Assembly (NCBI GenBank): GCA_020137815.1
Contig: CM035359.1
Location: 6,138,001 to 6,202,000 of the forward strand
Origin: Hormiphora californensis
Lineage: Eukaryota > Animalia > Ctenophora
Length of the DNA stretch: 64,000 nucleotides
Direction of reading: 5' to 3'
Within the stretch, counting starts at the first letter, position 1; each line of letters starts with the position of its first letter. The notes under the pieces are model-generated. The model had not been told where the DNA came from. It saw only the letters and a program-made list of their open reading frames with translations, and did no database searches. Of this stretch, positions 1 to 64,000 are shown piece by piece. The position numbers were made by a program, and so were the translations under genes.

Positions 1-276
1 CTCAACCCTCTCCTTTACCCCCTCTTTAGTGACACTTCTCTTAGCCCTAATAATGAGGGTTTTATAGGGGACCACACCCACACTATCTAGTTACACTTAC
101 ACAGGATCACCCGTTACAAGAGTCCTGAATCACAGAATATCAGAATCACAGAGACTAGAAGGCCCCCGGTTCCGATCCGGAGTCTGTGAGGGTGATCTTG
201 GTATTGACAGTTCTCAGATGATTAGCGTGTTGAATTTTGTTGGTGGGGGAATTTCAATGACTCTATTATATTTGTA

Positions 277-351
277 CAGGGTGTTTTGAAAAGGAGGGAC
301 CATACCAAGACCGTTGTGTCTCAAATGGTCCACTTTTCTGTTGCCACCCTG
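277..351. mobile_element. Tiny Tc1/mariner-type MITE remnant
   Basis: TA|CAGGGTG ... CACCCTG|TA: 7-bp inverted termini flanked by TA on both sides, the typical mariner-type end. Confidence 0.4.
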
Positions 352-1084
352 TATATTTCTCACCAATTTCTCAGCCGAGTTTTATATTGAAAGTTTTTAA
401 CGTTATCTCGCGTACTTTTTTGTGAAATGTGTTACTTGAGTTCTAGTGCTCACTCTGCAGCAGTTACCTGCAGCAATATTAGCAGTAATCTGTCTCCAGT
501 TATTACAGAGATCAGGTATATGTTCGCAAAAGGCAAGCTTCCCCTCGTCCGACCCGAAGTTGGAATCATATGGGTTTAGTTTGTCGAACCGGCAAGTTGC
601 TAACATGTTTCAAATCTTCACTACTTCTCAAATGATCCCATACTTTCAGTCTAATCCCAAAATCCTATTAAAAATAGAGACAAAAATAACGGCACCAAAC
701 TGTGAAATGCCCTTGCATTAGTGCGAGTAGAATAAAATCAATTTTCTATCTAAAGGCCGAGTTTATAGCAAGAAAGGACTATTTTACAACGAATTCTCTG
801 GTTAGTATGGTAACCAACTCCGTTGTCATGGTAAATCAATCGAACTCTATCGAGTTCTATCGCCAGCAACTGGATGAAAATTTATCCATTTCATTATGCA
901 CAATGCACAGGCTTTGGTTACGAAGTTACCCCTTGCCAGCGTGTGCACGCAAAGGTCGCCCGGCGACAGAGTGTGAGGTGTCTTCGATACCAAGCACAGG
1001 CTTGTGTAACAAAAAGGGGCGTTTTTATAGCTTATTGTTCATCATAACCTGAAATAAATAATTTTCATTACTTTCACAAAGGCT

Positions 1085-1920
1085 CAAAGTTTGAATATCA
1101 AATTTACCAAAACTGTGCAGGGGCAAATTGGTGCAGGGGCAAAAGTTTTAATTGATTATAATTAATTAATTAATTAGAAAATCAAAAATCCGGCTCCGTT
1201 ATGACTCGTAGTTATACTACTAGAACATACATGCAAAGTTTCATTTCGAAATTTCAAACGGTGTGGCCACAGTTTGAATATCAAAGTTGCAAAAAATGTG
1301 CATGGGCAAACAAAATGGTGCAAGGGCACATGTTCAGGGGAAATTTGCACAAATTGTGCAGGGGCAAATTTTAATTAATTTGCCTATAATTAATTACCTA
1401 ATTGATATATTAATCATACGGCTCTTCTAGTACTCGTAGTTATGCTACTAGAACATGCATAGAAAGTTTCGTGTCAAAATATTAAACGGTGTGGACACAG
1501 TTCGATCATAAAATTGGTGCAAGCCCTTGCACCATTTGCCCTTGCACATTGCCTACCCCTGCACCAAATTCCATTTTTTGCACGGCTCTAACTAACTAAT
1601 TAATTAATTTTGACTATTCCCACTTTTCGAACATCATCTTTTATGATTGAAGAACATTCCTACAAAGTTTCAAGTCGATATTTTAAGCAGAACGGAAAAT
1701 AGAATTTGGTGCAGGGGCGCGGTGCAAGGGACAGAACACGCAATGTGCAGGGGCACGGTGCCCTTGCACCGTTTTTAATTACCTATAATTAATTAATTAA
1801 TTAAAAATTCAAAAATCCGCCAACGTCATGACACAAAGGAATATGTACTACAAGAACATGCCTACAAAATTTCAAGTCGATATCTCAAACGGTGTGGCCA
1901 CAATCGTTGACATGTTTTTT
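1085..1920. repeat. Complex satellite-like repeat, four ~200-230 bp imperfect units
   Basis: Core AACAT.C.T.CAAA(G/A)TTTC recurs at ~1223, 1452, 1652 and 1855. Each core is preceded by a TAATTAATT tract, three are followed by AAACGGTGTGG, and GTGCAGGGGC/GCCCTTGCAC motifs are interspersed in both orientations. Confidence 0.65.
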
Positions 1921-3499
1921 GCCCCCCCCCCCCCCCCCCCAAAAAAGACCTTTCTTTGTTCTTAATAGGGCCGGCATTTTTGGGTTTTTGTGCAGGGGCA
2001 AAAAATTTTTTTTCTTTTTTTCGTTTTTTGCTGTTTTCTTCGGGTCGGAGGTGCCTGCCGGCACCTAAATTCAATGGGTAGGGAAATAAAACCGTTTTAT
2101 GACGATCCAGCTCGATCAGTTTTTGGTACGTGTTTTGTGTGTAACAGCCGAGAGAGTTAGTAAATTTTGACAGACCGATATATGGCATTTTGTAAACGAG
2201 AAGTTTTGAAGCGATCAGAATAATTTTGCACATCGACGTGAGGGCAATGAGTGAGTTTAATAAAAAAAGAAAATGGTCAACCAAAAGATGTGTGTGAGTA
2301 TCAACAAAATGCCTGGCTGTATGTAAATAGTATATTACTAAGTTATTATATCATTTGGACATTTGTTTAAAAGAAATGTGTTTAAGATTTCGTTTAATAT
2401 CTTGGCTTAGTCAAGGGGTTGAACAAAACAAATCTTGGCGGGGTTTATGAGCTGTGCCAGAATCATGGAAAGACAAGTTCCATTGTGTTTCATGGGCTTT
2501 GCTCTAAATGCAAATTCTATCGGTGAAACGATCTATGTCTCTTCTGAAAACAACATCTCCTGTGGCCCTTGTCAGCGGTGGCGGGAACCGTGGGAATTTT
2601 CTGCGCGTTCTGCGCCGTTAACCCATACCTGGTGTTGTCGCGCGCTACGCAAATGTAGCAATTGGTTCCCATTTCGGAGGTGAATGGCCCATAAAACCGC
2701 TCTTTGCGGGTTGTGGATGGGTTGATGATGCTATGGGTAAATGATAACGATCGATCAGCTCAATAACTGCCATCGATTCAGGGTGATTCAGGCAGACAAC
2801 GTGTCCATTATACCTCTACAGAGAGCCACTTAAGCTCATTGTTAGGGCGTGTGCAGCGACTATTAGCAGTCCTGTGTTTTTCAGTTTAGGTGATCGTTCA
2901 GAGAATTATGAAATTTTCTGACGACTGTCACAAAGTTCCTGCGAAGAATATATCAAAGCTTGTTGAAGACTAATCAATTCTCTCCAAAAAACATAATCGT
3001 TAACTGCATATTCTCTAGGACAACTGTTTCTTTTAACACCATCACCTGGTCCCTGCCTTGCTCCCCCCCTCTCTCCACGTCCCCTGCACTCCCGGTTTGA
3101 ACAAAACACAATTTCTGAAATCATAGTCATTTTCTGAGTGTTAACAAAACTTCATAAATTTCATGAATGTTTTTTTTCAATATTACAAACTGTTTTCTAC
3201 ACCATGTTTCAATTTTAAAACTCCCTTCACATGTTCCTGTTTCTGAATCACGTGTTATAGTATTGAATCATCAGAATCTGATAATATCCCACGAAACTAT
3301 CGTTGATGGATTCCCGAGAGAGAAATTCGACAGAAATGATGCAATTGCTGAACCTCTTGTTTCGAGTTCTTAGTTTTTCTTTTCTGTTGTGCACTTTCTT
3401 CGCGATTAATCGCTCTCCCAATCTCTCTTTCTGTATCTTTCTGTTTTTCTGTCTCTCTATCTCTTTCCAGCTCTATATATCTTTCTCTCTTTCCCTCTT

Positions 3500-4450
3500 T
3501 CTATCTTGTTTGTTTGTTTGTCTTCTGCTCTGGGGGTGCCCCGAAATGCGGGGGCCGCCCCGAGCACGCTTATTAGGCCCCCAGCACCCCACCACTCCGC
3601 CGTAGCAAGCCACCCCCCCAAATCAGTTTTGCGGGCTGTTCTTCAGACCCCAGGAAAACCGGCAACCCACCTTGATCTGAGTCGCCTCCCGATTCGTGCT
3701 CCCCCACGTAAAACCCTTTTTTAAAAAAAAAAAGTATGAACAAAACAAAAACCCTCCCCCTTCCCCTCCTTTCCCCCGGAAAATTTTGGAAAACCGAGAA
3801 GAGAGAAAAAAATAAAGAGAAGAGAAGAAAGAGGGAAAAAAAGAAAAGGGGGGGGGGGGGGGGGGTCTCTCTGTTTTTCTCCCTCCCCTCTCTCCCGCCC
3901 CCCCTTCCTCCCCTCCTTCTTTTTTTTCTCCCCGGGGCCCCCCCCCCCTTCCCCTTTTCCCCGCCCCTCCCCCGGGTAAAACCCCGGGGGGGGAAAAACC
4001 CCCAACATTTTCCCCCCAAATTTGGCCTGTTTCCCCTGGGCCGTACCCCCTGCCCCTTTAAATTACCCCCCCCCGGGGGGTTTTCCCCCCCGGGCTTGTG
4101 GGGGGTTTTTAAAAGGATTTCCCCCCCCCTCCCCCCCCCCTCTTTTCCCCCTCCCTTTTTTTGGCTTTTTTTTTTTGGGTTGGGGGAAAGGTCTCTCCAA
4201 ACCCCCGGGAACCCCCCCTTTTTTAAAAGGGGGAAAAAAAAAACCCCAAGGAGGGGGTGGGGGGTTTTTGGGGGACTTTTTTTAAAAAGTAATGATTTTC
4301 CTTTTCTTTTCCCCTCCCCCCTCCCCCCCCAAAAAAAAACCCTTTCCCCTTTTGGGGTTTAAATTTTTTTCCCCCCTACTTTTTTTCCCTTTTTTTTCCC
4401 CCCCCCCCCTTTTAAAAAAATTTCATTCCCCCTTTTTTTCCCCCCATACT
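3500..4450. other. Low-quality homopolymer-inflated consensus (sequencing/assembly artefact)
   Basis: Almost entirely runs of A/C/G/T. The ORFs are K/G/P/F-only. Same signature as 30680-32350, 44830-46650 and 59283-62240. Confidence 0.8.
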
Positions 4451-7400
4451 GATAATATATATGTAGATAGAGAAAAGATATAGAGATCTAGAGAGTAGAG
4501 ATCAAGCTGATCAGACGATATATCGCTCGACAGCTGCGGCTATCTCGCTCTGACTTTCTGCTCTGTTATAGTGCTGCTCGCCTCGCGCGCTCTCTCTCGC
4601 GCTGCGCGCGCTGATCTCTCACTACTCGCTTTGCTAGCGCTTGCTACGGTCCGCGCGCGTGCTCTCTCGCGCGACTCTCTACGCTCTCGTTTTTCTGCGC
4701 TCGCCTCCTCCCCCCGCGTTCTAAAACCGGAAAGGGAAGACCCCGAACGATCTCTCTCTCGCAACTTGTGTCTTCTGTGGACCATGGTCACGTGAGCGCG
4801 TGACCCACGTGAACCCCCCCCCCCCCCATGCAAATATCACGTTGACCACTATCATTCTAGGGGGAACCCTGTTCGGGGCATATCGGGCGATTAAGTGCTC
4901 CCGCGATTGGTAGCGCACCTCCACCCCTCCTTCTCTCACCGGGGAACCAGCTTGCTAGCTTACCGTCTCGCCTGATATCACTGCCGCTCTTCGGTATTTT
5001 TTCGTTAGTGGAGGGTAAAAGGTCTATAGCAATGCCAAATCTCCTCTCTTGGGAGATCTCCTCTCTCTCCCTCTTCGCCACCGATACCAACACCCCGGAG
5101 AGATGAGCTGGGGCTTGCGGGTTTTAGGACTTTTGTGATCATGCTAGCTGATCTCTCTCCTTCTTTCTTTCTCCTCTCCTCCTTCTTCCTCCCTCTGCTT
5201 TTTAAGTTTTTGCCTGTTTCTCTCTATAGTGGGATTATATATATATTATATATATATACATCTTTACGAATATTGTTGTTATCCAATCTCTCTCTCCGCT
5301 ACATACAACCCACAGTATAGATCGATCTAACCTTTTAATACCCACCCATCAAGCCACCCATCACCATCATCATCATAACAAACTAGAACGACTCATTACC
5401 GCCTGTAAATGGGTGATTGAGGTGACAGATCGACCTCTCTCCCTCCCACCTGGACTAGCTGTACTGGGCTAATTCGGGTAAACACTTCCCTCATGATATA
5501 TAGAAAACGTGATGATGATTTAGTAGCAATTGGTATCTGATGATTATTAATGGTAGCTGGAGCATGGTATATACTGACAATTATCATTATAGTCAGTTTA
5601 ATAAAGATTGATAAAGGCTAAGTATGTATAGGTGTAATTTAAAACATTGTGATCAATTTTTGGGAAAATCAGTTTCTGAACAAAATTAGGTTGTTTACAT
5701 GAAATTAATCAGTCATATAATATTGTTCCTATCCATTTTTATTACGGAATAGTGTACTATTGCTATGATTGGAACGAGCCAATATTTTTGTTTTGCCTTT
5801 GCGATTGTAAATCTACACCTCTACTTCCGTTTTTTATTTCTTAGTATCGTTTTTTCCTCTTCAGTTCTTGCCTCTTCGCCTTTCCGCGATTCATGTCTTC
5901 TTTTTATTTTTCGCCCATCCCATCATTTCTCTTGTTCTCTTCTGTTTGCCTCGAGACTTTCGTTACCTCAGGTCTCTTCTCTGAATAACTTCGCGCGAAT
6001 CACAACTATATCCTTCAGGGGGTACTTCTCCTCAGTGTCTCCAAAATAGCATCACATCATCATCTTCAATCATTTCTCATCTCAAACAAACAATCATCCT
6101 CTTGGAGAGGTCGCGCATCGTTCCTTTTCTACCCCTTATGTACTCTCTCAATTTATTTTTGCCTTCATCTCAAAGAACAAATCATCAAGAACCGAGAGTA
6201 GATAGAGAGAGAGAGAGAGACTCCTTCTCTTCCCCGCTTTATCGATCTAGCCTCTTTTCATACACGAACTCTTTCTCTCCTAATCATACTTGAGTCCTCG
6301 TTTATCCCCTTTTTTTCTTCGCTTTCTTTTCATGCTGTTCTTCTGTTCTTCTATTCTTTGTTCTCTTCTTTTCTTTTTACTCACTCGCGTCTGTCTCCGG
6401 TGCCCTGCAGCCCTGGTCGTAGAAACTCTTCTCTTCTCCAGCCTTGTATCTTTCTCGCCTCTCTACCTCTTCCGTTCTGTTGCTCGTCGCATTTAGTCTC
6501 CGCGTGTTCCCGCTACCTGACGTCGTCTCCAGAGAAGAAGTTACCTCTCTTCCTACTCTATCCCTATCCCCTCTCTATCTCTCCTTCCTCTCTCGCTCCC
6601 GCCCCCTTCCGTCCCCTCACTCACGCCCCTTCATTTCTTTCTAACAATTTATACCCTCCACGCTCCTCCCCCACCTCCTAACTTCGCAAAAATCAAAGGC
6701 GAGGCCGTCTACTGCAGCATCGCGGATGATGCTAAAACCTATATTGGGACAAAGAGACAAGATCTAACCCGCACATTAACACCCTTAAGTAACCGTTGTT
6801 CAATTGAATGGAGAGAGAGAGTGGAAAGGAGTACCACGCACCTAAATCCTGAACACCTTGATTCTAACCCCCTGCCTACGAGACCCCCGTCCGTTTATGA
6901 ATATGGGTGAATTGGCGTTTTTTTTACTGTGTGGCGGATATTGTCCGTTGCTCCCCCTCACACACCCTCTCCTCTATCTTCCCTCTCCCTACACCCGTTC
7001 CGGTCTCTCTCTCTCTCGTCTTCTCTCTCTCTCCCCCTCTCTCATCTCTCTCCGTCGTCTCTCTCTCTTCGTCTGCTCTCTCTCTCTCTTCCTCGCCCTC
7101 CGCTCTCTCTCATCTCTCTCCGTCTCTCCTCCTCTTCTCTCGTCTTTTCCCTTCTGTCTCTCGTGGCTCTCCGTCATCGTAGCCGTTATCTGCGTCTCGG
7201 GGGTCTGCGCAAATGTCGTTCCGTCGTCTGGGGTCTCTCTCTCTTTTTCTTCCTTTCGTCTCGGTCTCTCATCTTCGGATCTTTCGATGTCGCCGAATCG
7301 CTTTCTCTCCTAATCGCCCTCGTCGTTCACCCCTCTCGTACGGTCCCTCGTCGCTCCGTGCTCTTCTTACTAGCTTTCGCTCATCTGCATCTCGTTGTGG

Positions 7401-10400
7401 TCCGCTCGGGCTGTGGGATTCGCCCAGACTTCGTCTCTCTCTGGTGTGGTCAACGAGACTCCAGCCATTCACGGCCAAGTATCACTGTGGTCATCAAGGG
7501 AATGTCACCAATGGTTAGATCCCATCGTGTACTAGACTTACCTCTCCCTATCTCTTCTCTCCCTTCTCTCTCCTCTCTCCTCCTCTTCCTCCCTTCTTTC
7601 TGTTTTCACTTCTCCTCTCCCCCCTCTCCTCTCTCGGCGCTACGTCTCCTTTCCCGCACGCTCGCGCTCTCCTCTTTCTGCTCCTCTTAGCAGTCTCTCT
7701 GCTCCTCTCAGTTCCTCTCCTCTCGTCTCGCTCCGGCTTCTTCTGCTTGAATCTTTTCTCGGTTTTTCGTTCTCGTGCCGTGCTCTCCTCGTCTCATCTC
7801 GGCGATCTTCTTGGGCTGGGTCTTCTTTGGGTCTGTCAAGTTCTGGTGGCCTTGGTGTCTCGGAGTTCCTGTGTCTCGGTTCTCCTCTCTCTCGATCGGC
7901 CCTCTGCGCTCGCCTGGGGCGTCATCTCACTCGGTCTGCCTCTGCGTCGTCCGTGCGTGTTCCGGGTGCGTGCGTCCTCTCTCTCGTTCGGGGTTGGCGC
8001 TCGCGGTTGCTCAGGTGTGTTGAGGGTTGTTCCCCTCCTCGGGATTCTCTCTCTCTCGCGATTCCTCTCTCTCTCCCGTCGCCGTTTGCTCTGGGGGCAC
8101 CGTCGTGCGCTCCCCTCTCCCGTGCGTCCTGCTCTCGTGGTGCTGTCTCTCTGCCTTCTGTCCGTCGCTCGTGGGTCACGCTCCGTCCCTACAAAACCTC
8201 GAACCTCCGCTTGGCACTTTTCCGCTCAACTTGTACATGGGATATTTTCAGAAGATGGATACTGGGTCATGTTAAGAGATCAGTGCTTCTAAATCCAAAC
8301 AACATCCTTATATTATCGCCTTCCAAAACTTCCCGTGCAATGCCAAGTGTGATGTGTTCGCTTGAAATACCTCGGTGGATCCCATTTACCTAATATCCTA
8401 TCGTAATAAAAGCTTCTTGTCCCCAAATATAATTGTGAACACTAATCGTGATAGCTAAATAGGTACGGTTATATAAATAGCGACAACTCAGGGTCCCATT
8501 CTCTGACGTCGTCATTTTCTCTCCATCCCAATCTCTAGGAATATTCCCAAGCTCCACAACAATGCCTTACAAATAAAGAAAACCCACACAAAACCATCTC
8601 GAAATATTCCGTTGTGCTTTCGCGTTGGCAAAAAAAATCGAAAGCAAAAGGTCTTATTTTATTAATAGAGTCTGAATGGGTCCTAGTAATGTTTGGATTC
8701 GACGTAATAAACAAACCTGGAGATTTTCTCCCCTGTACGATCCCTGTCATGGAAACAGGACGGGAACAATCCCAATGACTAAGATCCCCCTGAAAGCTCC
8801 CTCCAATTCTCGTCTCTCTCCCTTTCCCCTCCCTACTCACCCTATGGATTCTATTTCCACCCACCGACTTTCAATTGGCTAACAACCCTCCCCCTCTACA
8901 TACTCAGGTAGTCAGGGGGGATGTGTTGGAAGCCCTGTTGGGCTATTCCGGCCCGGCGGGCCATGTTGACTAGAAAGAAGAGATCGTCGCTCTGCTCTCT
9001 CTCGCTCGCTCTCTCTCTCTTTCTCTCGCGCTCCGCGTGCTCTCTCCTTTCTCTTCTTCTCTCTGGCTCTCTCTCTCTCCCATCTCTCTCTCCATTAAGG
9101 AAATCATGTTTGAAAGTACAGCTTCAAAAAACGCAAGGTCACCCAGCCCCACGGTGTCTCATAAACCCTCGGGGTAACCCTCCAACGGCTACTAAGGGGA
9201 CACACCTTGTATACTAGGGGGACACACTGTCACACAATTGTCCGCTGACAAATCACCCCTGTAGGGGAAATCTCCACTAAACCATCTGTTATATCTTTCT
9301 TTCACACATGAAAGAAGTAGATCATTAAAACTACCTTCAGACCAAACTAATCATTTCAAATCAATTTCTGGCTTTACAAGAAATAAGTAATACTCGAAGC
9401 CAAATACTGGTCATTGCCCAAAATAAATAAAAAAAGAAATATAGAGTTGTTAGGCCACTTTCGTAGACGGTACATAATCAATATTAAATCTTTTTTTGTG
9501 TAACTAAAATGCAGTTTAATAAACAATTATTTTTAAAAAACTTTCCCGGGTTTCCCCCCCCAGAGCTGAAAAAACTTAAGCTTTTAAATTTTTCCAGAGA
9601 GAGAGAGAGAGAGAGAAGGGTAGAGACATAAGGGCCCTTTACGAGACTCGACCCAACAAGACGACTAAAAAACCCCAACCCGGGAGCTCTCCATCTCCAT
9701 GTGTAAACGGGAGAAACCCATCAGGGGAGTAAGGGGGAAAATTTTCCACCTTTCCAAACATCTCAAAAAAGACTATAACGTCCCCCCCCTCTATTTTTTC
9801 TCTATCCCTCTCTCTCCCCTTTTTCTCTCTTTCCCCTCCCCTTTTCTTTTCTCTCCCCTCTCTCGGGTTTTGGGTTTGGGTTTTGGTGGGGGGGACAGGG
9901 TTTATGGCCCCCTAAGCCCCAACGCTACTAAAGGCCCGTTTTTATTATAAATTTATATGAAAACCCGAAGGAGACGCAGGGGCTCAGTCCCCATATTGTA
10001 AACCCTTAATTTAAGGTTTTAAAAGGAAATTTCGGGAAGAGGGGCAGAAACTAGGGAAAAGGTTTTGGGCTGGTTCTGGGCCCCCTTTGCATCCTGGGGA
10101 GTAGGAGGGGGTTTCCCAAACCAGTTGTCACGATCCCCACAGAAGACAGTCTGATTTAAAGGGACCGGATACGTGTGAAAGGAAGCACGTGAACCCGAAA
10201 AAAGTAAAAGCTAGCGTGACTCTGTCCTTCGACAGTGTCAAGTTTTAAAAACATGCGGGGGATGCATAGAAAGGGAAATAAGAGCACGCCCCGAAGGACT
10301 AAAAATCGGTCATAGTGTCTGTCGTCGACGGGGTCAGTTCTCACTCCTCAAGCACCGTTCTCGGTTGTAGATTGTCTTGTTAGTACTGTCAAGAGAGCTA

Positions 10401-10591
10401 GTCCAAGACTTGGAGAAACCAAAAACCTCTATTGGTTGGACAAGGGTACGATCCGGGGGTGCTCCTACAATCGAAACTGTCAATTTGACAGGGGTGACAA
10501 TTATAGCGAGTTTGTGCGTGACTGGGATGACGAAGGGGTAAGGATATCCCTCTCTCTCTCTCTCTACTCTCAGTTCTGCTTCCTCTTCTGG

Positions 10592-10622
<31 letters not shown>

Positions 10623-11799
10623 TTCTCCCCTCCTCTCTTCTCTTCTCTTCTCCCCTACCACTCTATATCATGTAATGGTCCCTATTTGTTCGCTTATCCC
10701 ATTCATACTACAAAGTGGTTATTGCGCAGCCATTATCACTTCATTGCTCAGCTCACTTATAAATCATAATCTTTCAAGTATCAATAAGTTATAATGGTAA
10801 CGAGTTAACGGGTTAACTTGTATTTCCCACGATTCACCACTGACAACCTGGTATAGACAGGGAGAGGATAGAGGGACCGCCCCGCCCCATCTGGGGGGGG
10901 GGGGGGTAACATCCCCCTTAACTATATGACTGATTGAGAGTAGCAAACCGACCCATGGGAACTTTTAACCCGGATTTTCCCTCACTCCATCTGATCACCA
11001 CCAGGGGCTCCTATCGCGCCCTGAAATCTTAATCCAAATCCCTCTCTCTAATCACGTGACAATTCCGTTGCCATGGGGATCACGTGGGCTTCCTGTTTTG
11101 ATCACGTGATGAGAGAGAGAGAGAGGGGGAGAGAGTGAGAAAAGGGTGAGAGAGAGGAGAAAAGAGAGGAGAGAGGGGAGAGGGGAGAAAAGGTGAAAGG
11201 GGGAGAGAGAAGGGAGAAAGAGAGAAAAGAGAGGGAGAAAGAGAGAGAGGAGAGGGGAAAAGAGAGAGAGAGAGAGAGGGGAGAGAGGAGAAGAGAGAGA
11301 GGAAGAGAGAGAAATTTATCAGACAGTCGCCGCAAAACCTTCTTTGACCGCTTAGTTTCATGAGCAGTGATACAATCCCGTGTTTTCACAGTTTTTTTAT
11401 TTCCCGCTACACCCCTCCAAGTGAACCCTTGACTTAGATTTTTGGGGCTGATTAGACTTGAAAGGGGGGTGGTGGGAGAAGAGAGAAAGGAGGAAAAGAG
11501 AAAGTATTTGGATCAGTGAGGCGGAAAAGACGTGCAAACAACGCTTCTTGACCTTAGGTACGGGAGAAACCCCCTCCCCACGGTAGTTGGGTTTTTAATG
11601 ATTCCTTTCCCAAGCGGTTTATGGTTTTTAATTTACTTTAAAAAAGGTTTTTAAAGAGGGAAAAATTGATAGTTTTGGAAAAAGCGGGGCCCCCATGGGG
11701 GGGGGACAAAAAGGAAAAAACCCCGGGGGGGAAAAAAAGGGGGGGGTAAAAACCCCAAAGGGGGAAAAAAAAAGGGGGGAAAAAAGGGAAAGGGGGAAG

Positions 11800-11929
11800 G
11801 GGGGGGAGGAGAGGAGAGGAGAGGAGAGAGAGGAGGAGGAGAGATGAGAGAGAGAGAGAAGACGAGAGAGAGACGAGAGAGAGCAGTGGGCATCGAGAGG
11901 AGGAGAAAGAGAGAGAGATGAGATGGAGC

Positions 11930-12010
<81 letters not shown>
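11800..12010 (+). repeat. (GA)n microsatellite upstream of Bsx
   Basis: Degenerate then pure GA dinucleotide tract ending ~240 bp before the Bsx ATG. Confidence 0.9.
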
Positions 12011-12012
<2 letters not shown>

Positions 12013-12245
12013 ACAGGTATAGGATCACGTGACAGCGCCGCGCAAGCCATGTCACGTGACACAACACACGCTCTCTCTCCAGACACTCTCTACGAGCTAC
12101 GAGAGAGACACTCTCTCCCTATTGCAGTATCCCAGTTGTTGCGTTTTTCAGCTATCCAGAGTTCTCTCTCTCTATCTCGCTTGAATTGTCACTTGAATTG
12201 TTTATCATTGACTTATAAACAATCTCTCCGTTTAGTTTATACACG

Positions 12246-18139
<5,894 letters not shown>

Positions 18140-20570
18140 ATCAAGTGTGTGTGTGACACAACGTCTCAATTATGAAGGGACTGAAATTGACAAAGTGATT
18201 GTTATATAATTGGGTTACTAAGAAGAGATCTGACACAACTCGGTCGAGAGTGATATTGACAATGTGCTTTTTAGTTTGGTGTTTGTGGTGTAATTGCTGC
18301 TGTTGACGATTATTTGTGCCCTATTTTAGCCCCCCCTTCGATCTTTGTACATAAGTAAATTATTTCTTACAGACGTTATTGAGAGAAAGAGTGTTATATG
18401 TAGCATATCATAGTATAGTATGATTTTACCAGTTTATTTGTTCTTATCAGCTAACGTGAAATGTCTTTCTCTCGATTGTCTGTTATAGATGGTAAATTTT
18501 ATTTGCAAATTCGGAAAAAATATCTCTTTATTACGTGTCCAGAGAGAAATAAAGAGAGAGAGTTAAATAGAGAGAGAGCAAATAGAAGTCCCTAGGCAGA
18601 GGCCGGTGTATTTTGGGAAGTGAGGTCATCTTCTCTACAACAGTTGTTAGTGGCTGATACTTTAAAAAGCTGTGCAACCAATGCGAGCATTACTTTAATG
18701 TCTCTCTGTATATGGAGATTTTACATAGGATGGATTTCATGCACTCACCGTCCTGCCGACAGCTGAACATTAAACACAATCAGCTCTGGCCTCTAGTCCT
18801 TGGCACTTCCAAATGTAAATTCAGCGGAGTACGGACCCTTCCCAAACCCGATCATATCTTACTATATTTATTCTGTGTTCGATAGTTCAGAGATCATCTG
18901 ACTGTCATAATCTAACAGTGAAATCCCTGTTCCCGGGTCTCGACTCGGAGTTCGCCGTTCAGGGACTCGGGGACTTTTTCGCGAGACACATCCCCGGCTC
19001 ATCGACCTAAAGTTATTCATTTTACTTTCTTAGCGTTTCTAGATTCCTTACTGGAATAAAGCAGATGGCTCCATGGAGAGGAGAAATATTTTCGCGGAGA
19101 AAAGTCGTGTCAGAGAAGCAAAATTTTAGCTTTTTTGAAACTTGTGGTCACAAAATTTCATCATACAAATATCACGCGCACGTCGAAATACAGACGCGCG
19201 CCGCGTTTTAAATAATGCGCGTCCTTTGTTTAAGCGCACCTTCGCGCGAATAACTCTGTTTCTGAGTCGTTGCGCGTTCCACCGCCAACGTTTTGCACCT
19301 TCCATCTCACACACGCTTGTCTCTTGTTAGTCCTGGAATCAAGATTACGCAGTTGTTTGTTGTACGATACTGCTCACCAATAACAGTGTTATCTCCTTTA
19401 TCAGTTGTTTTGAAACAAAAAAAGAAGTGTCATTATGTCTTATGACCATGAGACTTCATGAAAAATGAAAACACGGCGTTTTAAAAGTAATAAATACAAG
19501 GCAGTGTTTTTACAAATATATTGGGAACAAATAAAGGTATACAAGAGATGTCAAAAAAGAAATAAACTCTCTGAGTCTCTTATTTATTTGAAGAAAATAT
19601 ACTTTATTATGAGGAAATGAAGGGGCAGCGGTGATATTGTAAGTGGGTGTGTGTGTGTTAGTTTGGTGAAATTTAGTGTGGACCATTACATTTTAGATAC
19701 ACACGGATATTGAAAGCAGTCCCATCTCCCCAAACAGTTCTCTCTTCGCCTTGTTACAAGTCACACATAGTTCCCTTGTTCAACTCTCTCTTTCTCCCTC
19801 CTCACTCTCTCACTTCTCTCTCTCTTTCTTCTTAGAAGTAACAAGAGGAAATGTACACGAACACGATATAAGCTTCGTTAATTGGAGTCAATAACGGAGA
19901 AAGCGCGGGAGGGAGAGATTGAGACCGAGAGTGAGAGAGAGATAGAGAGTAGAAGAGAGATGGAGAGAGGAAGGGATGAAGTTAGTTAATTCCTTGAGAG
20001 AAGAAGAAGAAAATCGGATTGAGAGCTGTTGTACAGGATGATCTAAGTGTGGTGATCTAGTGATCTCAGAGAGAGAGAGAGAAAGAAAGAGATATATCAA
20101 TTATCAAGTTCCGTTATCTAAAAAGCATGATACAACTGTTATAGCTAAAGTATGATTTTACCACCAACAGTAGCAGTAGAACAGTGTAAAACATATTGTT
20201 CCTTTGTTTTTCTAAATATCCATAAAACGAACAATTAGCATGAATCGCATAAATTCAATTCTTGCTAACACATAATGTTAGATATGTTCTATGGATTCCC
20301 CCTTCTCCCTCTCTTCCTCTCTCTCTCTTCCTCTCTCTCCCACGCTACAGACAATATGTGAGTTTCCCGCGTTTTCTGTCTGTAATTATTTTCCAACGTC
20401 ACATACTATATGCACTAGCAGAATAAGGGTGGGGCATTCTGCTGCTAAAGAGATAAAAACAAGAACTTTCCACTCCATATAGTACGTCACTCAAATTGTA
20501 ATTGTCTTTTTCTCTTGACTCATTCTAACGTCAAAAACAGCGGAAAGTCCACTAAATCAGTGATTCTTCT

Positions 20571-21967
20571 TCACACAGCTGCTCCACACAACAGCAGGAG
20601 AATCATTGTAGTAAGAAGGGATATCCGCAGTCCCATAACTCCGCCGCTGGCTAGTGGAGCCCGTTCTATGTCTATCCGAAGGTAGGGGTAGGTAGTTGGT
20701 ATGTCAGCTGTACTAACTGCTGTTATCCAAATGTAGTGGGACGCGTCCGTGGCCAAGTCTGGGGGAGGGGCACATGTTAGTAGTGATTTAATTTGATTCA
20801 ATGAAAGATAAACATGAGAAAGAGATAAGCACGAACATTTGCGTCTTTTAAATATTGATTTGAGGGGGTGATGGGACAACATGCCCACAGCTGCAACATG
20901 CCCACAACATGCCCACAGCTGCATTAGAAGTCGAACTGGTCGTACCATACAAACACATGCATGGATCACTACAATAAAATACACTTACCACTGATAACTC
21001 ACAACATCTTGTAAGTATGACAATTACTTACCACTAATAACTGCCTCAGTGGAGTTGGTACACAGGAGGAGGGAGGCCCAGGGTTTAACTTCTAACCCGC
21101 ACGCCATCCAGTCACCGTTCTGGGTGGAGCCCAGGGGTCTCTCCTGGGGACGGGGGGGGGGGTTGTTTAGTAGAGGTGGGGGATAGAGGGTTGTTTATTA
21201 CAGCCAGGGGTCTTTCCTGGGGACGGGGGGGGGGGGGGGGGGTTGTTTAGTAGAGGTGGGGGATAGAGGGTTGTTTATTACAGCCAGGGGTCTTTCCTGG
21301 GGACGGGGGGGGGTTGTTTAGTAGAGGTGGGGGATAGAGGGTTGTTTATTACAGCCAGGGGTCTTTCCTGGGGACGGGGGGGGGTTGTTTAGTAGAGGTG
21401 GGGGATAGAGGGTTGGATGAGGGGGGGGGGGATAGAGGGTTGGATGAGGGGGGAGTTAGAGGGTTGGATGGGGGGGGGGGTTGTTTAGTAGAGGTGGGGG
21501 ATAGAGGGTTGGATGAGGGGGGAGTTAGAGGGTTGGATGAGGGGGGAGTTAGAGGGTTGTTTAGTACAGCCAGGGGTATTTCCTAGGGTGGGGGAAATAG
21601 AGTATTCAACGTGGTGAACTCTTTTCTGGAGGATAGTGGAAATACATGATAATCAACAGGAACCGACCGAAACAAGTAAACAACCAATCAGAACTCGTTA
21701 TTTAGGTCACGTGACTGGTTATCAGCCAATCAGGGACCAGTATTTCCTGATTCGGTCGGTTCTGATTATTAATCAGGTATGAGAAGAAGGTCCATTTTTT
21801 GGTAATATTAATAAGGCTAGGGGGGGGGGGGGTGTTAGTGAGAATCAGACCGGAGACGGGAGATGGAGGGTGATACTTTAATGGAAGATGTTTACCGCAG
21901 AGAGAATGATATCACACAAGCTGGTAACGGTTTTTTGTGGTTTGGGGGATGGAGAAATCAGCTTAGA

Positions 21968-22057
<90 letters not shown>

Positions 22058-22157
22058 AAGAGAGGAGAAGAGGAGCGATGAGAGAAGAGATATACGAGAG
22101 AGGAGGAGAAGCGAGAACGATGAGAGAGATAGGATCCAGAGAGAGAGGAGAGTAGAG

Positions 22158-22206
<49 letters not shown>

Positions 22207-22395
22207 ATATATAGATGGCTAATACCACACCAAAGAAAAAGCTATTCAGTCACATTAAATCCCTCACGATTTCTCCCGCCCCTGCTTTGCATGCGAGTAG
22301 AAAACAGATGTCCCCATCTCTTGTGTTTGTGTGTGGCATGCAGAGACGTCATGATCCGGCCAGCTCCTGTGTATGTTTGTTTGACCACCTGTCTG

Positions 22396-22426
<31 letters not shown>

Positions 22427-25400
22427 ACTGTACTGTACTGTCTGTTGCGCTATCTGTTTATCTGCTTGTTTTGTCTGTCTTTCTCTTTACCCTTGAGTAT
22501 ACATAATGATTGTCGTTAGGTGCAATTAGCGAGTGTTATTCAAACAATATCCCAGACAGACCTGATAGTACAAACATAGTACACAATACACATGATACTG
22601 CAGGAACCGACCGAAACAAGTAAACAGCCAATCAGAACTCGTTATTTAGGTCACGTGACTGGTTATCAGCCAATCAGGGACCAGTATTTCCTGATTCGGT
22701 CGGTTCCTGTGATACTGTAACTCAGTGCTAATACAACCAAAATAAAGGGATAATGTGGGTTGGTATTGCTCAGACTCTCCCACTCAGTCTACACGGTCAA
22801 AATATAACCTCATAATAACCTCTCACACCTCACCACATACCTCATAATAACCTCTCAAACACCTCATAATAACCTCTCAAACCTCACCACATACCTCAAA
22901 ATAACCTCTATCACACCTCACTAGGTACATACCTCAAAATAACCTCTATCACACCTCACCACATACCTCATAATAACCTCTCAAACCTTACCACATACCT
23001 CTTAATAACCTCTCTCACACCTCCCAACATACCTCATAATAACCTCTCAAACCTCACCACATACCTCATAATACAGGCAGTAGTGTTGGAGAAGGTGAAT
23101 ACTACTGTAATCAGGTGCCTGCCAGTACACTGTCGCACTCTGGTTCTTCATCTTAACCGAAACCTGTAAAAACATTGAAATTCACCATCTTCCAACTCTT
23201 GGGAGTTTAGTTACAGTTGGACCCCGATTTACCGGGATGTAACTCGCGCTCCGAAAATTATAAAAAGATTTAGCAGATCATTGTACCAAATAGGATCTAC
23301 TTACCTCAGAGTTGTAGAGAATGACGTGTCTATCCCTGTTGTATTTGCTGTTATTAAACATATACAGCTGGTATGAGTTGGTAATATCCAGTGGTGATCT
23401 CCTTCCCAATAGGTTCACCTGAGAAGAGATGTGTGAGGTGAGGTGAGGTGAGGTGTGTGAGGTGAGGTGAGGTGAGGTGAGGTGAGGTGAGGTGAGGTGA
23501 GGTGAGGTGAGGTGAGGTGAGGTGAGGTGAGGTGAGGTGAGGTGAGGTGAGGTGAGGTGAGATGTGTGAGGTGAGATGTGTGAGGTGAGGTGTGTGAGGT
23601 GAGATGAGGTGTGTGAGGTGAGATGTGAGAAGAGATGTGTGAGGGGAGGTGTGTGAGGTGAGGTGTGTGAGGTGAGGTATGTGTGAGGTGAGGTGTGTGA
23701 GGTGAGGTGAGGTGTGTAGGAGTTAGTTTTGATCCATCACAGAGCGCTGTGTGAGCTACACAAGCTGTCTGTTAAATGTTCTAACTCTCTTGCCGTCGCA
23801 AAGAAGGCAAAGTCTGTCAAAACTGTATAAATTATACACTAGTTCCGTTCCAAGTTTGATTTTGTGTATACTCACAGTGTAATTCTCCTTTTCAAGTTCC
23901 AACATGAGCATGTGAGGAGGAGCACCCTTTAGAATGGTCACTTCCACTGGGGAGTTACCTAGAAATAGTGGTTACCATTGGTTAAAACTGAGTGGTTACC
24001 ATGGTTACTACTGAGTGGTTACCATGGTTACTCCTGAGTGGTTACCATGGCAACTGATAGTGTTACACAGACAGCACCATACAGCAGTACATGACATCAC
24101 GGGTCAACACACTAATGACATGGTTACATTGTTAGTAACCATGGGTTACCATTGGTTACCATTGGTTACTACTGTTTCCAGGATCAAGCAGGGTTAAATG
24201 CATTACAAATATTTTATGCAGTACACTGTTCCAACATTTCCAACACATTTACATGACAAAAGGAAGCATACATCAATTTCAATGCTGAATAAAGGTGCTG
24301 AAATACACATAGAACACACACAGACATATATATGGAAGATATGTACCTTGGGCAGAATCAGCTAACGCAGAACCTAGGGAGAGGGTAAAGGTGTGTATGA
24401 GTGAGAGAGGAGAGATGTGTGTGAGTGAGAGAGGAGAGATGTGTGTGAGAGAGAGAGGAGAGATGTGTGTGAGAGAGAGGGGAGATGTGTGTGAGTGAGA
24501 GGGGGGAGATATGCGTTTGAGTGAGAGAGGGGAGATGTGTGTGAGAGAGAGGAGAGATGTGTGTGAGTGAGAGAGGAGAGATGTGTGTGAGAGAGAGGGG
24601 AGATGTGTGTGAGTGAGAGGGGGGAGATATGCGTTTGAGTGAGAGAGGGGAGATGTGTGAGAGAGAGGGGAGATGTGTGTGAGTGAGAGAGGGGAGATGT
24701 GCGTGTGAGTGAGAGGGGAGATGTGCGTGTGAGTACTGAGTGAGTGGGACGGTATGGTAAAGGTGTGTATGAGTGAGAGGGAAGGTATGGGAGACGGTGT
24801 GCGAGTGGAGGGTAGATACGGAAGCGGCAAAAATAACGGAAGGGAATGTAAGTGAGGACTGAGGAACGATGTGGTTTGGGAGTCGAGAAGAGAAACAGCA
24901 TTTTCAGCTATATTGTGTTGCATGAGGAGAGATAGAGTCTGTGTGTAAAAGGTAGTAAAGGTGTTTGCAAAAGGTGTGTGTAGATTGAATTGTAGAATTG
25001 GAAAGTAATACTACTGAAAGAGGTGGGGAAATAATGCAGTAGAGGGGGGGATGGGGGTTCAAAGCCCAAAGTGTAATCAGAAATCACAGATCTATCTCCT
25101 GGTTTTAACGCTCATCTTTGCTCCGAAAGACACATCAAAATACATTTCAAGGACTCCCTACACATATTACCACTGCAGTATGTCTACATGTCACATGAGC
25201 AGTGTGTACAGAGAGGTGCTGAAAAGCTGATTGTGTATGACTGCTGACAGGGAAAAGAGATAGGGAGGAGGATAGATAAGGCTGTTTGGTAGATCGAGTA
25301 ATAAATCAGATGATTTTACTATGATCTTCATATCATTAGTGATAAATGAAACGTTATCAACAACTCTGCAGAGTATTCATATTGTTTTTCTGAAATCTGT

Positions 25401-26676
25401 ACATGAAAATGATCTGATATTCATGATAATTTAGTGTACAGATTGAACATTGTTTACTTACTGACTTCATTGCAATCAACAGGTGTACCCGCCACACTGT
25501 AATCAGCCGCACACCCATTGCAATAGTTACTGGTGCACTCTGCAGTAGGGTAGGCGGCACACAGTGTCACGTTGCAGGGGTCTGCGAAACAGGAGTAGGT
25601 GTTCTCACAGTCACCCGAGGATTTGGAGACGAAATCTGGAGGGGAATTTGTGTGAGAGGGATAGAGAGTGGGAGAGGGAGAGGATAGAGAGGGGAGAGAG
25701 AGGGAGAAAAAGAGCAAAAGAAGTATAACACTGCAGTTGATTGATGTTTTACAATCGTTCTTTGCAGTTGACAATATTCTAGAGCACTGACTGAGTACAG
25801 ACTTTGGTTCAGTATAATTTCCTAATGACCACTCATACAACGCAGACTTGTGTGTGTGTGAGGAAGAGAGAGAGATAGTAAGAGAGATAGAGAGATAGAG
25901 AGAGAGAGGGAGGGAGGGAGAGAGAAATGAAAAGCATGTGAGACGATCTAATCATGTACTTTAATCACTGCTAACAAGCATTCGGTTTCAACCTAACTAC
26001 CATTATACAATTCCACCTCTTCTTACCACCCCTCTCCCCCCCCTGTTCCAGACCAGTATAAAATGGAATAAAAGCAATCCTCACCTTTGTACGATTCAAT
26101 AATCTTATTCTCGGTCTCGGAGACCATGGTGAAATCAGCAGACCCCGCACATTGGAAGTAAAATAACTTGTGTAGACCCCCCTCTGTAGAGTGCTTGATC
26201 TGAGGAGAAGGTAAATATATCACTATGGGAGTTGGGATATATGTATAGATCTGATATATAAAGTAAGGATAACATCAGCGGGGGGGGGGGGGGGGGGGGG
26301 GGTAATCATGGTGACAAATGGAGACGAATGGTGACAAATGGTGACAAATGGTGATGGTGACATACCCTAAATGGTCAGATGAGTCACTATTTATCACCAT
26401 TTGTCACCATTTGTCACCATGATTACCCCCCCACATCAGCTAAGGAGTACCACGTGGGTGTACGATGTCCGGTAACCGGTTGTTGAGTACTTTCAACAAA
26501 TTCCCGGAGCTGGATGGTGTATCTGTTTGGTAAAATATTCTCAAATCAAGAACGAAAACATCACCATCACTTACAATTTGTGTTTCGTAGGGTTTTATTT
26601 TGCTGTTGAAAGCAGATCCAAGCTGAAGTCTATCAGCTGTCGCATCTGATATCGTCAACAGTAACAAAGGTAACAT
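20571..26676 (-). CDS. Secreted, probably GPI-anchored NDNF-like fibronectin type III protein with inserted 8-Cys module, ~337 aa, 9 exons
   Basis: Exons (minus) 26676-26575, 26199-26085, 25635-25462, 24373-24347, 23958-23876, 23418-23305, 23163-23065, 21143-21032, 20758-20571. All GT-AG, frame continuous, 1014 nt. Signal peptide MLPLLLLTISDATA. FN3 segment SATVYWQAP..QHYCLYYE..MACGLE..LCTNSTEAVISDLATDASHYIWITAV. C-terminus ASGGVMGLRISLLTTMILLLLCGAAV-stop (small-residue omega site plus hydrophobic tail, no cytoplasmic tail). The gene model is well supported; the NDNF assignment is by motif resemblance only. Confidence 0.8.
21144..21590 (-). repeat. Minisatellite containing copies of the splice acceptor and exon start
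   Basis: ~71-80 bp units with CCCGTCCCCAG|GA(A/G)AGACCCCTGG on minus. Acceptor copies at 21217, 21297, 21368 and 21583; functional one at 21144. Confidence 0.85.
21657..21764. mobile_element. hAT-type MITE (~109 bp), copy 1
   Basis: Termini CAGGAACCGACCGAA ... TTCGGTCGGTTCTG. Near-identical to the copies at 22601 and 35908. Flanks ATAATCAA/ATTATTAA are a degraded 8-bp TSD. Confidence 0.8.
21972..22205 (+). repeat. (GA)n microsatellite
   Basis: Long GA run with degenerate middle. Confidence 0.9.
22601..22709. mobile_element. hAT-type MITE (109 bp), copy 2
   Basis: 15-bp terminal inverted repeats (TIRs) CAGGAACCGACCGAA/TTCGGTCGGTTCCTG with a perfect 8-bp TSD, TGATACTG. Confidence 0.88.
22805..23073 (-). 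repeat. Minisatellite containing ~8 copies of the exon end and splice donor
   Basis: ~32-34 bp unit TATTATGAG|GTATGTGGTGAGGTTTGAGAGGT on minus. The first copy is the functional donor after 23065. Confidence 0.85.
23420..23717. repeat. (GTGAG)n pentanucleotide satellite abutting an acceptor
   Basis: Pure GTGAG run with GTGTGAG/GAGAT variants. It reads (CTCAC)n on the transcribed strand, directly upstream of the acceptor at 23419. Confidence 0.9.
24380..24780. repeat. ~22-24 bp minisatellite GTGAGTGAGAGAGGAGAGATGTGT
   Basis: About 15 imperfect tandem units directly upstream (minus sense) of the 27-nt exon 24373-24347. Confidence 0.85.
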
Positions 26677-26943
26677 GGTCCTATTAATCAAGATCAAGTG
26701 GTTAGGAATTAATCCTGTAGTACAATACTCTATATTGTGTAAAGCCAAAGTGGCCTTTTTAGCTATATTTTTGATTTTAGCCGACCCACTGTGCGACCCA
26801 AATGATGGAAGGAACGCAGTACGCACTAAATACTCAATTAAGAATTGATGAAGCAGTGTGTGTGTAAAGTAAGCACAATAGCAATGTTTATAACTTCTTA
26901 GTTCTTAGTTCTTGGTATGTTGGTATTGTCTTTGTACAGATCC

Positions 26944-27066
26944 TAAAGTGCGTTTCAAACGACTTGACCTGAGATTCCTGGAAATTCAGGATTTCCCCTT
27001 TGTAAATACACGCACAATGCGCCAAATTCCAAGAATTACGGGTCAAGTCGCTTGAAACGGACTTTA
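26944..27066. mobile_element. Degenerate short inverted-repeat element
   Basis: TAAAGTGCGTTTCAAACGACTTGACC ... GGTCAAGTCGCTTGAAACGGACTTTA imperfect TIRs. Confidence 0.55.
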
Positions 27067-27350
27067 CACTGGTGTCAGTTCAACTTGAAATGGAAAAAAA
27101 ACAAACTATCATCTGTTTTTTTGACCATCTAGTCTGTTAGTTCTAGTTCAAGTTGTTACCATCAGCCATAGGGGCCTAATTTTCTCTTTTAGACGTAGAC
27201 AACGCAAAAACGGCCATAAATGGAGAGAAAAAAAGAAGAAAAAATGAAAAAAACAGAAAGAATTTAAAAAAATGGTTGAAAAAAATGGACTTTAAAGGTG
27301 CACCGCGCGCACGGCAGAGCATAAAGACGGTTTTTCCGCGCGTCACAATA

Positions 27351-28610
27351 AGGAACCATAATAAAGTTCAAGAGCGCACCCCATCCAAGAGCGTACCACC
27401 TCCAAAAGACACCACTCCAAGAGCGGGTAAGTCGGAAGAACCTGTCCGTTCCTCTCATGAGCGCTCATGAGTGTATCATGAGTGTGTCATGAGTGTATCA
27501 TGAGTGTATCATGAGCGCTCATGAGACGTTTTTAGGTGTTTCAACGTCTCATGAGCGTTCATGAGTGTATCATGAGTGTGTCATGAGTGTATCATGAGCG
27601 CTCATGAGTGCTCATGAGACCTTGCTCATGAGCGCTCATGAGACATATGTCTCATCCCATCTCTGTTTCAATGTCTCATGAGCGCTCATGAGACGTTTTG
27701 ACCTACATGTGCTCATGAGTGTATCATGAGACATGTCTCATGAGACATATGTCTCATGAGACGTTAGGGTTAGGGTTAGGGTTGGGTTTACGGTTGGGCT
27801 AGGGTTAGGGCTTTCCTTTAGGTCTAGGTACCCGTAGAGGGTAGGGCTAGGTCCAAGCCTATGGGTCAACCCTAACCCTATCCATACGGGTCCCTAGACC
27901 TAAAGGATAACCCTAACCCTAGCCCAACCGTAAACCCAACCCTAACCCTAACCCTAACGTCTCATGAGACATATGTCTCATGAGACATGTCTCATGATAC
28001 ACTCATGAGCACATGTAGGTCAAAACGTCTCATGAGCGCTCATGAGACATTGAAACAGAGATGGGATGAGACATATGTCTCATGAGCGCTCATGAGCAAG
28101 GTCTCATGAGCACTCATGAGCGCTCATGATACACTCATGACACACTCATGATACACTCATGAGCGCTCATGAGACGTTGAAACACCTAAAAACGTCTCAT
28201 GAGCGCTCATGATACACTCATGATACACTCATGACACACTCATGATACACTCATGAGCGCTCATGAGAGGAACGGACAGGTTCTTCCGACTTACCCAAGA
28301 GCGCACCACATCAAAGAGAGCTCCCCATCCAGAAGATACCGCGCGCAGGGGACACCACGCGCAGAAGAGACCGCACGCGCAAATACAACGCCGCGCTGGT
28401 CTCTTCTGCGCGTGGTGTCCCCTGCGCGTGGTATCTTCTGGATGGGGAGCTCTCTTTGATGTGGTGCGCTCTTGAAGTGGTGTCTTTTGGAGGTGGTGCG
28501 CTCTTGGATGTGGTCTCTTTTGGGTGTGGTGCGCTCTCAGGTGGGGTCTCTCTTCGATCGGGTGCGCTCTTGGGTGCTCTTGGAGGCTCTTGAACTTTAT
28601 TATGGTTCCT
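27351..28610. mobile_element. Palindromic non-autonomous DNA transposon (host of nested insertion)
   Basis: TA|AGGAACCATAATAAAGTTCAAGAGC ... GCTCTTGAACTTTATTATGGTTCCT|TA. Internal AAGAGCGCACC subrepeats with their own hairpin centred near 28385. Confidence 0.75.
27425..28296. mobile_element. 872-bp foldback element with TCATGA satellite arms and central TTAGGG/CCCTAA repeats
   Basis: Near-perfect palindrome GGGTAAGTCGGAAGAACCTGTCCG ... CGGACAGGTTCTTCCGACTTACCC centred at ~27860. 6-bp direct repeat AAGAGC on both flanks (27419-27424, 28297-28302). Confidence 0.88.
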
Positions 28611-29087
28611 TATGTATGAATTGGTTCACCCAAAAATTGTGTGCGCGCGGCTCGGATGTTTTTTTTGTGATGAAAGTTTCCGGAAACTTGATTTTTCTTT
28701 GATTTTGTCATTTTAGATCTCTCTTTCCCCATTTTTCACAAAAGGGGTTCAGAAAAGGGGTTCAGAAATTCTTGAAATCGTTTAAATACCACTAAAAATG
28801 TCGGATATTTTTGGGAGGCCACGCCCCATTCACCCCAGCGAGTAGCGACTTGCTCGGTCGAAGGACCAGCGCCGTCCCTGGAAGGCACCCACATTTTCCC
28901 TAGGCCAACGAATTTTTTATATTTTAAATTTTGGAGCTATACTTTTTAAACCTAAAATTTAACTGGCTTCACAACCCACGGTAAATCATTTTTTAGCTTT
29001 AGCCTTTAGGTGATCCAGTTAAAATACTTTTCTGACGTCTGAAAAGGAATTACTATGGAATTATCGGTTATGCGACACTGAAACTCC

Positions 29088-32000
29088 ATGTTTGTGTTAA
29101 CAGCCTTGTTATGGTAGGTCTTCTGAACGGATAACACTTACGGTGTTACTAATAAAACGAATCCTTCAGGCTAGTTAACGAAGCCACCTGCAAGCCAACA
29201 ACATTCCGCTTCACGACACAACCAAGATCCCAGTTCTTCACCACCTCCATCGCTGAGGTCAAATTAAATTGCATTGCAGAAAACGGACTATATGCTGTTC
29301 GGTACACTTGGTACCGTTCTGCGCAAGTTTCAATGCCGCCCCGAGAGAGCGATAGGCTGGAGTTTGGTTCCAGCTCGATATCTGTTAATGTCTCTCGAGG
29401 GGACGATAAGTCATTATTTCAGTGTGCAGCAGAGTCCAATGGGCAAACAATATTTAGTGACGCCGCCAAGTTATCAAGTCAATGTAAGTATTATAAGGTG
29501 CTCCAGCTCCAGAATTCTTTTTAATTAATATTATTGGGTCATTGAATAAATAGTATCTGAGTTCAACTCATATCAGGAAGAATTTTTGAGATTTTGACCT
29601 TAAATTATATTTCCAATCTCAGATTTAGAATTTGGTGGAGTACCGGTTGATAGAACAGTTGTTATATCAACAGCAATAGATGCCATAGCAACGGCATTTT
29701 CCTGCCTTGAACAAGCTAGACAAGTTTCCAGTGACCAGCCTTTTCAAGTGGCATGGTATAAAAACTCTGAAAGTATTGTTACTAAACGAGATACTAATGC
29801 TTGGGTAAGGATTGTTTCATATATGTTCCTCTTTATATTATTATTATTTATTATATTATTAGCTGAGAATCGTACATAGTTATGAAATGGTTTGGTGTTT
29901 CACATTTTTACACTTCAATGTAAATAACCTAAAACAGATTTCCCCTACCAAAGATTAGTCCAAAGTCAGCAACAATAAAAGTTAGAAGATTGGAATCTAC
30001 GGACTCAGCAGAAGACTCTTTACTAAGAATTGAGAGATATGATCTTGTGATTTTTAATCTCAGAATGAAGGACAATGGCCCCTATTTTTGTCGGGCGATC
30101 CAGGGGGATAAGAGTATTACTTTGGGTGTCTGGAATCTCGCTGTCTCTAAACGTAAGATATATCCCTGGATGACAAACTACAAACATAGTGCCGTTCGTA
30201 AGATATATATAAATGTTTTACTGTAGATCAGTTCATAGAATTGTGTATGATGCACAGAAAAAGGTGCAGATTTACAAATCGTCTACTCCCCCAGAGTTTG
30301 ATGACTCCCTAAAGTATCTGATTCTTAATCCAGTAGTGGGGTACGTTACTCAGAGTGTCAATCCAATCACAGGAACACTGGATAATCAGGTATTTAGTTG
30401 TGTGTGACTCTCTTTGTGCCGTCTTTGATTTGTTTGTCTGTCTGTTTGTCTGTTTGAGGAACAAACTTTTTGTTTTAATTGAGCGGCATGACAGAGTATA
30501 ATTTGTTCCATGTTCGTAAACGGTTGCTATTTTTAGCATCATTTGATATATTGTGCTGTATATCGTAATTGAAATTAATTTGCGAAGTGGGTGAAATCAA
30601 CGATAATTAACGTTGTTTGTTTCTCAATTAAATAGTCGTGTGTAATTTCTTTCGGGCGGGGCTGACTTCAAATAAATTTCACCGTGCCAAAACCGGTTTT
30701 TGGGCCCCTTTTAAGAATCTTTTTGAGTGAATATGTGGAAACCCAAATTTGGGAAATTGGGTTATTTATTTGGGGTGGTTTTTATATTTTCCAATTCCCC
30801 CGAAAAAACTAAAAAGGGAAAAAAAAAATTTTTTGAAGGGGGAAAAAAAATAAGCTTAAAAACAAGGCAGGCCTTTTAAATTTTTGGGGCCTTACAATTT
30901 CCCAACTCTTTTAATTCCCAAATTTTATGACATTCCGGAAGTTTTTTTTAAGCTAAACCCACAACCCTTTCCCTTCTCTCCCCCAGGGGGGGCCCCTGAA
31001 AAAAGGGAATTTTAGGGGAAGGTGGGAAAAATTTTAAAAGGAAAAATTTTTTTTATTGGGGGTTTTTTTTGGAAAAAGGAAAAAAATTTTTGGGTTTTTT
31101 GGGGGGTTTGGAAAAATTTCCGTTGTTGTTTTGGGGGGAGGGGGGAAAGGGGGGGAATTTTAAATCAAAGGGGGTTTGGATTTTAAAGAAGCCGGTTGGG
31201 AAATTCAGAACGAGACCCCGAAAGGTTAAATGTAATTCCCCCAGGGAAAAAAGGGGGGGAAGGGAAAAAAGTTGGAAATTTTTAGGGGAATTTTTTTTGG
31301 GGAAGAAAAGCAAAAGGAAAAAAGATTTGAGGGACAAAATTTTTTTGGGAAAGGGGGAAAAAAAAAAGGAAGAAAAAGGGGAAAAAGGGGGAAAAAAAGG
31401 AAAAGGGCCCGGGGAAAAGGGGAGGGAGGAAAAAAAGGGGGGGGGGAGGGGAAAAAGGGGAAAAAAGGGGAAAAAGAAGGAGGAAGAAGAAAAGGAAAGG
31501 AGGGCAAGAATAAGGGGAAGGGGATAAGGGTCAGGCCCAAAAAAGGGGGAAAAAAAATTTTTTTGGGGAAAAAAAAGAGGGGGGAGGGGGGGAAGGAGGA
31601 GGTGGAAAGGGCAAAAGATATTTAAAAAAAATTTTCCCCCCCTTTTTTCCCCTTTCCCTTTTTTTTTTTTTCTTTTTAAGTTTGGGTTTTTTTGGAAATC
31701 CCCACATTCAAAAAGGGGTTTTTGGGAGACCCCTTTGGCCCCTTTTTGGGTTTACTGGGTGGCCCCTTTTCCCTTCAGGGGAAAATTTCCCTTTTGGGTG
31801 GGTTTCCCCCCGCCCCTTTTTCCCCTTTTCCCCCCCCTTTTTTTTTTTTTTTGGTAAAAGGTGAATTTGGAGAACCCGGGGGAAGTTTATTCCCCCCGGT
31901 TATTGGTGAAATTTTCCCAATATACTTATTAAAAGTGGAAAAAGCGAGGCCCATGAAGGTTAAATTGGGGGGGGTGGAGAGGAGGGGAAAAAAGGAAAAA

Positions 32001-32563
32001 AAAAAAAAAAAGGAGAAAAAAAGGGGGGAGGAAATAAAAAGGGGGAAGGAACCCCAAAAAAAATTTCCCCCGGGAGAAGGCGGGGAGGGCAGAGCGGGAA
32101 AAACGGGGGAAAAGGGGAAAAAAAAAAGGGGAAAAAAAGGAGGGAGGGGGGGAAAGAGAGAGAGAGAGAAGCGAGAGAAGAGAGAGAGAGAGAGGAGAGG
32201 ATAGAGAGAGAGCGAGAGGAAGAAGAAGAGAGAGAGAGAGGGGGTAGAGAGGAGCGAAGAGAGGAGAGAGGGGAAGCGAGGAGAGAGAGAGGAGAGATAG
32301 AGAAGAGAGAGAGGAGAGAGAAGCAAGGGATGAAGCAAGAAGAGAGAGAGAAGAGAGAGCTGAGTAAGATAAAAACTCTCTCTCTATCTCTTCTCTCTCT
32401 CTCTCTCTCTAATCTCTTCTCTTCATCTTTGTAACGTTGAAGTTTCTGAGAAATCCTGCAACAGTAGCTGAGAGAAAAGTGGTGATCATTGGGAGATCCC
32501 AATTTAGCCTTTTGGCAGTAATATTCTCTGTGATAGCCAATTATCTTCATTTACTAGGTAAAT

Positions 32564-32634
<71 letters not shown>

Positions 32635-33736
32635 GCTTTTTTTGCTGCTAACTGCGTCACGTACATTTCCGGTCCAGTAACACTGGTTCAAGTATTCCAC
32701 TTCCCAATCTGGTTTCATCTGAACAGCTGAATTATTTCCGTCATACTATATTCATTGATTAGCAGTGGAAATAGCAGAGAAGAAATCTATGCCAAGGTTA
32801 ATATTAGAGAGAGGGGAAGTGGAGACTGGAGAGGGTATAACACATAGATAGAAATGAAAAAAGATAGTGTAATGAACAGGAGTAAAAAGGTGAGAGGATA
32901 ATTAAAAAGTGTGCATAAGGTAATTGCCCTCCTAAAATAATTTCCCCTGGTCCGAGAAGCTGCTGGCGAGCACGCTCTCTGTCATTCGTAGCTGCCGGAC
33001 AAGCGGTGGGAAAAGTTGAGAAAACACGCACTTTAGAGATAGAGAGAGAGGGAGAGAGAAAGAGATAGAGAGAGATAGAGAGAGAAAGAGATAGAGAGAA
33101 AGGGAGAGAGAGAAACATAAAGAGGAAAAAATAGAGAGGAGTTTGAGTAAAGTGCAAAATAGGTCACTGCAATTATATAATTGGAAAAGAAGTGATTATG
33201 GACGGGTTATAATTGCACGGGTGTGGGCTAATGTGGTATCCTCGTAATGGGTAGACAATAAAATAATAAAATAATCCCATCTCAGATATTTGTGAAACCT
33301 AGAAAATTGAAGATTCTCATCATAACCTTTTTCCTGCACACTCTAGTTATACCCCATACACTGATACACTGGTCTGTGAACCTGAAGGAAGACGTGTTCA
33401 ACACTTTTCATCACCAGTTAATTAATTAGAAGTGCTAACTAGATCTAGGTTCTATCTGCATTCATCTTCATTTCTATATTTCAATAAGTGAAATGAGGTG
33501 CTGTAACAGGCAGGGACAGGTGTTGGCCGCCAATTTCATTTTGAAAGCAGGAGCGTGCACTGCAGTACAACTAATTAGCATATTGTCGTATCTCTCTATC
33601 TTTTTCTCTCTCTCTATCGTTCTTTAACGTAATACGTATTACCCTTCCTCTCTCTTCTTTTGTGTCACAAACCGATTCTTTAAGAAATGTGGGAGGTTCG
33701 TACGCATCAGCCATTATAATGAATGTCAATATATGC

Positions 33737-33809
<73 letters not shown>

Positions 33810-36800
33810 CTCTCATCTGAATCGGTCCGTAACAATTGGAATATGTCATGCCGTGTCAATGCCACTCACAGCATTCCCTTCGCATGCTAATTCTTGAAAA
33901 AACAACATTTTCCCCACGAGAGAGATTAAATTCCATCCTCAAATTGCTTGTCAAATCTTTCCTTGCTCGACCCTCTCTCACCGTGAACAAAACAAAATAA
34001 AACCATTTCATTTCCACTTAACTTCTCGGCACCCTCCCACGGGCCACTTCACCCCGGTAGAAAGGGTAGATTCCAAAAAACCATGACACAATCCTTTTTC
34101 CCCAAACCGTGACAAAACTTCAAAAACATAACACTATTTCTAATTTCCAGTACTCACGATAAAGGATGTCGAGTTTTCAGTGGAACCCCCTGAGTACCTG
34201 GGGTACATCATTGGCCAGACGGTGGGGGATATCAATGTTCCCTGTCAGCTCACTAACGAGAATCAGTTCAGGTACAGTTGACAAAGTGAAATTATAATTG
34301 GTTTAATTAAGTAAAATTCTAATTGGTTTAATTAATTTCACTTCTTCATCTAAACTTATAAAGTTATTGTGTCAATGCAGATTAGTCGTGGCCCCAAATA
34401 TTATGCCCCAAATATTATGCATAATTATGCAGGTGCTAAGTACATACTCAATCTTTGCCTGTCTGTCTGTCCATTAATAATTATTGTGTGTAATATTCCC
34501 ATGTTCCTTCTGGGGCCCAGTACGGTGCCAGAGCTGCTCACAAGCAACATGTGTAATAAAGCTTGTTACATTCTTCTGTTTTTCACTCTTATGTTTCTCT
34601 CTCTCTCTCTCTAGCTCTGTCTCTTCCTCTCTCTCTTCCTCTTTCTCCATCTCTCTAAATGATCGAAGAAATCACTATGGCCTATCTGAATCCCTGGACC
34701 CCTATCCAAATCCCTATCTGAATCCCTATTTGAATCCCTCTCTGAATTCCTAATTCTGAATCCCTAATTCTGAATCCCTAATTCTGAATCCCGTCCTCCC
34801 TAATTCTGAATACCTTCCTCCCTAATTCTGAATCCCTCTTTTTACAGAAAGAAGTTCTACGTGAATGGTGTTGAGATAGGGATGCCAATTGATGTGGCCA
34901 CTGCCAAGACAATGGCAACAAGTGTGGTCCAATGTGCCGTGACTGATCCCACTACAGAGATGATCTTCAAACAAAGATCCACTCAATTGAATATTATTAG
35001 TAAGTAAACCCTTGTGTTTTATAGTGAGTCACTGAGTCACACTAGATTAGGTTGTTGGTTTTTGACAGGGTCGTCTTAGCTGAAACATTTGTAATGTGAC
35101 TGACTGACTGAGTTCAAATAACTCAATGATTTCTTAAGAAATCATTGAGTTATTTGAACTCAGTCAGTCAGTCACACAGAATTCTTTGAACTGATCAGTC
35201 ACATAATAACTCATGTTTCATCATGATGTCGCAATGAGGACAGTTTAGATTTGTTGGACCAACAATGTTGGTGCTCGCAGCTGCATGCTGAACAATATCT
35301 TGCTGGCTCTCCTGCTACAGAGTTACTACAATCTAGTATCATGTGTGATTCCACCTGAAGCAGAGCTTGTTGTGTGGCACAACAAGCAAGTATTCCATTT
35401 CATTGGATCTCACTCTAACTAGTAGCCCCAGTAAATGAGGGTTACAGCTCCCGTTGCTCCAACCCCCCTCTACTAATGAGGGTTAGAACGATTATGTAGC
35501 AAGGATAAATGCCTAGTATCTCTCTTGATGAGCATGTAGTTGGCCAATGCAGTGCGTACTGCAGCCCTTTGTCGGTCACTCTTTATCAAAGCTTCCAATC
35601 CCAAACAAATGTGTATGTAGCCAAGCTTAGGAAAGTCATTGGGCTTGATGAGCCATCTAGAAAGAAGGGGGGGGGTTCTCTCTCTGGATTTATGATCTTT
35701 TGTTTAAAAACGACTGTCGACTTCCAAGTTTTACTTTACACAATTACCTGGGTAATGGAATAGTGATTTGAGATGGGAAAAGATCGAACACACAGCAATT
35801 AGGGAGATCTCTTGAGTTGGTCAAAGAGGATAATGTTTATAGAGAATGATTATCCCTGCATTGACTCGATTATATATCACCCATATCACGATGTGAATCA
35901 CCATTGTCAGGAACCGACCGAAACAAGTAAACAACCAATCAGAACTCGTTATTTAGGTCACATGACTGGTTATCAGCCAATCAGGGACCAGTATTTCCTG
36001 ATTCGGTCGGTTCCTGACCATTATCCTTCATTCCAGGTGAACCGGTGATCGCCACCCTGTATGGGGATTACATTGGAAACCTGGTTGGCAAGAACACTCT
36101 TCACATCTACGAGGGGGAGAATGTTACCTTTACATTTGATGTCCAGGCTTCAGGTCCTTACAAGGTGAGTAATAAGCAACCCCCCCCCCAATATCTCTCC
36201 GGAGGTCAGCTCGAAACTCCTTCCCTAATTTCACTCTGAATCCAAGTCAATCCGAGCTGCATTTACATGTAAATTCCAGCTCGGATTGACTTGGATTCAG
36301 AGGTTGTTGTAATTACAATTCCCTGACACTTGACAGGCAACTTCCTCCCGACCCCTACCCCAGATATAACTTCAGACCTAACTTGCCTAACTCCCTTCCA
36401 ACTTCTCCCTAAAGTGTCACAGACATGGTGAACTCACTAACAACCTAACTTCCCTCCCGATCCCAAACCCGAATATTTTCCTTTCAGACGACCCTGTTGC
36501 AGTTACAACTCCCTGACAGTAACTTCTCTCCCAACACCGAATTCTAACTCAGCTGTCTCCCAGACAACTCTGTTGTCATAACAAAACTTCTCTGCCAGAC
36601 CTAACTCCCTTCTCCCTGCCAGACGACCCTGTTGGTGGATGGCCAGCCCAGCACTAGTTGTGAGGATGGAGAGAGCCATTTCTATAACGCCAGGTGTATA
36701 GTTGAAAATAACCGGTACTCCATAACCATCACAGACTTCTCCGGGATCAATCAGAGGTAATATATGAGGGGAGGTTGAGGGATCAATCAGAGGTAATATA

Positions 36801-38645
36801 TATGAGGGGAGGTTGAGGGATCAATCAGAGGTAATATATGAGGGGAGGTTGAGGGATCAATCAGAGGTAATATATGAGGGGAGGTTGATCAGGGATCAAT
36901 CAGAGGTAATATTTTGAGGCGAGGTTGAGGGATCAATCAGAGGAAATATATGAGGGGAGGTTGAGGGGGGTTAGATTAGTTATATAACAGCTGCATTATG
37001 GGGCAGCACCTCATGACGGATCAGAGGTATACGGGCCATTTCAATTAACCAATGGGAACTGGGAAGGAGAGGATGATAAGGGTTGGAGGCTGGGGTCATG
37101 ACTCATGGTTGTCTTGGTTTCGACCCTCACTGTGCACCGTAAAGAAGGGTTAGAACATAGGATATTATATCTTATGATTGCCTTTCTTAACCCTATCTCA
37201 CTGCAAGGGTTAGAACATAACAGGGGTTATGGTGTGGGTGTAGTGTCCCTATAACAGCTGCAATCTGCATGATGAGGACAGCTGTTTATCTGAGAGTGTA
37301 CATGGATGATGTTTTACAGAATATAGCTCATTTTATTGCAAAGTCGATCTGGAGCTGGTTATTATATCCCTTCACCACTTTGAAAGATTTGGAAAATATT
37401 TGGAAATTCAGGAGGGGAGGGGGTCAGGTTTTGTTAGGTGAAAACTGGTAAAATATCCCACTGTTATGTTATTACAAGATCACCTAACGAGGGTAAGATT
37501 ATGATCAAGGTTATCCCCCAGATCATCAGGAATCTTCCCACCCCCCCCCCCTCATTGGTTGAATCATCCCATTCGTCTCCTGTCAATATATTTGTCAGAG
37601 AGGGATCTGCAGCGGGGCTGAGGGGAGGAGCAAAGTGACTGATTTATTGACCCATTTAATGAAGTCTATCTGAATTCCATTCATGTCTTTTCTCTCAATC
37701 ATATCCTTGATATTCTCTCTCCTTGTATCTCTCTCCTTCACTATCAATCTCTTTTTATCTCTCCCCCTCCCTTTTTGTCCCTGTCCCAACATCACTCCCC
37801 ATTGACCCCTCCCACCGATTACAGTCCCTCTAAAATGACAGGTTCCTTTCACATCCCCGAGTTCTCCAAAGCCCTATTTTTCAGCATCCAACAAAACATA
37901 CCTGGTACAGTGTAAGTAGTAAAATGGCCCTGCTATCGACGCCACACGCTTATTATCGCTAAAAGCAGTCCGCTTCCCGATACTCGCTACCAATCAGAAG
38001 CCTCCCTTTATCTAGCCATATCTATCCCAACACCATATAATTCCCCTTTATTAGCGGAACTGCAGCTTTGCTGTTCCTGACAAGGGGCCGAGAAGGGGGA
38101 AGGAGGGGAAGGATGGGTGGGTTTAGTCGCATTGGGTTCCTCTAACCCGGAATAGAAGATAGTGTAATATTATCCATTCAACCCTTCCCTGCAGGATATA
38201 CAAGTTCAAAGTGGTATCAGAGTACTTCGTAGGGAGGATGGGAGGGAAGAAGTATGAGAATGGATCCTTTGAAGACAACGCCACGGTCCAACTTGTCCTA
38301 GGTATGTCATATTATCATAGCCCATGGCCCACTGAGATACACAAGTGATATATAAACTGCTGGCACCATTTACAACTTTATTTTCGACTTTCCAATTCAA
38401 CAATTCTTTCTAACAATGATTGCTTCACCCCAGAGGGTCCCTAGTGGGAAGTGCCCCATCTAGTATCATAGCGTCCCTATAATTGTTTGTCTGCACGTGC
38501 TATAACACCTCTCACAATTATAATCGTGGGAGAACAAAGATTCACTAAATGCATTTCTTGCATTTCTTTGTGGTCCCTGGCCGCTTGTAGCAGCTCGTGC
38601 TGAGAGATCCATTAGTGGGGAGCAGGAACACAGTTTCCATAACAT

Positions 38646-38707
<62 letters not shown>

Positions 38708-41700
38708 CTGTCGTCTTTTATAATGTTAATGTGGGAGCTGCCCGGCGGTGTGTCAATGAGAGATAGAGCTGAGGTATATGTTTTTATGAATGATCATTCT
38801 CTATAACTACATTACATTCTCCTTCACTCCTCCCCTGGTGTGTCAACTTTTATCATGATTATGATGATAGTTGTGGCATTGTAGAACACCATGATATTGA
38901 CCATGATAGTTACAGAACAGAGATCTCTTTCCCACTTTTCAAATCCATATCTAACAATATTTCCTGCAAAAAGAGATCTCTATAATGTCTGTCCAGTGTC
39001 CATATAACACGTGTGTCTGCCCAGGAATAGTGAATACCATCCTGCTCTCACATACCTATAGTCTACACCATATGTGCAGTAGTCAGCTCCAAGTACACAT
39101 GCTCATAAGCGGTTCTTTCTCTTTACCTCTCTCTCTCAACAGTTTCTAATGAGCCATGCTTGTTTTGACTAATACCCATAACAAGTTCAACACATTCCTC
39201 CATAATAGCACGTGTAGTGTATGAGCTGTACACACAGATCTGCTGTTGCTGTAATAGGGTGATAATTGGAGCATACACACGTGTTAAGTGTTAACACTGA
39301 AAAAAATAAAACAAACTGTAAAACACTGTCTAACGTCACGATGACATGTTCAATATTGGATGAAAAGTTATCATCATGTTATGTTGGACATGCAGGGATA
39401 AGATACCCCTCTCTCTCTCTCGGTCCAGTTCCCTCCCCCAGTATTTTGACCGCGTTCCGTGTTTCATGTTGACCCATGTTTTCAGAGTTACCCTGTACAG
39501 CTACAATGACCATATTCCCGCCCCTATCCGGCACTATTATAACCGGTGGTAAGATGATATCTATCATTATGTCTTAATGACAAGATGCCCGTCAGATGCC
39601 CGTTACAAATCACATAATCTGCCCAATGCCCGTCTGTTTTTGGTGGCTCCGTATCACACATACTACCCCATCAGCCCTAACATGTAGCATCACTATTGGA
39701 TCTTTACATGTTAGACTAGACTAGACTAAGACGCGTACAGTTATCTTTTAGACATTAACAAATTGCTCAAGATCAGCACCTAAAAAACGATATTTCAGGG
39801 CATTTGCTTTGTTTCTTTTACATATCAGCATCTTCTTATATATGGTATCCCAGCATCCACCAGCAATGATCAACGTTGGTTCTCCCGGAGTTCTTTTCAG
39901 TGTACATTTATCTATGTTTTCCACAGGGTAGAAGCAGTAATCACAACTACGTAAAAAGCTTGTACTAGACCCACCCCTATCGTATGAATATGGGTTTGGT
40001 ATGGGTTCTTACAATACTCTCTCCCCCTCAGTGAAACAGTGCGAGTCCACAATGGAGGTTAACCCACCCAAATTGGCTGTCTACAACTTTGGGACAACTG
40101 TAACCCTGACATGTGAGGCCCGGGGGTACCCGTTACCTAAAGTAACCTTCAACCATGATAATGTAGAACTTGGAAAGTGGGGTGAGTTAGGAAACTCAGA
40201 CAAGGAGATTCCATACTTCTTAGACAGGCCGGATTGTGCTACGCTAACCTCCTAACCACCTCCCCCTAACCCTCTCCCTCGCTCCTCAGAGTCCTCCTGT
40301 AGACGGAGACCAGGGAACAACACCTAACCACCTCCCCCTAACCCTCTCCCTCGCTCCTCAGAGTCCTCCTGTAGACGGAGACCGGGGAATAACACCTAAC
40401 CACCTCCCCCTAACCCTCTCCCTCGCTCCTCATCCCTCGCTGTGTTAACGGAGACCGGGGAATAACACCTAACCACCTCCCCCTAACCCTCTCCCTCGCT
40501 CCTCAGAGTCCTCCTGTAGACGGAGACCGGGGAATAACACCTAACCACCTCCCCCTAACCCTCCCCCTCGCTCCTCAGAGTCCTCCTGTAGACGGAGACC
40601 CGGGAACAACACCTAACCACCTCCCCCTAACCCTCTCCCTCGCTCCTCATCCCCCACTCTGTTAACGGAGACCGGGGAATAACACCTAACCCTCTCCCTC
40701 TAACCCTCTCCTTCGCTCCTCAGAGTCCTCCTGTAGACGGAGACCAGGGAATAACACCTGTGAGCTGGTGCTCAGCAAGTACTCTGATAATGGCCGATAT
40801 GAGTGTGTTGCCTCAAACGATATCAGGAGAAAGAAATACAGTTGCAACGCAGCCAATAAAGTCAGCATAACTTTCAGTAAGAACTTGTGGGATTTGGTGG
40901 TGGGATCTGTCAAACTTCTGGCTTCTATTCTTCTATTCTTTTGTACCGTTTTTAGCCGGGGTCCTGGGGTGGGTAGTTGAATAAATTTATCTACTGCTGC
41001 AGTAGTGAAGTTCATCTGATTTACCGGGCCTTTACTACTGTGTGTTTTTAAATGACTGGGACTGTTCAAATCGACATAGCGTCAAAAGTTGTGAATATTT
41101 TGCTCTAATATGAGTGTGTTGCATCAAACGATATCAGGAGAAATAAATACAGTTGCAACGCAGCCAATAAAGTCAGCAATTTGTATAATATCCCTCAACT
41201 GTATTGAGCTTGGTAAACTCCTGAAATTCATCTTATTACTGGGTCGCGGGTGGATAAGATGAATGTCAAGGCTCGCTCACTACACCATATGAATTGTTAT
41301 TCATAGTTACAAAAGGTAGTTTAGTTTCACTTGCGTCATATTATGCCTTTATACTGAGTAACATGTGTGCCTGGTCGTATGTCCACCTAAACGTCTAGAT
41401 TTAGACCAGTCTTTTGTGCCTAACTATACTCCTAACCTCTCTATAGCTCTCTCCAAAAGACTTTATCCAAAAGTCAGAAAGTCTGTGTCGACAAGTTGGG
41501 TAAAAGTTTCTCGTCTAATTCTTTCTCTCTATTTCTTTCTCAATACAAGCAGCCTTCTACCAACTGTATAATTCAGCCGACTAAATGGATCAATTTCCCA
41601 GCGGGCAAGCCGAATGTAACCCTGAAAGTGAGTGAGAGGGGTGGGGAGACATTGGCCCACTGCGTTGTAGAGGGCAACCCTGCACCATCCAAAATATTCT

Positions 41701-44700
41701 GGTAAGTATGACGTCACGACCTGTTACCATGGTAACCAATGAAAGTTTCATGACATGTTACCATGGTAACCAATAAAATTGTCATGACATGCTACCAAGG
41801 TAACCAGCATTACAAGCATTACACCGTGTAATGTTGTGGCCGTGCAGTGCCGCTGCCTATAGTGGCTGGAATCGAGCAAGTGCCAACCATAATTGTGGTT
41901 GCTCTTAATACTGGTTACCATGGTAACATGTCTTGACACTTTACATGCCTCTTCATGTACCAACTATAGACAACTATTAGACTCTAGTCGAAAGCTCTTA
42001 GCTGCTCTCTCCCCCCACCCACCCATCCTGCTCTCTCTCTCTCTCTCTCAGCTCTCGTCTTCTCGCTCTTTCTCTCTCTCTCAACTTTCCTTGCCCCCTA
42101 CGTACCATGAACCATCACGGCACACTTTCCAGCCAGAAATACTCTCATCCAATCTAGATAAGTGTGAGTCATTTTCAGAATTTCTCCATTTTTAGTTAAT
42201 TGTCAGGTAATCAGCCATGTGTGGTTAATTGTGCGGAGAGAGAGAGAGAGAGAGGAGAAGCGAGAGAGAGAGAGAGGAGAAGATGGGGAGAGATAAAAAA
42301 AGAAGGAAATCTAAAAAGACGTCATCTGCTAGCGTCACAGTGATCACAATGATCTTTAGCGATATCCTCTCAATTAGGCAGCATAGGCTAGCATGTCTAA
42401 TTATTATAATTATCAATCTCACTACTCTCATATTTCGTCAGCTACAGTCTCACTGTACCTATAAATTACCTAGCTCCCTCTCTTCAGGCACGATTCTACA
42501 AGGACGCAGAGATATGAGTCTGGTGCCAACGAGTTTGTAGATACCACAAAGGAGAGCGTTTTCAGGTACACGGTACTAATTGTATTGTGAGAGAATCAGA
42601 GATGAGAGAAGGGCTCCAAATTCATCATAAATGCCAATTGTATTCATGTGTGACTGATGGGTGATTGGAATAATTTCCCCTATTCGAATTCGTCCCTAAT
42701 AACTCCCCTTAGCACGGGGATGATAAAAAAAACTCCCCTTCTCCCCACTTGCAGGGTTCTATCGACAATCAACATATCTAAAAAGGGGAATGGATCTCCC
42801 ATTGTATGGCCGTATCAGTGTTGCTATCAGGACATGAGCAGATACCCCCAATCAGCCTGTTTCGTAAGTTTTATCGGAACCTGTAAATGGCATAGGGAAT
42901 ATAGGGGTATATAACCATGGCAGAGTTAGGGTTTATGAAATCATAACAACTATCCTGCAGGACGTGGTGCAAGAGGAGAAAGTTGTTTTTATTTTGGAGA
43001 CGGTGACAGAATCATGGCTTAGTAAGTAAATAACTATACTAATACTTAGACATTAAATAACCAACTAGGAAAGAAATTAGATAAGATTGACTAGTCACTA
43101 ATGATACGTGAAAGAGTCCTATCTCCGTCTCCCTACCATATATTCAGTCTCCAAGCTGAATACTTAACTCGATTTTAGAATAGCTTTATGACCTTATAGC
43201 ACCCGGGCAGCTGTGACCTATATCAAGTTTCCTCCTCCTATCACGTGGTTCAGAGCTGCCACTATAGTCAAACCAATATCTGGTTCATTACGCTGCAGAA
43301 TCCCAAACAACATGAACCATCATCCCATGAACAACATGCACCTTACATCTACAGACTGCACATTATGAATTCCATGGAACTGCATATAATGGAATATATC
43401 CCGCAGAATATCATTCTGGAATTTCGCCAGGTCTCTCTTTGAAGCTGGGGGTGTAACAGGATCCTTCATTAGAGGGACCTAGCAGCAGGCGCTCTAGTTC
43501 TTTCTTCTTTCTCTCTCCCTCGTTGTAAAGCTAGCTCCTCCTTCCCCTTATTCCTTTCCTTCTCGAGTTTCGAATATTTGTGTGCGTTGATTCCCTATAG
43601 TGGACGTAGTTCACTGTTACGGAGAGACACCATCTGGTTCATTTCAATCCTTCATAGTCTGTCGATCTGTGCTGTCTCTGATCTATATTATACTGTTGGT
43701 CTATGCTATTATAGACCACACTCGTGATTTGCATTTGCTCTCTTTGGTTGCCTGGTAACGAAATACAATCGTGGTCCCTTCTTTCTATTCGGTTCTTGAA
43801 CAGATGCAAATGTTGGTTTTTCAACTTAAGCCTTGTCTATAGTGTTTTACTCTTTACGTACTACGTAGCTACATCAGAAACTATGGTCAGGTTTAGACGA
43901 AGAGGAACTTATAAACCCTGGGAAGGTTGTAAACTCTTTGAATAGACTGTGTATATTTTATCTAGGCACATGTCATGCTAATCTGATCTTTATCACTCCC
44001 AAATATAACAGATCCCCTCCCCCAAACCAGTACCTTTATCACTCCCAAATACAGATCCCCTCCCCCAAACCAGTACCTTTATCACTCCCAAATACAGATC
44101 CCCTCCCCCAAGCCAGTACCTTTGTTGATCCCGCCTAGATCTAGATCAGCCCCGGTTTCCTTTTAACCACTCTGATCCCCTTCTCAGAGAGACAAGATAA
44201 CCTGAACCTAGGGCTGCTAATTGGGGGAATTGTACTATTTATAATAATGGCCATCGTGATCTATATCATTGTGAGAAGGAGGAAGAAGGCTAACAGAAAC
44301 GCAGAATATCAACTCACACAAAATGGAGAATCTGTAAGTTTATTTTGAGTTTTTATCGCGATAAAAACTCAAAAGAAATGTAGACACGTACATACTGTAC
44401 ATCACCAGTTTACTTACTGCCCTACAGGCATCACTGGCGTAAGTAAACTATAATATGACTCTATAATATCAAAATCGCTAAAAGGAAAAAAGACAGAACA
44501 CACCCCGATATATCGGGGTGTGTTCTGTCTTTTTTCCTTTTTTTGTTGACGCCTAGCCTTGTGATATCTCACTAAGCTCTGATGTATGTAGAGCCTGTCT
44601 TAGGTCTATTCTGGTAGTCTAACATCGTTATGTGTGAAACCAAATGTAGACAGAGAGAGTGTGTGAGAAAGATAGAAAGAGAGAGAAAGAGACAGAGAGT

Positions 44701-47700
44701 GACAGAGTGACAGAGAAAGATAGAGAGAGAGAGAGAGAGTGGAATATTTTGCAGCACTACCAAAAGTACATGCAATGCATCGAAAATTATACTTTTGAAA
44801 CAAATTTAGTCATTGCATGATCTGATTCATTCTACCCAGGCCATAAAAATATTTCCATGATGTAAAAGAAAAGGGGTTTTTTTGCCAGTTTTTTTAAAAC
44901 CTTCCAAATTTGGGATTGGGCCCCCAAAGGCCCCCGTCTAAAACCGAAACCCCCAGTATCTTTTGGAAAAATTTGGGAGGGGAAAAAAAAAAAAACTGTT
45001 CTATCTTGTGTTTTTTGACACAATTTTAAAAGAAACCATTCACCAAAAGGGTTAAACTAACGTTTTTATTTTTGGGGAAACAACCGGCAAAAAAGAAAAG
45101 GGCCAAGGGGAAAAAATCATTTAGAGCCGTGAAAAGAGAGGAGAGAGGAGTCGAGAGAGAGTAAGGGAAGAGAGGGGGAAGAGAGGAGGAGGGCATGCAG
45201 GGAGGGAGGAGAAAACCAAATTAGGGGCCAGAAAAATAGAGATGGAGAAGTGAGCAGAGTGGGAAAGCCGGGTTTCCAATAAACTTATCATCTCGTATCC
45301 CCTAGATAATCACCTCCCAATATAAATCTCTCCTTTCTCCCCTCCTCTCTCTCTCTCCCTTTTCCCTCTTTTCTCTTTTTCCTCAAACAAAATTCTCCGT
45401 CTCTCTCCCCTTTTTTTTTTTTGGGTTTTTCGTTGTCTGGGTGGTGGTTAAAATTGCCAAAAACCCAAAATGATCTTGACCCCCTTTCTTAAAATTTGGG
45501 TGGGGATGATTGTCATTTCCTCTCTCTTTATGTCTCTATCTATCTCTCTCTATCGCTCTCTCTTTTATCTCTCTCCCTTGTCTGAATAAGCAGCGGGATC
45601 AACATGTGCTATTTTTACTCTCAAATCCCAAATAAAACTCTCTCTCTCCCTGATTTAATCTAACCCTACGCTCAGGTCAAAACTCTTTCAGGAAGACAAG
45701 CCGGGAGCTAAAAAGGCGAAAATTTGGAAGTTGAGGTTGGTAACAAAGGGTTACCCCTCTGTCGAGGGGGGGGGAAAACAAAACCCGCTACCCGTTTTTA
45801 AGAAAATTCCTTAAAAATTTAACGCTGAAAACGTCCAGGATGGCCCCCCCCAAAAACAATTACAAAATATTACGTAGGGCCCCGATGGCACGCCGGGAAA
45901 TTCCATGTTTTACGCAGTCTGTTATGGGCCCCCACTTACCGCCTCGGAACCCATGCGTCTAGGGACGTTTTGGAAAACCCCCGCAATAACCCCCACCCGC
46001 CCCTTTTTCCCACGCTTATTTCTAGCGCCCCCCGAAGGGGCGCGTGCCTTTTTCCCCCTTTTTTCAAAAAAATTTTAAAAAAAAAAAGTTTTTTAGAGTC
46101 AAAATTTTTAAATTTTCGTTTGAAATCCCAAAACTTGCTCCAACCATTTTGTATTCTCAAATTGAAAAGTTGAAGCTTTGGTCTATGTTCCTTGGGCGTA
46201 GGGGAGACACACTGAAGTTGGGCGCGCTCGCTCAAATCCCAACCTCGCGACACACTGAAGCTCGAAGTCCCGCGAAAACCCATTTCCGGCCGAGAAATCA
46301 CCCGCAAGAGGCCAACCCATCCACTGGCACATCTATCGAGATGTCCCCCATCCATACCGAGCCAATCCCACCGCTTTCGAAACTTTTGGCTAATTCGGTC
46401 ACAGTTGGCCCAATTCACCAAAAATTCCCAAAAACGGTGAAATCGACTCGATATAGACAAAGGACACCTCGAGAGATGCACCAGCAACAAGTTAGCATCC
46501 CCACAAGCGACCCCCCAGCCAAAAAAGGGCCCTCGCGAAACCCCGAACTTTCCTGCGAAACTTCGAACCCCAGTGTGTTTCACGCGGCCGAGAGCCGAAC
46601 GCGAGCGACCAACCTCAGTGTGTTTCCCCCCGTAGAGCAAGTCTGGACAAACTTTTGAACTCGTATAAAGTCACACCGGGCCTTTGCAACTTTTTCTTGT
46701 CACTTTGCAGTCTTTTGAAGCTACTTTTTCTGCTAGAAATGCGTATTTTGCTTATTTTGCTATTATCTTGTTTCCAATAGATTTGGCGCTAAAGCTGTTT
46801 TGAAGAGTCCAATAACGTAAAACGGGCGATAAAAGAGAAACATGCAGTTACTTAACTCTTAGACACTTTCCACTTTTTTGTCACACAAGTTTTGCCCTTG
46901 CACTCAAACTGAAATTATTTATTGTAGAGTTTTTCTAGACTTCAAAATCTTAATGCCCCGTCATTTTAGGGCATATTCTGATATCTGCTTGCATTTTTCT
47001 TTTGAGCTTGCCCAATGCCAGTTGACGGCTTCAAACTGTACGACGGGTCACGGGGTGCATTTAAAGACTCCACTGCGAACACCTCATCTCGGGAGATATA
47101 AAGATGTAGCAATGGTGGCGTTACCTCAACTTAATCTTTAGATTTATAACACACACACTCCACTCTAGGATATGATGTCCTTCTCAATAAGTCAGAAGAG
47201 AATAACCTACAGTTGCAGCAGGGGCGACCTATGACAGACAGGGGAAAGCAATGTGCGATGAAAAAAGTGTCTATAATGGCATCTCAGTATGTAATAAGGT
47301 GAGAGCAACCAGTGTTTAGAAGGCACTCTTTTTTTTCTCTTTGCCCCTATCTCTGTATAGATGCCAATATTTTTTTGGGTAGGTGGTACCACAATCTGAA
47401 CCAATATTTCTCTCTCTCTCTCTATCCCTCTCTCTCCTTGCGTAACAAACATCTTCCCAAACATATTGAATTTAAAGTGAGAGGTGCACGAAAACAAAAG
47501 TCGGAATAATGTATAAAATAAATTGCGTATAACATTTCTTGATGTTCAATTAGAAGATTGGTGAAAAGATGACGTCTCAATGTTGTGTTTGAAATTAACT
47601 AGGAACGTACGTGCAAGCTCCAAACACAAGTTAGAAGCATGGTACCTTCACCAACTTAATTGTTTTGATCCAAGAAAAAGTGAAGGTCTCATGTGTCTGA

Positions 47701-49674
47701 ATTTCAAACACAACATCGAGACGTCATCTTTTCATCAAACTTTTAATTGGACACAAAGGAATGTTACACACAATTAGTTTAGACATAGTATAATAATAAT
47801 AATAATAATTCCAACTTTCGTTTTCGTGCACCTCTCACTTTAAAGGACCTGACCCTTAGTTTATACCTATTTTGACCCGTACTTGAGAGTTGAACGGTCA
47901 GCGTACAAGCTGCTTCTTGCAGAGGTTGCCTGATATTACGATGATCATGAGTCCCATCTCACACAAAGGACTTCTTCCTTCTAATCATTTCCTACCAACC
48001 CCTAACAACACATAACATTCCCAAGATAACAGACGTTTAGAGGGTCGAAGGAAGTAGGAATTACTGTCGATTTGAGAAATTGTGGAATCAGTAACATAGC
48101 ATGAAGTGTCAACCTAACAGATTGGTGAGTTTAAAAGTTTAGCATTCCATTTTTCATTATTGTCACTTTGTGTCACCCTAACCGACAGATACTTATTTTT
48201 GATTATATAAGTTTAAAGTTCCCCATTGGTCTCTACTGCCACACGTCACTTTTTCAGGTATTTATTAACCCAAAGAAGGGAAAGAATACTACATCGCTGC
48301 TGGATAAATATCTGAAGTATTGATGCTGTATTGATAGAATGGCTTGATATGAGAGGAGGAAGTACATAAATGAAACAGATTAATGAAACGGGAAGACAAT
48401 CAATTACAATGTAAGCAGGCTGGGTGACGACGTGAGTATGTAGTTGTAGTAGCCTGACTCCTGAAGAAGGACGTGTGTTACATTGTAACAGGCCTGTGGA
48501 CGTGTGTTTAATAGTAGCAGGCCTGTGGAAATGTGTTAGATTGTAGCAGGCCTTGTATTGGGACGTGTGAACCCCTCCAGCCTCTTCTCCCTTAGTAACA
48601 CCCCTCTCTTCAGATTATCATATCCTGGACAAGGGGAAATGTTGCTATATAGAGGAATTAACTGAAGCTGTGCTAACTCTATGACGAGAGATGATCCACA
48701 GGACCCATGTATCACTGAAGCAAGTGAATCATATCGTTAGATCAGGTATAAACAGTTGAACTCCTATATAGAGACATTGCGGGGAGGGATGCATGGGACA
48801 GGTTGGGTGTTCAATGAACACCCAACCTGTCCCACATCCCTCCACAGAGTGGACCCCTCCCCCCAATTGAACAGTGATCAATGAACGCTGACGGCTGATC
48901 ATTGATCAATGCTCACCTGGCATGGTGTCCAACCAGTTGGCTAGTGGACCCCCCTCCCCCCTCCCCCCGTTCAATAGAGGGACAAAAGGGCATTGTGTCC
49001 AGTGAACACTTGCCCCTCTATTGGGGAGAGTGGACCGCCATAGACAAGATTGTTATAGTATTTAGTTGCGTGCAGGTAGTAGAGAATACATGTAGTGTTT
49101 AGGTAATAGGTATCAGAGAATAGTTCTCGAGGCATTCTGCCTTTCCCCGCTTAAAATTGACCCCTTCCTTAATATAACCTATATTAGTCATTCTCCTATA
49201 AATAACAAAAATATCTCCGTGATTTTAAGGGTAACATTCTCAGAGAACCATGCTCTACTACCTACAACAATGTTGTCCAATTCTATGTCGGTCCCCTCTC
49301 ACCAAGTAACACTTTGTAACATATAACGAAAACATAACGTTCTCTTCTGCACATGTTGCAAAATGTTTCGTGTCACCCCCCCCCCCTTTTACTGTATCGT
49401 TTACACACTCATTTTATTTGCCCTGTCCTCCACCTAAATATCGGGGTGTTCCAGAGAACTTGCTAACCGACAATGTCTCTCAGGTTATCAAAGAAAGCCA
49501 CAACACACAAGCGATGGGAATTAACGACCTTTACTCCGGTTTCCCAGTCTCGATTAAGGCCCTGAATTCCGGACTGTTCTGCTCAATATCTGTTTGAAAA
49601 GAAGCGACCTGATATGCTTGATTCATATGCTGTGAGACTGTGAGAGAGGAAGAGAAGCACTGAGATAGAGAGAT

Positions 49675-49765
<91 letters not shown>

Positions 49766-51141
49766 AACAGAGAGAGAGAGAGGGAGAGAGTGTGTTTATT
49801 GTATGTTGACTAAAATATGTACATAGTAAAATACTTTGTTATAGTTTGACAGGAACACAACCTCCAAACGTTCGAACTAAGTTCCGTGTTTTGACCACTT
49901 TTTAACACATGTATAAAACATGGCCTCCCCTCTACTAAGTTTCTGATCCAGCCTTCTTTGTGTGCCAACACTTAACCCATGGTGCTGCACCCCACAAATC
50001 CGGGTGAAAATGTACCACATGTCACAAATATGCGCTAAACTTTACGTCACGCGCGGAGAGCTCACTAAGGGGTTGGAAACAGACGAAGAAAACTCAGCAG
50101 CATGGGCGCGCGGCGTGTTTTGCACTGCTAACAACTCGTGGACGCGCGGGCGGAAGACTACCTAGACGCATGTCTGTCAGCTCGCTTACGCTCGCCCTTC
50201 GGGCTCGCGTAAGCTCGCACCGGGCCTTCGGCCCGGTGTGAGAGCTGACAGACAAGGAACATGTCAAGCCAGGACATGATATGTCACTAGTCCAAGATTT
50301 TAGCCTCCGAATCTGCTGTTTTTTACCAACTTTGTCGAATTTTCACGGCCAAACTATAACTTAATTTGAATTGATTTTATCACAATTGTGCTAGGTATAG
50401 TCCACAGCACCATCTCACCGAATATGAAGTTTCAAAAACGCGATCTTCATCGAAATTCAACTTCAAAAACAGTGTTAATGATGAAATAACATCAAAATTA
50501 ACATACTACACCATTCTTGAGACAATTTCATGGCTGTAGAAAAAGGATTTAGCCAAATCTGTTTTATGGTTGAGGCGGTATTAATTTTTGAAAAATATGA
50601 AACCGATTCTGTTACCCCTACATAGGGCATTGCAATAGTAAGGCACGTTTTAGCGTGCCCGCAATGTAGGGGGAACTGCGTTACCAAAAGTCTGAGTTAA
50701 TATTTGTTGGTCAAGCATATCGCACGTTCGAGCCTTTGAGCCACAAAAAGTCAATGTGTTTGAAGTGCAAGATGACTGGAGTCAGTTCATACACGTAGCG
50801 CGCGGTGCTCAGTTTATTATGAAAGTCACTGTGACAGAATGAGGTGCGCGCGTTCACATGGTTTGCTTGTCGCGCGCGCGTTTGTTTGTCAGGCGCTGAC
50901 AAGCAATCTGAAGCACACGGTGTCTCCCTTTTTAGAGCCAAATGTTCCTAAACCACTAAATTTCCAACAATTTCAAACTACCATTCTTTCCCAGGACAGG
51001 ACTGGCTACGCGGAGGTGGAATTTGTACCAAAGGGAGGAAAGAAACAGCCGGCGAAAGTAGATAAAAAAGATGACACGAGTTATAGCACCATGAAAATAC
51101 GACCAGTTAGCAATCCCCGATATAACAATGCTGAACTGTGA
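29088..51141 (+). CDS. Immunoglobulin-superfamily type I membrane receptor (~7 Ig domains, TM, tyrosine-motif tail)
   Basis: Exons 29088-29113, 29170-29483, 29623-29804, 29954-30152, 30295-30389, [gap in garbled 30.7-32.3 kb], 34151-34271, 34848-34999, 36037-36164, 36623-36756, 38195-38301, 40032-40181, 40724-40876, 41602-41701, 42488-42565, 42755-42863, 42961-43021, 44188-44333, [probable garbled 45676-45739], 47213-47298, 50995-51141. Phases match within each block. Signal peptide MFVLTALLWLVNEATC. Ig motifs VKLNCIA..YTWY..FQCAA, DNGPYFCRA, VTLTCEARGYPLPKV..DNGRYECVASN, HCVVEGNPAPSKIFW. TM LGLLIGGIVLFIIMAIVIYIIV followed by RRRKK. Confidence 0.85.
30680..32350. other. Low-quality homopolymer-inflated consensus hiding Ig-gene exon(s)
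   Basis: Homopolymer runs. The flanking exons end in phase 0 (30389) and resume in phase 1 (34151), so at least one exon is missing. Confidence 0.8.
34690..34836 (+). repeat. 14-bp tandem repeat CCCTAATTCTGAAT upstream of acceptor 34847
   Basis: About 8 imperfect units, most carrying a CTAAT branch-point-like motif. Confidence 0.75.
35095..35176. repeat. Perfect 82-bp palindrome
   Basis: TGTGACTGACTGACTGAGTTCAAATAACTCAATGATTTCTT|AAGAAATCATTGAGTTATTTGAACTCAGTCAGTCAGTCACA, no spacer. Confidence 0.9.
35908..36016. mobile_element. hAT-type MITE (109 bp), copy 3
   Basis: Same TIRs. TSD ACCATTGT/ACCATTAT (one mismatch). Ends 20 nt before the acceptor at 36036. Confidence 0.85.
36743..36965 (+). 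repeat. 36-bp minisatellite containing six copies of exon end and donor
   Basis: Unit GGGATCAATCAGAG|GTAATATATGAGGGGAGGTTGA. The first copy is the functional junction at 36756/36757; the last copy has lost the GT. Confidence 0.9.
40249..40760 (+). repeat. 72-bp minisatellite containing seven copies of branch point, pyrimidine tract, acceptor and exon start
   Basis: Unit CACCTAACCACCTCCCCCTAACCCTCTCCCTCGCTCCTCAG|AGTCCTCCTGTAGACGGAGACCGGGGAATAA. AG intact at 40288, 40360, 40505, 40577 and 40722 (functional); two units have lost the AG. Confidence 0.92.
43988..44122 (+). repeat. ~43-bp tandem repeat x3
   Basis: TTTATCACTCCCAAATACAGATCCCCTCCCCCAAACCAGTACC repeated upstream of the TM-exon acceptor. 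Confidence 0.8.
44830..46650. other. Low-quality consensus segment
   Basis: Homopolymer-inflated and garbled GA/TC sequence. Contains a probable error-bearing 64-nt exon 45676-45739 (CTAAC..CTCAG|GTC ... GTTG|GTAAC) that would supply the required phase 0 to 1 switch. Confidence 0.65.
47476..47839. mobile_element. 364-bp foldback MITE with TTAA TSD (Kolobok-like)
   Basis: TTAA|AGTGAGAGGTGCACGAAAAC ... GTTTTCGTGCACCTCTCACT|TTAA. Long internal inverted match TGAAAAGATGACGTCTCAATGTTGTGTTTGAAATT / AATTTCAAACACAACATCGAGACGTCATCTTTTCA. AG start with TTAA TSD fits Kolobok rather than piggyBac (CCY). Confidence 0.8.
49660..49790 (+). repeat. (GA)n microsatellite
   Basis: Long GA run. Confidence 0.9.
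50171..50254. repeat. T-shaped (two-armed) hairpin repeat
   Basis: Outer stem TGTCTGTCAGCTC/GAGCTGACAGACA enclosing two hairpins with TTC loops. Related copies at 53757-53830 and 53843-53897. Confidence 0.8.
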
Positions 51142-52076
51142 AAAGCTAAAGGAAATCGAGAGACACTTTTGACGTGAAATAAATTATTGATTCCCAATTC
51201 CCACTACACCATTTTTTAATATCTTGAGACTGTCAAGTTGAGAGGAAAGAAACTGATACTATTACTACTACTAGGGGCGAAACTGGATATGCTAGTTTTG
51301 TATTTAGCTGATCGTATTAAAATATAGGCTTGTAGCGCTAGAGAACTATAATTTCGGCCGGGCCGTTTTAGTTAATTTTGTTTTTCTTCAAAAAACCCTA
51401 ATTATATACTGGCTGAGAGATCGGGAGAGGTTATAATAATAATATTGTTTACCCTTCTTTTTGTTATGTTCTACCAGTGGTAGTACCACACACCACATAT
51501 TTGCATGACGTGCTACGTTTTTCTATTGCGTTATTCTCTTTCACCCACTTGAACTCCAGTGTTTATTATATGACGCAAAGAAGCCACTTTATTCCCACAC
51601 AATATCTGCTTTCATTCTCTCCAAAAAGTGGCTTCCTTGTAAACAGTAAAAACAGTTTAATTTCAAATGGTAATCAGAATGGTTAAAATGTATTAAAGAA
51701 GGTCATCTGTATTTACAAAATAAATTATATCACTACTAAGGTATAAAGATACATCGCTAAAAGAATATAATTCACCCTTTAATATATATCGACTGCATTG
51801 AATAACACGGCCTAAAAACGGAGTATTTGATTATTTGATAGGGGTCCGTTTTTTATTACATGCACTACAGTCCGTCTAAAATATCTAATAACACTACAAA
51901 ATCACCAAAAAACAAACCCCCAGGATTGTCTTGTTGTTGGTCAAAAGAACTAAAAGATGCATCTAGATACATGTAGATTTCTTTACAGGGATTTTCCAGC
52001 AATACAATCTGTCATGCAAATTCAATACCCATTTCACACGTACAGTTTCAATGTTAGTAACATGTTAGTAACATTG

Positions 52077-55000
52077 TTACCAGATCTTTAGTCTGATTTT
52101 CTTAACAAACATGACAGTCACTAAAGCATTGCAGATTATAAAGTAGGCTGTCACTATTGCCAAGGATTGGGTGTAGGTGAATTCTGATTTCTGTGGGTTG
52201 AACACCATGTTGACTGTCCCTGTTAGGATGTTTCCTGTAGGGGAGAGAGAGAGTGAGATCGAGAATCGTTTGAATTTCGGGCGGGAAAGGGTCTGCCTTT
52301 CTGGCATCGCCGTTTTGATTCTCAGATCGGGTAAAAGTAGAAAATTAAATAGGTTCCAAGCCATAAAATATCGATGGGGAGTAATTAACATAGCGTGAGA
52401 TATAGATAGAGAGATACTGATAGCAGATAGTGAGAGATAGATCTGGGAGAGAAAACTTAACTAAAATGATTCAGAAGCACAATATATACCCAATATGAAA
52501 TAATGTAGTTCACTCTGTTGAACAGAAGGAATAAGACAGGCACAGGATACAGTACGTGATCGTTCCACACATGATTTACACCCTCCCATTACATGCGGTG
52601 TGGCACTCTCCCCAGTCTTGGTTAGGTCCACACTCCTGTAACCTGGATAGAGAGAGTAGGGCCGGTCAGAAGTGAGAAGTGAAACTTCCGAAGTGTTGAA
52701 TTTAGCGCTTCATGCCTGCCCTCTTTCATTTTCAATCTCCTTCATAGATGTTACCACGTATCCAATTAAACTTACACATAGCGTTGGTGAGTATTTCCAC
52801 ACTTAAAATGGAGATAACCATTGTCAGATTGTGGGCAGTAGTCCAAATAGTGTAGGTCAGATTAGCATGGCACCGTGATGCTGTCTAGAAGGGGTGTTGG
52901 AGAACTAGTGGGAGTTTAGAGAATCGGGAGGGCTGTCTGGCAGGTGGTCATGGTTCAGGGTTGGAGAATTAGTGGGAGTTTAGAGAATCGGGAGGGCTTT
53001 CTGGCGGCGCCGACCCGATATGAGCGCCAGACAGCGGTGGGATCTGTCAGATTGGGTGGAGAGAGTCCTAAAAACCTAAACTTGTTTCCAACTTCAACTA
53101 AATACCTGGGTGTTGTTATGTGATACGACTGTCAAGATCCAGGCAAGGCAACAAATTATCAATAGTTTTCCAAACATTCTCAATATCTCCTCAAGGGTTT
53201 CCCTGCAGAAGTTAATTTAGGTCGAGGGGCCATGGGACAAGGATATTATCAGGACTCCGGATATTCTGATATCCGCGGATGTGCGATATTTGAACTCTAG
53301 CATCGATTACAGTCGGACCAGGATTTACCAGGATGCTCGGGGAAAGGGTTTTGCCCGGTAAATCGGGGTGAAATACTATACATACTAATTTTCTATATCG
53401 GGGAAGTTTTCCTTCCGGTAAATCGGCGCGACGGCGCCGGACTGTACTTTAATATCTACTTGTTATTTGTACGACGTTGTTTACGGTAGATTTACCTCTT
53501 CTGAAAAATTATCTTTCCAATAGCAAGCCCAAAGAAATAAAGCCCTAACATTCCAAATGAACTGAAGACTCCCTCTCTGTTTGCATTAAGAAATCCTCCT
53601 GCGTGAGAATCGTCACCCCATAACCCGTTTAATAACTTATCTGAAAACGAATGACAAATTTAGAATCCGTAGTTAATTCAAAGCTGTTTCATTGCTATGC
53701 TACGCAGTCTGTCCATTCGTTGCCATGCTACGCAGTCTCTCCATTCGGCACTTTAAGCGCCTCGCTTCGGGCTCGCGTAAGCTCACACCGGGCCGAAGGC
53801 CCGGTGTGAGAGCTGACAGACATGGAACATTTCAATCCATTCGGCCCCTTCGGGCTCGCGTAAGCTCATACCGGGGCCGGTGTGAGAGCCGACAGACTGG
53901 ACGTAGTGGGAACATTTCAACTGTTTCCAGTCGACGCACACTGCACAGCATGGTTTTGGAATTTCCCACGCTCCGCGCACAGTGAGTGCTGAAATGCGGT
54001 ACTTTGCCACATCTGAGACGCCGCGCGCAACACAAATACCACTCCAGCTTGCAACAAGCACGCCCTGCATATTTTCATGTTTGTCCTGACCCGTGTGAGA
54101 CAAAGTCCCTCTCTATCTACTGATACAGTTTAACGTGTGTGGAAATATGTACACTGATCATTGCCTCTGTAGGCGCTACCTTGATCCTGCGATCTGCATA
54201 TATTGATTGATGAAACTCACCAGAAAAGCAAAAGCAAAAGCAAAATGATGAAACTCACCAGAGAAATGAAAGTGCGATAGGAGGGTTTGGTAGAATAGGG
54301 AGAGTGCACCAGCGAGGATCCAAGGTGAAGTAGCGAGAGGGAGAATGGTGAGAATAACACTTGACCCTGCCTGAAAGGGTGAATTCTCTGTCGAAATATA
54401 CAGGAAATATCAAATTTCACATTCCTGTGAACTTCTCATGTTCAACTTTTGGGTAAATTTTGGGCCAGCCTTCATGAATCAGCAGTGCATAGACCATAAC
54501 TGCATTTTACGGCATAATACATGGCTGCTATAACACTTTTGTCCTAATTTAGCATAATACCCACGGGCCACGGGCCACGGCCATTCGTCCTAAATCAACA
54601 TTACATTTGAACCGTGGCTGCACTGGTATGAAAATAGACCTGTGTCGCATATTGTGACTCTGAGCATATTCATGAAACATCACTGGCTAGCAGAGGATCA
54701 CTATATTGTCTTGCTCGCCCCTCACAGGCTGTCATAATACAGGTATTCTGGGAAACTTACCTTAACGACAGCAAGGGTAAAGAAGAAATTCCAATCCCTC
54801 CCGTATTCTAACGCTGAGTAATGGTAATCCAGATAACCTGGGAAGAAAGGGGGAATGGTATTGCAGTTAAATTAGAAGGAGGAGGAGTTATCTGTAGGTT
54901 TCCTAAATAGAAGACAGAATTTTCGGTTAAACATGTGGATCTGAGGAGTTTTTCAGCGCTTTAGTTGAGTCCATGTGACTTTTCTATGTTTCACTTTGTA

Positions 55001-56510
55001 TATATTACTGCTACGTTTAATAAGTGGATAATTATTCTTTTAAGTGCTTCTTCAAAAAGGCAAAAGCTCTCTGTAGCTCTAATTACACACACATACACCA
55101 CCGCTAGTATCTCACAGCATACTAACTGAATATTATACAGGCCACAAGTAATAAAAACAAGACCATTGTCCCATATTAATTATAATATGTCACTATTAAT
55201 TATAAGATGTCCCATATTAATTATAATATGTCCCATATTAATTATAATATGTTACTGAATTGTTGTCTGCAGTATAACACACAGGGAGGCATGCTTGAGT
55301 AGTTAATTATAAGCAGCAGTTATACATGTCATATAATGCACTACTGTGGCTGCAGTATAGTAGTACCGACACACGCACACACTTTACACATTATTGAAGG
55401 ACAATACGAATGCAGATCTGGTAATAAACAAGTGGTATTAAATGTGGACATTTTGACCACAATCCAGGGTGGACTGATACTGGATTCAGAAACTTGAAAA
55501 TGGAAAGTGCTGATCATGATTCATTGCAAAACCAACTTACGTAGAATACCAGTCCTCAGTGCACCAATAATCAGCATCACAGTCGCAGCAGTCAGGGACT
55601 TCTTTAAATTCTGAAACAGACAAATTTTAGTGTTTTGTGACTTTGGGTGACCCGGGTGTAAATGCAATGTTCTATTTTTCTTAGTTTTACCACCCACATG
55701 CTCTCGAAAATAAACATTATAGATGGCAGCGAGAGTTTCCGATATAGGTCACTAGTTCAGAAGATCTAATTACAGATCAGAAGATCTAACTATAACTGCA
55801 GAGATGAGTGTTTCATATATTTCATCCGGTGTAGTGTTGTGATCAACTAAAGATTTGTTGGGGGAGCGAGTGTACCTTTATTTCAGTTAGAGGGTGTATT
55901 GAGTTTCAATACTGCCCCCTTTTGAATTCATCAGCCACCTGGCAGCCGCCCAGCTCCAACAGCCCTCTAGCTAACTCACTAGCTATAGGTCTCTAGCATC
56001 TCGATTTGAAACAGGACACTACCAGCAGCACCAGGCAATTAAAGCCCCCCTAGCTGACTCACTAGCAGCTCTCGAATGGGTGTGATATATAAAAAAATAA
56101 AAACCTTTGGGTTTGGTGATAGGCCCGGTTTGATTTACAATTCCCACTGATCTTCTTGATCTACCGAACCCTTACACAGAGCTTGGTAACGATTAATAAC
56201 CCCTACCTTGCGGGCACGCTAAAACGTGCCTTACTACCAAGATGCGATGGGTAATTTCGTTACCAACACACAGAGCGTGCTCTAACTCTGAAATATAATG
56301 CGGATTGCGGTATGAGCTGCACACAAGTATCTTCAGGATGAGCTCCTTCATGGGATCAATAATCGACACGTGCAGATCGGTATTTTAGAAGTTCAGTTGC
56401 CAAATGCCATAAACAATAAGTACACACATGTGTACAAAACTCTTCAGGAAGAGAAGATAGCGGCACGAGCGAGAGAAGAGAGGAGAGGAGACGAGAGAGA
56501 GAGAGAAGAG

Positions 56511-56553
<43 letters not shown>

Positions 56554-56776
56554 GCAGAGAGAGAGAGGAGAGCGCGAGAGAGAGAGAGAAGAGAGAGAGA
56601 GTGAGAGAGAGAAGAGAGAGAGAGAGAGATCGAGAGAGAGAGAGAGAGAGAGAGAGACGAGAGAGAGAGAAGAGAGAGAGCGATCAGAGAATCGATAGAG
56701 AGAGACGACCAGAGTCGATTCTTCTCGATCCTATTCTATCTATCGCTCTCTCTCTCTCATTCTCATATCTCTCTCG

Positions 56777-56835
<59 letters not shown>

Positions 56836-57261
56836 CATCTCCCTCTCTCTCTCTCTCTCTCCATTGCCAAATGACCAGTTTATTAGTCAAATAATTACCT
56901 ATTCAGCTTCTTCAAATTGCCAAGATTTCACGAACTGTGTACATTCTTGTTTACGACAGAGCCAGCGATCAAACGTGTGATTTATACGGTGTAATGAATT
57001 TCGGAGGTAGGGGGTAATTTCGTTACCAATCGAATAATACAGTGGCAGGGACGTCTCATACTATGATCCGTATTAACGTAGTTCCATTCATATTAGCAGT
57101 ACTAAAATTGTTATATGAATCAGTCTATTGTTCTAGGATTCTGGAAATAGGAAATAATATTCTAATCCTCCACATATAATCGAGTTACATACTGCAATGC
57201 TACTCTGTCCAGCCCGGCATAATAATTCACTTTCACAGCTCATAAGTCTACACACACACAA

Positions 57262-57294
<33 letters not shown>

Positions 57295-59074
57295 CACACA
57301 CACACAATGGGAGAAGGGTTTTGACATAGCAACTATACAGACTGAACCCAACATTGCAGTTGCAGATGTTGGGGGCAGTCTTGTGTACAGTGCATTTTAG
57401 AATTCAGATTTAGAATTCAGATTTATTCGCTGAGTAATATCTGATCCACAACACATGTCTGTTTGACATTTGTCTGTACATAACAATATTATTAGGCGTC
57501 ACTTTCATCTTTCATTCATACAATATTTCCTCTCAGTTCAATGTGTTCATATCAGCTGAATACCTACAATAGTTCCCATCTCTCTCTCAGTCATGTCTCA
57601 ACATATAAAGGACAATATAGCCCACATATAATATAATGATATTCGATAATTATTAAAACTGGGTGATCAACTGCTAGTATTAGAGTGTCTGACCGTGTAT
57701 AAGGTCGAAATAAGGCACAGCGCTTTTCTGAATCAGCTAGTCAAGACGAATCCAACGCAACAGGAATTAGCTTTCTATCTCATCGGGAAGTGCTGGGTCT
57801 GGAACCCTCATTTTTAGTCATTTTTCGTTATTCATCTAGATCCTAGCTCGTGGCAATAATATTATAGTGGTGTGTGTGTGTGTGTATTTCCCAGCTGGCT
57901 CCAAAGTGCTGTGCGGTAGATTGGAACACAACTTTGAAACTTGATATTATTATGCAATGTGTATCACGTCCAGAATTCGGGAGTTTAGAGAAGCCTGGCA
58001 AGTTCCAGAATAAAAATATCAACTTTCATTTCTTTAGAAACTAGAAAACTGAACATTTCTATGCACCTCCTCCCGTCCCCCTATGCTATCATAACTATTT
58101 CAGACCCCCATGTAGGTTTTGAAAATATAATTCAAAGATCAATGATATACCAGCCATTTTCCGAACTACAAGCTCAGAATAAGACTACCTTTTTCCGAGT
58201 GCCCCAGTTCTGGTTGGGATCAGCCCGTGCCTCGGGGGCTACAAGTCCTGCCATGAACACGAAACTGCCCACTCCAGTATCCATCAGGGAGTACCCATAG
58301 ACACGAGTCTTGTGGTAGTCAGCTGGAAATAAGGGGGTTGTTACTTGGTTATTGTAAAAGTGAGTACTGGGTAGAAGTGTTGAGAGATCTCTAGCCATAC
58401 TACGTAATAAGCTGAAGTGAATAATACTGGCATGAAGCCAGAATGGTTGGTTGGTTGGTATGAGCGGCTGGTGATTTGGGAGCATGAAGCCAGAATGTGA
58501 CAGAAGGTTACATGCGAGAGATTGTGAGCATTTGGTCCCAACTATAAGTTGGTGACTCAGTCACCCCTATACTGCACCAACAGCAACGTGAATCCCGCAA
58601 GGCGATGACATCACTATGAGAGTTCGACTCTAGAAAGGTGTAACGATAGTAACACCGTGTTTCAACTTGTTTAGTACACGAAAGTGTGTACTTCCTCATT
58701 CAATGGAATGCATGTACGGAACAACAAACCCTGTTTACTGTTCATATTTTAGAGGAAAGTAAAATTCAAGAATACCTTTTTAGGTCTAACTTTGCAAAAA
58801 CACAATACCCCACTACTACTTGGTAATGAAATTACCCCTCCGCGTTATAATGGCTCACAGAGCTATATATGCACAGAGCTATATGCAATAAAAGGGGTGA
58901 CTTCGTAACCAACACTACTACTCACGGTGAAAGACCTCCCTGAAGTCAACTGCGAGGATGCATATAACAGTTGACATGGTAACGAAAGATCTGTAGGCGG
59001 TTATGTAGGTCCGAGTCTTGGTGAACAGGTAGGGGCTATCCAGGGGTGGGAGCAGGGTGGCAGGAGACCGTAAC
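52077..59074 (-). CDS. PIGW: GPI inositol acyltransferase PIG-W/GWT1 (5' exons not recoverable)
   Basis: Exons (minus) 59074-58926, 58322-58189, 55610-55541, 54837-54761, 54370-54259, 53640-53496, 53202-53106, 52884-52776, 52642-52490, 52234-52077, all in phase. Family motifs YRSF..STVICILAVDF, KT.VYGYSLMDTGVGSFVF, EYGRDWNFFFTLAVVK, NANREGVFSSFG, SRCHANLTYTIW, FILGNILTGTVN, and ending IRLKIW-stop. Confidence 0.93.
53310..53444. mobile_element. Tc1/mariner-type MITE
   Basis: TA|CAGTC ... GACTG|TA with internal GATTTACC/GGTAAATC inverted motifs. A related end fragment CAGTTGGACCCCGATTTACCGGGATG lies at ~23214. Confidence 0.6.
56183..56266. mobile_element. Mutator-type MITE
   Basis: TTGGTAACGA ... 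TCGTTACCAA termini. Flanks TACACAGAGC/CACACAGAGC (10-bp TSD, one mismatch). Internal GGCACGCTAAAACGTGCC hairpin is shared with 50636-50687. Confidence 0.65.
56465..56862. repeat. (GA)n tract followed by (TC)n tract
   Basis: GA-rich 56465-56705 and TC-rich 56740-56862 form a loose inverted repeat. Confidence 0.85.
58820..58912. mobile_element. Mutator-type MITE with 9-bp TSD
   Basis: CACTACTAC|TTGGTAATGAAATTACCCC ... GGGGTGACTTCGTAACCAA|CACTACTAC. Same TIR family as 56183; solo ends at ~913, ~50670 and ~57010. Confidence 0.75.
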
Positions 59075-59282
59075 CTGAGTGAGAGAGAGATGTTATCTTG
59101 GTTAACAAGTAGGGGCTATCCAGGGGTGGGAGTAGGGTGGCAGGGGACCGTAACCTGAGTGAGAGAGAGAGGGTGTCACCTGCTGGAAAACCATCACCCA
59201 CAGATTGCAGCCCCTATAACACATGGTGACAATTGGTTATGCTATACAGTATATACGGCCGGTTCAATAAGTCTGGAGCCCT

Positions 59283-62240
59283 TTAAGCCCCCCAAAACCC
59301 GGGGGAAAAAAAAAAGGGGGGGTTTTTAAAATTTTTTTTTGGGAAATTTTGGGTTTTTTTTTTTGGGGGTTTTGGGAAAAAAAAAAGGGGGGGTTTAAAA
59401 AAAAAAATTTTAAAAATTAAATTTTTTTTGGGGGGAAAAAATTTTTTTTTTGGGGTTTTTAAAGATTGGGGGGCCCCCCCGGGAGGGGGGGAAAAAAAAA
59501 TTTGGGGGGGGGAAAAATTTAAACCCCCCAAATTTTCAAACCGGGGGAAAATTTTTTTAAAAAATTTTTTTTTTTGGGGAAAAAAAAAATTTTGGAAAAT
59601 TTAAAAAAAAAATTTTTTTTTTTTAAAAGGGGAATTTTTTTTAAAAAAGGGGCCTGTTTTTTTTTTTAAAAAAAAAAATTTTTTTCTTTTTTAAAACCAA
59701 AAAAAAAGGGAAAAAAACCCCCCCCCGGGGAAAAAAAAAAAAAAAAACGGGGGTTTTTTTTTTTTGGGGGAAAAAAACCCCCGGGGGGTTTTTTAAAAAG
59801 GGGGGGGCCCCAAAAACCAAAAAAAAATTTTTTTGGGAAATTTTTAAAGGGGGGAAAAAAAAAATTTTTTTTTGGGGGGTTTTTGGGGGGAAAAATTTTT
59901 TTTCCCCTTTTTTCCCCCTTTTAAAAAAAAAAAAAAGGGAAATTTAAAAATTTTTTAAAAAAAAAACCTTTGGTTTTCCTTTTCCCCCCCTTTGGGGGGG
60001 GGAAAAAAAAAGGGGTGAAAAAGGGGGAAAAAAAACCCCCCCCAAAAAATTTTTTGGTTTTTTTTAAAAAAAATTTTTTAAATGAAAAATTTTTAAAAAA
60101 CTCAAAAAAAATTAAAATTTTTTTAGTTTTTTTTTTTTTTCCCCCCCCTTTTTTTTTTTCCCCCCGGTTTAAAAAACCCCCCAAAAAAAATTTTTTTTTT
60201 TTAAAATTTTTTTAAAAAAATTTAAAAAAACCCTTTTTTAAAAAAAAAAGGGAAAAAAAAAAAATTTTAAAAATTTTCCCCCGGGCCCAAAAACCAAAAA
60301 CCCTTTAACAAAAAAAATTTTAACCCTTTTGGGGTTTAAAAAAGGCCAAAAAAAAAACCCCCAAAAAAAAGTTTGCTTTTGGTTTTTTAAAAAAAAAAGA
60401 AAAAAAATTTTTTTTTTCCCCCCTTTTTTTTTTAAAAAAAGGGGGGGGGGGGGCCCCCAAAAAACCCGGGGGAAAAAATTTTTTCCCCCAAAAAAAGGGG
60501 GGAAAAAGGATAGCGACGGGGGCCCTTTTTTTTTTTCCCCCCCCAAAAAAAAATTTGGGGGGGAAAAAAAATTTTAAAAATTGGGAAAAAAGGGGGGAAA
60601 AAAACCCCAAAAAAAAAAAAAAAAAAATTTAAAAAGGGGAAAAAAAAAAAAAAACAAAGGGGGAAAAAAAAAAAAAAAGGGGGGAAAAAAAAAATTTTGT
60701 TTTTAAAAAAAAAAACCCAAAAAAAAAATTTTTTTTTTTTTAAAAAAAATTTTTTTTTTTTTCCCCCCCCCTTTTTCCCCCCCGGGAAATTTAAAAAAAA
60801 AAAAAACCCCTTTTCCCCCCCCGAAAAAAAATTTTTTTTGGGTTTTTGGGGGGGAAAAATTTAAAAAAAATTTTTAAATTTTTTGGGGGGGGTTTTTAAA
60901 AAAAAGGGGGGGGGGAAGGGGGGGTTTTTTTTTTTGGGGTTTAGGGGGGGTTTTTTTTTAAAAAAAAAATTTTTTTTTAAAAAAAAAAAGGGGAAAAAAA
61001 GGGGAAAAAAACCCGGGAATAGCTTGTTAAAAATTTGGTTTTTGGGGGAAAAAAAATTAAATTTCAAAACCGTTTAAAAAGGGGGGGGGGGGGGGGGGGG
61101 GGGGGGGGTTTTTTGGGGGGTTTTTTTTGGGGTTTTTTTTCCGGTTGTAAACCCCCTTTAAAAAAATTTTTTTTTTCCCCCGGGTTTCCCCCTTGGGGAA
61201 AATTTTTTTAAAAAATTTTTTAAATTTTAAATGAAAAAACAAATAAAACCCCGGGGGAAAAAAAGGGGAAAGGGGAAAGGGGAAAAAAATTTTTAGGTTT
61301 AAAAAAAGGGTTTAAAACCAAAAAAAAAATTTTTTTTGGGGGGGGGGGAAAAAAATTTTAAAAAAAAAATTTTTTTTTTTTTGGGTTCCCGGGGGGTTTT
61401 TTTTTTGCCTTTTTAAAAATTTTGGGGGGGGGTTTTTTTTTTCCCCCGGGTTTTTTAAAAAAAAGGAAATTTAAAAAAATTTTTTTTTAAAAATTTTTTT
61501 TTTTAAAAAAAAATTTTTTTTTTTTTAAAATTTTTTTAAAAAAAAAGGGAAAAACCCCCCTTTTTTATCAACCCCCCAAATTTGGTTTTTTGGGGGGGGG
61601 GGGGGGGAAAAAAGGGTTTTTTTCCCCCCCCAAAAAACCGGAAAGGTTTAAAAAAACCCCCAAAAGGGCCCCCTTTTTTTTTTTTTTAAAAAAATTAATT
61701 AAAAAAAAAAGGGTTAAAATTTTTTTGGGGGGGGGGAAAAACCCCCCCCCAAAATTTTTTTGGGGGGGAAAACCCCCCCCGGGGGGGAAAAAAAATTAAA
61801 ATTTGGGGGCCTTTTGTTGGGGGCGGGGGGGGAAAAAAAAAAAAAAAAAAAAAAGGTTAAATTTAAAAACCCCTTTTGGTTTCCGGGGAAAATTTTTTTT
61901 TTTTTTAAATTTTTTTTTTAAAAAAATTTTGACAAAAAACCCCAAAAAAAAAAACGGGGGGCCCCCTTTTTCCCGGGGGGAAAAAAATTTCGGAGGGGTA
62001 ATTTTTTTTTTTTTTTTCCCTTTTCCCAAAAAACCCCCAAACCCGGGGAAAATTTAAACCATTTTAAAAATTTTTTTTTTGGGGGGGGTTTTTTCCCCTT
62101 TTTTCCCCTTTTAGGGGGGGTTTTTTTTTTTATTTTTTTTTCCCCCCCCCCCCTTTTTTTTTAACCCCCCCCGGGGGGCCCCCCAAAAACCCCCCCAAAA
62201 AAAAAAAAAAAAAAACCCCTTTTTGGGGGTTTTTTTTAAC
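59283..62240. other. Low-quality homopolymer-inflated consensus (probably hides PIGW 5' exons)
   Basis: About 3 kb of nothing but homopolymer runs, with an abrupt start after GGAGCC and an abrupt end before AACGGACGCG. Confidence 0.88.
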
Positions 62241-62759
62241 AACGGACGCGGCATTCCCTTCAGTCCCCTCGTTGCGGGGGTGCGCGCATGAGGGGGCTGC
62301 AGCGCATTCCAAACTCGGCCCGCGAGTTTAAAATTTATTTTCTTAATTGGCGAAGATTTGAAATTCATGTAACGCGCAAAATATGAATTCATGCGCCGCT
62401 AACCATTCTTGGTGCGCGCTAGTTTTGGTTTTTTTTGTAAAAATTCGACAAATTTTAAATTTTATTTTTTTTCCAAATTTATAAATTTCTGACAAAACGA
62501 CAAATTTCGATAATTATCATGTTGTGACTTCTCTGGACACGTGCTTTCATGTCTCGGGCGGGCGTTATGGTGTTACTTATGACTATTAGTGGTGCTCTAC
62601 TCTCGTAGTCCCATGACTTCATTTTTTCCCCGCCCGGGTGAATGCCGAAGGCATTCACCCGGATGCCTTTTGTAAAAAGGCATAGGGGTTTAGAATTCGA
62701 CAAGTTTACATACTAGTGAGGTGTCACGGTCACAAAACTGGCTGTAACTTTTCCATAGC

Positions 62760-62885
62760 AACGCATCCAGTGCGGAGGTATCACTTCACACACGATCTCG
62801 GAAGAGATCGCGCGCGCAAGCAGGCGCGCGCGAATGAGCGCCTGCTTGTCATCGCGTCATCGCGTGTTACGTCATCGTAATGGTA
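62760..62885. promoter_or_regulatory. Candidate CpG-rich promoter between divergent PIGW and TMEM87-like genes
   Basis: Dense CGCG tracts, a CAAGCAGGCGC/GCGCCTGCTTG hairpin and a CRE-like TTACGTCA, ~330 bp before the + strand ATG. Inferred from position and composition only. Confidence 0.4.
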
Positions 62886-63207
62886 ATGACATAACAGAGT
62901 ACTGCATTTGAAATTGTAAACGAGTTGTAATCTGAACTGCGCCTATTAGTGTTACTAGGATATCATATAGCACTGCAAATGAAGTCTAATTAGAAAACCC
63001 ATCAGCTCTGTACCGACTCACGTATCAGTACCAAACCCAATTAGCTTAGAAGCAGTACATGCCAGGTCACATACTATTGCTATAACTATATCAGGCGGGG
63101 AAACCAGGCGATATGACACCATATCGCAATTATTCTTGTTATTATTTTCTTATCGTGGCATCGAGATATGCTTTTACGCACCTATTGACATGACTCTCTT
63201 ATCTAGC

Positions 63208-63881
63208 ATGCGGTTATGGGGGATATTTAGTGTGTTATTTTTAACTGTACGTTGCCAAGTTCAACCCGGAATTTTTTATTATCCCACGTCAGCATCGGTA
63301 AGTTAGCGGCATATCACCCCAAATCATCAAATAAGAGATTAATAAATAACATCTCAAATTTTAGGGCAGTATTTGATTTTGTCAATTGTCTAAAATCAGA
63401 TTTAATGATAATGTTTTCCCAGGAAGAACCAGCCTCGCAAGTCAGTGAACAACGAACATTCTTTAGGGGGTCTACACTAAAAGGATCAGGTAAGAAATCT
63501 GCACATTATGTACATTTTTGTAACGAAATTTGGTTTATGTGTACAATTAATATTTATGGTATTGCTTTTGAGTAATGACAAAGTTACGAATATCCCTCTA
63601 ACACACCTCTTTGTTTCAGTAAAATGCCTCGGTGACGCACTAAAGACAAAATCTAACTACACCCTGCATGTGTGGTCATTTAAGACGAAATGCTATTCCA
63701 CTGTATTAGACAGTACCACCCAACAGCGAGTATCAAGATACGTGAACTTCTTTCTTGGGCAATCCGGTGAACCTGTTGAAGATTATACCAATGATTGCCG
63801 GTCTACTCGGTGCTTTTCCATGGATATAACGTGTGACTCAGCGAGGCCCACTATACCAGAGATCGGGAACGAAGGTGCAAG
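63208..63881 (+). CDS. 5' part of a signal-peptide protein, TMEM87/GOST-family lumenal domain-like (continues beyond window)
   Basis: Exons 63208-63297, 63423-63489, 63620-63881 (phases 0,1,2), next acceptor CCTCCAG at 63999. Translation MRLWGIFSVLFLTVRCQVQPGIFYYPTSAS EEPASQVSEQRTFFRGSTLKGS VKCLGDALKTKSNYTLHVWSFKTKCYST... The PG.F...RTFF.GS.L..VKC...K..CY pattern resembles TMEM87 N-termini. The gene model is good; the family call is tentative. Confidence 0.7.
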
Positions 63882-64000
63882 GTAATGACGTCATTGCATA
63901 CTAGAAACTGTCTTTGTGTCGTGTAATAGAGTTATCACTACACTATCAACCTAATTTATCACTTAGTTTCCACAGTTTGTAACCCCCTCCTCCCTCCAGG

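Follow-up and report, generated by a model that had tools for sequence, protein, structure and literature searches.

Eight exon-intron junctions in the genome of the ctenophore Hormiphora californensis carry copies of themselves inside the adjoining intron, and this raises the question of what produces such copies and how correct splicing can coexist with them. The junctions lie in a single 64-kb window, the whole stretch of DNA analysed, which was chosen for the pattern itself. The copies are probably minisatellites of the type called mirages, in which pieces of the exon edge are duplicated into the intron as near-neutral clutter and the exon-proximal site is the one likely to be used.

Duplicated junctions and their alleles

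Junctions (n = 81) were modelled from continuous reading frames and AG/GT ends. Besides a homeobox gene modelled at 12246-18037 (plus strand), the window holds three host genes: gene 1 (20574..26676, minus strand; 9 exons, 337 aa, hydrophobic at both the N- and C-terminus), a multi-Ig type I membrane protein (29088..51141, plus strand; modelled in two parts) and PIG-W/GWT1 (52093..59074, minus strand; 10 exons modelled, the 5' part missing). The Ig-gene model leaves out exons hidden in the noisy stretch 30390-34150 and exon-like segments in 44334-50994, and the statistics were computed both with most of the latter region and without it. One candidate exon, 37842-37911, was left out for breaking the reading frame. 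P. bachei model P0002 matches the N-terminal part of gene 1 and P0001 matches the Ig-domain gene. Junction models are supported by P0001 at 40724, by GWT1 matches for the 59074 exon and for the exons on both sides of the 54259 exon, and by synonymous variants in the 36623-36756 exon. P0001 and P0002, being P. bachei records, are uninformative on which copy is spliced here. Homolog searches returned nothing for the 36623 exon and, for the 59074 exon, one insect protein of 28% identity that is of no use for junctions. From the 9 of 12 listed exon variants that are synonymous (a count excluding three listed variants of the dropped exon), the host reading frames look constrained.

A self-alignment scan, blind to junction positions, reduced 1731 raw hits to 224 after a low-complexity filter and to 39 events, 32 of them genic; ten Markov shuffles of 29 kb together gave two chance hits. 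Eight of the 32 genic duplications span an exon-intron junction (8/81 junctions), another seven stop no more than 15 nt from one and leave the splice site uncopied, and 17 lie away from junctions. The eight are exactly those that a first-pass annotation had reported as duplicated in three unrelated genes. The copied segments or units measure 17-134 nt. Five loci are head-to-tail arrays, as had been described for all of them, but those at 21032, 36623 and 54259 are spaced or partial and are missed by TRF.

The true site is included in the following counts where stated, and unit tallies refer to sites with an intact AG or GT. In gene 1, all on the minus strand, donor 21032 (20983..21042) has one copy 43 nt into the intron, comprising 11 exon and 6 intron nt, with an identical decoy GTAAGT (two intact signals, true site included). 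Acceptor 21143 (21131..21588) adjoins a mosaic of 71-80 nt and 24 nt units, with intact decoy AGs at 21216, 21296 and 21367 and one dead copy (4/5 intact with the true site). The array at donor 23065 (22807..23073) consists of 22-34 nt units and holds six GTATG decoys, seven GTATG with the true site, plus four weak GTs.

In the Ig gene, on the plus strand, acceptor 36623 (36478..36634) has two decoys, 36488 and 36564, within a 134-nt segment, giving three intact signals with the true site. Donor 36756 (36743..36967) lies in an array of six 36-39 nt units, five of which carry a GT (four decoys and the true site) and one of which does not. Acceptor 40724 (40251..40759) has seven units of 72-73 nt with four decoy AGs, or 5/7 with the true site; units 3 and 6 lack AG, unit 6 adjoins the true site, and the array has a 217-nt higher-order period. 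In PIG-W, on the minus strand, donor 54259 (54208..54262) has one copy 38 nt into the intron with only 4 exon and 13 intron nt (two intact signals, true site included), and acceptor 59074 (59016..59170) has one copy of an 80-nt unit containing about 59 exon nt (two signals, true site included), whose decoy at 59154 would shift the frame. Splice signals decay in some units (40724, 36756). Some of the copy counts first given were slightly too high.

The units of different loci bear no sequence relation to one another, which upholds the earlier reading of a process instead of a repeat family; a dispersed family is rejected as the origin for this reason. Since the copies link exon with intron and never exon with exon, a cDNA-mediated origin is rejected as well. 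Two metagenome contigs of 1.2-1.4 kb, retrieved with the window's hairpin element, contain no local duplications and are too short to serve as a replicate.

Short-read contigs were used as a read check at two of the eight loci, 36623 and 36756. They contain alleles without the 36623 copies (runs X1, X2 and X5) and an allele without the 36756 array (run X5), which is down to one copy in sample S2; these copies are therefore polymorphic between alleles at both loci examined. The 36623 copy is seen directly in the contigs, the 36756 array only indirectly. The short alleles lack 134 nt (the 36623 segment) and about 201 nt, and may be either ancestral or collapsed. The idea of a route of intron growth holds in so far as the copies lengthen introns: the 40181-40724 intron is 542 nt long and would be 108 nt without its array, and the short alleles differ by the lengths just given. 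Intron length was measured for seven of the host junctions and is 273-1921 nt.

Placement of duplications relative to exon edges

It is possible to account for the eight overlaps without any edge bias. The genome would be rich in local duplications and short in its introns (median 458 nt), chance overlaps would survive since the exon stays whole, and the window was picked for having many. The 17 events off junctions agree with this account, and so do some of the statistical nulls (P 0.056-0.12 with generous unit lengths, P 0.16 under rotation). Unit-placement nulls predict 1.8-3.2 spanning events where 8 are seen (P 0.0002-0.01), but the unit lengths first used were too short for three spanning arrays and inflated the significance. 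With generous lengths 2.9-5.2 are expected (P 0.006-0.12), and when the junctions are rotated against arrays taken at full length, P is 0.16 for spanning events and 0.02 for events spanning or within 15 nt. The excess of strictly spanning events is thus not significant under two nulls (P 0.12; P 0.16).

Two observations argue against chance overlap and make it improbable. Of the 24 non-spanning events, 7 abut junctions where 0.9-1.5 would be expected. For 9/25 complex TRF arrays, the array's end and a junction are at most 15 nt apart, a cut-off set after data inspection; 3.0 such arrays would be expected (P 0.0008; with a 40-nt limit, P 0.08). Mono- and di-nucleotide repeats come this close in 0/19 cases (2.3 expected) and show no enrichment.

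The duplications that abut exon edges include, on the plus strand, a 55 nt x2.3 array (17494..17638) ending at the homeobox-gene acceptor 17640, which is not copied; a 12-24 nt array (34681..34837) ending 10 nt upstream of acceptor 34848; a 71-nt intronic copy (41108..41178) of exon bases 40797-40867, 311 nt downstream, the copied stretch stopping 9 nt before the donor; and a 34-nt array (41713..41806) starting 12 nt after donor 41701. On the minus strand, a pentamer repeat (23433..23714) ends 15 nt upstream of acceptor 23418, a 23-nt array (23967..24050) 9 nt upstream of acceptor 23958, a 24-nt pyrimidine-rich array (24384..24790) 11-19 nt upstream of acceptor 24373, and a 46-nt duplication (52896..53005) 12 nt upstream of the PIG-W acceptor 52884.

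The exon-edge excess is modest, about 1.5-4.5 fold, and comes from one window selected for the pattern; P varies with the null, from 0.0002 to 0.16. The splice-linked bias suggested at first is retained to this extent, and is better named an exon-edge than a splice-junction bias because the seven further events abut junctions without copying the splice site. Strand skew is greater at intron ends than in intron interiors: a G4-like score of at least 0.8 is reached by 16% of 73 array-free intron flanks and 3% of 422 interior windows (P 0.001). G4-like skew is higher at the arrayed acceptors than at 37 other acceptors (P 0.019), an argument that rests on four arrayed acceptors; arrayed and plain donors do not separate (P 0.34, n = 4).

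A real edge excess might instead be due to allele divergence or retention and not to base skew, the outcome still being neutral. Recombination between alleles would start in conserved exons and slip where intron homology fails, or deletions of intronic copies would be purged once they reach splice signals. The alleles differ by many intronic SNVs and indels, and a related ctenophore is described with 3.2% heterozygosity and raised intronic indel rates (PMC8527503). Both arrays checked are polymorphic, however, and young or unstable copies fit this better than long retention. Such an origin appears quite improbable, with the reservation that one window cannot cleanly part it from duplication at skewed intron ends.

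Decoy splice sites and their predicted consequences

The eight loci contain 22 consensus decoys. Use of any of them (22/22) would give a premature stop, which in 21 cases lies over 50 nt upstream of the last junction, and the claim that only the exon-proximal copy keeps the frame is borne out for these; in the 23065 array, a weak GT at +12 keeps the frame and brings no stop. As many as 21 of the 22 score about equal to, or above, the true site, and the donor decoys (n = 12) score the same as their own true sites. Because the 40724 decoys outscore the true site (13.1-13.6 against 11.6, splice-site score) and the farthest lies only 108 nt past the upstream donor, acceptor decoys may be used. One run that may be RNA, X7, gave a single contig over the window, which falls on a repeat and on no exon; it bears neither for nor against expression.

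These scores and stops would also suit functional arrays, whose copy number tunes productive splicing through NMD or makes truncated isoforms. The decoy at 20989 would be the strongest candidate, with a stop 38 nt before the last junction that would remove the hydrophobic C-terminus of gene 1. Premature in-frame stops are, however, to be expected of intron sequence in general, the host genes have no relation to one another and one of them is the housekeeping PIG-W, other alleles do without the arrays, and splicing appears normal at published mirages; a function of this kind is very unlikely. It is hardly credible that noisy long reads produced most of the arrays as assembly artefacts, despite long homopolymer-noise stretches in the window (e.g. 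30690-32160, 59280-62240) and read support confined to 2/8 loci, since 36448-36641 is matched by a short-read contig, without any difference in X1 and with 6 differences in a second sample, X5, and the unit variants are patterned, as in the 217-nt period, amid clean sequence.

Known counterparts and a proposed origin

The pattern had been taken for undescribed, but its kind is already known from the published accounts of amphioxus mirages (PMC3087553, PMC3902484) and of F7 IVS7 (PMC1557585). A literature search that took in few subscription papers and no supplements found neither a ctenophore mirage nor a genome-wide mirage test. Amphioxus mirage minisatellites are described in Adh3, the globins BflGb6/BflGb9, troponin C and PGBD5, the Adh3 original (PMC117041) being cited as told by the two later papers (PMC3087553, PMC3902484). 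According to these they appear not to disturb splicing, and one of the two papers calls their origin unclear (PMC3087553).

Like the mirages so described, the ctenophore duplications repeat a short stretch around a 5' or 3' exon-intron boundary in tandem, affect unrelated genes, keep AG/GT in many but not all units (5/7 at 40724, 5/6 at 36756, 4/5 at 21143) and vary in copy number between haplotypes, here at 2/2 loci examined. The mirage units are 10-160 bp long and the ctenophore segments 17-134 nt. The present set differs in its ctenophore host, in affecting 8/81 junctions of one window, and in including presence/absence alleles and spaced two-copy cases. Undisturbed splicing, somatic instability and concerted turnover within a cluster are further mirage traits. 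On the last of these, the ctenophore observation is the 217-nt higher-order period of the 40724 array with its AG-less units 3 and 6, which might or might not reflect such turnover.

In the 37-bp VNTR of human F7 intron 7 (IVS7), the first unit holds the donor and identical pseudo-donors follow in variable copy number; among these identical donors only the first is used (PMC1557585). The 36-nt array at 36756 has a near-identical architecture, and equally scoring downstream donors of the F7 type are found in all 12 donor decoys. F7 IVS7 is a single donor-side locus whose pseudo-sites are silent by experiment, being functional yet unused unless the first is lost, whereas the ctenophore set comprises donors and acceptors with decoys predicted from sequence. 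Internal duplications carrying splice signals also recall the gain of introns through tandemly duplicated proto-splice sites (Rogers 1989; Zhuo 2007; Gao and Lynch 2009, via PMC3087553), but the ctenophore copies only lengthen existing introns, with no new intron or exon. The structure of the ctenophore duplications is that of mirages and F7 IVS7.

A mirage-type origin can be described as follows. Local repair or slippage would copy 17-134 nt, more often at intron ends, which would be strand-skewed by C-rich pyrimidine tracts and G-rich donor flanks. A copy wholly inside an exon would be purged, while a copy across the edge would keep the exon whole and leave the spares in the intron. The array might then expand and collapse by unequal exchange or slippage. 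The exon-proximal site would be chosen by cross-exon definition or by first-donor scanning, and rare decoy use would bring about a premature stop, with the transcript likely cleared by NMD. Cross-exon pairing is described as favoured by long flanking introns, and in human data exon definition only reduces the preference for the upstream 3' site, its reversal not being shown (PMC9225289). The copies would persist because the spliceosome likely keeps to the copy adjoining the full exon, and they are likely to be harmless mutational clutter rather than a new splicing device.

So far, mirages had been described in a few lancelet genes and in human F7; the ctenophore case, at 8/81 junctions, widens this range. 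Alleles without the copies provide natural controls for splice-site choice among identical competitors and for intron growth. In practice, such arrays can lead gene finders and short-read assemblers astray. That exon edges are a true duplication hotspot across animals, ctenophores included, affecting about one junction in 10 in this genome, is a tentative and rather doubtful proposition. If the hotspot is true, alleles with and without arrays would allow exon definition to be tested directly in a ctenophore, most of all at 40724, where the array lengthens the intron from 108 to 542 nt, the decoys outscore the true acceptor and the nearest decoy has lost its AG, as though under negative selection. 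If the copies are merely neutral clutter at the background rate, they would be a curiosity.

Duplicated junctions, decoy sites and alleles

The junction duplications in the window are real. They are polymorphic at both loci that were checked and show a modest enrichment at the edges of exons. They belong to an already known kind of repeat, the mirages, which are minisatellites whose unit spans an exon-intron boundary. A self-alignment scan for repeat distances of 12-400 nt, blind to junction positions, detects 39 complex duplication events, 32 of them genic, with a chance rate of 2 hits over 10 shuffles. Eight events span a junction, and these are identical to the eight reported in the first-pass annotation: the donors at 21032, 23065, 36756 and 54259, and the acceptors at 21143, 36623, 40724 and 59074. 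The intact signals are slightly fewer than the units previously counted in the arrays: AG is intact in 5/7 units at 40724 and 4/5 at 21143, and GT in 5/6 at 36756. TRF misses the duplications at 21032, 36623 and 54259, whose copies are spaced or partial; at 54259 only 4 exon bases are copied.

In the modelled frames, all 22 consensus decoys (copied splice signals inside the intron) are predicted to lead to a premature stop, in line with the earlier claim that only the exon-proximal copy keeps the frame. There is one exception among the weak sites: in the array at 23065, the GT at position +12 is in frame and stop-free. The NMD rule places the limit 50-55 nt before the last junction. The stops of 21 of the 22 decoys lie more than 50 nt upstream of that junction, and the stop from decoy 20989 lies 38 nt upstream of it. 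A regulatory role of the arrays is unsupported.

A splice-site weight matrix trained on 73 array-free modelled junctions gives 12 donor decoys the same score as the corresponding true site; among the 10 acceptor decoys, 9 score roughly level with the true acceptor or above it. At 40724, the decoys score above the true acceptor, the farthest being 108 nt from the upstream donor. The unit adjoining the true site is without its AG, and this loss could be due to selection or chance.

Short-read DNA contigs from two samples (X1 and X2 from one, X5 from the other) were placed on 33810-38640. A joint of 36477 to 36612, found in X1, X2 and X5, deletes exactly the 134 nt carrying both decoy acceptors of 36623. 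Other contigs keep the window form, with 0 differences in X1 and 6 in X5, and both alleles are therefore real. At 36756, a joint of 36781 to 36983 in X5 leaves one donor copy, and, by our calculation, nearly all of the X5 depth in the two bins of the array comes from the contig with this joint. X1 and X2 are without the joint; their contigs, among those listed, end at the borders of the array, and its first bin has surplus X1/X2 depth, which indirectly supports the presence of the array in that sample. The copy-number polymorphism anticipated for the arrays is seen at both loci examined. In an allele found in X1, X2 and X5, 28 other letters take the place of an 83-nt intronic segment (35102-35184) that includes a short palindrome.

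Host gene models and other repeats

Four genes with 81 predicted junctions were modelled in continuous reading frames; their median intron is 458 nt and their median internal exon 113 nt. The homeobox gene (12246-18037, plus strand; six exons, Pfam Homeodomain) we take to be Bsh/Bsx-like from the look of its sequence. Gene 1 (26676-20574, minus strand) encodes 337 aa with both ends hydrophobic. The multi-Ig membrane protein gene (29088-51141, plus strand) is modelled in two parts with a noisy stretch between them, and the fourth gene is PIG-W/GWT1 (59074-52093, minus strand). Identity to Pleurobrachia bachei records in EukProt is 100% for a 49-aa exon, 98% for a 58-aa exon and only about 76-96% for several others, so the window comes from a Pleurobrachia-like ctenophore that need not be P. 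bachei itself. Synonymous changes make up 9 of the 12 exon variants among the variant rows listed, in support of the Ig-gene frame.

Homopolymer noise of the kind left by a poor consensus runs over long stretches at 3700-4450, 30690-32160, 44870-46100 and 59280-62240, and probably hides Ig-gene exons and the 5' part of PIG-W. Within the Ig-gene intron 36756-38195, a 70-nt segment (37842-37911) has good AG and GT signals; its inclusion breaks the frame, and it is a possible poison or dead exon. Several candidate exon-like segments with good splice signals lie at 44428-49600 within the last modelled intron of this gene (about 44428-44438, 47170-47298, 48259-48435 and 48613-48746); they may be alternative exons or belong to a nested transcript.

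Between gene 1 and the Ig gene, an 870-nt near-perfect palindrome (27426-28295, 96.8% self-complementary) carries telomere-like hexamer runs close to its center and 11-nt repeats in its arms. A 110-nt element with terminal inverted repeats of 15-19 nt occurs in three intronic copies of at least 98% identity (35907-36017, 21657-21765 and 22601-22709). It is present in metagenome contigs L001 and L002, and the depth summed over its contigs is so high that it may be a MITE of high copy number.

Excess at exon edges

How far junction overlap exceeds the background depends on the null. Random placement of one unit per event predicts 1.8-3.2 spanning events against the 8 observed (P 0.0002-0.01); the units used for three arrays were too short, and a second run with generous lengths predicts 2.9-5.2 (P 0.006-0.12). 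When junctions are rotated against full-length arrays, a conservative null, 5.6 spanning events are expected (P 0.16). Counting events that span a junction or lie within 15 nt of it, the rotation gives 15 observed versus 9.4 expected (P 0.02).

Event ends fall within 15 nt of a junction in 12/32 cases versus 4.1 expected (P 0.0008), but P rises to 0.09 with a 40-nt limit and to 0.14 with one of 60 nt. In an independent list, complex TRF arrays do so in 9/25 cases versus 3.0 expected (P 0.0008; P 0.03 at 25 nt, 0.08 at 40 nt and 0.02 at 70 nt), and simple TRF repeats in the window in 0/19. Seven events adjoin a junction but do not include it, so the pattern is broader than splice-site copying. 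The excess is modest, coming from one window picked for the pattern and a cut-off set after the data were seen.

Mirages, proposed origin and tolerance

The pattern had been thought undescribed, but its kind is known from amphioxus, where tandem copies of exon-intron boundaries in Adh3 were named mirages and also occur in globins, troponin C and PGBD5 (PMC3087553, PMC3902484). According to the portions of these papers covered, the units are 10-160 bp long, AG/GT is kept in part of the units, haplotypes differ in copy number and splicing is apparently normal. The window's duplications share four features with them: short local units, units that cross a (here modelled) exon-intron boundary, AG/GT kept in part of the units, and length differences between alleles. 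The literature searched contains neither a ctenophore mirage nor a genome-wide test. The Hormiphora genome paper gives 13% tandem repeats, and the part of its text covered has nothing on repeats at junctions.

Minisatellites are destabilized by G-quadruplex-prone DNA. Intron ends in the window are strand-skewed: on a G4Hunter-like score that we coded, a value of 0.8 is reached by 16% of the 73 flanks free of arrays, and by 3% among 422 windows from intron interiors (P 0.001). The four arrayed acceptors score above the other 37 (P 0.019); the four arrayed donors score no higher than the plain donors in the window (P 0.34). We infer that such intron ends are copied more often by local repair or slippage. 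Alternatively, divergence between alleles may seed the duplications; a related ctenophore has 3.2% heterozygosity and raised intronic indel rates (PMC8527503).

A duplication across the exon edge would leave the exon whole and put the spare copy into the intron, and would therefore survive if the exon-proximal site is used. Such a choice is likely at donors by analogy with F7 IVS7, a direct precedent in which only the first of several identical donors is used (PMC1557585). At acceptors the case is weaker: exon definition favors cross-exon pairs, but the preference for the upstream 3' site is only reduced under it (PMC9225289). The remaining interest of these duplications lies in the taxon, in their density and in the natural alleles, which would make splice-site choice testable.
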